Below are positions 1 to 45,907 of a stretch of 45,907 nt of DNA, piece after piece. The number at the start of each line of letters is the position of its first letter. The stretch's first letter is position 1. The notes beneath the pieces are model-generated. The model worked only from the letters and a program-made list of their open reading frames with translations, did no database searches and had not been told where the DNA came from. The position numbers were made by a program, and so were the translations under genes. The stretch is from sequence record SRR2962707_2488; one strand, written 5' to 3'.

Positions 1-1
1 G

Positions 2-208
2 ATGTGGTGGGACAAGATCAAAAACAGCACTACCCGTTTTAATAATCTTCAGGTGATAAATTTTCCCGAGACCGACACAGGTGCACTCGCAAAACTGGCA
101 AGCCGCACGATGAAGCTCCAGGTCAACATACAGGACGGCGATGTGATGGTCAGCGTTGATGATAGCGTTGTTTACGTTACCCCCGTAAAATGGAAAAGTG
201 CTGCGTAA
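2..208 (+). CDS. yaeQ: YaeQ family protein, C-terminal part (truncated by window start)
   Basis: WWDKIK...RFNNLQV...LAKLASRTMKLQVNIQDG resembles the YaeQ C-terminus; stop TAA at 206-208. Confidence 0.75.
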   Translation: MWWDKIKNSTTRFNNLQVINFPETDTGALAKLASRTMKLQVNIQDGDVMVSVDDSVVYVTPVKWKSAA

Positions 209-517
209 TTCACGGTTGTCCGCCGCAAAGACGAACTTGAGTTGCTCAGTGGTGGCCACCTCAGCCAGGTGTAACTCGCCATTGTCCACATCGGATGAGC
301 AGCACCGCAGCGCCGAACCCTGTGACCAGCGGCAGCTTTGAGCCGTTCCTGTTTCTCAACACAAACACTGAAACCAGATATGCGCTACTGTTTGCGCCGA
401 TATCTGATTTGCTTGAAAACCAACACGAGTGTCTCCTTCGAGCCCGACATATAAAAACCATGCATGGTATCGACCGGAGAGAACATTGATAAACCGCCAA
501 ATCTCGGGTGGGCTAGC

Positions 518-2260
518 TTACTCTGTTTCGACCTCGGGCCAAAGCGCGTGATCTAGTCCCTGCAGAAAAGGTGCCAGTAACTTTTGGCGGTCCCGCCACT
601 TTCCAATCGATTGGGTGTGAATAGGCTTGCGCAATTGATTGGCGCTCATTGTCAGGACCTGGGACGTCGTTTGATCCGGCGATGCCATTTGAGAGTTCCA
701 TTCGATCCCGCAGTGCCCGGCAAGTTTGCGACCTTCACCTTCGATGTCCTCAACCAAAGCCTCGTAGTGAATATCGTAGAGTTGCCCCGGAAATACCTTA
801 TGCCAATGCTGCATCATGCGAGCGTAAAGATTGAAGTAATCGGACATGGCCTTGCGATCATAGGTATAATTCAGCGCTGAACTTGAGAAATGGGCCTGGA
901 ACATAGACAGGGCAATATCGCGCGGATCCCGCCGGACGTTCACGATTTTAGACTCGGGATAGATTGATTTGAGGAAACCAACTATCCGGAAGTTTGCAGG
1001 CATTTTATCGACATAGGCCTGTGCATCAACAGGCAGTTCAGGGAGCAACCGGAGGTCCTCGGCCCTGAGTTCTTCGATCTCGCGCGCAGTAAATGGCAGG
1101 CCGCGATGGATCGTCTCTTCGAGAAGGAAACCGATCGTGCCGCGTTCGCCTAGGGGAACGACCTTGGCGTGACGTCCAAGCACCGCCTCCACCAGAGTAG
1201 TGCCTGATCTTGGCAGGCCCAAAACGAAGATCGGCGTTGGCGCGGTGCGGGTTTCCCGTTTCAGTGACAGAACATCAGGGAAACGTTTCAGTATACCCTC
1301 AGCAGCCTCGCGTTCGGCTTTCGCGTTATAGTGGCTGCGGTTGGCGAAGAAGTTATTTGCTTGGATAATATCTCGATCTGCCTGTTCACGCGCGCCTTTC
1401 CCCGAAAGGATATGAAAACGGGCGAAAAGCAGAAAAGCCTCGTCTTCGGACCCTTTGCCAACGCGGAATAGCGCGTCCGCGACTTGAAGCTCCAATTCAG
1501 CCAAGTCTTCGCCGCTCAGCATTTCACTTAACGCTTTCAACGCGCTGGCCTGAGAGGCATCCAAGCTCAACACATGCCTATACGTGGCTATTGATTGCTC
1601 CGGTTTTCCCATCTCTGAAAATTGTGCCGCAAGGCGCAACTGTGCGCTTATGTTATCGGGGTCGATCTCCACGGCGCGCAGGGCAGAGTTCAACGCATCA
1701 TCAAACCTCAGATGGCGCGCCAGCGGCAAACTCATGCGGGTCAACGTCTCCGCATCCTGCGGATCGATTGAAATTACTTTTTCATAGTCTTCCAATGCAT
1801 CAGCGATCAATCCAAACTGAAGCCGAATGAATGCCCTAAGCTTGTACCCTGTCTTGTCCTCTTGATTGCCTGCAATGTATTGCGTTGCTGCCGCCAGAGC
1901 TTCCTGCTTTCGTTTCAGAGCCGCGAGACCCTGTGCTTTCAAATAGACGGCATCAGGTGTTTCAGGCACGGCGTGCAGGGCGAGAAGCGCATTCTCATAC
2001 TGCCCCATAAGCAAGTAAGTTTGAGCCAAGTTCTTTCGGGCTTCTGCATAGCTGGGGTCCAAGAGAATGGCCCGCTTAAAACTGTTCACCGCTTCGCCCG
2101 TTCGCGACATTGCGCTGAGCGCTATGCCAGCCAGATTTTCGGGGACAGGGGAATGCGGTGCTTCCTTTTGTGCCTTGCGCGCATATTTTAGAACGTTCTT
2201 GAACCGGCGTTGCGCGAGCTCCTGTTGGGCCAGCACAATGTTCGATACGGCTGATAGCAA
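518..2260 (-). CDS. TPR-repeat-containing sulfotransferase family protein
   Basis: N-terminal TPR repeats; PIFVLGLPRSGTTLVE PAPS-binding motif, DKMPANF, RDPRDIALS; AAGGAG RBS before the TTG start. Confidence 0.9.
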   Translation of the reverse strand: MLSAVSNIVLAQQELAQRRFKNVLKYARKAQKEAPHSPVPENLAGIALSAMSRTGEAVNSFKRAILLDPSYAEARKNLAQTYLLMGQYENALLALHAVPETPDAVYLKAQGLAALKRKQEALAAATQYIAGNQEDKTGYKLRAFIRLQFGLIADALEDYEKVISIDPQDAETLTRMSLPLARHLRFDDALNSALRAVEIDPDNISAQLRLAAQFSEMGKPEQSIATYRHVLSLDASQASALKALSEMLSGEDLAELELQVADALFRVGKGSEDEAFLLFARFHILSGKGAREQADRDIIQANNFFANRSHYNAKAEREAAEGILKRFPDVLSLKRETRTAPTPIFVLGLPRSGTTLVEAVLGRHAKVVPLGERGTIGFLLEETIHRGLPFTAREIEELRAEDLRLLPELPVDAQAYVDKMPANFRIVGFLKSIYPESKIVNVRRDPRDIALSMFQAHFSSSALNYTYDRKAMSDYFNLYARMMQHWHKVFPGQLYDIHYEALVEDIEGEGRKLAGHCGIEWNSQMASPDQTTSQVLTMSANQLRKPIHTQSIGKWRDRQKLLAPFLQGLDHALWPEVETE

Positions 2261-2680
2261 AAAGGTCGCTCCTTAATTACAGTCCTGGCAAGACCTTTCG
2301 CACAAGTTGCTACTGCAATTGCCCTGCAGCGAATCCACGACGGTACGCGCGGCTGGCAATTCATCTGTGCGTGAAAGGTATTAGAATCAATTTCATGGGG
2401 AATACTGACATTCAAATGGTATTGCTGAACGGCGGCTCCATCCGCACTACAAACCTTTGTGAACGCTGCAGAAATAGGCAATTCTCTGCCTGTTGTGAAT
2501 GGCTGCGGCTAACACCTGTGGCTGCCATTCATTCGGACCATGTCTAAAGTCCGCTTCCGGCCCAAAGTTACTGTGGCCTAAATATCTATCAATACATCAA
2601 TTAATCGAAGCAGCCGGCAGTTGATTGCGCATCGCATACAGCTACTATCTTGCTGAGCACGAAATTCAGCGAGGTCCAAA

Positions 2681-3889
2681 GTGAGAACTTATCCTATTCC
2701 TTTTAACGAGGAAGCACGTCTTCGGTCCGTATTTGCTGTTCCCGGCCTGAGCGAAGCGAATGCTGGCGTCTTTGATGCGATTTGCGAGGCGACGAGGAAA
2801 ATTCTTGACTGCCCGATTGCACATATCAGTGTCGTTGAGGGTGACACCCAGTGGTACAAATCTGTCGTAGGGATTGAGCTTGGACGGATGCCGAAGAACA
2901 ACAGTTTTTGCACCCATACGATCATGTCCGGCAAACCGATGGTCGTGCCGGACCTCAGCAAAGACCCCCGGTTTGAGGCCCATCCTATGGTTGCTGAAGG
3001 CGGGCCCGGTGCCCGGTTCTATGCCGGGGTCCCACTGGTACTTTCGTCGGGACAACGTTTGGGAAGTTTATGCGTCCTTGATCTGGTTCCTCATGAAGCG
3101 CCGTCGGATCACCAAATGTCCATTCTAACAGATTTGGGAAAGGCCGTTGTTGCTGCGCTGGAAGGTGTTCCGCCAAGTCCAGTGGACCAAACAAAAGACG
3201 AAGGCGCAAAGTCGACGTTCATTACCCTTATCGGGCATGAGTTGCGTACGCCGCTCACCATTCTCTTTGGTAGTTTGCAGTTACTTGAAGCGATGGCAGA
3301 ACGAGGTACCAACAAGGCATTGGTAAGCTCGGCACGAAAATCAGCCGAGCATCTTATGGGGCTCGTTGAAACGATTATTGCATACAGTAACGCCGCGACC
3401 GGGGAACTGTCCCTGAATGAACGTGTCTGCGAATTGGAGGGCATAGTGGAAGGCGTTGCCGAATTGGTATTGCCGGGCGCTGATGGTGAATTGAAGACGA
3501 TTACTGTTGTCGACGGTTCACTAACCGGCCCGATATTTATCGATCCTGACCAGATCAAACTTGCTCTGCACGCCCTTGCTCTTAATGCGATCAACCATGG
3601 TGGCCAGAAAACCACCGCTGGAAGCCGTATAGACGCGTCCGGCAACATTGAAATTTCGATCACTGATGATGGCAGGCTGGACGAAAATGTCGAACTCGCG
3701 GCGCTGTACGAACCTTTCGTTGTTGGTGGCAGCATCAATAACAGGGATACGCGGGGCGGATTGGGGCTTGGTCTCCCGTTGACGCGGAAATTGGTAGAAC
3801 TTCATGGTGGAGAATTCGAGGTGCAAGCCACCGAAGACTGTACCGCTGCAATAATCCGCTTGCCCGCTTGGCGGATGAGGACTGCTTAA
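2681..3889 (+). CDS. GAF-domain sensor histidine kinase (cytoplasmic)
   Basis: GAF domain (SFCTHTI...RFYAGVPL), H-box GHELRTPL, N-box LALNAINH, G2 box GGLGLGL; GAGG RBS and GTG start. Confidence 0.9.
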   Translation: MRTYPIPFNEEARLRSVFAVPGLSEANAGVFDAICEATRKILDCPIAHISVVEGDTQWYKSVVGIELGRMPKNNSFCTHTIMSGKPMVVPDLSKDPRFEAHPMVAEGGPGARFYAGVPLVLSSGQRLGSLCVLDLVPHEAPSDHQMSILTDLGKAVVAALEGVPPSPVDQTKDEGAKSTFITLIGHELRTPLTILFGSLQLLEAMAERGTNKALVSSARKSAEHLMGLVETIIAYSNAATGELSLNERVCELEGIVEGVAELVLPGADGELKTITVVDGSLTGPIFIDPDQIKLALHALALNAINHGGQKTTAGSRIDASGNIEISITDDGRLDENVELAALYEPFVVGGSINNRDTRGGLGLGLPLTRKLVELHGGEFEVQATEDCTAAIIRLPAWRMRTA

Positions 3890-4068
3890 CCGGGCTGATT
3901 GGCCGGTCTGACCCAGTTAACCTGTCAGCACGCGTCAGCACCCGGACCTGCGAAGCGATGAAGTTCGTCGCCGGATAGACGCGACAAGTCGATATCAACA
4001 ATGCGGATATTGTAGCTAGGTTTGTCTATGATCCAATTGATGAATGAGCTGCTGCCCAAGGCCCACCC

Positions 4069-5253
4069 TTAGGCAAATCCATATGAGCGAAGCCGCGCGA
4101 CAGCCTGAGTGATATCATCCTCGGTATTGTAATAATGGGGCGCGATGCGCAGGACCGTCGGAAGGCTGCGACGTTCGGCATCGATCCGCGTGCTTGATGG
4201 TTGCGACGCACCAATTACAAAGCGTTCTGCTGCCATATGCTGAATGACCGCCTCCGGGTCCGTGTCATTGATAGAAAAGCTGACGATCCCGCATTTGGTC
4301 GATCCCAGATCGTGCAGCGTGATCTGTGGGTCTTCCGCAAGCAGCGATCTGGTTTGTTCAGCCAGCATGCTGATCCGCTCTGCAATCAGATCGATACCGA
4401 TTTGATCAGCATAGTCGATTGCCGCACCAAGGCCGGCTCTGAGAGCGCAGGAATTCTCCCAGGTTTCAAACCGTCTTGCATCATCGCGAAGCTCGTACCT
4501 ATCGCGTGCCACCCAAGGTGCGCCAAAATGGTCGATCATCGCGGGTTCCAAGGATGCCAGCCATTTTTCTTTCACATAAAGAAACCCTGTGCCGCGCGGA
4601 CCACGCAAAAATTTTCGCCCTGTGGCCGACAGGAAATCACATTGTAATTCAGCCACATCGATACGCATCTGCCCTGCCGCCTGGCACGCATCAAGCAGGT
4701 AAGGAACGCCGTGCGCCTGTGCGATTTTCCCCACTTCGGCTGCGGGGTTGACCAAACCACCGTTGGTTGGAATCCAGGTGATGGCAATCAGCCCGACGTC
4801 ATCATCTATCGTGTTTTCCAGGGCCGTTATGTCCAACGCGCCGGTCTCATCCGAGGGTATGACCTCGATCCTCAAATCGTCGCGCTTTGCCCTTTGAAGG
4901 AATGCGACGTAATTCGCCGCGTATTCGGCCTCGCAGGTTAGAATGCGCGCACCACGCTTGAATGGCAGTGCATAAAACGCATGGCACCACCCCACCGTCG
5001 CATTCTCCATAATTGCAATTTCGCGCGTGTTTGCGCCGATATGGCGCGCCACAGAGCTGTAAACGCGTTCGAGTTTTTCCACTTGCTGGGCTTGCGCCTC
5101 ATAGCCGCCGAACTGTGCTTCAAGTTGGGTGTACTCTATCACGGCATTCACGACGCATTGCGGCATCAGCGCGGAACCAGAGGCCAGCAAATGGGTCGAA
5201 ACCTGTATTCCGGGCGTTTCGCTTCTAACTTTTTCGATATCTATCGCGCTCAT
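4069..5253 (-). CDS. Aminotransferase class V PLP enzyme (cysteine desulfurase/C-S lyase-like)
   Basis: LDACQAAG, SATGRKFLRGPRGTG (PLP lysine), LRIAPHYYNT; start moved to ATG 5253 (MSAIDIEK). Confidence 0.88.
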   Translation of the reverse strand: MSAIDIEKVRSETPGIQVSTHLLASGSALMPQCVVNAVIEYTQLEAQFGGYEAQAQQVEKLERVYSSVARHIGANTREIAIMENATVGWCHAFYALPFKRGARILTCEAEYAANYVAFLQRAKRDDLRIEVIPSDETGALDITALENTIDDDVGLIAITWIPTNGGLVNPAAEVGKIAQAHGVPYLLDACQAAGQMRIDVAELQCDFLSATGRKFLRGPRGTGFLYVKEKWLASLEPAMIDHFGAPWVARDRYELRDDARRFETWENSCALRAGLGAAIDYADQIGIDLIAERISMLAEQTRSLLAEDPQITLHDLGSTKCGIVSFSINDTDPEAVIQHMAAERFVIGASQPSSTRIDAERRSLPTVLRIAPHYYNTEDDITQAVARLRSYGFA

Positions 5254-5464
5254 GCTTCCACCCACTGCCAAATTCTGTTTGCGGACTTTGGCGACATTGC
5301 CGAATTGATGCAAGACGGGCGCAGAGCTGTCTTTCGCTGCCTGACGCGCCAGGGTTGGATGTGCGCGCGAGTTCCTTTTATTTCGATGAAGTCTGAATCT
5401 GCTCTGGAAAAGGGCGGGAGGCTCTGCAAGTTTGCCCCGAAGCCAATCCATGGGTGCCGCGCCA

Positions 5465-6634
5465 ATGATCCGCCAACTTTCAATTCCAGCCGTTTACATG
5501 GGGCTGCTTGCAGCGTTCGTGGGGTATTCGGCGTCTTTTGCGATCGTTCTTGCGGGAATGAAAGCCATGGGGGCCACTGACGGCCAAGCTGCAACAGGTT
5601 TGTTTTTTGCAACACTCGGCATGGGGGTCTGTAGCGTCTGGCTTCCGGCGGTAACGCGGATCCCCGCCGCTGTTGCATGGTCAACACCCGGTGCTGCGTT
5701 TCTTGCTGCGACGGTAATGTTGCCGGGTGGCTTTAGCGAAGCGGTTGGCGCGATGATTTGCTGTGCCGGATTGATCGTCTTGACGGGTTTGATCCCATCC
5801 CTTGGACGCATTGTTGCGGCTATTCCCAAGCCGATTGCAAATGCGCTGCTGGCTGGCGTTCTGCTTAAACTATGTTTGGCCCCCGCCTTGGCCTTGGGCA
5901 CAATACCGGTCTTGGTATTGCCTGTGCTTGTTGCTTGGGTGATCGGGTTGGCGTGGAACAGGCTGGCCGCGATGCCATTTGCCGTCATTGCCTTTCTTGC
6001 GGTTCTCTATTTCACGGTCGGTGGGTCCGGTGGCGCGGTTCAATCCAGCACAGCATGGTTGCCGGCCTTTGACCCCGTTGCGCCGCTCTTTACCGTTCGG
6101 GCATTCTTCTCGATCGCTTTGCCGCTCTATCTGGTCACGATGGCAGGTCAGAATATCCCCGGCTTTGCAGTGCTGGAGTTGAACGGCTACACTGTGGACC
6201 GGCAACCGCTGATCCGCAAAACCGGCTTTGTCAGTTTGCTGATTGCGCCGTTCGGATCTGTCCCTGTCAACATGTCCGCCATTACCGCCGCGATGATGGC
6301 CGGTGAGGACGCAGGCCGCGATCCTTCGACGCGCTATTGGGCCGCGATCACATCCGGTCTCGTCTATGTTGCATTGGCATGTGCCGCAGCCGCCGTCACG
6401 TCGCTGGCAGGCTTGGCACCTTCTGCATTGATCACGGCTGTCGCGGGTCTTGCGCTGATCCCCGCATTGGTCGGTTCGGTTTCGGCAGCCTTCAATAACA
6501 CAACGCAATTAGAGGCCCCCGCGATGACGTTCCTGATTGCAGCAAGCGGCATGACACTCTTTGGCGTGAGCGGTGCATTTTGGGGCGTCATTGCCGGCGC
6601 GCTCGTTTGGGCGGCGAAGGCGCGCACGAGGTAG
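5465..6634 (+). CDS. Benzoate/H+ symporter BenE family transporter
   Basis: AWSTPGAAFL, MAGQNIPGFAVL, SGAFWG motifs; polytopic hydrophobic protein; ATG at 5465. Confidence 0.88.
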   Translation: MIRQLSIPAVYMGLLAAFVGYSASFAIVLAGMKAMGATDGQAATGLFFATLGMGVCSVWLPAVTRIPAAVAWSTPGAAFLAATVMLPGGFSEAVGAMICCAGLIVLTGLIPSLGRIVAAIPKPIANALLAGVLLKLCLAPALALGTIPVLVLPVLVAWVIGLAWNRLAAMPFAVIAFLAVLYFTVGGSGGAVQSSTAWLPAFDPVAPLFTVRAFFSIALPLYLVTMAGQNIPGFAVLELNGYTVDRQPLIRKTGFVSLLIAPFGSVPVNMSAITAAMMAGEDAGRDPSTRYWAAITSGLVYVALACAAAAVTSLAGLAPSALITAVAGLALIPALVGSVSAAFNNTTQLEAPAMTFLIAASGMTLFGVSGAFWGVIAGALVWAAKARTR

Positions 6635-6742
6635 CGCAGGGCTGACGGTACGCCACAAGAGGTGTGGCCACCACAGATGCGTCATGAAGATGAGGAAACG
6701 CAGACCGCCATTGTCACGTGGCAACGGCGGTCTGCCAGCGGA

Positions 6743-8932
6743 TCACGCGAATGTAACGTCGCTTTTGATCATAGGCAGGTGCGTGACAAGATCGCGCCCC
6801 GACGCGGCAATCGCGTTGGCAAGCGCAGGACCCGCCGGGGGCGTTCCGGGCTCACCGATGCCCGTGGGGGCTTCGTTCGATTTGACGATGTGAACTTCGA
6901 TCGCCTTGATGTCACGCATCCGAAGCGGCTCGTAGTCGGGGAAATTCTGCTGTTCCACGACACCGCCATCCAGCGTGATTTCATCGCGCATGATGTGCCC
7001 GACACCGTAGCCAATTGCGCCTTCGACCTGTGCTTTGATCACATCGGGGTTCACCGCCACACCGCAGTCAGCGGCCGCCGTGAACTTTTCGATCTGCACA
7101 ACACCGTCCCCATCAACCGAGATTTCACAAACTTCGGCGCAGTAGGTGCCAAAGGATTTGTGGACAGCCACACCGTGGAAATGGCCCGCTGGCAGGTCTT
7201 TTCCGAACCCGGCCTTTTCTGCGGCCAGTTTCAAAACACCCGCTTTGCGAATTTGATCCGGCGTGTCACCGGGCAGATGCGCAAGGCGGAAACTGACCGG
7301 ATCTTGGCCCGCTGCGGCTGCGGCCACATCCATCATGGTTTCCATCACATAGGCGTTGTGGCTATGCCCGACCGAGCGCCAGAAGTTCACCGTGGTGGCA
7401 ACGCTACCGTCCGTCAGACCGACATGCAAGCCGGGGACCGAATATAGCGTATCAACGGTGCCCTCGACGGACGTGTGATCCACGCCATCATGTACGATCA
7501 TCGCCTCGAATGGTCCGCCTTTGGCGATGGATTGACCGGCAATCCGGTGATCCCAGCCGACGATCTTGCCGGTATCATCCAAACCAACCCGCACTTTATG
7601 GGCATAGGCCGGGCGATACCAACCGCCTGTGATGTCGTCTTCTCGCGACCACACAAGCTTCACCGGACGGGTCTTGTCCGTCATCGCAAAAGCGAGCGTG
7701 ACCTCGACAAGGTAATCGGCACCGGCGTTCAGGCGACGGCCAAAGAAACCGCCAGCATAAAGCGTTTTGACCTGAATTTTCTCCATCGGAATACCAAGGA
7801 TCTGATGCATCGTGCCGTGGTTCACCGTCGGGCCTTGGGCCCCGTCGTACATTATCACGCCGCCGTCTTCGGTGGCGGCAATAGTGGCTGACATCGGCTC
7901 CATCGGGGCATGGGCCAACAGCGGCAGAAAGAACTCGCGCTCGACCACTTGTGCCGCGCCGTCCATCGCAGTGGCTGTCTCGGTTAGGGTGGTTTTAGAC
8001 GCTTGGTATTCCGGCTTTGTGTTCACAGCGGCAAGCAGCTCTGCCTTGATCTCGTCGCTGCTGCGGGTTTCCGCCTTGCTCAGATCCCATTCGACCTCGA
8101 TCGCATCACGGGCCTGAAACGCGGCCCATGTGTTTTCAGCATAGACCGCCACGCCTGCACCATTCGGCAGGGCTTGGGCCATGATAAAGCCCTTCATGTC
8201 CTTGGCGGCGCTGTCATCGAAAGACACAACTGTCGCGCCAAATTGCGGGATGCGTTTGATGGCGACAACCATCTGGTTTTCAAGCTGAACATCCATGCTA
8301 AAGATGCCTTCGCCGTTGATCTTGTCATGGCTGTCACGGCGCGCCTTTTGCGGGTTACCGATTTGCGTCCATTCTTCGGGGTCTTTCAACTTGGGTTCGG
8401 CTGGCACCTCTAACTGGGCGGCGGCAGCGACAAAGTCACCGATTTTGCCTTCTTTGCCAGCACCTGTGATTATACCGTCCTTGAGGGTCAGCGCGGTTGC
8501 GTCAACGCCCCATTCAACGGCGGCCGCCTGCAACAGGACATCGCGCGCGGCGGCCCCTGCTGTCCGGTACTGCATGAACGAATTGGCAATCGCTGTTGAA
8601 CCACCGGTGCCCTGGAATGGACCGAAAAACAGGTTATTATAGACCTCAGGGTTCGACGGGGCCATTTCAAAGGTGATGTCTTCCAGCTCCATGTTCAGCT
8701 CTTCGGCGATCAGGGTGGACAGACCCGTGGACGCGCCTTGGCCCCCTTCAAAATGCTTGATGACGGCAGCGACGGTGCCATCGGCGTAGATCTTGACGAA
8801 GGGCGTGATGCCGGTTGCAGCTTCGGTGCTGGCGGCGGCAAGTGTGCCTTTGGGCGTAATGCCGACGGCCAGAACCGCAATGGCAGCGCCTGCCCCCTTA
8901 AGGAACCCACGACGGGATGTGTTGATGGTCAT
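6743..8932 (-). CDS. Xanthine dehydrogenase-family molybdopterin-binding subunit (isoquinoline 1-oxidoreductase beta-like), Tat signal
   Basis: SRRGFLKG Tat motif, QGTGGSTA, AHAPMEP, GGFFGRR, WRSVGHS, GIGEPGTPP. Confidence 0.92.
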   Translation of the reverse strand: MTINTSRRGFLKGAGAAIAVLAVGITPKGTLAAASTEAATGITPFVKIYADGTVAAVIKHFEGGQGASTGLSTLIAEELNMELEDITFEMAPSNPEVYNNLFFGPFQGTGGSTAIANSFMQYRTAGAAARDVLLQAAAVEWGVDATALTLKDGIITGAGKEGKIGDFVAAAAQLEVPAEPKLKDPEEWTQIGNPQKARRDSHDKINGEGIFSMDVQLENQMVVAIKRIPQFGATVVSFDDSAAKDMKGFIMAQALPNGAGVAVYAENTWAAFQARDAIEVEWDLSKAETRSSDEIKAELLAAVNTKPEYQASKTTLTETATAMDGAAQVVEREFFLPLLAHAPMEPMSATIAATEDGGVIMYDGAQGPTVNHGTMHQILGIPMEKIQVKTLYAGGFFGRRLNAGADYLVEVTLAFAMTDKTRPVKLVWSREDDITGGWYRPAYAHKVRVGLDDTGKIVGWDHRIAGQSIAKGGPFEAMIVHDGVDHTSVEGTVDTLYSVPGLHVGLTDGSVATTVNFWRSVGHSHNAYVMETMMDVAAAAAGQDPVSFRLAHLPGDTPDQIRKAGVLKLAAEKAGFGKDLPAGHFHGVAVHKSFGTYCAEVCEISVDGDGVVQIEKFTAAADCGVAVNPDVIKAQVEGAIGYGVGHIMRDEITLDGGVVEQQNFPDYEPLRMRDIKAIEVHIVKSNEAPTGIGEPGTPPAGPALANAIAASGRDLVTHLPMIKSDVTFA

Positions 8933-8935
8933 TGC

Positions 8936-9400
8936 TTAACCCTCCACGATTTCTGAGGCGCGCTGAATGCCAGCGCGGATACGTTGATAGGTGGCGCAGC
9001 GGCAGGCGTTGCCATCCATGTAATCGTCAATCTCTTCGAGCGTCGGTTTCGGCGTTTGTTTCAACAGACCGACGGCGGACATGATCTGACCCGACTGGCA
9101 ATACCCGCATTGCACCACGTCCAACTCTTTCCATGCTTGCTGTACCGCCGCACCGATTTTGGTGTCGCCCATGGCTTCGATTGTGGATACTTCGGCACCC
9201 TCGATGTCTTCGATGTAGGTCTGGCAGGATCGTACGGGTTCGCCATCGACATGCACCGTGCAGGCCCCGCAAGACGCAACGCCGCAACCGAATTTGGTGC
9301 CCGTCAGTTTCAATTCGTCGCGGATCACCCAAAGCAACGGGGTCCCAGGTTCGGCCTCGACAGAGCGCTCGGCCCCGTTAATCTTTAGCTTGATAGTCAT
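8936..9400 (-). CDS. (2Fe-2S)-binding subunit (isoquinoline 1-oxidoreductase alpha-like)
   Basis: GTKFGCGVASCGACTVH, QCGYCQSGQIM, CRCATY; start ATG 9400 preceded by GGAG. Confidence 0.93.
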   Translation of the reverse strand: MTIKLKINGAERSVEAEPGTPLLWVIRDELKLTGTKFGCGVASCGACTVHVDGEPVRSCQTYIEDIEGAEVSTIEAMGDTKIGAAVQQAWKELDVVQCGYCQSGQIMSAVGLLKQTPKPTLEEIDDYMDGNACRCATYQRIRAGIQRASEIVEG

Positions 9401-9435
9401 GAAAATTCTCCATCTGGCAATGTGATGCGAAAGTG

Positions 9436-9495
9436 GGTAAACCGATGAGTGTACCATATGCGACAGAAGGTGACTGGTAAACCCGCAAGTTTACC
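9436..9495. promoter_or_regulatory. Two palindromic operator-like sites GGTAAAC-N6-GT(G/T)TACC
   Basis: 9436-9455 GGTAAACcgatgaGTGTACC and 9476-9495 GGTAAACccgcaaGTTTACC lie between the divergent iorA-like and TetR genes. Confidence 0.7.
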
Positions 9496-9542
9496 CAAGA
9501 TGTATATTGACGGAAATCGAATGCGACACGTAGAAATTCAGT

Positions 9543-10181
9543 ATGAGTAAAACTGCAGCAAATTCAGACGACAAGCGGGAAGATATCTTGCTCGGAGCCT
9601 TTGACGAATTCTGCGAGAACGGGTTTCTTGCCGCCAGCATGGATCGTATATCCAAGCGGGCTGGCGCATCCAAACGCACTGTCTATCGATATTTTGCAAG
9701 CAAGGAACAGTTGTTTCAAACGTTGATGCAGCGGCAATGGGCGGTCTTTGCGGACCACATGAAAGTCAGCTACCGGCCCGGCGTCGACATCCGCACTCAA
9801 CTGACCGACATGGGGCGCGCGCAGTCTCGGCTGTTTATGTCGCCTGAAATTATGACCGCAAACAAGATGCTGATGAGTGAGATTTTGCGTGATCCGCAAA
9901 TCGTCAGCGAAATTCAAAACGAGATCGATTACACGGCGTCGTTTGAAGACCTGTTGAAAGAGGCTGCGGCAGACGGGCTGCTTGATCTGCAAGACCCCCG
10001 TCAGGCGGCCGAGGAATTCATTTCGCTGCTCAAGGGAAAGGCCTTTTGGCCTGTCATGTTCGGCGCGCCTTTGGTCGAGGCCGCTGAAATGGAGAAGATG
10101 ATCGAAAGCTCGGTCGACATCATGATGAACCATTACGGAAATGATGTGCGACCTCGCGGTGGGCTAACCGGCGACATATAA
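9543..10181 (+). CDS. TetR/AcrR family transcriptional regulator
   Basis: HTH SMDRISKRAGASKRTVYRYFASKEQLF. Confidence 0.92.
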   Translation: MSKTAANSDDKREDILLGAFDEFCENGFLAASMDRISKRAGASKRTVYRYFASKEQLFQTLMQRQWAVFADHMKVSYRPGVDIRTQLTDMGRAQSRLFMSPEIMTANKMLMSEILRDPQIVSEIQNEIDYTASFEDLLKEAAADGLLDLQDPRQAAEEFISLLKGKAFWPVMFGAPLVEAAEMEKMIESSVDIMMNHYGNDVRPRGGLTGDI

Positions 10182-10182
10182 C

Positions 10183-10236
10183 ACGCTGTCGTCACCCCAA
10201 TGCCGCAGTGGCGATTGAAATGACGACGATAGCGTT
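10183..10236. terminator. Imperfect stem-loop between convergent genes (possible terminator)
   Basis: ACGCTGTCGTCA...TGACGACGATAGCGT inverted repeat just after the TetR stop. Confidence 0.4.
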
Positions 10237-10280
10237 TCGGGGTCTGTTTGATCCGGCGACGCCTACCCTATTCAGATCAA

Positions 10281-11161
10281 TTACAAGTTGGCGTGCCAGT
10301 CGCGGATAGCCTCGCCGATTTCATCGGGCGAATCCTCCTGGATAAAGTGCAGGCCCGGCACGGTCACTTCTGTCAGATTGGGCCATTTGCGCACGACGTC
10401 GCGGACGGGGCCGGTAATCAGCACCCCCGGCTCAGCGTTCACGAACAGCTTGGGAGTGGGCGTTGTGGCCAGCCATTCAACATAGGCATCAACAATTTCG
10501 GACACGTCCGCCGGATCACCCGCAACCGGAATCTGACGTGGCCATGTCAGCGTTGGCCGACGGTCTTCGCCTGCATTGGCAAAGGGGCGGCGCGGTACTC
10601 GGCCATCTCTTCATCCTCCAGCTTTCGCAGGATCGACGCAGGAAAAATCCCCTCGACGAACAGGTTCTTCTGCAAAACCATGTCTTCGCCCGCGGGCGAG
10701 CGGAGCGCCTGAAAGGTTTCGCGGGCGCGTTCTGGGAATTCATCCCAGCTGGACCGCGTGCCAACAATCGCCTCCATAAACGCGATGCCTTTTACAGCAT
10801 CGGGGTGCATATGCGCCCAGTGGAACCCAAGGCCCGAACCCCAGTCGTGGATCACCAGCGTTACGTTTTCAGTGACGCCCAACTGCTCTATCAGCGCGAA
10901 AAGATACTTGCGCTGTTCGACGAAAGCGTAGCTGTCAGGGCCGGAGTTATCGAGCTTGTCGCTGTCCCCCATGCCGATCAGATCGGGGACAATCAAACGG
11001 CCCTTACCTGCCAGATGCGGCATCACGTTGCGCCACAGATAGGACGACATCGGGTTGCCGTGCAGGAATACGATCGGATCGCCAGTGCCCTCTTCGATAT
11101 AGGCCATCTGTTTGCCATGAACGGTGGCTAATTTCTTTTTGTCGCGGAAGTTTGTAGACAC
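10281..11161 (-). pseudogene. Haloalkane dehalogenase (LinB/DhaA-like), frameshifted
   Basis: [30 protein letters not shown] in one frame; [32 protein letters not shown] in another; 2 extra bases (GC) near 10590-10591; GTG start at 11161. Confidence 0.88.
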
Positions 11162-11204
11162 GGGAGGCCCCTTGCGCTTGTGGTTGAGTCGCGAAAGACG
11201 TAGA

Positions 11205-11218
11205 AGAACGATCATTCT
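11205..11218. promoter_or_regulatory. Palindromic operator-like site AGAACGATCATTCT
   Basis: Near-perfect 14-bp palindrome in the 72-bp gap between the divergent dehalogenase and TetR genes. Confidence 0.55.
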
Positions 11219-11233
11219 CAAAAAAGAGAAAAT

Positions 11234-11842
11234 ATGCCCAGAGTCAAATCCCATTCCCGTGAAAAGCTGTTGGACAGCGCCCTTAGTACCTTTTGGAAGA
11301 CCGGCTATCATGTCGTTTCCATGGGCGACCTTGTGCGCGAAACGGGCGTCAGCCGCGCGGGTATTTACAGCGATTTTTCTGGTAAGCAGGATCTCTTCCA
11401 TGCGTGTCTGGACAAGTATCAAGAGATTGTCGTGACCCCCGCATTTGCCCCCGTCGAAGCCCCCGGTGCCGGGCTGGACGGAATCCGTGCCTATCTGTCA
11501 AACCTGCTGAACAGGTTTGAGGCGGCAGATGGTTTTGGTATTGGATGTCTTGTCGGGAATACGCTGACCCAGATCGCAATAGAAGACGTAGCAACCCGTG
11601 AAAAACTGCTCGAACATTGCGACCGGTTGACCAATGGTTTTCGCAAGGTGCTGACCCGCGAGAACAGTCAAAATGGAACGCTTTCTGCCGCCCAGATTGA
11701 CGATCTCGCGCGCTATACCATGATCTCGGTTCAAGGGCTGTGGTCCTATGCGCGGCTGACCGATGACGTCGCGGTGTTGCGGGCCTATTCGGACAATCTA
11801 GTCACATCGCTGGAGGCCCAATTGCGCGGAGCATCGCATTGA
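11234..11842 (+). CDS. TetR/AcrR family transcriptional regulator (NemR/ComR-like)
   Basis: [46 protein letters not shown] motif. Confidence 0.9.
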
Positions 11843-12423
11843 GCACCCGCATGCCCGAAGGCGATTTTCAGTTCATCGCACTGGACGTAGAAACCGCCTG
11901 CGGTGACAGCGCGAGCATCTGTCAAATCGGTATCGCCTGTGTCGGGTATGACGAAACCATTCAAACGTGGTCGACATATGTCGACCCTCAAGTCACCTTT
12001 GCGCCGTTTAACATTGATCTGCACGGGATCGGCCCGGACACGGTACGCGACGCACACAGCTTTGCGCAGATCTGGCCCGACATGTTGCCCCTGCTGTCCA
12101 GACATCCGATGGTACAACACAGCAGGTTTGACGAACACGCGATCAACGCCGCATGCAAAACCCACGGCTTACCGCTTCCTCGCTTGAGTTGGCAAAACAG
12201 TGTGTCCATCGCACGTGCGGCCTGGCCCGAGTTGATCGGGAATGGCGGCCACGGATTGGCCAACCTCAAAAAGTACCTGCAGCTTGATTTCGATCACCAC
12301 GACGCCGGCGAAGATGCCCGCGCCGCCGCCATGGTCGTGTTGCGGGCGCAAGCCGTCTCTGGGGGCACAGCTGCGGGCGACGCGGTAAGAGTGAAGCCCT
12401 TCCAGCTCTCTTGGCCCTTTTAG
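11839..12423 (+). CDS. DEDDh 3'-5' exonuclease (DNA polymerase III epsilon-like)
   Basis: ALDVETA, SICQIG, HHDAGEDA; overlaps the TetR stop by 4 bp (alternative ATG at 11851). Confidence 0.88.
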   Translation: MSTRMPEGDFQFIALDVETACGDSASICQIGIACVGYDETIQTWSTYVDPQVTFAPFNIDLHGIGPDTVRDAHSFAQIWPDMLPLLSRHPMVQHSRFDEHAINAACKTHGLPLPRLSWQNSVSIARAAWPELIGNGGHGLANLKKYLQLDFDHHDAGEDARAAAMVVLRAQAVSGGTAAGDAVRVKPFQLSWPF

Positions 12424-12609
12424 ACATCAGTGTTTTCGGGGGCCATCCAGACGCCCGGGCCAGAGATACCCGCACTATTCCGTCACATGGTCTGCGGCGC
12501 AAATATCGGCCACACGCAGGTGAACCGACACGCAGTGAATGACGGCTGATATATTGACCCGTCCCAATAGTTCAGGCATCGAAGCCGAAGGGCAAAGGCA
12601 GAAATATCA

Positions 12610-13503
12610 ATGATAAGTGGCATTGCGACCGACCGCAGGGCGAACCTGCTTGGCAGCGTTTGGATGATTGCTTCGATGGCGGGGTTCGCGGTCGAAGACA
12701 CATTTATCAAAGCCGCCTCCACGACGCTACCGATCGCTCAAATCCTTATCCTCTTTGGTTTGGGCGGCGCGCTTCTATTCGCCTGTATTTCCGCAATAAA
12801 CAAAGAGCCGTTGTTCACCAAAGACGTCGTGTCACCTCCGATGCGTATTCGCGTCTGCTTTGAGATTATCGGACGGCTATTCTATGTCCTTGCCATTTCG
12901 CTGATCCCGTTGTCTGCGGCGACGGTGATCCTTCAGGCGACCCCGCTGGTCGTGGTCGCTGGCGCAGCATTGGTGTTTGGCGAAAAGGTCGGTTGGCGTC
13001 GATGGGCCGCCATTTTCGTCGGGTTGATCGGGGTTATCGTCATCGTGCAGCCCGGGACGGATGGTTTTTCGATGCTCTCGATTTTAGCGATCATCGGGAT
13101 GATCGGGTTTGCGGGGCGCGATTTGGCCAGCCGCGCAGCACCCGCTTCTTTGACGACGTCTGTGCTTGGCTTTTACGGTTTTCTGTCCATCGTGGTTGCT
13201 GGCGCATTATTTTCCCTTTGGGAATCCGCCGCCTTTGTCGCGCTCGATCCTCAGGTTTCGTACTACCTGCTGGGTGCAGTACTAGCCGGCGTGGCTGCCT
13301 ATTCATGCTTAATGAAAGCGATGCGTACCGGAGAAGTGTCCGCGGTAACCCCATTCCGATACACGCGACTTCTATTTGGGATAGGGTTCGGAATTGCCTT
13401 TTTCGGCGAGAAGTTAAGCTATTCCATGATGTTTGGGTCAGGCTTGATTGTACTATCCGGCCTCTTCATCCTTTGGCGAGGGCGAAACACCAAGCGGCAG
13501 TAA
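12610..13503 (+). CDS. DMT/EamA family transporter
   Basis: About 10 TM helices; FGEKVGWRRW, VSAVTPFRYTRL. Confidence 0.9.
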   Translation: MISGIATDRRANLLGSVWMIASMAGFAVEDTFIKAASTTLPIAQILILFGLGGALLFACISAINKEPLFTKDVVSPPMRIRVCFEIIGRLFYVLAISLIPLSAATVILQATPLVVVAGAALVFGEKVGWRRWAAIFVGLIGVIVIVQPGTDGFSMLSILAIIGMIGFAGRDLASRAAPASLTTSVLGFYGFLSIVVAGALFSLWESAAFVALDPQVSYYLLGAVLAGVAAYSCLMKAMRTGEVSAVTPFRYTRLLFGIGFGIAFFGEKLSYSMMFGSGLIVLSGLFILWRGRNTKRQ

Positions 13504-13608
13504 CAACGCGAATGTCGCGCAGGATCGTCTGGGGCATCTCGGATTAGATCCTTAACGATCTTGGCAAATCGCACTGCTGATCGAACTGCAATCACTAGGG
13601 AGAGTACA

Positions 13609-15054
13609 ATGAACATGACATCCGATATCATCCCGTTCTCGAATGACGTGGATCATCTTCAACGGCTCTTCGACGATCAAAAGGGGACGGCCCGTGCGAC
13701 CCCTTTCCCAAGCCTCGAAGACAGGCTTGCCAGCCTCAAGAAACTGGAAACCCTGCTGGACGAACATCAAGACAGGTTCACCCAAGCAATCAGCGACGAC
13801 TTTGGTCAACGCTCGTTCTTTGAAACGCGCCTGACCGAATTTCTTGTTGTCCGGTTGGCTTTGACGCATGCGCGCAAGCATCTGAAATCATGGATGAAGA
13901 TCCGCAAGGTTCACACCCATCTGTTGTTCAAACCCGGCAAAAGCAGCATCCTGCCACAGCCTTTGGGCGTGGTCGGGATCATCGCGCCGTGGAACTTTCC
14001 GCTGCAGCTGATTTTATGCCCGCTGGTTACGGCACTTGCCGCAGGCAATCGCGCGATCCTTAAGCCAAGCGAGTTGACACCGCGTTTTGCAGAGGCCCTG
14101 AATGACGCGATCACCGGGCATTTTGCGGCTGACGAAGTGGCCGTGGTGCGCGGCGAAGCCGATATCGCACAGGCCATGACGAACCTGCCTTTCGATCATA
14201 TTGTCTTTACCGGTTCCACCGCCGTGGGCCGCAAAGTGGCACAGGCTGCCGCTGCCAACCTCACGCCCGTAACGCTTGAGCTGGGTGGTAAATCACCCGC
14301 CATTCTGGACGCCAGCGCCGATGTCACACGCGCCCTGCGCCGGATTGTCAAAGGCAAACTGACCAATTGTGGTCAGATCTGCATCGCGCCGGACTATCTG
14401 CTGGTGCCCGAGGACAAGGTCGATAGCGTGGCCGCGCAGTTGCTGGATATCGCGCGCGAGATGTACCCCGAATGGGACGGCAACCCTGACGCAACCGCCG
14501 TGATCAACACTAGCCATCTGGCCCGCCTTCAAGGGCTTGTGCAAGACGCCAAAGACAAAGGCGCGACGGTGCAAACGGCACAATCCGACCACGCCTCGGC
14601 TGACAACCGCATGATGCCCTTAACGGTCATCACCGGGGCCACGTCTGAAATGGCTGTAATGCAAGATGAAATCTTTGGCCCTGTGTTGCCTATCACCGGT
14701 GTCAAATCCCACGACGCGTCGCTGGCCTATGTTCAGGATCGCGCCCGCCCGCTTGCGCTTTATTGGTTTGGATCAGATGCCGCGCGTCGTCAGGATGTCC
14801 TGACCAAAGTCCATGCTGGCGGCGTCACCATCAACGACACGCTGCTGCACATCCTTCAGGACAATCTGCCGTTTGGCGGCGTCGGCGATAGCGGCACGGG
14901 CAATTACCACGGCAAAGCCGGTTTTGAGCGTCTGTCGCACATGAAAGCGATCTATCGTCAGGTAAAATACACCGCCACCGACCTGCTCGGCGCGCCGGTC
15001 ACACCTTTCGTCAAACGGATGCTCAAGCTAACCGAAGCCATCGGACGCAGATAA
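13609..15054 (+). CDS. Coniferyl aldehyde dehydrogenase-like NAD(P)-dependent aldehyde dehydrogenase
   Basis: PWNFP, KPSELTP, FTGST, LELGGKSP, GQICIAPDY, EIFGP; GGGAG RBS before ATG 13609. Confidence 0.88.
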   Translation: MNMTSDIIPFSNDVDHLQRLFDDQKGTARATPFPSLEDRLASLKKLETLLDEHQDRFTQAISDDFGQRSFFETRLTEFLVVRLALTHARKHLKSWMKIRKVHTHLLFKPGKSSILPQPLGVVGIIAPWNFPLQLILCPLVTALAAGNRAILKPSELTPRFAEALNDAITGHFAADEVAVVRGEADIAQAMTNLPFDHIVFTGSTAVGRKVAQAAAANLTPVTLELGGKSPAILDASADVTRALRRIVKGKLTNCGQICIAPDYLLVPEDKVDSVAAQLLDIAREMYPEWDGNPDATAVINTSHLARLQGLVQDAKDKGATVQTAQSDHASADNRMMPLTVITGATSEMAVMQDEIFGPVLPITGVKSHDASLAYVQDRARPLALYWFGSDAARRQDVLTKVHAGGVTINDTLLHILQDNLPFGGVGDSGTGNYHGKAGFERLSHMKAIYRQVKYTATDLLGAPVTPFVKRMLKLTEAIGRR

Positions 15055-15075
15055 CCGGCTTTGCCGCGCGCATGC

Positions 15076-17028
15076 CTAAACCGCAAAACCGGCGAGGGCC
15101 AACACGGGAAACAAGGCCAGCATTATTCCCAAGTCGGCAAAGCCCCCTCCGTCTGAGCTTGCGACCTCATCGGGTTCTTCCGGGATATCAGTTATCTCCG
15201 GTGCCTCATCTGCAAAATTTACCTCTGACTGATCTGTTATGAAGGGTACATCGAACTCCGCGCTTCTGAACGCAAAGCTTTGGAATTCTGCGGGGCTGTC
15301 TTCAAAGATCAATTCGTCCGAGGTGTTTTCGGATACTGTATCGTCCTCTACAGCGGCAAACCCGGCGGCTTGCAGGTCAACATCTGCAGCAAACGAGTTG
15401 AAGGCAAAGACCGAGTTTGAAGTATCGCCGTCATCCTCAACGAAGAGAAGGTCTGCTGCTTCGTCGATGGCATTCATCAAGGGTTCAAACCCTTCGGCTG
15501 GCGTTAGCCCGCGAATGACGACCTGCATGATTTCGCCCCTATCAAGGTCGACCTCAAGCACATTGTCGCGAAAAACCGTTTCTGCATCCAGCTCCTGAAG
15601 ATCAGCATCCGACCGAGTGCTGCCGGGGTTTTGCCCTTCCCCCACGCCAAGAACGCTGACCTCCATCGCGTCGAAGCCAGCAACGAAGCCCGACATATCG
15701 ATATCAGTGATTGTCGTTTCGTCCGCAGTCGAGGCCATGTACAGGACCATATCGCCGCCGCCCACGAAGGCATGTATATCAACATCCTCGCCGAAATATT
15801 CGGTGCTGCGATCGCTGCCGGGACTGAAATCAACCACCGATTTGCCCGGTAGGTTTTCAGACATCATGGAAAACATCTGTCCGGGCACTGTGGGCTCGGA
15901 ATAGTCAAAGCCGACCGACAACGGGTTTGATGTGTTTTGGATCAAAGGCCAGACATGGCCTTGGTCTACGCCAGCTTCCATAAAGTTTTCAACAATGTTG
16001 AGCATTTCATGGGCCTGAAATAGCCCGTAGTCTTCAGCACGGTCGAGAGAGCTGGTGGATTTCATGTTCCACTCAGTGACGTGAATTTCTAACCCCTCAA
16101 AGCCTTCTTTTTCCATCCAGACGTTGTTGATGATATCCAGATTATAAAGGCCGCGGGTTTGATCGCCGGTACCGTAAGTATAGACATGGGCGATAACGCC
16201 ATCGACCGCTTCCATTTTTTCTGGCGTGTCAAACGACATGATGACCAGCTCATTGTTGACTTCCGCCCAATTGACCTCACCATTTCCCCGAATATTATCA
16301 TATGAAATGTCGGCATTTGGGTATTTGGCAGACAGGTCATCGATAACACCCTCGGCACCCCAACCTTCGTACACTATCGCCAGATTTGAAACGCCGAAAT
16401 TGGTTCCCATTTGGACAAGAACATTAACCGATTCAGTTTCGATACCGTGAACTTCATTTACCAGTTTCAATTCATCATTGATGATAAAGGACATTTCAGA
16501 AGATACGCGGCCATATTCGACCGAATTCATTTTGCCTGACCCCCAGTATTCGTTCCCGATCTCTATTCCGGCAATTTCGGGACTACCATAAACACCCGAC
16601 GCCACATCGTGGATAAAATCACGCAGCGCTTCTTCGTCTATTTCTGCGCTCCGGTTCCCTTCGGCATCCGTTTCTTCGGTCAGCTGGTACCATGTCGGGA
16701 CAACGATGGTCACAGCATGACCGTTTTCTTCTGCGTAGCTCAAGAATTCTGAAATGGGTATGAATGTGGTTATTTCACCTGTTTCTGCATGAATCACTGT
16801 GCTTGCGTCCGGGTTTTCGATGTCGAAATAGTGCTCGGTCAGGGACCCGCCGGGGTATCGCAAGCCGCTGACACTAAGGGCTTGTATCGCTTCCTCATAA
16901 CTACCCGGGCCGGACATCGATCCGCGCGATGCCAGAATATTTCCGCCAAATAGCGCGTCATCAGCGCGTTCACCAAGGATATAATTCGCGGCAGACAGTT
17001 GAATGGTATTGGGTGATTGAACTAGCAT
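15076..17028 (-). CDS. Clan GH-A-like glycoside hydrolase domain protein with acidic linker and C-terminal hydrophobic anchor
   Basis: LRYPGGS, IEIGNEYWG, HVTEWN motifs; C-terminus SSDGGGFADLGIMLALFPVLALAGFAV. Confidence 0.6.
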   Translation of the reverse strand: MLVQSPNTIQLSAANYILGERADDALFGGNILASRGSMSGPGSYEEAIQALSVSGLRYPGGSLTEHYFDIENPDASTVIHAETGEITTFIPISEFLSYAEENGHAVTIVVPTWYQLTEETDAEGNRSAEIDEEALRDFIHDVASGVYGSPEIAGIEIGNEYWGSGKMNSVEYGRVSSEMSFIINDELKLVNEVHGIETESVNVLVQMGTNFGVSNLAIVYEGWGAEGVIDDLSAKYPNADISYDNIRGNGEVNWAEVNNELVIMSFDTPEKMEAVDGVIAHVYTYGTGDQTRGLYNLDIINNVWMEKEGFEGLEIHVTEWNMKSTSSLDRAEDYGLFQAHEMLNIVENFMEAGVDQGHVWPLIQNTSNPLSVGFDYSEPTVPGQMFSMMSENLPGKSVVDFSPGSDRSTEYFGEDVDIHAFVGGGDMVLYMASTADETTITDIDMSGFVAGFDAMEVSVLGVGEGQNPGSTRSDADLQELDAETVFRDNVLEVDLDRGEIMQVVIRGLTPAEGFEPLMNAIDEAADLLFVEDDGDTSNSVFAFNSFAADVDLQAAGFAAVEDDTVSENTSDELIFEDSPAEFQSFAFRSAEFDVPFITDQSEVNFADEAPEITDIPEEPDEVASSDGGGFADLGIMLALFPVLALAGFAV

Positions 17029-17753
17029 TTCAACTGACCCGTTGAAATAGCCGTGAGTTGTGATCCGGATATATTCGTAGCGCGTATTATATCCCGGCTA
17101 TTCTCAGTAATAGCGAATAAGTTTGAGAAAGAATAACGCAGAAATGCAACCCTAACCTGCACGGCCGCCGATAAGCACGATACACTTTGAAAATCTTCCA
17201 CATTAAAATCCCTGTTTCTCTAAACAGAAGATTACGCGGAACAACCAAGCATCGCTTGAGGTGGGATGGATACTTTATTTATATAAAGATATCCAAACGC
17301 ACAAAAGGATAGGCTGAATAATCCTATTGGGATCTTTGGACCAACCTCTGCCATTCATCTGAAACGCATTGCAAAACACTTGATGCCAGTATGAAACTGG
17401 CATTTTCTGCAATATTTTAATTGAGTTTTGGGGTGAATTGGATGATGGCGGTGACCAAAATTCTCCATCCAGAACGACATCAGAGCCGTCACGCCCGATG
17501 GCACCACCTGGACCAGCTCAGCGGTTGCGATGTGTCAGTCGCTGACCGCTGGTGCCTGAAAATCGGTCGGGACAGCCAGCTGCGCGGCGCAACATAAGTT
17601 GTTTTGACTTGAGGTCGCCTTAACGCCCCCCAAGATTCATCAAAGTATATCGCAGTTTATTTTCCCGAATTTACACATATATTTGCATGTATTTTTTTGA
17701 AAAAGGCGGCTACAAGGGGCACCATGCCCCCATAGAATTACGCCGCACTTTTC

Positions 17754-18467
17754 TCACGAATTTTTCTTCGCGAAGATTGCCTTCATATGCGTGTCGAATT
17801 CATTCCAGGTAATGACAGCGCGATTTCCAGCATGGCCATCGTAATACGATCTTCCGGTCGAGGTGGGAAAGCCTGCCCAAATTCGCGCGAGGTTTTCCAT
17901 GAAAGTATGACGACTGATCTGCCTTCTAATAAAGAGACTATAGCCAGCATCCTCAAGCAATATGTCGGCCAGACGGTCCTGCACGTCGTCCGTGAACAGC
18001 GTATTGTGGGACAATCCCAGCTCATGGACCAAGGTTTTTAGCGTGGCGGGAATGAACTGGTAACGCCCAATTGCGTGGGGCTGGTTCGGCGTTGCTTCAA
18101 TCCATTGATAAATTTCATCAATCGTCATCCGCGTCGGCGGCTTGGCTGGGCGAACCCTTGCGCCGTATTGTACAGCGTCATAGCCACGGTGCCCCGCTTC
18201 AGCCCAACCAATAAGATGCTTCAAGTTCGCAGTCGGCCCGGATCTCGCGCCAATTGGTATCATGCGGCGCTTCTTCCCTGATGCCTGATGCAACATCGAC
18301 GTATTCAGGTAGATGCGTTGTTGGGGATCTGTCTGCAAAACCGGAAAGGAAACAGCGGCCACCGTCGTCATGCGGAGGTCCGCGAATGTGGTGACGTCAG
18401 CCTGTGCGACCTGTGTGCCAAATACCGTAAAAAGCGAAAACACGGCAGTTGCTTTCATGATCATCAT
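17754..18467 (-). CDS. Secreted lysozyme-like (lambda-type muramidase/transglycosylase-like) protein
   Basis: Signal peptide ending AQA; LIGWAEAG, AIGRYQFIPATL, QDRLA, LARIWAGFP motifs. Confidence 0.65.
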   Translation of the reverse strand: MMIMKATAVFSLFTVFGTQVAQADVTTFADLRMTTVAAVSFPVLQTDPQQRIYLNTSMLHQASGKKRRMIPIGARSGPTANLKHLIGWAEAGHRGYDAVQYGARVRPAKPPTRMTIDEIYQWIEATPNQPHAIGRYQFIPATLKTLVHELGLSHNTLFTDDVQDRLADILLEDAGYSLFIRRQISRHTFMENLARIWAGFPTSTGRSYYDGHAGNRAVITWNEFDTHMKAIFAKKNS

Positions 18468-18719
18468 TTCTTGTTCCCCATCTATTTATTCAGCGATGGA
18501 GAGATATTGGCGGATTTCAGAATTGCGGTCATTTGAGCAAAAAGACAATTCATGCGGCATAAGTATAGTGGGCCGCGCGCTTGGTATATTTCCCTGCACG
18601 AAAGCACCGGATGGCTTCGGTCGTATCGCCCAAAGCGCGCTGCCAGCGCCCCGTTTTATAAATGGACCACGCCGCAGATGCGCTTGCGGCGTGGTCCTTC
18701 CTGGCAACTGATGGATGAG

Positions 18720-21700
18720 TCAGTTGCCGAGGAAACCGTCGAGCTGGTTCCAAAGGGAATTGTCGAGCAACAGGTTAAAGCGGAGATAGAAACCTTCTTG
18801 GTAAAGTGCATTTTGCCCCGCCAGCGTTTCACCCGCCTTGTTGTAGCCAACCGCCAGCAGCGTGCCCTTGGTCGGGACGAATCCGAACTCGGCACCCAAT
18901 CCGTTGGTCGAGTTGCCAGTGCTATCCCAAAGATGCGCCACGTTTGCACCGACCTGAAACAGGTCATTCCCGAACTCATAGTTTACGCCCGCCTGCACCA
19001 ACTGGGTCCGCGACTTAGCCGCGATGCCACCCGACACGTCGATCGCTTGGTGCTGACCGGCGTATTTGCCGTTCACACGCAGATCGGCATCGACCTCGTA
19101 AGAGGCATTCGCCGACCACAGATGGCTTTCGGTCCGGTTGTACTTTTCCTCAAGGCGATGCTCGTACCAAGCGAGAACTTCGAGGCGCGGGTCGCTCAAC
19201 GGGCGGTAGGCCGCCCCGACGCGGGTGCGCATCCGCCGTTGGCTCTTGCCGTTTCGATTGTCCAACGCGGCCCGCGTGCGGCCCAGTACAGTCAGATCGG
19301 GTGTGACCTGCCCGGCAAGGCCCAGGCTGGCGTAATAGGTTTCGCCGGAATCTTCGGACGTGGCATCGAAATCCGCGTCCCCGATCCATTCACCATCACC
19401 GCCCCCCCATTTCACCCCAACGGCCAAGCTGGTCAGTTCGGTCTCGTTCGCGTCCAGCAGACGCGCATGTTCGATGCCTAGATCAAGCGTCGTCGTCTTG
19501 TTCAGTTTAAAGTCGGCATTCAGCCCCTGAATATAGGTCGTGTCGGTGTCACCCGGGCTACGGGCCAGTTCGGTCCGACCGCTGAGCCATTCGTTCATCT
19601 CGAAGGTAAAGCCAAGCGTGTTGCGGGACATCACGGCGTCGTCGCCAAAGTGTAGTTCGACCTCGTTATACGCACGCCAGCCCAGTTTCGGTTCGCTGTA
19701 AAGGCCAAGCGTCAGTTCGGTTGCCGCGCCGCTGCCCCCAAGGGGTTGGCGCAATTCGGCCTCGATCACAGTGCCGGCCCGGTTCTGCGGCGACCAATGG
19801 GCACCCAAGACCAGTGCCGTGTCGCTTTCGTTGTGATTTTGCGTAAGATTTTGGCGATGATCAAAGCCGATGCGGCCGCGCAGTTGCTTACTTAGGGTGC
19901 GCGCATAAAGCGCTTCGAACTGCAGGCGTTTGGTGTCGTTGATCCGGTCGCGGACGTATTCGGCAGCCAGTGTCAGGTCACTTTTGCGGTTGATCGCGTA
20001 GCCGTAGCTCAGCCGGATTTGGGTGCTGCCGGGACGGGCAAGCCCACCGCGCGCCAGAAAGTTTTCTCCGGTATGGATCGCCTCGAAGCTGAGCCGCTGG
20101 CGCTCTACCTGCAGCTCGTAAGATAACCGCGCGGCAGTGTCGGCTTCGCCCAGCGCGTTCTCTGAGCGGGCCAGCTCCGCCTCCCAGACCCCGCCGGTCG
20201 TGTCCTCGTGGCGAATGTATCCCGACTGCAGCCGCTCGCGGGCCGGGTTGCCGATTGGGGCGTCGGCATGCACCGCGCGGGCACCGATGGTCGTACGTTC
20301 GCCCACGGCGTAATTCGCCTCGCCGCCATAAAGCCAGTACTTTTCAGCACCCTCATTTTCGACCTCATAGGTGACACGGATCGACACCGGATTGCCGTCC
20401 AGATGGAACTGGCGGACGGGCGCGTCAAAGGTGATTGTGTTGCGAAAGAAATCGAGAATGTAATCCGTCCCCCGACGCATCGGGGTGCTCGTCAGGACAT
20501 CGTCACCCTGTTCGTCGCGAACCAGAACTTCTACCCTCTCTGAGCCTTGTACATAGCCGCTCAAATTCAAATCATAGGGACCCGAAACGCCGCGACCGCG
20601 GATTTCTTGCACCATCTGTTCCTGCGCCGTGCGGGCCCCAAAGACAGTGACCGACACCTTGTCGTTTTCCCAATGGCCCTTTGCCCCGGTGGCGACACGG
20701 CGCATCCCGTCCAGTTTGAACGCGCTGGATTCGGGTTCGATGGCGATGTCACCGTACAGGATGTAGGACCGGCCCTTTTCCACTTTGACGAAAAGGTTTT
20801 CCGACGATTGCGCGTCTTGACCCCGTTCGGAATTATCGCCGTAGACCGGGTAATACTGGTCGCCGCGGATGTCGCGGAACAGACGATCTTCGGTGTCGCG
20901 GTCCGAGCTGTAGCGCAGGGTCAACAGCGCATCGCCACGGATCGCACCTTTCAGGTAGACCTCGCCGCGCACGCCGGTTGCCGTGTCCTCAAAGGAACTG
21001 AACTGGTCTTTGTCCAGCAATCCGTCGCTGTTCTTGCCCAGCGATACAGCACCTTCGATCACACCAATTAGAATGCGTTCGTCTAGGTCAGGGGTAAAGA
21101 TAATGGTCGCCTCTGTGCTGCCAAATGCCCCCGTCACAGTAACAAGATCCGACCCCGATACTTGCGGCGGGATCAAGTCAAATGTCGCCTCGCCATTGTC
21201 GAGGTACGCCTGCACGCCGGGGGTGCCCGCACGAATATCGTCTACGTCCCACAAGCCCAAGCGCGCATGCAGCGTCACCGTCCCCGAGGCCGGAACCGGC
21301 ATCCCGCGCACGTCGAGTACACGCACCACGACGGGCACCACTGAGCCGGGCGAGGCCGAGGCAGTTTCCGGCAGGATGATCTCGTATTTTGCGGGGGTGC
21401 CCGGTGCCATCAGGGTGATGTCTTTGCGCGCACGTTCGATGCCGAACCCGTCCCTACCGATCAGGGTCAGCGTGTTTTTTCCCGCGCCCAGTTTAACGGC
21501 TATGTATTCCAGCGCTTGGACATTATTTTTCTCCCAGCTGGTACGTTCGCCAATACGGTCAGCGCCAAGTTCGCGACCGTTCAGCAACAGCGCCAGCGTG
21601 AGGTCGGCCTTGCCCTTCACCCGGATGTTCTGGGTGTTGCGGTCGACGGTCTGACCCTCCGCAAGGTCAACGAACCCCAGTTCGGAACCCAGTGTCCGGA

Positions 21701-24458
21701 TCATCTCGTCCAGTGATTGCCTCCGGGCCGCCGCTGCGGCCACGACGGCGACATTTGCGGCCAGCGCCTTGTCTGCGGTCAGCATGTTAGGGGTCAGCTG
21801 GGTTGTCGTCGCGATACCGGATTCCCCGCGCGAAGAACGGTTCGGTGCGCGCGCGCCTTCGATTGGCATATCGGCGGCGTTGAGTGAATTTACCTTCTGG
21901 TTATCTTTAAAATGCTCGCGACGCTCTGCGACTTCGACCAGCGCCTCGGGGGTGCATTCGGCCACGGCAAAGTGTTCTGCGCGCATTTCACCGCGACGCA
22001 GCGGGATCAAACGCGAGCCACCCTGCCCGAGATCATTGGTGCGTGTAACCTGAACGCGGGTGTCTTTGGGCAAGGTTTCATTCTGCACAAGAAACGCATG
22101 GGTGACCGGACGCAAACCATAGAGCGAGTATTTTCCGTCAATGTCGGTGACGACAGTCAGGCCCTCTTGTGTAACGATCCGGACGCCCGGGATGCCGGGT
22201 TCCGACGCATCGCCCCGGATACCATTCGCATCACAATCCATGAAGACCGACCCAATGACCGTACCTTGGCGTGCCAGAACCCCACCGGAATTGTCGAGCC
22301 GGACCATAGCCCGCGCAACGTTGGATTCGCGCAGCGTTCCCGTACCCGCCTGACGACCTGACAGTACGGCGGTGTTTTCGTTGCGCCCCTCGCGTGCGGC
22401 AGCCGTGAAATGCATTACATACGTCAGCTCGTGCTCGGACAGCGGCCCGATCTGGCCAAGATCAAAGCGCATGTCCCCCCCCTGCCCGCGCGCGGGATCC
22501 TCCAGCGGTTCGCCATCCAGCATGACCGATCCCGGCACCAGCGTCACACCATGCGGCGGGCGGTCCAGCAGTTCGGCACCGATAAGCGCCTGACGCATGT
22601 TGTTGCTAAAGCCCAGCGTATAGATCACAAATTCGCCTTGGCTCACGACATCACGGTCAGTCGCCTTCTGCAACGATAGCGGTGTCCCATAGTAGGGGTC
22701 GACGGGAATGTCCGAATTATAGACCATCCCACCGGCGTGGCTAAACGCGTCACCCCAACCTGCCTCGGTCGTGATCCTGGTGAACCCGGAAAAGTCGTTG
22801 CGTGACGATGGGAATACCCATGCCGGCGCGTTGATAACGTCATAGCGGTATGTGCCTGCAGGCATTTGGCCAAAGACGAAGAAGCCGCGTGGATCGGTGA
22901 CGCTGCGCGAAATTTCGCGGTTCAAGGCGACGTCAACCAGTGCGATCGTAATGCCCTCGATTGCCGCATTGGACAGCGAGTTAAATAGAAAATTGCCCGG
23001 ATTGATCAACAGGTCGTCAGTCAGCAACGTGCCGTTGCATCGGGCAGTCGCGATCAAGGTATCGCCATCGGTGGTGGCCATCACGCTATCGCCCGGTGTC
23101 GCGGTGTCCATGCGTGCCATCGGCAAGGCGGAGGTCAAGAAGATGCCTGTGTTTGCGCCGGTCTCGGTCGCGGTCACGGTCTCAATGTCGCCAGTCTGGG
23201 CGCTGCGGATGGTGACCGTCGTCACATCAACGCCAGAGGTCAGGTTACAGCCGCCCGATGTCAGGCGCAGACGGGTATCGGTGCCGGGCGTGCCAAAGGC
23301 TTGCATGGCCCCGGTGGCGGGCTCTTCGAAGTGCAGCGCACCAGAGCTGTCTCCATTGCGGGTAAAGATCGTCGTATTCGACGCCTGCACCGCACTTTGC
23401 CCGTCATTTTCAAGATAGGCAGCCGCCGTGTTCACAACATCCACATCACCGAGCGCAGCAGGCAGGCTGACCGAAAAGACGGGATCGGTCGCACGGCCAA
23501 CGATATAATCGCCTTCAAGAAAGAAACCCACGGCATCGATGTCTTCGACCCGCCCCGGCTGGGCCGTGCGGTAGTCATGTAGCGGATCGCCAGCGCTGTG
23601 AAACAGTGCCACCATGCCGCCGGTCTGGATAAAGCTGCGAAAAACAGTGTTAAGCGGGATCACGTCCCGGACCAGCACGCCGGTGCGGACGACACCGTCG
23701 ATGCGCAGCGTTTCGCCGTCGATGGCGGAATAGCCTATGATAGACTGTTCGGAGTTATTGCGGATCCGCAACGTGTAGTCGATCACAGTCGCCGCTTCGG
23801 TCTCGCGCGCAGATTGAACCTTTTCAATCTCAAGCGTACCGCTGACAATGAGTGTCTTGCCAAGCGCTTGGCCGTTTAGAGGGGCCTGGGTTTCGATATC
23901 GGCATCGGACGACGCGGTCACAAGAAGGGTCGAGCCCAGCGTATCGCCGGGAACCGCATTTTCCGAAACGCGGAATTCATAGATCAGCTGAAGACGCTCA
24001 CCCGCCATCAAAGTAATCGGTGCCGTCAGATCGAATGCTCTTTCGCCATCATCGACAACACCGTTGCCATTCTGGTCTGCCACCAATTGTCCATTTCCGG
24101 TCAGCCCTGCGCCGGTACGGTCTTCGACGCGCATGACCGCATCAAGCGGTACGTTCCCGCTGTTCAACACTTCAAAGTGGTACTGCGCCAACGCGCCACG
24201 GGTGAGCAAAAGTTCGGAGTATCCGGTGATCTCGATGTTCGGCACCGAAAGCACCCTCGCCTCGACCGGGTTGGAGAACACGGTCTCGACGATCCCGAGG
24301 GCGATATTGAAATAGGACGATTGTGCAACGTTGCGGATTAGGGTGCCGCCTGGAACCGGGTCTGCCTTGGATGGCTGGGGAAGAAGACCACACAGCAGCG
24401 CGACGGTCTGGAAGAACGTCGCGACACCGAGGCCCGCTTTCTGAAGACAACTGCGCAC
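18720..24458 (-). CDS. Large DUF11/SdrD-B-like protein with C-terminal outer-membrane beta-barrel (putative fimbrial anchor/usher)
   Basis: Signal peptide ending SKA; DUF11 repeats (LEIEKVQ..IDYTLRIRN, LSLQKAT..VIYTLGFSN); GSVFMDCDANG..EPGIPGV; C-terminal ~780 aa with alternating amphipathic beta-strand pattern. Confidence 0.75.
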   Translation of the reverse strand: MRSCLQKAGLGVATFFQTVALLCGLLPQPSKADPVPGGTLIRNVAQSSYFNIALGIVETVFSNPVEARVLSVPNIEITGYSELLLTRGALAQYHFEVLNSGNVPLDAVMRVEDRTGAGLTGNGQLVADQNGNGVVDDGERAFDLTAPITLMAGERLQLIYEFRVSENAVPGDTLGSTLLVTASSDADIETQAPLNGQALGKTLIVSGTLEIEKVQSARETEAATVIDYTLRIRNNSEQSIIGYSAIDGETLRIDGVVRTGVLVRDVIPLNTVFRSFIQTGGMVALFHSAGDPLHDYRTAQPGRVEDIDAVGFFLEGDYIVGRATDPVFSVSLPAALGDVDVVNTAAAYLENDGQSAVQASNTTIFTRNGDSSGALHFEEPATGAMQAFGTPGTDTRLRLTSGGCNLTSGVDVTTVTIRSAQTGDIETVTATETGANTGIFLTSALPMARMDTATPGDSVMATTDGDTLIATARCNGTLLTDDLLINPGNFLFNSLSNAAIEGITIALVDVALNREISRSVTDPRGFFVFGQMPAGTYRYDVINAPAWVFPSSRNDFSGFTRITTEAGWGDAFSHAGGMVYNSDIPVDPYYGTPLSLQKATDRDVVSQGEFVIYTLGFSNNMRQALIGAELLDRPPHGVTLVPGSVMLDGEPLEDPARGQGGDMRFDLGQIGPLSEHELTYVMHFTAAAREGRNENTAVLSGRQAGTGTLRESNVARAMVRLDNSGGVLARQGTVIGSVFMDCDANGIRGDASEPGIPGVRIVTQEGLTVVTDIDGKYSLYGLRPVTHAFLVQNETLPKDTRVQVTRTNDLGQGGSRLIPLRRGEMRAEHFAVAECTPEALVEVAERREHFKDNQKVNSLNAADMPIEGARAPNRSSRGESGIATTTQLTPNMLTADKALAANVAVVAAAAARRQSLDEMIRTLGSELGFVDLAEGQTVDRNTQNIRVKGKADLTLALLLNGRELGADRIGERTSWEKNNVQALEYIAVKLGAGKNTLTLIGRDGFGIERARKDITLMAPGTPAKYEIILPETASASPGSVVPVVVRVLDVRGMPVPASGTVTLHARLGLWDVDDIRAGTPGVQAYLDNGEATFDLIPPQVSGSDLVTVTGAFGSTEATIIFTPDLDERILIGVIEGAVSLGKNSDGLLDKDQFSSFEDTATGVRGEVYLKGAIRGDALLTLRYSSDRDTEDRLFRDIRGDQYYPVYGDNSERGQDAQSSENLFVKVEKGRSYILYGDIAIEPESSAFKLDGMRRVATGAKGHWENDKVSVTVFGARTAQEQMVQEIRGRGVSGPYDLNLSGYVQGSERVEVLVRDEQGDDVLTSTPMRRGTDYILDFFRNTITFDAPVRQFHLDGNPVSIRVTYEVENEGAEKYWLYGGEANYAVGERTTIGARAVHADAPIGNPARERLQSGYIRHEDTTGGVWEAELARSENALGEADTAARLSYELQVERQRLSFEAIHTGENFLARGGLARPGSTQIRLSYGYAINRKSDLTLAAEYVRDRINDTKRLQFEALYARTLSKQLRGRIGFDHRQNLTQNHNESDTALVLGAHWSPQNRAGTVIEAELRQPLGGSGAATELTLGLYSEPKLGWRAYNEVELHFGDDAVMSRNTLGFTFEMNEWLSGRTELARSPGDTDTTYIQGLNADFKLNKTTTLDLGIEHARLLDANETELTSLAVGVKWGGGDGEWIGDADFDATSEDSGETYYASLGLAGQVTPDLTVLGRTRAALDNRNGKSQRRMRTRVGAAYRPLSDPRLEVLAWYEHRLEEKYNRTESHLWSANASYEVDADLRVNGKYAGQHQAIDVSGGIAAKSRTQLVQAGVNYEFGNDLFQVGANVAHLWDSTGNSTNGLGAEFGFVPTKGTLLAVGYNKAGETLAGQNALYQEGFYLRFNLLLDNSLWNQLDGFLGN

Positions 24459-24505
24459 CAGATTGCTCCTAAATTGAATACGAATTTTGGGGATAGGTCA
24501 GAAAG

Positions 24506-24547
24506 AGGTGCCCCCGGGTAGGTTGGGGGGAACAGCCGGGGGCACCT
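24506..24547 (-). terminator. Intercistronic stem-loop after the 882-aa gene
   Basis: Perfect 12-bp inverted repeat AGGTGCCCCCGG (24506-24517) / CCGGGGGCACCT (24536-24547), followed by CTTTC on the minus strand. Confidence 0.65.
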
Positions 24548-24555
24548 GGGTTCGC

Positions 24556-27204
24556 TTAGTTGCTCACCTGAACAGTGAATTCTAACCTTGCGACCCCACC
24601 CGGCAGGATCGAGCCATGATCGCTCGATACGCTGGTCGAGGTGACCGTTGCGGTGCTACCTGCCGGGAATAGATCCTCGTCGCAAAGGCCGCCACAGTTT
24701 GTCACTGCGGTATATGCGGGCGCTGCGTCAGAGATGACGACGTTGGTTGCGGGAGAAGAGCCGGTGTTCTCTGCCTCGATCATGTAGCGTATGCACTGAC
24801 CGGGTTCGACAGGTTGACGGGTCTTGGTGAACGCGCTGTCCGGCGTAGTGGCACCATCACAATCAGCATCGATCGTCTGATACTTGTTCAGCGTCATATC
24901 CCCCGAGATGATAGTGATCCGGTCCTCGACCGCGTTGTCGGTGGTGTCGGCATCCGTAGCAGTACCCCCGTTCAGCGCCGCCCCGAGGCTGAGCGAACCG
25001 ATTTCGGTTACACCTGGCGTCGCCGTCGACGGTGTCTGCACACGGTAGATCAGCGAGATGCTATCCCCCGCAGCAAGGCCATTGACGCCGGGCGCAATGC
25101 CGTCTGTCAGGTCGTCAAAGTTGTCGATCACCGGCTCGGCTGCATCGATCACCCCGTTACCGTTCACGTCCCAAAAGATCGCGCCCGAGAAGTTGCTTAG
25201 ACCGCTTTCAAGGATTGCCCCTTCGGTGATGACTGTATTGCCTTCGTTGGTGACCGTGTGGGTCAACTCAACGATGCCACCGGGTGCGGCCTGCGCGCTT
25301 TGGTCGTCGATGATCTTTACGTCGTAGATTTCGTTGACCGTGACCTGGTTGACGATGCGGTCACCCTGACCGGACACCGAAGATACCAGCGCGATATCGA
25401 CCAGCGTATCGCTCGGAAGCGTGTCATCAGCCGGAACCACGACAACCTGGAAGGTCGAGCTACCATCTGCCGGAATGGTCCCGGTGTTGGTGGCAATGCT
25501 GCCGTTGGCTGCGCGGAACTCGACAGTCCAGCCATCAGGCAGCGCCTGAGCCAGCGACAGGTTGAAGCTGTCAGAGACCGGACCTTCGTTCTGCACCACC
25601 ATGTCGAACGTGACAGGTTGGCCTGGATCGGTTGTCGTGGTGATCCACGGATCGCCTGCGTTGGTCGGCACCGCGCCATCGCCCTCGACACCTGCAACAC
25701 CGTTCTCAAGATCGACCGTAGCTGCAAGAACCTCTCCGGAGAATTCGGCGGTCGACACATCCGACACGCCTGACGAGTCAGAGATCGTGGTGATCGTCGC
25801 CGTGTAATCGGTGGTGGCGGTCGGTGTCAGGTCGGTCGGAAGCGTCGCGATCAGGGTTACCTTGGCACTGCCTCCGATTGCGAGCGGGCCAATCGAACCG
25901 ACGACCGGGGTCACACCGTCGGCACCGACAAAGCGGAATGTCGTGCCTGCGGGAAAGTCGACGTTGGCGACCTGCAGTGTCATGCTATCGGCCTGATTGG
26001 AAAGATTGGTCAGCACAAACTCCTGACGGATCACGCCGCCCTGATAGACATCTCCGGTCTCGGTCACGATGTCGTTGTTGGCCGCATCATCATCCGTTGC
26101 CGAAGCGATGGTGCCGTTCGCGGTTCCGTCCCCGTTGATCGCCGTATCCGCAACCGCAATCGCGTATTGGTTATCGACCACGATCGAGGCGGTGTTCGAC
26201 GGTGGAAAGGCAACCCCGTCTACGTCTTGGCTGGCCACGTTGGTGATCAGGCCCGCGTTGGCAGTGCTGGCGACAACCGCTTGGAACGTCACGCTGCCAG
26301 AGCGGCCCGAAGCAACGGAAGAGATATTGAAATTAACCGTCTGTCCATCGTCGTAATCCCAGGCGATGGTTTCGCCCGACCCGTTGGTGCCATCGGCAAG
26401 CGTCGAGGCGTTGTCGTCATCCAGCGGGGCTGCCGCGTCGGACCATCGCGCCGATCCCGGCACATAGGACAGATTGCCGTCCAGAACGTCCTGCACCACA
26501 TAGTTATTCGCAGCAGCCAGACCGGTGCTGGAGTAGGTCAGGGTGATGGTCACGGTGTCGCCCGCATCAATGATGTCAGGGTTGCCGCCCGAAGCGGCAT
26601 CCGCGACCATCGACTTGACCAGTTCGACGATGGCGTCGTTCGAAATGGTCAGGGTATCCGTGTTGATATCAAGTTCAGTGCCGTCTAGCGCCGACGTCGC
26701 AGTGATGGTGATCGTGTCGGTGCCAGTCGCGGTCGACGCGACAGAGGCTTCGATGACCACACCGAACTGCTCGCCGGGAGCCAGAACCGGGGTGGACGTC
26801 AGCGGTGTCGCGCTGTCGGCAACGCCGTCCATGTTGGCATCCGGATAGAACACCAACTGCGTCGTATCAAGTGTACCGGTGTCGGCCTCGACCGCAGTCA
26901 GCAAGAAGCTGTCAGCCCCGTTGCCTTCGTTGGTGATGATGTGCGGCAGGAATGCTTTCCCACCGGGTGCAATGGTTTCGGTGTTGTCAGATGTCAGTGT
27001 GACGCCGGCAACCTGCTGCACGATCGTTTCGACCGTGTTCGACGTCACCGTGATCGTGTCACCGGCCGAGTTGGTATATGTCGCAACAGCTTGGTTGCCG
27101 ATAACTGCGCCTGCTTCGGGGGACGCGCCGAACGCAGCAGATCCGAGGGCGGCACCAACGGCTGCCGCACTTGCGGAACGCATGAAGAGAGAATGATAAG
27201 CCAA
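24556..27204 (-). CDS. Secreted multi-Ig/DUF11 protein (putative major fimbrial shaft subunit)
   Basis: Signal peptide ending AFG; Thr/Asp/Gly-rich Ig-like repeats; one complete and one C-terminal incomplete DUF11 domain; AAGGA RBS with TTG start (alternative ATG 27183). Confidence 0.8.
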   Translation of the reverse strand: MAYHSLFMRSASAAAVGAALGSAAFGASPEAGAVIGNQAVATYTNSAGDTITVTSNTVETIVQQVAGVTLTSDNTETIAPGGKAFLPHIITNEGNGADSFLLTAVEADTGTLDTTQLVFYPDANMDGVADSATPLTSTPVLAPGEQFGVVIEASVASTATGTDTITITATSALDGTELDINTDTLTISNDAIVELVKSMVADAASGGNPDIIDAGDTVTITLTYSSTGLAAANNYVVQDVLDGNLSYVPGSARWSDAAAPLDDDNASTLADGTNGSGETIAWDYDDGQTVNFNISSVASGRSGSVTFQAVVASTANAGLITNVASQDVDGVAFPPSNTASIVVDNQYAIAVADTAINGDGTANGTIASATDDDAANNDIVTETGDVYQGGVIRQEFVLTNLSNQADSMTLQVANVDFPAGTTFRFVGADGVTPVVGSIGPLAIGGSAKVTLIATLPTDLTPTATTDYTATITTISDSSGVSDVSTAEFSGEVLAATVDLENGVAGVEGDGAVPTNAGDPWITTTTDPGQPVTFDMVVQNEGPVSDSFNLSLAQALPDGWTVEFRAANGSIATNTGTIPADGSSTFQVVVVPADDTLPSDTLVDIALVSSVSGQGDRIVNQVTVNEIYDVKIIDDQSAQAAPGGIVELTHTVTNEGNTVITEGAILESGLSNFSGAIFWDVNGNGVIDAAEPVIDNFDDLTDGIAPGVNGLAAGDSISLIYRVQTPSTATPGVTEIGSLSLGAALNGGTATDADTTDNAVEDRITIISGDMTLNKYQTIDADCDGATTPDSAFTKTRQPVEPGQCIRYMIEAENTGSSPATNVVISDAAPAYTAVTNCGGLCDEDLFPAGSTATVTSTSVSSDHGSILPGGVARLEFTVQVSN

Positions 27205-27259
27205 TGCAAAGTTTCCTTGATCTTAGTGTTTAAATTCAGAGTTGGGACAGCACGACGGA

Positions 27260-27772
27260 TCAATCGACGCGGACGCGGTATGTGTTGAAGGCGGTTTCGC
27301 CTGCGTTGAGCGGTTCAGAGAAAGTCCAGCGGACAGATGCGATCTCGGCTTCTGGCAGCGGTTCTTCGTTCAGGGTGCCATCAGCGTCCGCCACCATGCG
27401 CATCGCGGGCAGTGTCGACCACTCAAGGCCTTCCTGCTCGGGATCAAGTTCGGCCTGAACCTCGAAAACCGCCTTGACCGAGGTGGTTTCGCCACCAAGC
27501 GTCAGCGTGACGCCTTGGGGCACCGGGGCCGCAATGACGATCCCCGCCATGGCGTCAGTGGTCGTGTTCTCATGGCTCAGTTGATAGTGGATGATTTCGC
27601 CCGGACGGACGGTGCCGCGCTCGGCGAGTTGCTCTTGTCCGTCCTCGGTCACTTCGACGACACGAAACGAAAACGTACTGGAAAGAGCTTCTGCGGAGGC
27701 CGCGAAACCGACCATCGAAAGTGCCGCCCCGGCGAATGCAGCCCGGGAGATCAGGGGGAGATGAATAAGCAT
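27260..27772 (-). CDS. Small secreted DUF11-like protein (putative chaperone/cap)
   Basis: Signal peptide ending AEA; RPGEIIHYQLSHEN...APVPQG...VRWTFSEPLNAGE...YRVRVD. Confidence 0.75.
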   Translation of the reverse strand: MLIHLPLISRAAFAGAALSMVGFAASAEALSSTFSFRVVEVTEDGQEQLAERGTVRPGEIIHYQLSHENTTTDAMAGIVIAAPVPQGVTLTLGGETTSVKAVFEVQAELDPEQEGLEWSTLPAMRMVADADGTLNEEPLPEAEIASVRWTFSEPLNAGETAFNTYRVRVD

Positions 27773-28254
27773 ATATGTTTCCCATTGAGGCCGGGTTCTA
27801 ATCCGACAGTTGCAATCAACGGGCTCAGCACAAGCGCCGCTTATTACTGCATCAAGGGAATTGGATTGAATTGCACTTCAGCAAAAAGGTAGGAACACAG
27901 ACCGAAAGATTTCGCTCTATTCTTTCGAATAGCGCCTCTAACCCATGGCAGCGGAAATACCGGCGAAAAGTCAGGCCCAAGACCGGGCTTCAGCAATGGA
28001 AATCGGGAAAATAAAGACTCAAGCCATTAATTTAAGTCGATAATTTCAATACTAGCGACGAAAACGATTCGTGTGCTCCCCTGTGCGCAGGCTCGTAATC
28101 CTGCACAAGGAGGCGGGCAAAAGGGTAGAAATATATCCCTTTGCGCCATTTTGTATCTATTTGGGTATAGTTCGAATGCGGATGCCTGTTTCCGGCTGAA
28201 GGGAAGGTACCATTATATCCAATTGTACAAGTACCCAACCGCACAGGCCCCTAA

Positions 28255-28713
28255 ATGTTAAACTCAATAATTGTCATCGATGGTTCACAGTCTGCCCGAA
28301 ATACCCTTGAAATCATCCTCGCCGGTTTTGGCTATAAAAACGTACGGGGCGATCAACGCGCGTCCGATGTCCTGCCCGGAATCATCGACGGCACGCTGAC
28401 CGCCGATCTGATTTTGATGGATCTCGATCTGCCCGGCGGGATCGGCTTTTGCGCCAGCGTCAAGTCTTTGCCACAGTGGCAGCACGTTCCCGTCCTTGCG
28501 ATGCAAGGCCCCGATTGCAGGACATCGCTTACCGAAGCGATGCTGGTCGGGGTCAATGACTATATCCGCAAACCGTTTGAACGTCCCGAACTGCGGATCC
28601 GGATCAAGAACCAACTGCAATTGCGGTCCGAAATCACCCACGGACGGGCACCCGTGATCCAAGTCGCCGCCGCAGCGTCACACCGGCAGCAAGGGCAGAC
28701 GGCATTGCGGTAG
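28255..28713 (+). CDS. Stand-alone response regulator receiver-domain protein
   Basis: IIVIDGS, DLILMDLDLPG, DYIRKPF; no output domain. Confidence 0.8.
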   Translation: MLNSIIVIDGSQSARNTLEIILAGFGYKNVRGDQRASDVLPGIIDGTLTADLILMDLDLPGGIGFCASVKSLPQWQHVPVLAMQGPDCRTSLTEAMLVGVNDYIRKPFERPELRIRIKNQLQLRSEITHGRAPVIQVAAAASHRQQGQTALR

Positions 28714-28798
28714 AACGTCGAATTTCGGCTACAATCCGAGTTTAGCCAGCATCAGCCTGGGCAAATACCGTATCCGGATTGCTGGGGTGGTTTCTGGG

Positions 28799-29419
28799 TC
28801 AGACAAAACCGGCGTTGCGGGCGATCATCGCGGCGTCAGTGCGGTTTCGTGCGTCCAGCTTGCGGCACAACGTCTTGACGTGCAGCTTGATCGTGACTTC
28901 CTGAAGATCAAGGTCGCGGGCGATTTCCTTGTTGGATTGTGCGCTCATCAGCCCGCGCAGCACTTGGCGTTCACGCTCGGACAGGTCTTTCTCGAAATCC
29001 GTCTCGTCCGGATCGTCCTTGCCCGACATGAAATTGACTGGCGCATAGGTTTCCCCCGCAGCCATGAACCGTACGGCATTCACCAACGATTTTGCCGGCA
29101 GCGTCTTGGGAAGGAACCCGATCGCGCCCATAGCCAGCGCCTGTTCCGCGATCAGGCGGGTCGCCGTGCCAGAAATCAGGCCCACCGGTTTGCCGCCATT
29201 GGCGTTCAGGGCAATCTTCAACCCCTCCAGCCCCTTCATACCGGGCATCGTATAGTCGAGCAGGACCAGATCGAACGGACCGTCTGACCGAATTTTTTGC
29301 AAAGCTTCTTGCAGATTGCTGGCCGGAACGGTTTGCGCCGCACCGTCCATATCCAGAAACATCGCGATGGTCTCGCGGACCATATCGTGATCGTCTGCGA
29401 TCAGAATTTTCAGAACCAT
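28799..29419 (-). CDS. LuxR/NarL family DNA-binding response regulator
   Basis: ILIADDH, DLVLLDYTMPG, LSERERQVL...SNKEIARDL...TIKLHV HTH. Confidence 0.95.
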   Translation of the reverse strand: MVLKILIADDHDMVRETIAMFLDMDGAAQTVPASNLQEALQKIRSDGPFDLVLLDYTMPGMKGLEGLKIALNANGGKPVGLISGTATRLIAEQALAMGAIGFLPKTLPAKSLVNAVRFMAAGETYAPVNFMSGKDDPDETDFEKDLSERERQVLRGLMSAQSNKEIARDLDLQEVTIKLHVKTLCRKLDARNRTDAAMIARNAGFV

Positions 29420-29842
29420 TTGAAGTCTCCTAAACGCGCCCGAGCAATTGCAGTTTCTGGTATACTAGAGAGAAAAATCTCAAAGGACACACTGCTTTGC
29501 ATCCTGACTGCGTTCATACGCGGCATTTCTTGCGACTATACTTTCGTATATGCGATTTAGCCTTATTCTCGCTCGTTCCACAATCCATGACATCCTAAAA
29601 GTAGAAATCATGCAACGCGTACCCCTTACTAATTCCGATGTCTGACACCAACCTCGACGGTCCGACAATCACATATTTTAAAAATGATAACGCGATGTCG
29701 CGCTGCGGCAAGGTCTGTCTTTGCAACATTCACCTAACGGGTAGAAATAGCAGGTACCAAACCGAGTGGATATAATGCGGGTCGATCTGGCGGCTGGATA
29801 GGATTACAATCGCGTAATCTCATACATACTAAGGGATCATCA

Positions 29843-32380
29843 ATGAACGTCGTCAGACTATCCCGCCATAATCGCACATGGGGTAGATGCCTGCTGGTTC
29901 TGGCCCTCTTGGTGGGAATCCTGGTCGCAGGGCACATAATGTTCAGCCTTTGGAAAAGAATCCACGCGATTGACAGCGCGCAGGTGGATCACGCCGAATG
30001 GGTCTATACCCAGCTCGAAGTTGAATATCTGAAACTCGACAGGGCCATTGTCAGGGCGCGATCCGGAAATCCTGGGGATCTGGCAGACTTGCGGCAGCAG
30101 TTCGATATCTACTACAGCCGTACCGAAATTGCCCAAAATGCTGGAACAACCGGAGACGCCTTTTCCGACCTTGACCGTCTTCGGGATGTTCTGGATGAAC
30201 AGGTGCAGTTGGTTCGCGCGGGCGACACGCGCCTTTTCGATGGTCTGGACGAACTGCAAAATGCGTTGGGTCAAACCGGCGACATTCCCCGAAATGTTGC
30301 ACTGGCCTCTGTCTCATTGGCGGTGGACGTGGCTAAGGCCGAGCGCGGTGAGATCGTCAGACTTCTTGAAATACTGTCTGTTGTCGTCTTGGTCGTAACC
30401 GTTGCGCTGATAAGCGCGATCATTCGGCTTTTGGTTCAGGCCAACACCGTCAGTCGGGCATCCCGCGACGCCAAAGAACACCACCTTCGGCTGGCGACCA
30501 TGCTGCGCGCGTCTTTGGATGCGATTGTAGTCTCTGATGAAAACGGGTCCATCCTGGATTTCAACGGCTCTGCCGAAGACATCTTCGGGCTGGACCGCCA
30601 GGACGTTATTGGTGGCCACTTTATTGACCTTCTCATCCCGCCACACTTGCAAGAAGAACTAAATACGGCTCTCGAAGCGTTCCGCCGCACCGGCAAACCA
30701 CAAATTGCGGAAAGCGGACGGCGCGAACTTGAGATGATCGACAGTGATGGCCGCGTTTTTCCTATCGAATTGTCGGTGTCGCTGGCCCAGAGCAAGGATG
30801 GCCCGATTTTCGTTTCCTATATTCACGACATCACGGACAGAAAGCAAAAAGAACAAGAAATCGTTCAGGCGCGCGATGACGCTCTTGCCGCTTACCGCGA
30901 AAAATCCCGTTTTTTCGCGATGATGAGCCACGAAATGCGCACGCCTCTGAACGGCGTTCTCTCGGCGCTCCAACTTCTGGGGGATGGTCGGCTGGATGCG
31001 GAGCAGCAGAAATATCTTGATGCCGCGCTGACGTCCGGGGATATCCTGTTGGGCCACATCAATGATGTGCTCTCTATTGAACGCAGCGAAGCTGACCGGA
31101 GTGAACAGCAAACGCAATCTTGCAATATGGTGGCGCTGACATCGGGTGTGATCGACAGCATGGGGCCGCTGGCGCAGCATACCGGCAATCGGCTGCATCT
31201 TGATCAAACTGGGCTGGATGATCGATGCATCCTGACCGACCCTCGGGCGGTGCACCAGGTTCTCGTGCATCTTCTCAGCAATGCGATCAATTTCAGCCCT
31301 GATGGCGACATTACCCTTCGTGCCTTGTATCGGCATGCCGACGATGAAAGCTTGCTCCTGCATTTTGAAGTCAGCGATACGGACATCGACGTGACCGAAG
31401 CTGATGTTCCTCATCCCTTCGAAGATTGTATTGCGCTCGACAGCAGCTATGAACGTCCGGCCGGAGGCAGCGGGCTGGGCCTTGAAATTGTGCGCCGTCT
31501 GGTTCAGGGGCTTGGTGGCGACATCAGGTGTGAATCCCGCGCGGGACAAAATTCCCGCTTCATTGTGTGCCTGCCCGTCACCCTCGCCTCAACATCCAAT
31601 ACGCCTGCGCCTTCAGCACCACAGGTGGAAGAGGCACACGGAAAATCGTTGCACCTGTTGGTCGTCGATGACAACCAGATCAACCGCGAACTTCTCGGGG
31701 CAATACTCAAAAGACTTGGGCACATCGTCAGCGTCGCCACCGGAGGGCAAGAGGCTGTCGACCTTGCCAAAAGCACACGGTTTGATGCCATCCTCATGGA
31801 CATCTCGATGCCCGGCATGAACGGCATCCAAGCGACCAAGGCGATCTTGGACGGCGACGGACCGAATAACCAGACGCGCATCATACCCGTCACAGCCCAT
31901 GCCCAGCCCAAAGAACGCGAGGAATTTGAAGCCGCAGGCATGAAAGGTTTCCTGCAAAAACCGCTCAACATGGAAGCGCTAAAATCTGCGTTGGCCGCTT
32001 TCTCTTCTGCTGAAAACGCGCCCGCCGAAAACCAAACTCTACGGCAACAACCTGTGCTGAACAGTGCGCATGTCACGGAACTGCGGGAATTGCTGGGGCA
32101 GGATAGGTTGAAGGATCGTATCATGATGCTGTTGCAAAGCGTCGATGCCGATCTTCCCGACCTCACAAACACGCAAACCATTTTGGATCTGCAAACACGG
32201 GCCCATGCTTTGGGCGGCATGTGCGGCATGTTCGGAGCCGAGCGTTTTCACGTTCTCCTTAGTGAAGTCGAGACCGCGTGCAAGGAAGGCAATACCCGCG
32301 AAGCGCACGAGCTTGTCAAATTGGCACCGGCGGTCTGGCATCTAACAAGAGAAGCTTGGTTGCAACAAATCGGTGCATGA
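29843..32380 (+). CDS. Hybrid sensor histidine kinase (TM-PAS-HisKA-HATPase-REC-HPt)
   Basis: Two TM segments, PAS domain, SHEMRTPLNG, REC (VVDDN..ILMDISMP..KP), HPt AHALGG; degenerate G1 box DTDID. Confidence 0.9.
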   Translation: MNVVRLSRHNRTWGRCLLVLALLVGILVAGHIMFSLWKRIHAIDSAQVDHAEWVYTQLEVEYLKLDRAIVRARSGNPGDLADLRQQFDIYYSRTEIAQNAGTTGDAFSDLDRLRDVLDEQVQLVRAGDTRLFDGLDELQNALGQTGDIPRNVALASVSLAVDVAKAERGEIVRLLEILSVVVLVVTVALISAIIRLLVQANTVSRASRDAKEHHLRLATMLRASLDAIVVSDENGSILDFNGSAEDIFGLDRQDVIGGHFIDLLIPPHLQEELNTALEAFRRTGKPQIAESGRRELEMIDSDGRVFPIELSVSLAQSKDGPIFVSYIHDITDRKQKEQEIVQARDDALAAYREKSRFFAMMSHEMRTPLNGVLSALQLLGDGRLDAEQQKYLDAALTSGDILLGHINDVLSIERSEADRSEQQTQSCNMVALTSGVIDSMGPLAQHTGNRLHLDQTGLDDRCILTDPRAVHQVLVHLLSNAINFSPDGDITLRALYRHADDESLLLHFEVSDTDIDVTEADVPHPFEDCIALDSSYERPAGGSGLGLEIVRRLVQGLGGDIRCESRAGQNSRFIVCLPVTLASTSNTPAPSAPQVEEAHGKSLHLLVVDDNQINRELLGAILKRLGHIVSVATGGQEAVDLAKSTRFDAILMDISMPGMNGIQATKAILDGDGPNNQTRIIPVTAHAQPKEREEFEAAGMKGFLQKPLNMEALKSALAAFSSAENAPAENQTLRQQPVLNSAHVTELRELLGQDRLKDRIMMLLQSVDADLPDLTNTQTILDLQTRAHALGGMCGMFGAERFHVLLSEVETACKEGNTREAHELVKLAPAVWHLTREAWLQQIGA

Positions 32381-32626
32381 AAACACGTGTGTCTGGCCCG
32401 GCAACGCAGCATCGCGGTTAAAACCTATCCGTCAGCATAGGTAAATTACTCCACCGCGCCGCAGCACCCACTGTCATTATGATTTATAACGATCTTACTA
32501 CCGCCGAATACTGTATATCAGAAGCAACAGATAGGGTCGTTTCCATTCCGGACTATGCTCCAACACCGTCCGTTCTGGCCCCAGAGCGACCATATCGCCA
32601 TCACCAATGGTGTTGTTTTTGAAATG

Positions 32627-32663
32627 CCGCTCTTCTGGTCACAGAAGAGCGGTCCTTTTTTTT
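32627..32663 (+). terminator. Rho-independent terminator
   Basis: 11-bp perfect stem CCGCTCTTCTG-gtca-CAGAAGAGCGG followed by TCC and T8. Confidence 0.8.
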
Positions 32664-32975
32664 GTACAGATGCATTTTCGCGCAGCCGGTCCCCTGACGA
32701 TCTTCGCCACTCAAAAATCCCCGGAACCCAGCGCGCTTGGGCCAATGCAACGCTATCCCAAAGCATAGCGACGCTATGCGCGGCGGTATCGTTGATGTCC
32801 CTCTGAACCTTCGCACAACACACGGCACCCTGCGACACTGGTCAGGATCGAAACCCACCGCAAAACCACGCTCCGGCAGTAAGGCCCTATGCGCAGGGCC
32901 CCTGCCCGCCTGCTGCGGAAACCAAGAACGATAAACCCGGTGCCAAACCAAAAGGCGGATGAAGTGTTCAAGCAC

Positions 32976-35900
32976 ATGTCAAAACGACTATTGCGTCACC
33001 TGTGCGGCTGCACAGCGGCGATTGCAGCGCTGGTGGCATCCGAACTGCAGGCTGGCGATTTCACGCTAGACTGGGGGCAGATCGACTGGCCGGCGGGATC
33101 ATCCGCGCCGCTGACCACCACGTTGACGGATCAATACGGGTTCGAAATTGATGCGACAGTCAATGTTGCGGGCGCTTTTACGACGGGCGGCGGTATCGTG
33201 TCGCCGGACGACACGTCCCTGCTGGGCGGCAGCGTGCCATCGCTTGGCTTAGTCTCTGACGCACCGGCCAATCTGGGGCGGGTCGGCGATGCCACGGTCA
33301 GTGCGCAACTGACCTTTTCATCAAACAGCGTTGCCTTTCCGGTAGACGGGCTGGTGCTCGACATTCTGGACGTCGACGCTGGCGACGCAAACGCGCCCAG
33401 TGACAGTTGTGACTTTATCACGGTGACTGGCACCAATGGCGATCCAACCCTGTCGGCCGTCTCGTCGACGCCGACCTTCGTCCTAGGACCCGGCGCTGGT
33501 AGCGGTCTCACCGGACCGTTGGCCGCCAATCAGGCGCAATGTATCTTTGTCGATGGGCTGGCGGGCTCTCCGACCTCGGCCAACACCGATACCGGAACCG
33601 TTCGCGCGACATTTCCGGACGGTACTGCGTCGGTCACCGCCGTTTTTGATGAATCCATCGGCAATGTCAGAACATCCCTTGGCTATGACGCCGCCGCGCG
33701 GGACATCGGTTTTCTGGCAGCCAGTTCTTTTTCCGTCGGCCAAAGCATCTCGCTGGTCAAAACCTCGGAGCCGAACGAACTTCCCGAGCCGGGAACCACG
33801 ATCACCTACACATACTTTGTCACCAACGACGGGTCGCTGCCGTTCAACATAGGGCAGGATATCGTGATCGTGGACGATTCCGTTGCCACCGTTACCTGCC
33901 CTGCGATCACCGCCGAAGTGCCGGTCGGCGGCACCCTTGAATGTACCGCTGAATATACCGTGACCGTCGTGGATGTCCTAAATGGCAGTCTGACCTCGAC
34001 GGCGACGGCGGGTATCGGCCCGATTGGTCAGACCTTCGACGACCGACTGCAATCCAACGCCGCGACACTGACCCTGCTTTATGCGCTGGGTTATGATTTC
34101 GGCGATGCCCCCCTTACCTATCTGGTGCCATCCCACGCCCTTGTCACAGCCCCGACGATCTACCTTGGCACCATTGCCCCCGACGCCGAAACCTTTGCCC
34201 AGCCTGACACGACCGCCACTGGCGACGATGTGAACAACAGCGACGACGAGGACGGCGTCACCCTGCCGCTGCTGACACAGGGCACCATCGTCACGATCAC
34301 GGTCAATGTGGCGGGCGACGGGTTTCTTCAGGCGTGGATGGACTTTGACGGCAACGGATTGTTCGCAAACGACGCGCTGGAGCGTCTGGCCACGGACCTG
34401 CGCGACGATGGCCTTGGCGATGACATCGCGGCCGGGGACGGCGAGATCCAGATCAGGATCACGGTGCCTGACGACGCAACCACCTCGCTTACCTTTGGCC
34501 GCTTCCGCTGGGCCTCCGAGGCCGGACTGGGTATCTCGGGTGCCACGCTTGACGGCGAGGTCGAGGATTATTCCTTTGTCATCGCCGCTGCAGATCTTGT
34601 CGACCGGGGGGACGCGCCCGCCAGCTATGGTGATCCGCGCCATGTGGTGGTGCCGACGATCTACCTTGGCAGCGGATCACCCGATCTCGACATCTCGGCA
34701 AAGTACTCTGCCGGTGCCGATGGTGACGATCTTGACGGTATCGACGACGAAGACGCGACGAGTTTTCCGCCGCTTGTGGCGGGCACCACCGTGCCACTGA
34801 CGGTATTGACCCACGAGACGCAGAGCTTTCTGTTCGACTTGGGCCTGCCTGTGCTGGTGCCGGGTATCACCAACCTGCAAGTCTGGGTCGACTTCGACCA
34901 GAACGGTACTTTCGACCCGGCTGAACAGGTGGCGGTCAACTACCGCGATGGTGGGACCGGCGACACCGATGGCAGGTTCAACAACCAGATCACGCTGAAC
35001 ATTCCCGTTCCTGCGGACGCCATCGCCGGCCCCACCTATGCACGGCTGCGGTGGTCCACGACCAGCGGCCTGATTACTGATCCATTCGACGGGCTTAACT
35101 TGGACGGTGAGGTCGAAGATTACTTCGTCACGGTGATTAACCCCAACGGTCCGCTGACCTGTTCTTCGAATTTCTATATGGTCGCGACTGAACCGGGCCA
35201 GAACCTGCCCGCGCTGGACGAGCTATCAATCAGCGAAAGCGGCGGAATCTATACGCTGACCCATGTTGATCTGCCACCCAACTACACGGGCAACTTCCTT
35301 GTTACCGGCTGGGGCTATAACGAGTTGGACGGCTTTATCTATGGCGTACGCCAAAGCCCCCGGTCGCTGATGCGGATCGACGCGTCGGGCGCTGTGACCG
35401 AGGTCGCGGACCTGTCCACCCTCAGCATCGAAGCCCCCGACACCAGTTCCGACATCCTGCCCAACGGTATCATGATCTACATGTCCGGGTCCGACTCTAG
35501 TCGGTACCAACTGCTCGATATCAGCGACCCGGCAAATCCGGTTGCACTGGGGGTGCTGACCGCCACCGCCGGCGCGACCTATAGCCGTGACATGGCCTAC
35601 AACCCGCTGGACGGGCTGATCTACTTCTTTGACACCTCGCGCAACTTGCACTTTTTCGATCCCAACAACGGCGTACCGGGGTCGATCACAGTCGGTCTGC
35701 TGGCAAACGTGCCCCTGGCCGAGGGCAAGTTTTCGATGGACATCGACTCGGTCTGGTTCGACGGCTCGGGGTACATGTACGGCTTTGACAACCAGTCCCG
35801 GCAGGTCTTTGCGGTCGAGGTCGGCGCAGAGGGCAACCGCCCCGCCAGCTACGAATTTATCGAGGTACAAGGCACCGTCGACAACATGACCTATCAGGGG

Positions 35901-37832
35901 AATGACGGCGCATCATGTCGCGCGCCCGGCCCCTTTGTGTCGTCGGTCCTGCAAGAGGGCGCGATTTCCGGCACGCTTTACGAGGATACCAACAACTCCG
36001 GCACGCTTGATGCTGGTGAAACGGGCTTGCCCGCAGGCATTACAGTCACGCTCTTTGATGACAATGGCACGCCAGCCGACCCTGCCGATGACACGCTGGC
36101 ATTGACGGTGGAAACCGCCGCCGACGGCACCTATCTCTTTGGCTCGGTCAATTCGACGCTGACCTACCGCATCGAAGTTGACGAGACCGACCCTGAAATT
36201 CCGGCCGAGCTTGACCTGTCGACCGCCAATCCGCTGACCGGTGTGGCAGTGGTCACAAATGCCGATACCAGCGATCAGAACTTTGGCTTTGTGATCGCAC
36301 CCTCGGTCGCGGATTTGTCGCTGACGAAATCCGCCGTCAGCGCCGCAGACGGGCTGCCCGTAACGCAGGCCACTGCAGGCGAGGCGCTGGATTTTGTCCT
36401 GACGGTCACCAATGACGGACCGGGCGACGTCACTGGCGTGCAGGTACGGGATCTGATGCCCGATGGCTTTGCCTATGTCTCAGACGACGCGGTGGCACAG
36501 GGCGATACCTACGACAGCAGCACCGGAATATGGGCCGTCGACACCCTTGCGAATGGCGCAAGCGCCGCGCTGACGATCCGCGTCACGATGCGCGACAGTG
36601 GTGAACATACCAACACCGCCGAAATCGTGGCCAGCTCTCTGCCTGACCCCGACAGTGACGTCGCGGTCGGTGCCTTGGTCGACGATCAGTCTGACGGGCT
36701 GGCTGACGATGACGAGGCAAGCGTATCCGTGGCATATGCCGGCACCGGTGCGACCCTGTCTGGTGTGGTATTCCTTGATAATGGTGCCGGGGCTACGGCC
36801 TATGACGGGGTGCAGGGCGGGGGCGAAACCAGCACCAACCGTGCCCTGATCAAGATCACCAACAGCGCAGGTGAACTGATCGGCTCACCCGCCGTCGCCG
36901 CCGATGGCAGCTGGAGCCTGACGCTCCCCGACACTTATGCCGATGCCGTCACCGTCACTGTCCTGCCCGACCAAGGACATCGCCCCGTGTCGGAAACTGC
37001 CGCCGCGCTGCCCGGTACTGTAAACGCTGATCCGCGCGACGGAACATTGACCTTTACCCCGGCGGCGGGCACGTCCTACAGCGACCTGAACTTTGGTATG
37101 ATCGTCGAGGCACGTCTTAACCTTGACCAGCAGGCGGCCATCCGCCCCGGTCAGGTGGTGTCTCTGCGGCATGAATACATCGCCGATGCCACAGGCACGG
37201 TGACCTTCACCGTCGACGCCGAAACCAGTGCAACGCCCGCAGCCTTCTCGACCGCGCTGTTTCTGGACACCGATTGCGACGGCACCGCCGACACGCCGGT
37301 CAACGGGGCGATCGCCATAGAGGCCGGGACGGCCCTGTGCATTTTGGCACGCGTGTCGTCATCCTCTGCCGTCAGTCCGGGCGCGAGCTACAGTTTTGAA
37401 CTTGTGGCCGACACGTCCTACGGCACCTCGGGACTAACCGAACAGGATCGCAACACCGACCGCGTGACAGTGGAATCGTCACAAGGTGCGATCAAGCTGA
37501 CAAAAACCGTGCGCAACGTCACCCAAGGCACCGCCGAAGGGGTGGCCAACGGGGCAGCAGTCGGGGACATTCTAGAATACCGGATCTATGTTAAGAATAC
37601 GGGCACCCTGCCGTCATCGGATCTGATCATCTACGACAGGACGCCCCCCTACACCGTGCTTGCCACCGCCGTGCCAAGCCCGGTTTCCTTGGGCAGCGAC
37701 GTGACGTGCAGCAGCTCAACGTCGGGTTCGGATAGCGCGGGGTATGCCGGAAATCTACGCTGGGATTGCACCGGCCTCTTTCAACCGGGCGACGAGGGAT
37801 CCGTGACATTCGAGGTAAGGGTTTCACCCTGA
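32976..37832 (+). CDS. Large secreted adhesin-like protein with GEVED x2, propeller-like, SdrD-B-like and DUF11 domains (putative fimbrial tip)
   Basis: Signal peptide MSKRLL..ELQA (alternative GTG start 32964); two DGEVEDY motifs; WGYNELDGFIYG..GNDGASC; ISGTLYEDTNNSG; DLSLTKS..VTNDGP; C-terminal incomplete DUF11. Confidence 0.8.
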   Translation: MSKRLLRHLCGCTAAIAALVASELQAGDFTLDWGQIDWPAGSSAPLTTTLTDQYGFEIDATVNVAGAFTTGGGIVSPDDTSLLGGSVPSLGLVSDAPANLGRVGDATVSAQLTFSSNSVAFPVDGLVLDILDVDAGDANAPSDSCDFITVTGTNGDPTLSAVSSTPTFVLGPGAGSGLTGPLAANQAQCIFVDGLAGSPTSANTDTGTVRATFPDGTASVTAVFDESIGNVRTSLGYDAAARDIGFLAASSFSVGQSISLVKTSEPNELPEPGTTITYTYFVTNDGSLPFNIGQDIVIVDDSVATVTCPAITAEVPVGGTLECTAEYTVTVVDVLNGSLTSTATAGIGPIGQTFDDRLQSNAATLTLLYALGYDFGDAPLTYLVPSHALVTAPTIYLGTIAPDAETFAQPDTTATGDDVNNSDDEDGVTLPLLTQGTIVTITVNVAGDGFLQAWMDFDGNGLFANDALERLATDLRDDGLGDDIAAGDGEIQIRITVPDDATTSLTFGRFRWASEAGLGISGATLDGEVEDYSFVIAAADLVDRGDAPASYGDPRHVVVPTIYLGSGSPDLDISAKYSAGADGDDLDGIDDEDATSFPPLVAGTTVPLTVLTHETQSFLFDLGLPVLVPGITNLQVWVDFDQNGTFDPAEQVAVNYRDGGTGDTDGRFNNQITLNIPVPADAIAGPTYARLRWSTTSGLITDPFDGLNLDGEVEDYFVTVINPNGPLTCSSNFYMVATEPGQNLPALDELSISESGGIYTLTHVDLPPNYTGNFLVTGWGYNELDGFIYGVRQSPRSLMRIDASGAVTEVADLSTLSIEAPDTSSDILPNGIMIYMSGSDSSRYQLLDISDPANPVALGVLTATAGATYSRDMAYNPLDGLIYFFDTSRNLHFFDPNNGVPGSITVGLLANVPLAEGKFSMDIDSVWFDGSGYMYGFDNQSRQVFAVEVGAEGNRPASYEFIEVQGTVDNMTYQGNDGASCRAPGPFVSSVLQEGAISGTLYEDTNNSGTLDAGETGLPAGITVTLFDDNGTPADPADDTLALTVETAADGTYLFGSVNSTLTYRIEVDETDPEIPAELDLSTANPLTGVAVVTNADTSDQNFGFVIAPSVADLSLTKSAVSAADGLPVTQATAGEALDFVLTVTNDGPGDVTGVQVRDLMPDGFAYVSDDAVAQGDTYDSSTGIWAVDTLANGASAALTIRVTMRDSGEHTNTAEIVASSLPDPDSDVAVGALVDDQSDGLADDDEASVSVAYAGTGATLSGVVFLDNGAGATAYDGVQGGGETSTNRALIKITNSAGELIGSPAVAADGSWSLTLPDTYADAVTVTVLPDQGHRPVSETAAALPGTVNADPRDGTLTFTPAAGTSYSDLNFGMIVEARLNLDQQAAIRPGQVVSLRHEYIADATGTVTFTVDAETSATPAAFSTALFLDTDCDGTADTPVNGAIAIEAGTALCILARVSSSSAVSPGASYSFELVADTSYGTSGLTEQDRNTDRVTVESSQGAIKLTKTVRNVTQGTAEGVANGAAVGDILEYRIYVKNTGTLPSSDLIIYDRTPPYTVLATAVPSPVSLGSDVTCSSSTSGSDSAGYAGNLRWDCTGLFQPGDEGSVTFEVRVSP

Positions 37833-37974
37833 TCGCGGCGGTGTTGCGCTAGCCAGCCGTCGAACGGGGGCCACGGCTGTCATGCGCAACCGCCTGCCTT
37901 GGCGGGTAAATGGCGGGCGGGAGGTCAGACGTGACCGTTGTCCTATTGTGCCCGGATCGGTGAGCTATTGAAAT

Positions 37975-38646
37975 TTATGGGTGGTACCCGATAACCACCG
38001 CACTCAAGATCATATCAACAACCCGCCGGCGCAATTTCTTTTGGCCTTCGTCCGTAAACAGCCTGTCGCCGAATGAGGTCGAGAACGTCGCCCTGTTCGA
38101 GACATTGTAAAAGCTTGCGGAGCTGATCATCCAGTGCAGTTCAAGCGGGTCAGCATCCGCGCGCAAAACGCCGCTCGCTTTGCCCCGATCACAAACGTCG
38201 GTGAGTTTGTCGATGATGGCCTTGTTTAGTTTTGGAATGATTTCGGATTTCTTAATGTACTCCGCGTTGTGGATATTCTCGATCATGACCAGACGGATGA
38301 AGTGCGGGTTACTTACGTGTGAATCAAAGGTTGCTTCAGTTAGCCGGCGCAAGGCCGCCACAGGTTCAAGCCCCGCGACATTCAACGCCTGTTCCGTATT
38401 GCGCAGCGACGAATACACCCGCCCTAGAACATGTTGGTACAGGCCTTCTTTGTCGCCAAAATAATAGTAGATCATCCGCTTTGAGGTCGCCGTTCTCTTG
38501 GCGATTTCGTTGATGTTCGCACCAGATAGACCCTGCGCTGCAAACTCCTCGGTTGCGATTGTCAGGATATTCTCTTTGACGGCCTCAGGGTTTTTTTTCC
38601 AAGAGGTTTTGCGTTCTTGAGCTGTTTCATCATTGTTTCCAATCAT
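37975..38646 (-). CDS. TetR family transcriptional regulator
   Basis: EIAKRTATSKRMIYYYFGDKEGLY HTH; FIRLVMIEN. Confidence 0.92.
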   Translation of the reverse strand: MIGNNDETAQERKTSWKKNPEAVKENILTIATEEFAAQGLSGANINEIAKRTATSKRMIYYYFGDKEGLYQHVLGRVYSSLRNTEQALNVAGLEPVAALRRLTEATFDSHVSNPHFIRLVMIENIHNAEYIKKSEIIPKLNKAIIDKLTDVCDRGKASGVLRADADPLELHWMISSASFYNVSNRATFSTSFGDRLFTDEGQKKLRRRVVDMILSAVVIGYHP

Positions 38647-38691
38647 TTCGGCAGCCTCTCTTTTTTTGATTCTAAGTTCGGGATATCACGT

Positions 38692-38740
38692 AATTAACCC
38701 AAGGGTACATTTTATTTGACAAATTAACCCACAGGTACAT
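38692..38740. promoter_or_regulatory. Tandem operator-like repeats flanking a TTGACA -35 box
   Basis: AATTAACCCAAGGGTACAT (38692-38710) and AATTAACCCACAGGTACAT (38722-38740); TTGACA at 38716-38721. Confidence 0.75.
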
Positions 38741-38808
38741 AAAAAGCTTCACGACGACGATGCGAGGAGCGAATCGTCTATAAGAAAAGAAAACTAGGGA
38801 GGACAGGG

Positions 38809-39807
38809 ATGTCTCGTAAGCTGATTGGCGCAATTGTTGCGTTTGGACTGAGCACGACCGGTGTGATGGCTCAGGAGTACCCGACGAAAGAAATCCAAGG
38901 CATTATCCAATGGGGTGCTGGTGGATCAACTGATACCGTGATGCGGTCTGTGACGCCCCACGCCGAAGCGGCGCTTGGTGGAACGGTTGTTATGCAGAAC
39001 ATGACCGGCGCGGTGGGTGCGATCGCGCTTAACCATGTCGCAGGCGCAAAGGCTGATGGTTACACGCTGCTGATGGGTGCCGAAAACCCCCTGCTCTACA
39101 AGATCATGGGGCTGGGTGATAAAGACTATTCCGAATTCACCCCGATCAATATTCTGGCACGCGGTACGCCAATTCTCGTGGCCAATAACGACGCGCCCTT
39201 CGACAATTACGCGGGCATGATGGATTACATCGCGAAAAACCCAGGCGCGCTGCGGATCGGTTCGACAGGGCCGGGTGGGGTTCCTTCGGTCGTCACTGCG
39301 ATGATGAACACAGTGGAAGGCAAACTCGACGTCATCGCTGTACCGTATGACGGTGACGGCCCTGCGCTGACTGCTTTGCAAGGTGGTGCTATTGACGTCA
39401 TGCCCGCCGTTTTGGGTGCCGCAATCGAAAGCATCCGTGCCGGCGCGATGAAACCCATTGCGATTTTCGACGTCGAACAGAACGCAAAACTGCCGGATGT
39501 GCCGCTTGTGACGTCATTCAATGACGGCTACAGCACCTACCTCCCTTGGGGTCCGTTCTTTGGTGTCTTTACACCAAACGGTACTCCGGACGATGTCGTG
39601 GCCAAGCTTAGCGCGGCTTACACAGAAGGTGCAGCACATCCTGATTTCATCGAATTGATGGATAATCGTGGTTTCACCATGATGGGCATCAGCGGGGCTG
39701 AAGCGACTGACTTCCTGTCGAAATGGCAGCAGGGCACAGCGTGGCTTCTTCAGGACGCCGGCTTGGCTAAGACGTCCCCAGAAGAGTTCGGCATCGCTCG
39801 TCCTTAA
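38809..39807 (+). CDS. tctC: Tripartite tricarboxylate transporter substrate-binding protein (TctC/Bug)
   Basis: Signal peptide; YPTKEI..WGAGGSTD, ADGYTLL, VPYDGDGPALTALQGGAID. Confidence 0.9.
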   Translation: MSRKLIGAIVAFGLSTTGVMAQEYPTKEIQGIIQWGAGGSTDTVMRSVTPHAEAALGGTVVMQNMTGAVGAIALNHVAGAKADGYTLLMGAENPLLYKIMGLGDKDYSEFTPINILARGTPILVANNDAPFDNYAGMMDYIAKNPGALRIGSTGPGGVPSVVTAMMNTVEGKLDVIAVPYDGDGPALTALQGGAIDVMPAVLGAAIESIRAGAMKPIAIFDVEQNAKLPDVPLVTSFNDGYSTYLPWGPFFGVFTPNGTPDDVVAKLSAAYTEGAAHPDFIELMDNRGFTMMGISGAEATDFLSKWQQGTAWLLQDAGLAKTSPEEFGIARP

Positions 39808-39829
39808 TCCAAATACCGACGTTGTCGGA

Positions 39830-39890
39830 TGGCTGGCCTTCGGGCCGGCCAAACTTAGCGCTGCCCGCGCCTCACGATGCTGGGCGGCGC
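39830..39890 (+). other. Intercistronic hairpins after tctC
   Basis: GGCTGGCC-TTCG-GGCCGGCC (UUCG loop) and AGCGCTGCCC...GGGCGGCGCT. Confidence 0.5.
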
Positions 39891-39938
39891 TTTGCGTTCC
39901 GGGGCGGAGCCCGGATCAAACCAAGGGAGGAGAGGATC

Positions 39939-40514
39939 ATGGATCCGGAATTTAGAGGCGACATTGATCACCACGACGGCACATCCGACGCTACGCCAGG
40001 TGGGTATGTTGAAAAACGGCGGCCCGGCGAATTGGGTTTTGCCCTGTTTCTGACGGTGGCCAGCCTTTTCCTGCTTTATAGCGCGTATGGCATTTCCGGT
40101 TTCGAAGCCTTATCCGCGCCGGGGGCCATTCCCATGGCGACCACGCTGGTGATGGTGCTTGCGGCGGCTGTTGTTGTCCTGCGTACTGCACGTTTGCCCA
40201 AGGTCACGACCGAAACAATTGCCAAAGATATCCTGCCCGGCACTGTGATCCTGTTTATCGGCTTTCTGGTGGGGTTCGGTCTGCTTTTAAAACCGCTCGG
40301 GTTTATTCTGACGGCGGCGCTGTTCCTGATCGTCGCCATCAAGGTGCTGGCCAAGCGCGGTTGGGGCTATACGCTGGCCGTCGCCTTGGGATCGCTGGTT
40401 GTGATCTGGATCGTGTTTCGCGTGGTTTTCACCGTGCTTTTGCCCGCTGGTATCCTGCCCGAGGCCGAGTTGATCCAGTATTTCCGCACCCTCATTTCAG
40501 CGGGGGCATCTTAA
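39939..40514 (+). CDS. tctB: Tripartite tricarboxylate transporter small permease TctB
   Basis: Small hydrophobic protein, LKPLGF..VFTVLLPAG; GGAGG RBS before ATG 39939. Confidence 0.85.
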   Translation: MDPEFRGDIDHHDGTSDATPGGYVEKRRPGELGFALFLTVASLFLLYSAYGISGFEALSAPGAIPMATTLVMVLAAAVVVLRTARLPKVTTETIAKDILPGTVILFIGFLVGFGLLLKPLGFILTAALFLIVAIKVLAKRGWGYTLAVALGSLVVIWIVFRVVFTVLLPAGILPEAELIQYFRTLISAGAS

Positions 40515-42019
40515 TGGATATGTTACTCGCGATGCTTACGGTCTTCACGCAGCCTCAGCTGCTGGTGTTGGTCGGCGTGGGCACTTTTGCAGGCATCTAT
40601 ATCGGTGCCATCCCCGGTCTTTCCGTCACCATGGCGGTGTCGATCCTGATTTCCTTTACCTTTTCATGGGATGTCTACCCTGCGATTTCTCTGATGGTCG
40701 GCATCTATATGGGTGGCGTCTATGGTGGGTCACGCACCGCGATCCTGCTGAACATTCCCGGCGCGCCGTCGGCCATTGCAACCGCGATGGACGGCTATCC
40801 AATGGCCCAACGCGGCGAGGCAGGCCAAGCCATCGGCGTCACCACGGTCATGTCGTTTTTCGGCGGTCTGATCGGCATTCTGGTGCTGGCGCTTGCTGCG
40901 CCCTTCGTTTCCGAATTCGCCCTCAGCTTTCAGCCGCGCGACTACATGTTGCTGGCGGTCTTGGGCATCCTGTTGGTCGGGTCGCTGTCCAGCGGCTCTA
41001 TGGTCAAGGGTATCTTTGCAGGCGCGCTTGGCATTGCCATTGGCGCTGTGGGCCGCGACCCGCTGACCTTTGCGGAACGTTTCACCTTTGACTTCCAGAT
41101 CATGGAGGGCGGGATTTCCTTTATCGCCGTCATGATCGGGATGTTTGGTGTGTCCGAGGCGCTGATACAGCTGCAGAACGTCAAGCTTAAGGCCGTGCGC
41201 CAGAAGATCGACAAAATTGTCCCCTCGTTTGGCACCGTCCGTAAATATCTACCACTGTCGCTGCAAACCTCGACCATCGGCGTCGTGATCGGGGCGCTGC
41301 CCGGCACGGGTGGCGATATCGCGGCATTGATGGCCTATGACCACGCGAAACGGGTCACGAAAAAGCCCAAAGTACCCTTTGGCCAAGGTGCGATGGAAGG
41401 GTTGGTCGCCCCCGAGACCGCCAATAACGCGGCAGTCGGCGGGGCATTCATTCCGATGATGACCTTGGGCATCCCCGGCGATGCTGTGACCGCCATCATG
41501 ATCGGCGCGCTGTTTATCCACGGGCTGAACCCCGGCCCTATGTTGATGATCGACCAGCCAGATATGTTCTGGTTCATTATCGGTGCCTTGTTCACCGCCA
41601 ACATCTTCATGCTGATCTTTGGCCTGACCGGCATCAAGATCTTTACCAAGATCGTCGAGATGCCACGGTCGGTGATCATCCCGCTGATCCTGTTGCTGTC
41701 GATTGTCGGTGCCTATGCGGTAAATAACTCGATCACCGACGTATACTGGATGCTCGGGTTTGGCGTGTTCGGCTACTTCATGCGCCATTACGGCTATCCC
41801 TTGGGGCCGGTCATTCTGGGCGTGATCCTGTCGCGCCTGCTGGATGACAACTGGCGCCGCGCGATCATCTCGGACCGCGAAGACCTGGGCCGTTTTTTCG
41901 ACGGCATCTTCGGTAGTCCGCTGTCTTTGGTGCTGTTCGTGGCCGTGATCCTGATTTTCGTCAGCCAGACACCGCTTTGGACGGCAATGAAAAAACGCCT
42001 GTTTAGAAAGACATCGTAA
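40514..42019 (+). CDS. tctA: Tripartite tricarboxylate transporter large permease TctA
   Basis: GAIPGLS, AILLNIPGAPS, APETANNA, LGIPGD; ATG 40514 overlaps the tctB stop. Confidence 0.93.
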   Translation: MDMLLAMLTVFTQPQLLVLVGVGTFAGIYIGAIPGLSVTMAVSILISFTFSWDVYPAISLMVGIYMGGVYGGSRTAILLNIPGAPSAIATAMDGYPMAQRGEAGQAIGVTTVMSFFGGLIGILVLALAAPFVSEFALSFQPRDYMLLAVLGILLVGSLSSGSMVKGIFAGALGIAIGAVGRDPLTFAERFTFDFQIMEGGISFIAVMIGMFGVSEALIQLQNVKLKAVRQKIDKIVPSFGTVRKYLPLSLQTSTIGVVIGALPGTGGDIAALMAYDHAKRVTKKPKVPFGQGAMEGLVAPETANNAAVGGAFIPMMTLGIPGDAVTAIMIGALFIHGLNPGPMLMIDQPDMFWFIIGALFTANIFMLIFGLTGIKIFTKIVEMPRSVIIPLILLLSIVGAYAVNNSITDVYWMLGFGVFGYFMRHYGYPLGPVILGVILSRLLDDNWRRAIISDREDLGRFFDGIFGSPLSLVLFVAVILIFVSQTPLWTAMKKRLFRKTS

Positions 42020-42873
42020 TGACAACTCCTGCTCCTGCAACGACGATCAAACTTGGCCTGATCGGGGATAATATCACCCGGTCCAAATCCCCGCGGCTGC
42101 ACCGCACCGCGGGGCAATTAAGCGGGCTTGACGTGTCGTATGACAGGCTGATCCCCAAAGATATGGGACTAAGCTTTGAGGACGTCTTTCGGCAAGCGCA
42201 GGATGGCGGGTTCCGGGGCATTAACGTGACCTACCCCTACAAAGAGCTGGCAACCCAAAAGGTCACTGTGACCGATCCGCTGGTACGCGCCATCGGCGCG
42301 GTCAATACTGTGGTGTTTGATGCGGACGGGCCAAAAGGGTTCAACACCGATTACACAGGTTTCATGAAGGCCTACCGCGATGTGCGCGGGGCGCAGAACC
42401 CCGGTGTGGTCTGTCTGATTGGCACAGGTGGCGTGGGCAAGGCGGTGGCGTTCGGTCTGGTCGCCCTCAAGGCACAGACGATCCGCTGCATCGATCTTGA
42501 CCCTGCCAAGGCAGCGGCTTTGGCCGATGCGTTGCGCGCCCTCGGATCCGAGACGGTGATCGAAATATCGACCGATGCGGGTGAAGCTGCCAATGGGGCT
42601 GACGGCCTGATCAACTGTACCCCCTTGGGGATGGTCGGCATCGGTGGAACCGCGTTGCCAGCGGCGGCGATGCAGGGCGCAAGTTGGGCATTCGATGCGG
42701 TCTACACACCCGTCGATACGCAGTTTCTGCAAGATGCGGTGAACGCCAACCTGACGGTAATTTCCGGATACGAGCTGTTCTTCGGGCAAGGATTGGATGC
42801 GTGGGACATCTTTACCGGCGTTGATGTGGACCCGTCAGAATTACGTGGCGCTATTCAAGGCGAAGACCTATGA
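42019..42873 (+). CDS. Shikimate/quinate dehydrogenase (AroE family)
   Basis: SKSPRLH, GINVTYPYK, GAVNTV, NTDYTGF, GTGGVG, NCTPLGM. Confidence 0.9.
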   Translation: MTTPAPATTIKLGLIGDNITRSKSPRLHRTAGQLSGLDVSYDRLIPKDMGLSFEDVFRQAQDGGFRGINVTYPYKELATQKVTVTDPLVRAIGAVNTVVFDADGPKGFNTDYTGFMKAYRDVRGAQNPGVVCLIGTGGVGKAVAFGLVALKAQTIRCIDLDPAKAAALADALRALGSETVIEISTDAGEAANGADGLINCTPLGMVGIGGTALPAAAMQGASWAFDAVYTPVDTQFLQDAVNANLTVISGYELFFGQGLDAWDIFTGVDVDPSELRGAIQGEDL

Positions 42874-44756
42874 AAACTTCCATCGCCACGGTCTCAATCT
42901 CGGGAAATCTGCCGGAAAAGCTTGAAGCGATTGCCGCTGCCGGGTTTGACGGCATCGAAATCTTTGAACAGGATTTCATCGCCCATGACGGCAACCCGCG
43001 CGAGGTTGGCGAACTGATCCGGTCCATGGGCCTTGAGATCACGTTGTTCCAACCGTTCCGTGATTTCGAAGGTCTGCCAGAACCCCTGCGCGCCAAAGCG
43101 TTTGACCGCGCTGAACGCAAGTTCGACCTGATGCAGGAACTGGGTACCGATCTGGTGCTGGTTTGCTCGTCCTGCCATCCAGAGGCACTTGGCGGGATCG
43201 ACCGCGCGGCGGCAGATTTTCATGAACTTGGCGACCGTGCTGCGAAACGTGATCTGCGCGTCGGCTTCGAGGCATTGGCCTGGGGCCGGCACGTCAATGA
43301 TCACCGCGATGCGTGGGAAATAGTCCGCCGGGCAGACCACAATAACGTCGGCTTGATCCTTGATAGTTTCCACACATTGGCCCGAAAGATTGACCCAGAA
43401 ACCATCCGTCGCATTCCCGGCGACAAAATATTCTTTGTACAACTTGCCGATGCGCCCTTGATCGACATGGATCTGCTCTACTGGTCCCGCCACTTCCGCA
43501 ACATGCCCGGCGAAGGCGACCTGCCTGTCGTGGATTTCATGAAAGCCGTGATGGCCACCGGATATTCCGGCCCGATCTCGCTTGAGATTTTCAACGACCA
43601 GTTTCGCGGAGGACGTCCCAAGACCATCGCAAAAGATGGCCATCGTTCGCTAATCGCCTTGATGGATGATGTTGCCCGCGATGCGCCGTCCGACTATCCG
43701 AACATCGCCCCGATGCCAGAACGGTCGAATGTCGATGGCGTCGCATTCGTTGAATTCGCGACCCGCGGCGAAGAAGCCCAAGCGTTGGAGGCCATTTTGC
43801 GCACGCTGGGCTTTCAACACTCGGGTACGCATATCGCCAAAAAACTGTCGCTGTGGACCCAAGGCGACATTCGCATCGTCATCAACCGCGAGACCTCTGG
43901 CTATGCCAGCAGCGCCTATACCACCCATGGCACGACCGTTTGTGACATCGGTATCTCGGTTGATGCCGCCGATGAAACGGCGTCCCGCGCGAAATCCTTG
44001 GGCGCTGATCCTTTCCAGCAGCCCACCGGCCCCGGAGAGTTGGACATACCCGCGATCCGTGGCCAAAGCGGCAGCGTGCTGCACTTTATCGACGACAAAA
44101 GCGGTCTGAGCGATGTCTGGTCGGTTGAATTTGCCAATGAGCATACGGACGAAGCGGATGCAGGCCTGAAACGGATTGATCACCTTGCCCAGACCATGAG
44201 CTATGACGAGATGCTAAGCTGGTCATTGTTCTACACAACGCTTTTCCAGATGCAGAAGTCACCGATGGTTGATGTGGCTGATCCGGACGGGTTGGTGCGC
44301 AGTCAAGCGTTGGAAACAGCCGACGGTTCTTTTCGCATCACGCTTAATGGGGCAGAGACCCACCGCACGATGGCTGGAAATTTTCTGGCCGACAGCTTTG
44401 GTGCGTCTGTTCAGCACATCGCTCTTTCGACAGACGATATCTTTGCAAGCGCTGCCGCAATGGCAAAGTTGGGCTTTGAACCGCTGCCTATGTCAGAAAA
44501 CTACTATTCAGATTTGGTCGCGCGTTTTGATCTAAACATGTACATGCTCGAGGCGTTGAGGGCTGGCAATATACTGTATGACGAAGACGCAAATGGTTCG
44601 TTCTTGCAGTTCTATTCCAAGCCCTACGCGGGCGGTATGTTTTTCGAAATCGTAGAACGGCGTGGCAACTACAAAGGCTACGGCGCGCCGAATGCACCGT
44701 TCCGCATTGCTGCTCAAAAGCGGCTGATGCGCCCCAAGGGGATGCCACGGCTCTGA
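42870..44756 (+). CDS. quiC: QuiC-type 3-dehydroshikimate dehydratase (sugar-phosphate isomerase/epimerase + 4-HPPD-like fusion)
   Basis: MKTSIATVS, FQPFRDFEG, EALAWG, LDSFH, QLADAP, SRHFRNMPG, SLEIFND; C-terminal IDHLAQ, QHIAL, FFEIVERR. Confidence 0.85.
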   Translation: MKTSIATVSISGNLPEKLEAIAAAGFDGIEIFEQDFIAHDGNPREVGELIRSMGLEITLFQPFRDFEGLPEPLRAKAFDRAERKFDLMQELGTDLVLVCSSCHPEALGGIDRAAADFHELGDRAAKRDLRVGFEALAWGRHVNDHRDAWEIVRRADHNNVGLILDSFHTLARKIDPETIRRIPGDKIFFVQLADAPLIDMDLLYWSRHFRNMPGEGDLPVVDFMKAVMATGYSGPISLEIFNDQFRGGRPKTIAKDGHRSLIALMDDVARDAPSDYPNIAPMPERSNVDGVAFVEFATRGEEAQALEAILRTLGFQHSGTHIAKKLSLWTQGDIRIVINRETSGYASSAYTTHGTTVCDIGISVDAADETASRAKSLGADPFQQPTGPGELDIPAIRGQSGSVLHFIDDKSGLSDVWSVEFANEHTDEADAGLKRIDHLAQTMSYDEMLSWSLFYTTLFQMQKSPMVDVADPDGLVRSQALETADGSFRITLNGAETHRTMAGNFLADSFGASVQHIALSTDDIFASAAAMAKLGFEPLPMSENYYSDLVARFDLNMYMLEALRAGNILYDEDANGSFLQFYSKPYAGGMFFEIVERRGNYKGYGAPNAPFRIAAQKRLMRPKGMPRL

Positions 44757-44913
44757 CCTTGGCGAAGGGATCGGAATGGTTCGACTGCAACGTATCACGG
44801 CCCCCGACTATACGCTCATCGGTTGGCGGCTGGGCTCTGCGTTATTTTTTGGTGGACCGTTTTCCCAGAGCATCAATTAATGACGTCCGAGCGGGCGGCT
44901 TCCCAAAACAATA

Positions 44914-44945
44914 CCCCCGCGCCGCCAAGTTGGGCGGCGCGGGGG
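44914..44945 (-). terminator. Rho-independent terminator of katG
   Basis: 13-bp stem CCCCCGCGCCGCC/GGCGGCGCGGGGG followed by TATTGTTTT on the minus strand. Confidence 0.75.
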
Positions 44946-44956
44946 CGTAGGTAGAA

Positions 44957-45907
<951 letters not shown>

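What the first reader, a model, noticed from the sequence alone, without database searches (positions are those of the whole stretch)
18720..37832. Candidate novel fimbrial system built by DUF11 donor-strand complementation (tip - shaft - barrel anchor - chaperone)
Seen in sequence: complete DUF11 domains here run from 'L-x-K' through 'YxLxxxN..V.D.LP' and finish with 'G.I.N.A...SN.A.V' (e.g. VELVKS...AGLITNVAS..PSNTASIVV in the 882-aa protein). That final segment occurs alone just after the signal peptide of the 882-aa protein (AGAVIGNQAVATY..VTSNTVETIV, 27019-27126) and of the 1912-aa protein (PGGTLIRNVAQSSY..FSNPVEARV, 24252-24362). Conversely, the 882-aa protein (TLNKYQ..ISDAAP..FTVQVSN*, 24556-24900) and the 1.6k-aa protein (KLTKTV..IYDRTP..FEVRVSP*, 37491-37832) end in a DUF11 domain missing exactly that segment. 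Inference: the 1.6k-aa protein (acceptor only) is the tip, the 882-aa protein (donor + acceptor) is a self-polymerising shaft, and the 1912-aa protein (donor + barrel) is the base/exporter. I see no PapC/PapD, sortase or curli motifs, so this would be a distinct pilus class. I cannot confirm that it is undescribed.
Basis: partly seen in the sequence, partly recalled or inferred. Interest (0 to 1): 0.95.

Follow-up and report, generated by a model that had tools for sequence, protein, structure and literature searches.

The report
Split-domain fibre system in marine bacteria
A conserved gene cluster in Sulfitobacter-like marine bacteria appears to build a surface fibre from large proteins that plug into one another through a domain split between neighbours, probably locked by a self-forming covalent bond, which would be a pilus type not described before.

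Summary
By profile comparison, the 882-aa and 1647-aa proteins, and also the 170-aa protein, end in a DUF11 domain that stops just before its last beta-hairpin. The mature 882-aa and 1912-aa proteins begin with exactly that hairpin. A fold of the 882-aa hairpin plus first domain with its own C-terminal domain docks the hairpin in trans (ipSAE 0.87, best control 0.28).

The 882-aa family is large (308 clusters at E<=1e-30) and keeps both ends. Two relatives carry the unit fused in tandem: acceptor end, short linker, hairpin, next domain. Tip-type C-terminal modules occur in 9 of 9 operon-carrying genomes and 1 of 292 others.

New here: DUF11 is a known Lys-Asp-Asn isopeptide domain, and the triad is split. 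Lys774 and Asp826 sit on the acceptor and Asn37 on the donor (all three in 137 of 140 rows), which suggests a sortase-free covalent lock. The 170-aa protein lacks the Asp and may be a cap or chaperone. The 237-aa protein is lysozyme-like. The 1912-aa C-terminus models as a roughly 40-strand outer-membrane barrel.

No usher, PapD or sortase was found, and no paper on the system. Nothing is shown experimentally. Cis closure and the number of subunits per fibre remain open.

The parts
27260..27772 (-). 170-aa secreted single-domain protein. It is an acceptor-type DUF11-like domain that lacks the last hairpin and the catalytic Asp. Candidate non-ligating cap or chaperone for donor hairpins, or a minimal distal cap.
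   Evidence: HHalign to the 882 C-terminal domain gives E 1.1e-6, aligned to both last residues. The position aligned to D826 is Ala in 19 and Gly in 2 of 21 orthologues, and the first strand has no conserved Lys. Present in 30 of 31 loci and in 3 of 3 distant operons.
24556..27204 (-). 882-aa subunit: signal peptide, N-terminal donor hairpin, about seven Ig-like domains, C-terminal acceptor DUF11 domain.
   Evidence: AF2 model with mean pLDDT 87.4 and pTM 0.66.
27019..27126 (-). Donor beta-hairpin of the 882-aa protein (residues 27-62). Asn37 is at 27094-27096.
   Evidence: HHalign to the last hairpin of the intact DUF11. Interface residues 28-63 in the complex model. N37 is present in 138 of 140 rows.
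24556..24900 (-). Acceptor (hairpin-less) DUF11 domain of the 882-aa protein. Lys774 is at 24883-24885 and Asp826 at 24727-24729.
   Evidence: Pfam DUF11 positions 9-84 of 114. HHalign. Interface residues 768-776, 794-801, 817-832 and 866-882. K774 and D826 are each present in 138 of 140 rows.
18720..24458 (-). 1912-aa anchor: signal peptide, donor hairpin, about 1,050-aa Ig-like stalk (DUF11, SdrD_B, CarboxypepD_reg-like domains), C-terminal outer-membrane barrel.
24252..24362 (-). Donor beta-hairpin of the 1912-aa protein (residues 33-69). Asn43 is at 24330-24332.
   Evidence: HHalign to the 882 hairpin gives E 4.5e-12. The Asn is present in 23 of 24 orthologues.
18765..21074 (-). Predicted outer-membrane beta-barrel region of the 1912-aa protein (residues 1129-1898). 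It has about 40 strands and a small inserted beta-domain (about residues 1288-1356), followed by a C-terminal helix.
   Evidence: AF2 model with pLDDT 80.7 and pTM 0.74. Strand list. Fold searches.
17754..18467 (-). 237-aa secreted lysozyme-like protein, a likely peptidoglycan-remodelling accessory.
   Evidence: PHROGs phrog_90 endolysin at E 2.4e-16 and phrog_430 tail lysozyme at E 4.8e-4. Present in 25 of 31 loci.
32889..37832 (+). 1647-aa candidate tip adhesin: signal peptide, no donor hairpin, then DUF7507, two GEVED, DUF6923, SdrD_B and DUF11 domains, then a C-terminal acceptor domain.
37491..37832 (+). Acceptor (hairpin-less) DUF11 domain of the 1647-aa protein. Lys1539 is at 37503-37505 and Asp1583 at 37635-37637.
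   Evidence: Pfam DUF11 positions 13-84 of 114. HHalign to the 882 C-terminus gives E 9.2e-18. Lys and Asp are present in 9 of 9 rows, the window's protein plus 8 orthologues.
28799..29419 (-). LuxR-type response regulator, a likely regulator of the cluster.
   Evidence: Pfam Response_reg plus GerE. Found next to the operon in 26 of 31 loci.
28255..28713 (+). Single-domain response regulator.
   Evidence: Pfam Response_reg.
29843..32380 (+). 845-aa protein that reads by eye as a hybrid sensor histidine kinase (no family search was run on it), lying between the operon and the tip gene.
   Evidence: Translation. Homologues in most loci.

Best explanation
The cluster encodes a modular surface fibre whose separate proteins are joined head to tail by completing a split DUF11 (CLIPPER) Ig-like domain.

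An acceptor protein ends in a DUF11 domain that lacks its last two strands. The next protein starts, right after its signal peptide, with exactly that beta-hairpin and inserts it. The join then looks like one more domain of a continuous tandem-Ig stalk with a nick in it.

Proposed order, from distal to proximal:
- A 1647-like tip adhesin (acceptor only).
- One or more 882-aa subunits (donor plus acceptor).
- The 1912-aa protein (donor only), whose own Ig-like stalk leads into a very large C-terminal outer-membrane barrel. The barrel anchors the fibre and may also let it through.

The acceptor carries the Lys and the catalytic Asp of the DUF11 isopeptide triad, and the hairpin carries the Asn. 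Insertion therefore probably triggers a spontaneous intermolecular Lys-Asn isopeptide bond, an exchange-and-lock step without sortase.

The 170-aa protein is an acceptor without the Asp, so it probably binds hairpins reversibly as a cap or chaperone. The 237-aa lysozyme-like protein probably opens the peptidoglycan. A LuxR-type response regulator and an adjacent 845-aa protein that reads as a sensor kinase probably control expression.

Shown here by computation: the split anatomy, its conservation, the docking model, the fused relatives and the co-occurrence of the parts. Inferred: surface location, order, number of subunits, the covalent bond, and the roles of the barrel, the 170-aa protein and the 237-aa protein.
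For: 1. Anatomy. There are two homologous donors and three acceptors that all stop at the same structural position (Pfam; HHalign).

2. Docking. The fold used 882 residues 765-882 with residues 28-190 as the partner. ipSAE was 0.87 in all three runs, and the best of 3 controls was 0.28. That mark was reached by 51 of 78 solved complexes and 2 of 108 mismatched pairs. The runs agree in at least 97% of contacts, and the partner's pLDDT is at least 90. The interface is hairpin residues 28-63 (plus residue 65 just after it, and residue 95 as the only contact from inside domain 1) against 768-776, 794-801, 817-832 and 866-882. So the hairpin leaves its own chain's domain and fills the other chain's C-terminal domain.

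3. Fused relatives. P0137 (2023 aa) and P0126 (3865 aa) have the acceptor end, a 6-10 aa linker, the hairpin and the next domain 1 in one chain. This is the topology proposed in trans.

4. Bookkeeping. The 1912-aa protein has three Asn-bearing hairpins but two Lys/Asp cores. The 1647-aa protein has one core without a hairpin. The 882-aa protein is balanced (sequence; Pfam).

5. Co-occurrence in one sample of 301 genomes of the family. The 882 family is in 9 genomes. The tip-type C-terminal 248 aa is in those 9 and in 1 of the other 292 (Fisher 2e-16; the genomes are related, so this is not a true probability). 13 of 14 fetched copies end 0-2 residues after the match.

6. Synteny in 31 loci. 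The 170-aa gene is in 30, the 1912-aa gene in 29 and the 237-aa gene in 25. The same module is present in distant genomes G115 (167, 966 and 1962 aa) and G194 (333, 162, 352 and 1679 aa) and in part on the cut contig of G333.

7. Triad. DUF11 is a proven Lys-Asp-Asn isopeptide domain (PMC12617251, abstract and passages read; PDB 9IFR). The 9ifr alignment places the Asn in the 'I.N.A' strand. N37, K774 and D826 occur together in 137 of 140 rows. The intact domain-2 triad is in 130 of 140 rows. The tip Lys and Asp are in 9 of 9 rows, and in 12 of 13 paralogues by eye from the alignment printed. The 1912 Asn is in 23 of 24. The 170-aa protein has Ala or Gly at the Asp position in 21 of 21.

8. 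Barrel. The AF2 model has pLDDT 80.7 and pTM 0.74 and is all beta. All structural matches are outer-membrane barrels.
Against: - Nothing is experimental, and no RNA run was listed.
- The docking pass may partly reflect the model's memory of the intact DUF11 fold, which is solved (9IFR). It cannot tell cis from trans, nor which family member is the true partner.
- In the AF2 monomer of the whole 882-aa protein, the hairpin has pLDDT 85-91 and the linker 765-769 is below 50, with pTM 0.66. This is compatible with the hairpin closing on its own C-terminal domain. Contacts could not be inspected.
- Mutual information between hairpin and C-terminal columns showed no enrichment: 6 of the top 50 pairs against 6.9 expected, with about 132 effective sequences.
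- The K774-N37 pair is not among the 25 listed lowest-error contacts. K774 is listed with residues 39, 55, 56 and 58.
- One tip paralogue (L046) lacks both Lys and Asp, and 3 of 140 family rows lack part of the triad.
- The barrel has no specific fold match, so a translocon role is a guess.
- The system is sparse: 9 of 301 genomes of the family and 5 of 401 of the phylum.
Confidence: 0.65

Rival explanations
1. Cis closure. The 882-aa protein's own N-terminal hairpin completes, and perhaps staples by an isopeptide bond, its own C-terminal domain. This gives a closed monomer. Only the 1912 hairpin pairs with another protein (a tip or the 170-aa protein), so there is an anchor-tip adhesin but no polymeric shaft.
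For: The AF2 monomer gives the hairpin pLDDT 85-91, has a low-confidence hinge at 765-769 and a fairly high pTM of 0.66. The 882-aa protein is balanced, with two hairpins and two cores. The short G194 subunits have a 30-40 aa Gly/Ser-rich linker before the acceptor domain that could allow folding back. The docking test cannot separate cis from trans.
Against: In the fused relatives, the hairpin that follows an acceptor domain leads into the next unit, not back. In the docking model only one residue from inside domain 1 (residue 95) touches the acceptor domain, as in a linear array. This reading leaves the best-conserved gene of the operon with no link to the anchor and tip it always accompanies.
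Confidence: 0.2
2. A fixed short stalk rather than a polymer. One anchor, one 882-aa link and one tip (or the 170-aa cap) are joined by the same hairpin insertion. This would be a three-piece adhesin of defined length.
For: There is one 882-type gene per genome in 9 of 9 genomes. Donors and acceptors can be paired one to one. The subunit is already about seven domains long.
Against: The 882 hairpin docks confidently into the 882 acceptor. Tandem fusions of the unit exist. G194 has two different donor-plus-acceptor subunits. Nothing in the sequences would stop self-addition.
Confidence: 0.3
3. Ordinary independent adhesins. The C-terminal domains are stable as they are, the N-terminal hairpin is just a cap of domain 1, and the proteins do not join. 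The 1912-aa protein is a large autotransporter-like adhesin.
For: DUF11 stalk proteins are common fibrillar adhesins (PMC12617251). Some DUF11 copies lack the triad according to that paper. The passenger-then-barrel order resembles autotransporters.
Against: The hairpin profile matches the end of DUF11 and not domain 1. Three acceptors stop at the same position, and the two donors are homologous. Hairpin residues are nearly invariant across about 30% identity. The triad is split. The parts co-occur in 9 of 9 against 1 of 292 genomes. The docking score is 0.87 against a best control of 0.28.
Confidence: 0.08

Closest known systems
Chaperone-usher pili (type 1 and P pili: FimA/PapA subunits, FimH/PapG tips, PapH terminator, FimC/PapD chaperone, FimD/PapC usher)
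   Same: [quoted passage not shown] The tip has an acceptor only and the last subunit has a donor only. The polarity is the same, with the N-terminus towards the tip. An outer-membrane barrel sits at the base. FimD chains are the top structural matches of the barrel model (Z 15.3-14.1, 348-359 residues aligned).
   Different: The donor is a two-strand hairpin. Subunits are 880-1900 aa multi-domain proteins, and only their last domain is split. No PapD-like chaperone and no Usher family member is found in the cluster or in 5 of 5 genomes. The barrel is fused to the donor-only subunit and has about 40 predicted strands rather than 24. The FimD match is within about 1 Z of plain porins and has an rmsd of 10-13 A.
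BsaA fibres of Clostridium perfringens (TasA family), 'donor strand exchange and lock' (bioRxiv 10.1101/2024.11.04.621531, abstract and passages read)
   Same: An N-terminal donor from one monomer inserts into the next. An Asn on one chain and a Lys plus catalytic acid on the other then form a spontaneous intermolecular isopeptide bond. The triad is conserved in a subset of the family.
   Different: The fold is unrelated (TasA-like, not DUF11). The subunits are small and single-domain. The host is a monoderm, with SipW and type IV pilus-linked secretion. There is no outer-membrane barrel and no separate tip or anchor.
Archaeal thread filament Saci_0406 (PMC9715654, passages read)
   Same: Head-to-tail donor-strand complementation, plus proposed intermolecular isopeptide bonds without a known sortase.
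   Different: The bond runs from the N-terminal amino group of Asp24 to Asn57 of subunit n+2. The fold is unrelated, the host is an archaeon, and no membrane barrel is involved.
CLIPPER (DUF11) stalk domains of fibrillar adhesins (PMC12617251; PDB 9IFR)
   Same: The same domain family (Pfam hits over the cut-off) and the same Lys-Asp-Asn triad positions. They have the same role as stalk modules of long surface proteins.
   Different: In those adhesins the bond lies within one chain. Here one copy per protein is divided between two polypeptides. That paper's text has no occurrence of 'split' or 'donor'.
Engineered split isopeptide domains (isopeptag/pilin-C, SpyTag/SpyCatcher; recalled, not from a call)
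   Same: A strand that carries one reactive residue is separated from the rest of an isopeptide domain. The two parts reconstitute and ligate spontaneously.
   Different: Those are man-made from Gram-positive pilin or adhesin domains. This would be a natural version, used for assembly.
Type Va autotransporters and inverse autotransporters (intimin/invasin)
   Same: One polypeptide combines an Ig-like or repetitive passenger with an outer-membrane barrel. In the 1912-aa protein the passenger is N-terminal to the barrel, as in type Va.
   Different: There is no Pfam match to an autotransporter beta-domain. The barrel region is about 770 aa with about 40 predicted strands, rather than 12. The passenger carries a free donor hairpin for another protein.

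Membership tests
Chaperone-usher pili | Periplasmic PapD-like chaperone (PF00345/PF02753) encoded with the subunits | tested here: not met
   Pfam found no such hit on the 170-aa and 237-aa proteins or on the large proteins. PF00345 is in 0 of 5 operon-carrying genomes, and the control rings in E. coli.
Chaperone-usher pili | Usher family outer-membrane protein (PF00577), by sequence | tested here: not met
   The 1912-aa protein has no PF00577 hit. PF00577 is in 0 of 5 genomes, and the control rings in E. coli. A profile of the 1912 family against PDB sequences gave no usher.
Chaperone-usher pili | Usher-like fold: a 24-strand barrel with an inserted plug | tested here: inconclusive
   FimD chains rank first in VIA-align (Z 15.3, 15.0, 14.3, 14.1; 348-359 aligned; rmsd 10.5-12.6), but maltoporin scores 14.1 and porins about 13. 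The model has about 40 strands and a small inserted beta-domain.
Chaperone-usher pili | Single-domain pilins whose groove is filled by one N-terminal strand of the neighbour | tested here: not met
   The subunits have many domains. The donor is a two-strand hairpin equal to the last 27 or so positions of DUF11.
Sortase-assembled pili | Pilus sortase (PF04203) and C-terminal LPXTG-type sorting signals | tested here: not met
   PF04203 is in 0 of 5 genomes, and the controls ring in three Gram-positives. The proteins end in '...FTVQVSN', '...FEVRVSP' and '...YRVRVD', with no sorting signal.
DUF11 / CLIPPER isopeptide domain (PF01345) | Pfam match over the gathering score | tested here: met
   The 882-aa protein scores 38.5 bits, the 1647-aa protein 91.4 bits and the 1912-aa protein 27.8 bits, against a cut-off of 24.6.
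DUF11 / CLIPPER isopeptide domain (PF01345) | Lys (first strand), Asp ('D.LP' strand) and Asn ('I.N.A' strand) triad | tested here: met
   Intact domain 2 has K197, D239 and N322 in 130 of 140 rows. The split copy has K774 and D826 with N37 from the hairpin in 137 of 140 rows. Positions were mapped through the 9ifr alignment and the paper's table.
DUF11 / CLIPPER isopeptide domain (PF01345) | An actual isopeptide bond | not testable with these tools
   This needs mass spectrometry or a structure.
TasA/BsaA exchange-and-lock fibres | Homology to TasA/BsaA subunits, with SipW | tested here: not met
   Pfam, NCBIfam and PHROGs gave no such family for any protein of the cluster.
Type Va autotransporters | C-terminal 12-strand autotransporter beta-domain (PF03797) | tested here: not met
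   There is no Pfam hit. The barrel region is about 770 aa. Autotransporter barrels (AIDA-I, BrkA, Hbp) appear only at Z 9.4-10.1, below porins.
Type V pili (Bacteroidia FimA/Mfa1) | Lipoprotein precursors with a lipobox Cys, and protease-triggered strand exchange | tested here: not met
   The signal peptides end in Ala-X-Ala-type sites, and no Cys follows them in the 882-aa, 1912-aa or 170-aa proteins (sequence). No FimA or Mfa family hit.

The most novel reading that the evidence does not exclude
This is a previously undescribed class of pilus in bacteria with an outer membrane. Huge multi-domain subunits are ligated covalently, without sortase, by a naturally split CLIPPER (DUF11) isopeptide domain: the hairpin with Asn comes from one chain, and the Lys and Asp come from the next. 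The fibre is assembled tip first through, and finally plugged and anchored by, a barrel of about 40 strands that is fused to the terminating subunit, so that usher and terminator are one protein. A catalytically dead acceptor (the 170-aa protein) acts as a donor-capping chaperone, and interchangeable tip adhesins share one docking module.
Probability: 0.4. Interest if true: 0.95.

Novelty: categorically new. Interest (0 to 1): 0.86.

Why it matters
If true, this adds a new way of building surface fibres to the short list for bacteria with an outer membrane (chaperone-usher, type IV, curli, type V). It is also the first case there of covalent subunit ligation without sortase.

It would explain hundreds of 'DUF11 / beta strand repeat / NEW3 domain' proteins of about 880 aa and their partners of about 1900 aa. 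These are annotated without function in Rhodobacteraceae, Rhizobiales, Usitatibacter, Gracilimonas and many metagenomes.

It would give roseobacter-group bacteria, which live attached to algae and particles, a candidate attachment organelle with exchangeable tips. Genomes carry 1-4 tip paralogues.

The natural donor-acceptor pairs, including a non-ligating acceptor, could serve as new orthogonal protein-ligation tags.

The principle (donor-strand exchange, and exchange and lock) is already known from unrelated folds. The novelty therefore lies in the parts and the envelope machinery, not in the idea of strand complementation.

Tried and rejected
- Pfam on the 36-37 aa hairpin peptides alone gave no hit, because they are too short. 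HHalign with family profiles replaced it.
- Mutual-information covariation between the hairpin and the rest of the protein was uninformative: 6 of the top 50 pairs fell in the C-terminal domain against 6.9 expected.
- PDB sequence and profile searches with the 237-aa protein gave nothing. PHROGs did give a match.
- PDB profile search with the 1912 family matched only the passenger domains (SdrD B, 9ifr) and nothing for the barrel.
- Foldseek on the barrel gave generic large barrels (LptD, MtrB, SlpA, PapC) at TM 0.17-0.26. Foldseek on the full 882-aa model gave generic tandem-Ig arrays at TM 0.10-0.25, which says nothing about ring closure.
- Expression: no RNA holder was listed.
- Literature. 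Ten searches found no paper on this system. Hits on tafi, F-ENA, grappling hooks, T11SS and Brucella were read as passages and are unrelated. A 2026 review has no 'DUF11' in the first 300,000 characters held. Subscription journals and supplements were not searchable.
- I considered the 237-aa protein as the 'chaperone' and rejected that in favour of a lysozyme-like enzyme.
- I considered an S-layer or a periplasmic role and did not test either.
The pairs 1912-882, 882-1647 and 882-170 were not folded.


Full report
**What is there**

On the minus strand lie four genes in a row:
- A 170-aa secreted protein (27260-27772).
- An 882-aa protein (24556-27204).
- A 1912-aa protein (18720-24458).
- A 237-aa secreted protein (17754-18467).

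Upstream lie a LuxR-type response regulator (28799-29419, minus strand), a single-domain response regulator (28255-28713, plus strand), an 845-aa protein that reads by eye as a hybrid histidine kinase and on which no family search was run (29843-32380, plus strand), and a 1647-aa protein (32889-37832, plus strand).

Pfam finds these domains:
- 882-aa protein: DUF11 and NEW3-like domains.
- 1912-aa protein: DUF11, SdrD_B and CarboxypepD_reg-like domains.
- 1647-aa protein: DUF7507, two GEVED, DUF6923, SdrD_B and DUF11 domains.

A contig of Sulfitobacter sp. CW3 is 100% identical over the 882-aa protein.

**Checking the observation**

Pfam aligns the last 114 and 113 residues of the 882-aa and 1647-aa proteins to DUF11 profile positions 9-84 and 13-84 of 114. 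A complete copy in the 1647-aa protein reaches position 105. Orthologues in five genomes stop at 84-86 as well.

I then cut family alignments into parts and compared profiles with HHalign:
- The C-terminal domain (765-882) aligns to the intact internal DUF11 (188-346) from position 27 to 125 of 159 (E 2.6e-12). It ends just before the last hairpin.
- The N-terminal segment (28-64) aligns to positions 132-158 of 159 (E 1.6e-5). It does not align to domain 1 (E 0.08) or to the C-terminal domain (E 0.63).
- The N-terminal segment of the 1912-aa protein (window plus 23 orthologues) is homologous to that of the 882-aa protein (E 4.5e-12).
- The C-terminus of the 1647-aa protein (window plus 8 orthologues) matches the 882 C-terminal domain to the last residue (E 9.2e-18).
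- The mature 170-aa protein also matches the 882 C-terminal domain to the last residue (E 1.1e-6).

So there are two donors and three acceptors.

**A large family that keeps both ends**

An exhaustive search with the 882-aa protein gives 1596 representatives at E<=1e-3 and 308 at E<=1e-30. Of the 150 best, 134 are 820-1030 aa long and most align end to end. A strict N-terminal motif pattern matches 114 of the 134, and the other 20 show variants of the motif by eye.

In a 140-row alignment at about 30-48% identity, A31, I35, N37, A39, A41, Y43, S55, N56, V58 and T60 are at least 90% conserved. So are K774, Q776, P801, G802, N813, G815, D826, P829, F876 and V878.

Source names are only 'beta strand repeat-containing', 'NEW3 domain' or 'DUF11 domain' proteins. 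One representative is from Gracilimonas.

The 1912-aa family also reaches beyond Rhodobacteraceae, to Rhizobiales, Roseitalea and Usitatibacter, again without functional names.

The system is sparse. It is in 9 of 301 sampled genomes of the family and 5 of 401 of the phylum.

**Gene neighbourhood**

In 31 loci around 882-aa homologues (Rhodobacteraceae plus one Neomegalonema bin), the counts are as follows:

| Gene | Loci with it | Notes |
|---|---|---|
| 170-aa gene | 30 | The miss is a contig cut inside the 882 gene |
| 1912-aa gene | 29 | Two misses are contig ends; L009 and L010 match only in part |
| 237-aa gene | 25 | |
| LuxR-type regulator | 26 | |
| 1647-like gene within 10 kb | about 17 | Includes one short fragment |

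Three distant genomes carry the same module:
- G115 has genes of 167, 966 and 1962 aa, followed by a protein that reads by eye as OmpA-like (no family search was run on it).
- G333 has a 175-aa gene and then the start of the subunit, at a contig end.
- G194 has genes of 333, 162, 352 and 1679 aa. This is two short subunits, each with hairpin and acceptor, a small acceptor, and a barrel protein with an N-terminal hairpin-like segment (a weak match for the last).

**Does the hairpin go into another chain?**

This lets the hairpin choose between its own domain 1 and the foreign acceptor.

ipSAE was 0.87 in all three runs, and the best of three controls was 0.28. That mark was reached by 51 of 78 solved complexes and 2 of 108 mismatched pairs. 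The runs agree in at least 97% of contacts, and the partner's pLDDT is at least 90.

The interface is partner residues 28-63, plus residue 65 just after the hairpin and residue 95 as the only contact from inside domain 1. They lie against 768-776, 794-801, 817-832 and 866-882.

The model supports binding and does not show it. The pass may owe something to the solved intact DUF11 fold, and it cannot separate cis from trans or pick the true partner among relatives.

**Independent support for head-to-tail joining**

- Fused relatives. Two of the 150 best representatives, P0137 (2023 aa) and P0126 (3865 aa), carry the unit in tandem. After '...FGVQI..' come 6-10 linker residues, then the hairpin motif, then the next domain 1, all in one chain. 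This is the proposed trans topology written as a fusion.
- Bookkeeping. The 1912-aa protein has one hairpin more than it has Lys/Asp cores. The 1647-aa and 170-aa proteins have one core more than they have hairpins. The 882-aa protein is balanced.
- Co-occurrence. In the same 301 genomes, the tip-type C-terminal 248 aa (1647 residues 1400-1647) is found in all 9 operon-carrying genomes and in 1 of the other 292. It is often unlinked, and there are 1-4 copies per genome in frames of 1054-2072 aa (Fisher 2e-16, although related genomes are not independent).
- Same end point. Of 14 copies fetched, 13 end 0-2 residues after the match with the same last strand. The copy in the operon-less genome G538 lacks that strand and runs on into an unrelated tail.

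**The split isopeptide triad**

A 2025 paper (PMC12617251; I read the abstract and passages) renames DUF11 as CLIPPER. With PDB 9IFR it shows an intramolecular isopeptide bond between Lys715 and Asn806, catalysed by Asp748.

The alignment of 9ifr to the 1912 family profile puts the Lys in the first strand, the Asp in the 'D.L' strand and the Asn in the 'I.N.A' strand, which is the first strand of the last hairpin. The paper's Asp number is one off from my count of the printed alignment.

In the 882-aa family the counts are as follows (the 12 of 13 was read by eye from the alignment printed):

| Element | Residues | Conservation |
|---|---|---|
| Intact domain 2 | K197, D239, N322 | 130 of 140 rows |
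| Split copy | K774 and D826 in the acceptor, N37 in the donor hairpin | all three in 137 of 140 rows |
| Tip acceptors | Lys and Asp | 9 of 9 rows (window plus 8 orthologues); 12 of 13 paralogues |
| 1912 hairpin | Asn | 23 of 24 |
| 170-aa protein | Ala or Gly at the Asp position; no conserved first-strand Lys | 21 of 21 |

I infer that hairpin insertion completes the active site and forms an intermolecular Lys-Asn bond, and that the 170-aa protein binds hairpins without ligating.

In the complex model K774 touches hairpin residues 39, 55, 56 and 58. N37 lies within the interface, but the K774-N37 pair is not among the 25 pairs listed.

**The anchor**

Residues 1073-1912 of the 1912-aa protein were folded with 42 aligned relatives. 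The all-beta model has mean pLDDT 80.7 and pTM 0.74. It has about 40 strands between residues 1129 and 1898, a small inserted beta-domain near 1288-1356, and a final helix.

- Foldseek finds only generic large barrels (LptD, MtrB, SlpA, PapC) at TM 0.17-0.26.
- In VIA-align's second look, FimD usher chains rank first (Z 15.3, 15.0, 14.3, 14.1; 348-359 residues aligned; rmsd 10.5-12.6). Maltoporin (14.1) and porins (about 13) follow within about one unit. In its separate wide search, maltoporin led (Z 14.1) with FimD at 13.0 and PapC at 12.0.

It is an outer-membrane barrel region of unusual size. A relation to ushers is possible but not shown. Whether it is one barrel or two could not be seen without coordinates.

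**The accessory proteins**

The 237-aa protein matches the PHROGs endolysin family phrog_90 (E 2.4e-16) and a tail lysozyme family (E 4.8e-4). It has nothing in Pfam or PDB sequences. A secreted peptidoglycan hydrolase fits the passage of a bulky structure through the wall.

**What it is not**

Usher (PF00577), PapD_N (PF00345) and Sortase (PF04203) are each found in 0 of 5 operon-carrying genomes, and their controls ring. None is in the cluster. The proteins have no LPXTG-type ends and no lipobox.

**Open points against my reading**

- The AF2 monomer of the whole 882-aa protein (80 rows; mean pLDDT 87.4, pTM 0.66) gives the hairpin pLDDT 85-91 and a weak hinge at 765-769. It may close the hairpin onto its own C-terminal domain, and I could not inspect contacts.
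- Covariation was uninformative.
- No RNA run was listed.
- Surface exposure, the order of parts, the number of 882-aa units per fibre, the covalent bond and any export role of the barrel are inferences.

**Comparison with what is known**

The system works like chaperone-usher pili in logic and polarity: an acceptor-only tip, donor-plus-acceptor subunits, a donor-only last subunit and a barrel at the base.

[quoted passage not shown] It fails the membership tests of all of these.

Its domains are CLIPPER stalk domains, but one copy per protein is divided between chains. The CLIPPER paper's text has no occurrence of 'split' or 'donor'. Ten full-text searches found no description of this system. 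Subscription journals and supplementary files could not be searched.

**Verdict**

My confidence is 0.65 that separate proteins are joined by hairpin insertion into a fibre or stalk. It is about 0.5 that the joint is covalent, and about 0.4 for the full new-pilus-class reading.

Noticed in passing
window 15076-17028 (-): A 650-aa protein with no Pfam match lies just beyond the 237-aa gene, in a stretch of lower G+C (0.47 in 16-18 kb). It ends in an acidic region followed by a hydrophobic tail. Homologues lie near the operon in 5 of 31 loci.
   Followed up: partly
G628, G411, G567, G601: Genomes with the operon carry 1-4 large proteins (1054-2072 aa) that share the same C-terminal module of about 250 aa but differ elsewhere. 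This looks like a set of exchangeable tip adhesins. One copy (L046) lacks both the Lys and the Asp.
   Followed up: partly
G538:C21:27889-29600 (L053, L057): G538 is the only operon-less genome with a tip-like match (35% identity). There the canonical last strand is replaced by about 40 unrelated residues before the stop. It may be a decayed copy.
   Followed up: partly
L041 (G194:C1) 2854-10588, minus strand: A variant operon with two short donor-plus-acceptor subunits (333 and 352 aa), a 162-aa small acceptor and a 1679-aa barrel protein. It is adjacent to a short gene that reads by eye as a response regulator (no family search was run on it). The short subunits have a long Gly/Ser-rich linker before the acceptor domain.
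   Followed up: partly
P0126 (3865 aa), P0137 (2023 aa): The fused tandem relatives of the 882-aa unit end in a segment that looks dockerin-like by eye ('...DPNCD...DDLTIV...FGR.Y'). This suggests a different mode of attachment.
   Followed up: no
L040 (G115:C70) 10700-11743: In the distant G115 operon, the gene after the barrel protein encodes a 347-aa protein with an OmpA-like C-terminus (by eye). This is a different peptidoglycan-linked accessory in place of the lysozyme-like gene.
   Followed up: no
window 24556-27204, start codon: The TTG start at 27204 is supported by conservation of the residues upstream of Met8 in orthologues ('..Y[HQ]S.F[ML]R[ST]..'). One orthologue has Leu at the Met8 position.
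   Followed up: partly
window 38809-42019 and 37975-38646: A TctC/TctA tricarboxylate transporter and a TetR regulator flank the tip gene. Elsewhere in the window are ordinary metabolic genes: an aldehyde dehydrogenase, an EamA transporter, a molybdopterin oxidoreductase subunit and a TPR-sulfotransferase.
   Followed up: no

Follow-up and report, generated by a model that had tools for sequence, protein, structure and literature searches.

A split CLIPPER isopeptide domain in the subunits of a putative self-locking surface fibre of Gram-negative bacteria

Taken together, our findings favour a model, which we consider probable, whereby a tip adhesin, a shaft subunit and an anchor that share a split CLIPPER domain form a Gram-negative surface fibre, strand complementation between the subunits being followed by a self-catalysed Lys-Asn lock. 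The domain is divided between the two ends of the shaft protein of a marine bacterium, the Lys and Asp lying at the C-terminus and the Asn at the N-terminus. A covalent, enzyme-free link between the Lys/Asp half of one subunit and the Asn-bearing strand of another is supported by profile comparison and by structural modelling.

The locus and its genes

The window, that is, the whole stretch of 45,907 nucleotides that was analysed (SRR2962707_2488), contains the following features.

17754-18467, minus strand: gene for a secreted 237-aa protein that adjoins the anchor gene downstream, in a conserved position, and is assigned to no family
18720-24458, minus strand: anchor gene, 1912 aa, with an N-terminal donor segment, then Ig-like domains, then a very large C-terminal beta-barrel
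24243-24347, minus strand: donor segment of the anchor, residues 38-72, with N43 in IRNVA (codon 24330-24332)
24556-27204, minus strand: open reading frame of the shaft subunit, which translates to 882 aa; a signal peptide is followed by the N-terminal donor strands, roughly seven Ig-like domains and, at the C-terminus, an incomplete CLIPPER domain
24559-24915, minus strand: acceptor domain of the shaft, residues 764-882, with K774 (codon 24883-24885) and D826 (codon 24727-24729)
26173-26643, minus strand: domain 2 of the shaft, residues 188-344, a complete internal CLIPPER domain with its own triad K197/D239/N322
27019-27117, minus strand: donor segment of the shaft, residues 30-62, with N37 (codon 27094-27096) and N56 (codon 27037-27039)
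27260-27772, minus strand: gene for a small secreted protein of 170 aa with a single acceptor-like domain that has neither the Lys nor the Asp
28799-29419, minus strand: gene for a LuxR-type response regulator (Pfam)
29843-32380, plus strand: gene for a hybrid histidine kinase (Pfam)
32889-37832, plus strand: tip adhesin gene, 1647 aa, with GEVED, DUF7507 and DUF11 domains and, at the C-terminus, an acceptor (about residues 1530-1647)
37503-37505 and 37635-37637, plus strand: reactive residues of the tip, K1539 in KLTKTV and D1583 in IYDRTP

A scripted check found all residues and codons that the original prediction had named for shaft, anchor and tip at the places given there. In the shaft, K774 (LNKYQ) and D826 (ISDAAP) are C-terminal and N37 (IGNQA) is N-terminal, so that the triad is divided between the ends of the protein as had been claimed; the tip retains its Lys (K1539) and Asp (D1583) and the anchor its Asn (N43). 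A Pfam scan of shaft, anchor, tip and 16 neighbouring ORFs returned no sortase or transglutaminase family and no PapD-like chaperone or PapC/FimD-type usher family. An LPXTG sorting signal is absent from the C-termini of the shaft, which ends in FTVQVSN, and of the tip, which ends in FEVRVSP.

The genes for the response regulator and the hybrid kinase sit between the operon and the tip gene. Both are also found in 26 other loci, and the two proteins are likely regulators of the locus. The gene for the secreted 237-aa protein recurs in 25 other loci; searches of Pfam and other family collections and of the PDB gave no match for this protein, which probably belongs to the operon. A likeness of the protein P0125 to phage-lambda-type lytic transglycosylases found no support in Pfam, NCBIfam or a PDB sequence search and is not claimed here.

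The divided domain of the shaft

The domain had been taken to be CnaB-like. It is instead a CnaA-like DUF11/CLIPPER domain with an Asp catalyst: Pfam DUF11 matches shaft residues 795-880 with 38.5 bits (cut-off 24.6), TIGR01451 matches with 63.6 bits (cut-off 24), NEW3 (Pfam) is matched in the shaft as well, and the DUF11 match in the tip reaches 91.4 bits. Shaft and tip each stop just past the strand that precedes the Asn strand in a complete DUF11 domain. The acceptor is a CLIPPER domain minus its last two strands, and the mature N-terminus of the shaft consists of those two strands. The donor was placed correctly at the N-terminus, but it comprises two strands (residues ~30-62) where a single one had been proposed.

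Domain 2 served as a reference for the whole CLIPPER domain within the same protein. In hhalign, the acceptor (residues 764-882) aligns with domain 2 at a probability of 97.7% (E 1.4e-12) over residues 212-312 only, with D826 falling on D239, and donor residues 28-66 fall on residues 317-345, which places N37 on N322 and N56 on N337, in a short match that is weak taken alone (E 0.0031, probability 10%). The AF2 model of the shaft (pLDDT 89.1) agrees with this mapping in that donor strands 34-37/39-44 and 50-54/58-62 have their counterparts in domain 2 in strands 318-322/324-328 and 331-333/339-343. The top VIA-align match of domain 2 is the CLIPPER crystal structure 9ifr_A (Z 13.5, rmsd 2.3 Å, 122/123 residues), followed in rank by CnaA-type pilin domains; counted from the aligned ends, K197 corresponds to Lys715 and N322 to Asn806 of 9IFR, which the part of the CLIPPER report consulted gives as its bonded residues (PMC12617251). 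Structure search alone led to 9IFR, and PDB sequence searches with the shaft, a tip DUF11 domain, profile A1 and P0125 gave nothing meaningful. Foldseek with the whole shaft model returned generic tandem-Ig proteins only. The C-terminal domain of the shaft thus matches the DUF11 (PF01345) profile and has a CnaA-like fold, and domain 2 carries a full triad in one chain, whereas the C-terminal domain ends at residue 882 and has its Asn at residue 37. It is a split member of the CLIPPER group and not a standard one.

Conservation was assessed in an alignment of 135 full-length shaft relatives with 30-52% identity to the query. N37, K774 and D826 are each retained by 133 of these relatives and are among the only 37 of 882 query columns that are conserved at ≥95%; N56 is kept in 133 relatives and Y807 in all 135, and in domain 2 the corresponding counts are 131 for K197, 133 for D239 and 129 for N322. 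The protein ends 1-3 residues past the V880 column in 118/135 relatives. Among the exceptions, P0242 has lost N37, K774 and D826 together while retaining N56, P0215 has the Lys and Asp and has lost both Asn residues, and P0194 has both Asn residues and has lost the Lys and Asp. The triad is nearly invariant down to ~26-30% identity and across two phyla, a conservation that, judged on these alignments, is far beyond chance. Given the profile mapping, the conservation, the linked loss in P0242 and the complex model described below, we conclude that the split is real and selected.

The same layout, an N-terminal donor and a C-terminal Lys/Asp acceptor, is found in Thermus thermophilus HB8 on pTT27 (donor HMM i-E 1.6e-20) and in Deinococcus aquaticus, and the gene order small protein-shaft-anchor is retained in the distant relative L041 and on a Pacificitalea plasmid. 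Altogether, the system was seen in Rhodobacterales, Sinorhizobium, Acinetobacter, Granulosicoccaceae, Thermus and Deinococcus. In a phylum-wide sample, a match at E ≤1e-30 occurred in 3/400 other Pseudomonadota genomes, and a related-locus search from P0418 gave a weak Saprospiraceae match only. As far as homology searches can tell, the system is patchy in Pseudomonadota, and it is old and widespread. The family comprises 1596 cluster representatives at E ≤1e-3 and 308 at ≤1e-30. Its members are at present annotated merely as 'beta strand repeat-containing' or 'NEW3/DUF11 domain' proteins.

Complementation in trans and a candidate covalent lock

The two halves of the domain are distributed asymmetrically among tip, shaft and anchor. 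In all 14 tip-like proteins (9/9 and 5/5), the C-terminus is an acceptor that bears the Lys and Asp motifs, and a donor is absent. Anchors show the reverse, a donor without an acceptor, and their N-termini are matched by a donor HMM that was built from shafts only. The anchor Asn is present in 29/30 loci. Among 113 aligned database anchors, an Asn equivalent to N37 is found in 104 and one equivalent to N56 in all; the nine without the former (~8%) have Ser (five), Val (one), Gly (one) or a gap from a truncated gene call (two). Ser also occupies this position in the anchors of locus L004 and of S. meliloti.

An ESMFold2 complex of shaft residues 764-882 with shaft residues 28-70 scored 0.83, 0.82 and 0.83, compared with 0.02 for the best of three controls; the pass mark for this score is reached by 51/78 solved complexes and 2/108 mismatched pairs in a benchmark that leaves peptides outside its scope, and the model was computed independently of the alignments. 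The runs agree in ≥97% of contacts, with a partner pLDDT of ≥84. The acceptor strand that ends in D826 (residues 819-825) is paired with donor residues 39-44, and N37 is listed as interface, the 25 least-error contacts of K774 being with residues 39, 55, 56 and 58 and not with N37. The complex model may be reconstructing a whole CnaA domain from memorised intact domains. Completion of a neighbour's beta-sandwich by an N-terminal strand is thus read here from the model and from homology. That the C-terminal half-domain is completed by the N-terminus of another subunit, as the original prediction had it, is favoured by the complementary mapping, the near-invariance of the residues, their linked loss in P0242, the complex model and the asymmetry between tip and anchor, and we infer that binding would occur in trans.

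In our model, the tip and every shaft, both Sec-exported, would offer a C-terminal domain with the Lys on strand A and the catalytic Asp on strand C, and the mature N-terminus of shaft and anchor would supply the missing two strands, with the Asn on the first. By donor-strand complementation, the N-terminal hairpin of an incoming subunit would enter the open C-terminal domain of the preceding subunit and bury K774, D826 and N37 together, upon which the Lys would attack the side chain of the Asn and release NH3, giving an inter-subunit isopeptide without sortase or ATP. As for the order and place of assembly, we infer that growth would proceed tip first, from the tip through n shafts, until the anchor, a donor that has no acceptor, would terminate the chain and hold the fibre in the outer membrane.

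An unlikely alternative is that complementation occurs in trans with no covalent bond, as in chaperone-usher pili, and that the triad serves packing or folding only. The isopeptide bond is absent from some DUF11 domains according to the portion of the CLIPPER report consulted (PMC12617251), and the anchors in which Ser or some other residue takes the place of the Asn are presumably functional. This reading is at odds with the place of the triad among the few columns kept at ≥95%, from Roseobacters to Thermus at ~26% identity, with the one-to-one match of its residues to the triad proven to bond in 9IFR, and with the joint loss of all three residues in P0242. The small secreted protein is a further argument, since its acceptor-like fold survives without the Lys and Asp and both residues thus appear dispensable for folding.

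We regard as improbable, too, a variant with the same architecture and chemistry in which the Lys bonds with N56 on the last strand and not with N37, which would be a CnaB-like geometry of first and last strands in a CnaA-like fold. N56 is as well conserved as N37 in shafts and better conserved in anchors, and in the complex model K774 contacts residues 55, 56 and 58; yet pairing of the last strand with strand A would be expected to bring about such contacts regardless of the bond. Moreover, the bonded Asn806 of 9IFR superposes on N322, the equivalent of N37, and not on N337, the equivalent of N56, and CnaA-like domains bond their first and penultimate strands according to the same report, as far as consulted (PMC12617251). 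The pattern of loss also argues for N37: P0242 lost N37 along with K774 and D826 but retained N56, and in domain 2 loss of K197 is accompanied by loss of N322 in two of four cases and never by loss of N337, which has been lost six times with the Lys retained.

A closed, internally cross-linked monomer, in which the N-terminal strands would fill in the C-terminal domain of their own molecule, is very unlikely: the confident prediction of these strands in the AF2 monomer (pLDDT ~90) implies that they must pack on something in their own chain, but tips and anchors each hold one half of the domain, which can be satisfied in trans only, tips encoded on other contigs or ~1 Mb away retain the same reactive domain, and a string of roughly seven Ig-like domains would need to bend back on itself.

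Returning to the fibre with Lys-Asn locks in trans, the barrel of the anchor deserves comment. The AF2 model of anchor residues 1180-1912 has 41 strands at a pLDDT of 82.8, and Foldseek and VIA matched it to generic outer-membrane barrels over ~270 of 733 residues, PapC standing at rank 45 among generic barrels in the VIA list (Z 12.1). Usher, LptD and SprA-like barrel families are all compatible with these matches. The gene for the small acceptor-like protein lies directly upstream of the shaft gene, in a conserved position, and its product is a candidate for capping or chaperoning donor strands non-covalently. We give an even chance to the broader proposal that these genes represent an undescribed class of fibre in bacteria with two membranes, for which we suggest the name 'split-CLIPPER pilus'. 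Such a fibre would be built by tip-first hairpin insertion and self-catalysed Lys-Asn locks into one covalent chain, with a giant-barrel terminator (at least 32 long strands) that might be an export pore and a small protein that might be a cap or chaperone.

Comparison with known systems

SpyTag/SpyCatcher, SnoopTag and DogTag are engineered split isopeptide domains, derived from Gram-positive adhesin domains, in which a small tag that carries a strand relocks covalently with a larger catcher; SpyCatcher is of the CnaB type, its catalyst being a Glu and its bond joining Lys and Asp. The shaft differs in that its split is natural, its domain is of the CnaA type with an Asp catalyst, its tag has two strands and ~30 residues, and both parts lie on one polymerising subunit. 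If the bond forms, it would amount to a natural SpyTag/SpyCatcher that builds a covalent pilus in Gram-negative bacteria, and covalent subunit linkage has, to our knowledge, been thought exclusive to the sortase pili of Gram-positives. If the model is true, it would add a fifth assembly principle to chaperone-usher, type IV, type V and curli, assign a function to the large 'beta strand repeat-containing' or 'NEW3/DUF11 domain' family, and provide protein engineering with a CnaA-type tag/catcher pair that nature has already optimised, with Thermus as a source of thermophilic versions.

In chaperone-usher and sortase pili, too, a tip adhesin is joined to a repeated shaft that ends in a terminating anchor, and assembly begins at the tip. 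The system described here resembles chaperone-usher pili in its N-terminal donor strand and sortase pili in its covalent Lys-linked subunits, and it differs from both in that the bond is predicted to be autocatalytic and the terminating subunit carries a giant barrel of its own.

Our searches of the literature found no description of a split DUF11/CLIPPER pilus, and Table S2 of PMC12617251, which holds predicted isopeptide domains, might include these proteins. Among the systems listed in the portion of a recent review that was consulted (PMC13721041, 2026), there is no such covalent pilus system. Haloarchaeal 'tafi' and the DUF11 hooks of Litorilinea are other systems, and an isopeptide is absent from their descriptions as far as these were consulted.

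The CLIPPER domain of 9IFR is the nearest relative in structure. In the sections of its report consulted, it shares with the shaft the fold, the Lys/Asp/Asn triad, the Asp catalyst and the motifs (K on the first strand, xxDxxP and NxA), and it likewise occurs in surface-protein stalks of Gram-negative bacteria; its triad lies in one domain of one chain, where the bond merely stabilises the domain (PMC12617251). The last domain of the shaft, in contrast, ends after the third-from-last strand, and the Asn strands are on the N-terminus of the next subunit, so that the bond would join molecules.

Two filaments of other families come closest in mechanism. The archaeal thread Saci_0406 relies on complementation by an N-terminal donor strand, and a covalent link between its subunits that needs no sortase has been proposed; in the part of its description consulted, however, it has no Lys and no CnaA triad, its subunit is one small domain from an unrelated family, and its host lacks an outer membrane (PMC9715654). 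BsaA of Clostridium perfringens, a member of the TasA family, undergoes donor-strand exchange followed by an intermolecular isopeptide bond, termed 'exchange and lock', and mutations of the bond residues abolish its oligomers; it differs, again in the part consulted, in its TasA fold, its Gram-positive host and its secretion with SipW and type IV pilus genes (bioRxiv 10.1101/2024.11.04.621531). Family scans of the shaft gave DUF11-type and related Ig families only, with no homology to the Saci_0406 or TasA/BsaA families. By these comparisons, the split-CLIPPER system appears to work like the thread and BsaA filaments while lying outside their families.

The split CLIPPER domain of the shaft

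The window belongs to an alphaproteobacterium of the Roseobacter group. Its shaft protein matches one of Sulfitobacter sp. CW3 at 100% identity, and those of 29 other Rhodobacterales loci at 61-88%.

Genes of the locus (ORFs)
27260-27772, minus strand: small secreted protein, 170 aa
24556-27204, minus strand: shaft, 882 aa
18720-24458, minus strand: anchor, 1912 aa
17754-18467, minus strand: secreted protein, 237 aa
32889-37832, plus strand: tip, 1647 aa

The Lys and Asp of an isopeptide triad lie at one end of the shaft and the Asn at the other, confirming the original prediction, and sequence, homology and modelling all support, to the extent that they can, the reading attached to this observation, a putative intermolecular, self-formed Lys-Asn link. 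The novelty lies in a CLIPPER domain naturally split between consecutive subunits of a predicted fibre in a two-membrane bacterium. In this putative fibre, the tip would take the first position, shafts would be repeated behind it and the anchor would come last, each joint being made by an N-terminal donor inserted in the incomplete C-terminal domain, or acceptor, of the preceding subunit.

Translation places all residues where they had been assigned: K774 (LNKYQ), D826 (ISDAAP) and N37 (IGNQA) in the shaft, N43 (IRNVA) in the anchor, and K1539 (KLTKTV) and D1583 (IYDRTP) in the tip. The chains of shaft and tip end a few residues past a '...F-x-V-x-V' strand, and the C-terminal shaft domain matches Pfam DUF11 and TIGR01451, both above cut-offs. 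In 2025, DUF11 was given the new name CLIPPER, and the accessible parts of that paper (PMC12617251) describe a crystal structure, 9IFR, with an intramolecular Lys715-Asn806 isopeptide, Asp748 as the catalyst and a CnaA-like fold in which the isopeptide joins the first and penultimate strands; the term CnaB-like, used originally for this fold, was therefore a slip.

The whole shaft was folded by AF2 (80-sequence alignment; pLDDT 89.1) and the model searched structurally against the PDB. For residues 188-344, an intact internal CLIPPER domain (domain 2), the top match among 48,161 representatives is 9ifr_A (Z 13.5, rmsd 2.3 Å, 122/123 residues aligned), followed by CnaA-type Gram-positive pilin domains. 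Domain 2 contains a conserved triad of its own, K197/D239/N322, in which K197 corresponds to Lys715 and N322 to Asn806 when counted from the ends of the aligned ranges, not residue by residue. Profile-profile comparison aligns the acceptor (764-882) with domain 2 at a probability of 97.7% (E 1.4e-12), with D826 at D239, and spans only residues 212-312 of that domain; the N-terminal residues 28-66 align with the remainder, 317-345, placing N37 at N322 and N56 at N337, in a short alignment that is weak by itself (E 0.0031, probability 10%). In the AF2 model, the broken strand 34-37/39-44 mirrors 318-322/324-328 of domain 2, and strands 50-54/58-62 mirror 331-333/339-343. Because the match to the remainder and the strand pattern agree, the donor is a two-strand hairpin at the mature start; Asn37 does lie at the mature N-terminus as proposed, but in a hairpin rather than a single strand. 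The acceptor also holds a Cys pair, C782/C804 ('CDG' ... 'PGxCIxY'), kept in 97/135 and 100/135 relatives, which probably forms a disulfide and, if so, fits folding outside the cytoplasm.

The modelled joint and the probable partner of the lysine

An ESMFold2 complex of shaft 764-882 with shaft 28-70, run without the relatives' alignments, scored 0.83, 0.82 and 0.83, and the best of three controls 0.02; the pass mark is reached by 51/78 solved complexes and 2/108 mismatched pairs in a benchmark without peptides. The runs agreed in at least 97% of contacts, with a partner pLDDT of at least 84. An antiparallel pairing joins donor residues 39-44 to acceptor residues 819-825, whose strand ends in D826; N37 accordingly adjoins D826/A827, and K774 contacts A39 as well as last-strand residues 55, 56 and 58. 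N37 itself is outside the 25 best-defined contacts. The modelled arrangement is that of CnaA: the last strand is the neighbour of strand A, and in the other sheet the penultimate strand flanks the Asp strand. A pass means that two pieces look like one domain and says nothing of their meeting in the cell, and the complex may recall intact CnaA domains.

Scanned in full, 1.84 billion cluster representatives yielded 1596 shaft relatives at E <=1e-3 (308 at <=1e-30). From the best 150 of the 1596, 134 relatives of 800-1030 aa were kept and 16 fragments or giants dropped; these 134 are 30-52% identical to the query (median 35%) and form with it an alignment of 135 sequences. Only 37/882 columns are conserved at 95% or more, and N37, K774 and D826 each occur in 133/135 sequences. 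Conservation extends to core positions nearby (I35, A39, Y43, Q776, Y807 (135/135), P829 and F876), and the chain ends 1-3 residues past the last acceptor strand in 118/135.

Two donor residues compete as partner of the lysine, and N37 is well ahead. It is homologous to the bonded Asn of 9IFR and obeys the CnaA rule, stated in the accessible text of PMC12617251, of a bond between first and penultimate strands. The relative P0242 has lost N37, K774 and D826 together while retaining N56, and in domain 2 the loss of K197 accompanies that of N322 in 2/4 cases and that of N337 never. Two other exceptions are P0194, which lacks K774 and D826, and P0215, which lacks N37 and N56 and retains Lys and Asp. 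N56 ranks well behind as the partner, even with its modelled contact to K774 (ESMFold2) and its perfect conservation in anchors (Asn in 113/113).

Division of the halves among tip, shaft and anchor

The strongest argument for a bond in trans over one in cis is the division of labour among subunit types. In the fetched loci, every tip-like protein (9/9) carries the Lys motif and '[IV][YH]DRTP' in an acceptor at its C-terminus, and 0/9 have a donor; five further tip-like proteins in four other genomes (G002, G003, G005, G006), several on other contigs, combine the Lys with an Asp motif '[ILV]xDxxP' (IGDTTP in one) and likewise lack a donor. Anchors carry a donor directly past the signal peptide and no acceptor, and their matches are independent of the donor profile, since it was built from shafts only. 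Acceptor-only tips and donor-only anchors could be satisfied only between molecules, which would place tip, (shaft)n and anchor in that order. Of the five further tips, one is encoded ~1 Mb away from the operon, and two belong to a single genome; this distance and duplication suggest that tips are interchangeable for one shaft.

The donor Asn is present in the anchors of 29/30 loci, L004 having Ser. At the position equivalent to N37, the 113 alignable anchors out of 120 from the database have Asn in 104 cases, Ser in 5, and Val and Gly in 1 each; the remaining 2 are truncated gene calls with a gap. Anchors with Ser at this position suggest that the shaft-anchor joint is non-covalent in some lineages; alternatively, in anchors with Ser, Val or Gly the second Asn may carry more weight than supposed.

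Related loci and proteins at the two ends of the predicted fibre
L046, L047 (G005), L048 (G006), L050 (G003), L051 (G002): tips with a reactive acceptor away from the shaft-anchor operon
P0302, P0316, P0323, P0369, P0373, P0405, P0414; L004; L055: anchors with Ser, Val or Gly at the predicted bond-Asn (N43 in the window, 24330-24332), ~8%

The small protein, shaft, anchor and 237-aa protein are encoded by four consecutive minus-strand genes, and between this row and the tip gene lie a LuxR-type response regulator and a hybrid histidine kinase, both kept in 26 other loci. The order small protein-shaft-anchor is shared by nearly all related loci and extends to a distant one (L041) whose shaft is 36% identical. 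Directly 3' of the anchor gene and kept in 25 other loci, the gene of the 237-aa protein encodes a product that may in part resemble phage-lambda-type lytic transglycosylases, yet matches no family in Pfam, NCBIfam or PDB sequence search. A 650-aa ORF (15076-17028, minus strand) has a hydrophobic C-terminal tail and no family match; only 4 other loci contain it, which makes membership of the system unlikely.

The same arrangement occurs far beyond Proteobacteria, in Thermus thermophilus HB8 and in Deinococcus aquaticus, which has a shaft of the same kind. Plasmid pTT27 of Thermus encodes an 888-aa protein with '...AIQNQASASY...' past its signal peptide (donor HMM i-E 1.6e-20) and a last domain with '...RLQKSV...' and '...VIVADPVP...' that terminates at '...LQVQVQ'; a 164-aa small protein lies 5' of it, and 897-aa donor-bearing and 1795-aa barrel-like proteins lie 3'. 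Donor and barrel-like part are separate in this locus (L053, 8418-19787), and the anchor function seems divided between these two proteins. By cluster names, relatives also occur in Sinorhizobium/Ensifer, an Acinetobacter sp. and Granulosicoccaceae; only 3/400 other genomes of an even phylum sample gave matches, so the system is widespread but patchy. In a gammaproteobacterial locus of Granulosicoccaceae (L044, 318-12709), two shaft-like genes, each with donor and acceptor, flank the anchor gene. In Sinorhizobium meliloti Ak57 (L055, 9920-12782), the shaft homologue lies in two overlapping frames, with the donor in one ORF, the remainder in another and no CDS annotated in the shaft region; the probable cause is a frameshift that made it a pseudogene, or a sequencing error, in that strain.

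Anchor barrel, small protein and known systems

The AF2 model of anchor residues 1180-1912 (18723-20921, minus strand; 733 residues, 41 sequences, pLDDT 82.8) has 41 strands, of which 32 are long and consecutive, with a small beta insert after the first five. It matches the outer-membrane barrels LptD, MtrB and TonB-dependent receptors (Foldseek E ~1e-6, VIA Z 14-15.5) over only ~270/733 residues, and the anchor barrel thus looks larger than these. As modelled, it may rank among the largest single-chain barrels, and given this size we speculate that it could pass folded Ig domains, making the anchor both pore and terminator.

The small protein is a single acceptor-like DUF11 domain whose last two strands are missing, as in the shaft and tip acceptors; in 28/28 aligned relatives, Arg, Leu or others replace the Lys and Ala the Asp. 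In 28 related loci its gene is the immediate upstream neighbour of the shaft gene; the same holds for Pacificitalea and for Thermus, where the protein has 164 aa. The small protein may serve as a non-covalent cap or chaperone of donor strands, without locking. TTHA1873 (PDB 7WRK, 160 aa, 'hypothetical protein') gives Z 12.1 against shaft domain 2 and is possibly related to this small protein.

Our literature search gave no account of a split-CLIPPER fibre, the supplementary tables of PMC12617251, which could list such proteins, lying outside it, and the accessible part of a 2026 review of bacterial surface structures (PMC13721041) does not describe the system. Pfam scans of shaft, anchor, tip and 16 neighbouring ORFs found no chaperone-usher or sortase machinery; the tip-shaft-anchor logic is common to this system and to chaperone-usher and sortase pili. 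The split CLIPPER builds on known principles in a new form. It works like engineered SpyTag/SpyCatcher-type pairs and, judging from the accessible parts of the respective reports, like the natural 'exchange and lock' filaments of archaeal threads (PMC9715654) and C. perfringens BsaA (bioRxiv 2024.11.04.621531), a likeness in working and not homology. The triad of the split CLIPPER is canonical CnaA, whereas archaeal threads and BsaA use other chemistry.

Follow-up and report, generated by a model that had tools for sequence, protein, structure and literature searches.

A small DUF11-like protein lacking isopeptide-forming residues as a candidate non-covalent terminal subunit of a putative split-CLIPPER fibre in marine Sulfitobacter

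Introduction

A DNA stretch of 45,907 nucleotides (the window) encodes, beside several large DUF11-type proteins, a 170-aa protein that resembles their terminal domains and lacks the residues expected to form a covalent bond. What such a small, apparently non-reactive protein does next to subunits that seem built to lock together is the question raised by this locus. An earlier note on the window, made from its letters alone, had regarded the protein as a reversible chaperone that binds donor strands non-covalently and prevents premature polymerisation in the periplasm. The solved DUF11 domain, renamed CLIPPER, has nine strands and a Lys715-Asn806 isopeptide bond, with Asp748 as the presumed catalyst, and the triad is assigned to only part of the DUF11/CLIPPER family (PMC12617251). 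The gene, its homologues and its neighbours were analysed here with profile searches, structure prediction and a survey of related loci.

The small gene and its product

The ORF of 170 aa was confirmed on the minus strand (Table 1), and the motifs quoted in the earlier note were all found, namely LSSTFSFR at residues 30-37, PGEIIHYQLSHEN at 57-69, IAAPVP at 80-85, and the pattern VRW...LNAGE...YRVRVD, which reaches the stop codon. A signal peptide of the Sec type can be read by eye from R10, a hydrophobic stretch and A27-E28-A29 ahead of L30, and A27 and L30 are invariant in 29 orthologues. The AF2 pLDDT is below 50 for residues 1-26 and about 94-98 from residue 31. The gene is genuine and conserved: a near-length search returned 85 close homologues at E ≤ 0.001 and a length-agnostic HMMER scan returned 652 representative clusters at the same threshold. 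Among the 150 HMMER matches listed, all full-length ones lie in proteins of at most 320 aa, and giant DUF11 proteins match the core alone (query residues about 48-100). Database labels for the homologues are confined to 'hypothetical' or 'DUF11 / TIGR01451 repeat protein', and matches in the ESM Atlas to unnamed or DUF11-labelled small clusters. The best protein match, 98% identical, is labelled Sulfitobacter sp., and the corresponding locus of Sulfitobacter sp. CW3 (L001) is 99% identical; the host of the window is a marine Sulfitobacter (Roseobacter group). Scans for promoters and terminators near the small gene gave no signal above shuffles.

Table 1. Coordinates of the features discussed, in positions of the window.
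Feature	Position	Strand	Basis
Small acceptor-only protein gene (170 aa)	27260..27772	-	ORF, homologues, AF2
Signal peptide, residues 1-29	27686..27772	-	Read by eye; cleavage likely A27-E28-A29 / L30
Mature domain, residues 30-170, CLIPPER/DUF11 strands 1-7 only	27263..27685	-	HMM alignment
Family-specific 40-residue insertion K100-L139	27356..27475	-	Between HMM positions 59 and 60
882-aa donor-plus-acceptor subunit ('mid', shaft candidate)	24556..27204	-	ORF, Pfam, orthologues
N-terminal donor hairpin of the 882-aa protein, residues 33-63 (AVIGNQAVATYTNSAGDTITVTSNTVETIVQ), invariant Asn37	27016..27108	-	
C-terminal truncated CLIPPER acceptor of the 882-aa protein, invariant Lys774 and Asp826	24556..24903	-	
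1912-aa protein: N-terminal donor-like hairpin, Ig-like domains, C-terminal giant beta-barrel (anchor/pore candidate)	18720..24458	-	
Donor-like hairpin of the 1912-aa protein, residues 38-69 (GTLIRNVAQSSYFN...SNPVEARV)	24252..24347	-	Pattern in 42 orthologues
Predicted outer-membrane beta-barrel, about 32 strands counted in the model	18771..20390	-	AF2
1647-aa acceptor-only protein (tip adhesin candidate): GEVED, DUF7507, DUF11	32889..37832	+	
Receiver-only response regulator	28255-28713	+	Pfam
LuxR-type response regulator	28799-29419	-	Pfam
Hybrid PAS histidine kinase with Hpt	29843-32380	+	Pfam

The operon of the small gene is separated from the gene of the 1647-aa tip candidate by the regulatory genes (28255..32380). 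A response regulator and a kinase also lie upstream of the small gene in two distant loci (L088 and L106).

Fold and split point

The register of the domain was determined with a purpose-built HMM of 124 positions, constructed from 339 DUF11 repeats drawn from giant proteins in the HMMER scan and from the window's own proteins. In this model Lys, Asp and Asn occupy positions 8, 42 and 96, which corresponds to the spacing of Lys715, Asp748 and Asn806 given for CLIPPER (PMC12617251). The mature small protein aligns to positions 10-89 with an E-value of 4.5e-15, and its last residue is position 89. The C-terminal domains of the 882-aa and 1647-aa proteins align to positions 9-89 and 11-89, each ending at the protein's own C-terminus, and Pfam DUF11 covers them over profile positions 9-84 and 13-83 of 114. 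The end point that the earlier note had seen to be shared with the shaft and tip acceptors is thus exact, with all three proteins stopping at position 89. The same arrangement recurs in 43 operon proteins from 19 distant loci, in which the last DUF11 domain ends at positions 86-90 and at the C-terminus of the protein. The small protein thereby stops before the last two strands of the fold (8-9), leaving the nine-strand CnaA-like sandwich incomplete.

Curated profiles recognise the protein below their thresholds. Pfam DUF11 (PF01345) covers residues 51-98 with 15.7 bits against a cut-off of 24.6, and TIGR01451 scores 18.9 against a cut-off of 24; judged by sequence, the small protein is a divergent DUF11/CLIPPER relative and not a curated member. 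Its C-terminal DUF11 domain ends at the split point and its neighbours start with a strand 8-9 hairpin, which places it among the split-CLIPPER fibre acceptors, an operational class set here and not a published family. No Pfam or NCBIfam match to the PapD-like families (PF00345 / PF02753) was obtained at E ≤ 0.1, and the protein has a single domain, where PapD-like chaperones have two Ig-like ones, and no donor motif.

The AF2 monomer is a single 141-residue domain of 11 strands, four more than a truncated CLIPPER. Structural alignment with VIA-align returned pilin-type domains, carbohydrate-binding modules (CBMs) and other sandwiches at Z 7-9, a range that the tool calls common, and CLIPPER 9IFR at Z 7.9 with an rmsd of 2.0 over 88 aligned residues. 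Foldseek against the PDB gave no match to the small protein at E ≤ 0.001, and profile searches of PDB sequences with two small-family alignments yielded nothing significant. TTHA1873 (7WRK) was set aside as a structural neighbour (Z 8.6) without sequence relationship, and DrmA, the best PDB-sequence profile match (E 0.003 over 55 residues), was judged a chance hit. Among eight longer matches examined, no natural unsplit form joining a small-type domain to strands 8-9 was present; one relative, P0146, consists of two small-type domains in tandem, without an intervening hairpin. The 40-residue insertion K100-L139 carries the most conserved motif of the family, comprising F103, E104, W118, P122 and R125.

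Loss of the reactive residues

The mature small protein opens directly with strand 1 and has no donor hairpin. Its A82 falls in the Asp column, HMM position 42, as the earlier note had proposed from the IAAPVP motif. The conserved first-strand Lys is likewise missing, and no first-strand column is Lys-dominated across 189 small-family proteins. The isopeptide triad is therefore absent from the small protein, which has Ala82 for Asp, no conserved first-strand Lys and no Asn-bearing strand, and its description as acceptor-only and non-reactive is borne out by the lack of a donor motif and of both reactive residues.

The Asp column was compared over 46 acceptor domains aligned to the HMM. Asp is present in 29 of 29 pilin-type acceptors (27 proteins of distant operons plus the 882-aa and 1647-aa proteins of the window). 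The 17 small-type rows, which omit four of the 20 distant small matches (L092, L099, L100 and L104) that failed a criterion on the C-terminus, carry Asn in ten, Asp in four, and Ala, Ile and Val in one each. In the wider, redundant set of 189 small-family proteins the column holds A in 86, G in 64, V in 12, N in 11, L in seven, D in five and M in two. The earlier note had expected consistent loss of Lys and Asp among homologues and would have counted homologues with both residues against its reading; most homologues indeed lack Asp, but the residue is retained in five of the 189, a small minority.

The four Asp-retaining proteins among the 17 small-type rows are gammaproteobacterial. In three of them (L088, L102 and L106) and in L101, which bears Asn, strand 1 contains a Lys within the motif ITAEK, of uncertain structural equivalence; the fourth, L089_3917, has a Lys in IEALK whose register is not fixed, and equivalence is not claimed for it. 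In a tree of the acceptors, built on only 80 shared columns and rooted at the midpoint, one branch separates small-type from pilin-type domains with 96/87 support, and the members that keep Asp sit on the shortest branches, at the base of the small clade (three of these branches measure 0.09-0.16). These short-branched basal Asp-keepers suggest that the small family descended from a covalently locking subunit.

Donor hairpins and the neighbouring proteins

The strands that the truncated domains lack appear at the N-termini of other proteins of the operon. Just past its signal peptide, the 882-aa protein aligns in exact register to HMM positions 91-117, a weak match with E 0.0085 among six sequences. 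The hairpin (residues 31-67) is almost invariant across 31 orthologues, those with clean starts among 45 complete genes, and Asn37, Lys774 and Asp826 are invariant in all 31. The N-terminus of the 1912-aa protein aligns to positions 91-103 with E 0.24, which is non-significant alone. Pfam gave no match to these two short N-terminal hairpins, the sequences being too short. As judged from the HMM registers of C-termini and N-termini together with the CLIPPER strand order, the domain is split between proteins, with strands 1-7 (Lys, Asp) at C-termini and strands 8-9 (Asn) at N-termini.

Across 12 tabulated operons the donor motif occurs in none of the 13 small proteins, in all 26 pilins and, by pattern, in nine of the 12 giants; in the giants of L088 and L106, among the three that the pattern missed, Ser replaces Asn. 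The gene directly after the small gene has a distinct donor type, x-N-x-V-T-V-x-Y, and the donor of the giant resembles that of another pilin. These donor classes, read by eye from the table, would fit a tip-to-base order of small protein, adaptor, shaft and giant.

In the AF2 model of the C-terminal 812 residues of the 1912-aa protein, a beta-sandwich precedes a very large barrel (mean pLDDT 72). The best Foldseek matches to the barrel are LptD and MtrB, with E-values down to 4.6e-7 and TM-scores of only 0.2-0.28, and no usher appears among the 50 matches listed. The 1647-aa protein has no donor and closes with a truncated CLIPPER domain in which Lys and Asp are retained. At least 16 of 48 Roseobacter loci contain tip-like genes whose C-terminus is complete; all 22 ORF rows keep Asp, with some genes doubled among these rows as alternative starts and many others running off the fetched flank.

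Predicted complex with the 882-aa hairpin

The mature small protein (residues 29-170) was co-predicted with residues 28-72 of the 882-aa protein by ESMFold2, run without supplied alignments. Three runs gave ipSAE values of 0.78, 0.77 and 0.78 against 0.01 for the best of three controls, above a mark attained by 51 of 78 solved complexes and two of 108 mismatched pairs, but also by 10 of 12 close cousins of the true partner, in a calibration without peptide partners. At least 97% of contacts are shared between the runs, and the partner pLDDT is at least 77. In the predicted complex, donor strand 1 (39-43) is paired with residues 78-82 of the small protein, the strand ending at the Asp position, and donor strand 2 (55-58) with strand 1 of the small protein (32-34); Asn37 of the 882-aa protein contacts Tyr63 and Pro85. 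No residue of the small protein from 89 to 168 takes part in the predicted interface, so the conserved insertion lies outside it and would be free for another role.

According to this model, the small protein is compatible with completion of its own fold by the 882-aa hairpin. Because cousins pass the calibration, the result speaks for compatibility and not for a choice of the small protein over the 882-aa or 1647-aa acceptor, and the preferred acceptor is not thereby identified; the score can also reflect the predictor's memory of the intact fold. The donor-strand binding proposed earlier is supported in silico, in that the hairpin is predicted to lie where expected.

Operon and genomic distribution

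The small gene is the first of its operon in the window, where the upstream neighbour is divergent, as had been claimed; this position is not general, however, and one type of alphaproteobacterial operon begins with a pilin gene. In the window, 55 nt separate the small gene from the next one. In 45 of 48 Roseobacter-group loci a complete gene for an 868-898-aa protein lies directly downstream of the small gene; in the remaining three, the next gene is cut by the contig end in one, and two end before the gene. A giant of about 1900-2000 aa follows as a single ORF in 42 of the 48 loci, is split in two ORFs in L018 and L034, is cut in L040, and lies beyond the contig in three.

Linkage extends well outside this group and spans Alpha- and Gammaproteobacteria. 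Under strict criteria, 13 of the 19 distant loci fetched contain a small gene, two or three pilin genes and one giant gene in the same orientation; the pilins, all of which begin with a donor and finish in a truncated acceptor, are 326-443 aa long, and the giants 1639-2018 aa. Two more loci are linked, L091, whose giant and pilin-like genes were missed by the strict filters, and L098, whose giant falls shortly beyond the end of the sequence retrieved. Housekeeping genes surround the operon in L089 and L090, two loci in which no acceptor-only protein other than the small one is encoded. Unlinked small genes were found in L092, L096, L099 and L105; the genome of L092 (G210) has a giant 355 kb away, and that of L096 (G326) has a full operon elsewhere.

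In a sample of 401 genomes of the phylum, 32 were matched by a profile built from 62 distant small proteins and 41 by a profile of the giant's C-terminal 812 residues. Both occur together in 27 genomes, compared with 3.3 expected if they were independent, with the small protein alone in five and the giant alone in 14. Of six places fetched from giant-only genomes, four are on contigs cut just upstream and are hence uninformative. Another, two-gene architecture was seen in L108 and L109, where a gene for a 2570-2958-aa protein precedes one for a 1163-aa barrel protein, without a small gene.

Function of the small protein

The core that the readings have in common, an acceptor-only protein that binds a donor hairpin, is held to be probable. 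Within it, the small protein is tentatively read as an acceptor-only subunit that terminates the fibre as a non-covalently held end cap or minimal tip, a reading to which we give slightly less than an even chance. Structural proteins end in CLIPPER strands 1-7 with Lys and the catalytic Asp, and strands 8-9 with Asn, absent there, open the next protein directly past its signal peptide; the subunits would plug head to tail and probably be locked by an isopeptide bond. In a linear chain of this kind, a single donor hairpin would stay unoccupied at the end opposite the barrel-anchored 1912-aa protein; this hairpin, the 882-aa N-terminus, would be taken up by the small protein through strand complementation. 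Since the bond-forming Lys and Asp are replaced in this lineage (Phe34 region, Ala82), the cap would be held non-covalently, a weakness that a subunit free of load may tolerate. The analysis shows, in silico, a truncated fold, the loss of the reactive residues, linkage in the operon and a confidently predicted complex; from these we infer the position of the cap, export to the surface and covalent bonding among the remaining subunits.

A chain of donor-plus-acceptor subunits ending in a donor-only anchor would need exactly one acceptor-only subunit. Roseobacters have two candidates, the 1647-aa protein and the small protein, and several gammaproteobacterial loci have only the small protein nearby. 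A non-covalent terminal cap fits slightly better than a reversible chaperone, given that a donor-acceptor chain needs a cap and that four slow-evolving relatives keep Asp. A structural end cap also explains the facts with fewer assumptions than a donor-capping chaperone, which would leave the incomplete acceptor domains unprotected. Several observations count against the cap: a first gene, presumably abundant in product, suits a stoichiometric factor better than a single-copy cap; the AF2 monomer is predicted very confidently without a donor and with four extra strands; five of 32 small-positive genomes have no barrel match and some small genes are unlinked; the donor-to-HMM alignments are weak (E 0.0085 for the 882-aa and 0.24 for the 1912-aa protein); and the conserved 40-residue insertion has no explanation under the cap reading.

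The chaperone itself would be a reversible periplasmic holdase, transiently masking the donor hairpins of the 882-aa and 1912-aa proteins. Covalent polymerisation would be blocked before export, and the donor would be passed to a reactive acceptor at the barrel; we regard both the masking and this hand-over as unlikely. A complex without Lys and Asp could in principle dissociate, donor binding is predicted, and the small gene, first in the operon, always accompanies a system whose operon shows neither a PapD-like chaperone nor another accessory gene; the conserved insertion, which takes no part in the predicted interface with the donor, could be a docking element for the barrel protein. Known donor-strand systems, however, chaperone incomplete acceptors and not donor hairpins, and the small protein lacks a strand that it could donate. 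Complexes formed by strand complementation usually persist for very long, as in chaperone-usher pili, and in the five of 189 relatives that keep Asp binding would be irreversible if Lys is also in place. We know of no system that uses a strand-accepting, donor-masking holdase. If such a protein were confirmed, this reverse-polarity chaperone would represent a new control of self-catalysed covalent polymerisation in Gram-negative bacteria, with locking permitted only at the barrel.

There are two further explanations. The small protein may be a partner of the barrel, either capping the 1912-aa hairpin while no fibre is attached or acting as an assembly factor or plug of the barrel of about 32 strands, in the manner of LptE with LptD. 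This is rather improbable, even with the strong co-occurrence of the two proteins (27 genomes against 3.3 expected), a 1912-aa start of the same hairpin class as that of the 882-aa protein, and nearest solved folds, LptD and MtrB, that each house a partner protein; LptE is a lipoprotein seated within a barrel of 26 strands, whereas the small protein has no lipobox Cys, the TM-scores to LptD are only 0.2-0.28, and homology to the truncated acceptors with an end exactly at the split point argues for strand acceptance. Least probable of all is an independent secreted beta-sandwich of DUF11 ancestry, for example a carbohydrate or surface binder, that takes no hairpin. A monomer that is predicted to fold confidently alone, with its four extra strands and conserved insertion, would suit this explanation, as would the unlinked copies, the five genomes with a small protein and no barrel match, the tandem relative P0146 without a hairpin between its domains, and structural neighbours that include CBMs and generic sandwiches at Z 7-9. 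Operon linkage across Alpha- and Gammaproteobacteria, a C-terminus exactly at the split point throughout the family and the confident predicted donor complex speak against it.

Comparison with known systems

As a terminal cap, the small protein would resemble the pilin domains of FimH and PapG, which accept a strand and give none; it could accordingly occupy the distal end only. PapD and FimC are comparable as small, periplasm-targeted Ig-like proteins encoded with subunits and a large outer-membrane barrel, but PapD donates its G1 strand, whereas the small protein would receive strands. Chaperone-usher pili differ further in exchanging one strand where two would be exchanged here, in the absence of homology (Pfam finds no PapD or fimbrial families) and in their ushers, which the 1912-aa barrel does not resemble in the fold search. 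The engineered SpyCatcher/SpyTag pair, a split CnaB2 isopeptide domain whose large part and strand-bearing peptide reassociate, is similar in its division into a large and a strand-bearing part; the split is natural here, and the small protein would be a Catcher without reactive residues, from which no bond is expected.

The CLIPPER crystal structure 9IFR (PMC12617251) shares with the small protein the core motifs PG..i.Y.l...N,.P.G and v.W and the last strand. The small protein differs from it in being a stand-alone mature protein of 141 residues and not a tandem stalk repeat, and in having strands 1-7 only, no triad and an additional 40-residue insertion. Filaments built by donor-strand complementation are said, in the report on the archaeal thread, to need a terminal subunit (PMC9715654). 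The thread subunit Saci_0406 likewise assembles head to tail by donor-strand complementation and has a small co-transcribed putative cap, Saci_0405; this cap, however, has a donor tail and no acceptor site and hence caps the opposite end, and the thread belongs to another fold family in an archaeon with no outer membrane (PMC9715654). The 'exchange and lock' assembly of BsaA from Clostridium perfringens, as described in the abstract, involves strand insertion followed by a spontaneous intermolecular isopeptide bond, with the bond-forming residues kept in only a subset of the BsaA/TasA family (PMC11580942). BsaA differs in its TasA-like fold and Gram-positive host, and the same abstract describes no acceptor-only, non-reactive member (PMC11580942). 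No published description of split DUF11/CLIPPER fibres was found in the literature searched, which left most subscription journals outside its coverage.

Significance

An adhesin domain that is split in nature and locks itself appears to underlie the fibre, and the small protein would offer a handle on how covalent assembly of the fibre starts or is held back. A non-locking binder of the same hairpin would be a natural control for the isopeptide chemistry, showing which residues make the bond, and could serve as a non-covalent counterpart to engineered Catcher/Tag pairs. The distinction between cap and chaperone would reveal the direction in which the fibre grows. If the reading as a terminal cap is right, the small family marks the distal end of a fibre type widespread in Proteobacteria.

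Structural features of the giant protein and its variants

In the structure model, the predicted C-terminal barrel of the 1912-aa giant protein comprises approximately 32 strands, more than the 26 of the LptD barrel. Its similarity to LptD and MtrB is loose (Foldseek TM only 0.2-0.28), with no usher among its 50 best matches listed. In two Roseobacter-group genomes, the giant gene is represented by two ORFs (1173 and 537 aa in L018; 896 and 1028 aa in L034), which may reflect a frameshifted gene, a pseudogene or faulty assembly. A variant architecture occurs in genomes G061 (L108) and G141 (L109), where a 2570-2958-aa protein is followed by a 1163-aa protein bearing a terminal F.FKFD motif identical to that of the giants, with neither the small gene nor pilins in the neighbourhood.

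Genes surrounding the putative fibre operon

Regulatory genes precede the small gene (see table), and L088 and L106, two distant loci, likewise have a response regulator and a kinase upstream of it. The two ORFs downstream of the operon matched no Pfam family; the 237-aa product is secreted-looking, and the 650-aa product is acidic, with a hydrophobic C-terminal tail, …GIMLALFPVLALAGFAV. Opposite the small gene, on the plus strand, the 216-aa ORF was rejected as a shadow frame, with all homology carried by the minus strand.

Features of the putative fibre locus
Feature	Coordinates	Strand	Remark
Two ORFs (237 and 650 aa)	15076-18467	-	Downstream of fibre operon
Predicted C-terminal barrel, 1912-aa protein	18771-20390	-	Structure model
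Acceptor domain, 882-aa protein	24556-24903	-
216-aa ORF	27242-27892	+	Shadow frame
Hybrid PAS histidine kinase with Hpt, LuxR-type response regulator, receiver-only regulator	28255-32380		Between fibre operon and 1647-aa gene

Acceptor and donor domains

In the 882-aa protein, the acceptor domain carries four invariant cysteines (C782, C804, C837 and C841), probably forming disulfides of the type reported for many CLIPPER domains; the small protein contains no cysteine. P0146, a 320-aa match to the small protein from the length-agnostic HMMER scan, comprises two small-type domains in tandem (residues 38-174 and 181-317); the linker that joins them is about 6 residues long and contains no strand 8-9 hairpin. 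Across the distant operons (L088-L106), donor hairpins sort into classes, with the x-N-x-V-T-V-x-Y type belonging to the pilin encoded directly after the small gene. The giant's donor hairpin there resembles that of a different pilin, not the one adjoining the small gene, and gene order in these operons may mirror the tip-to-base order.
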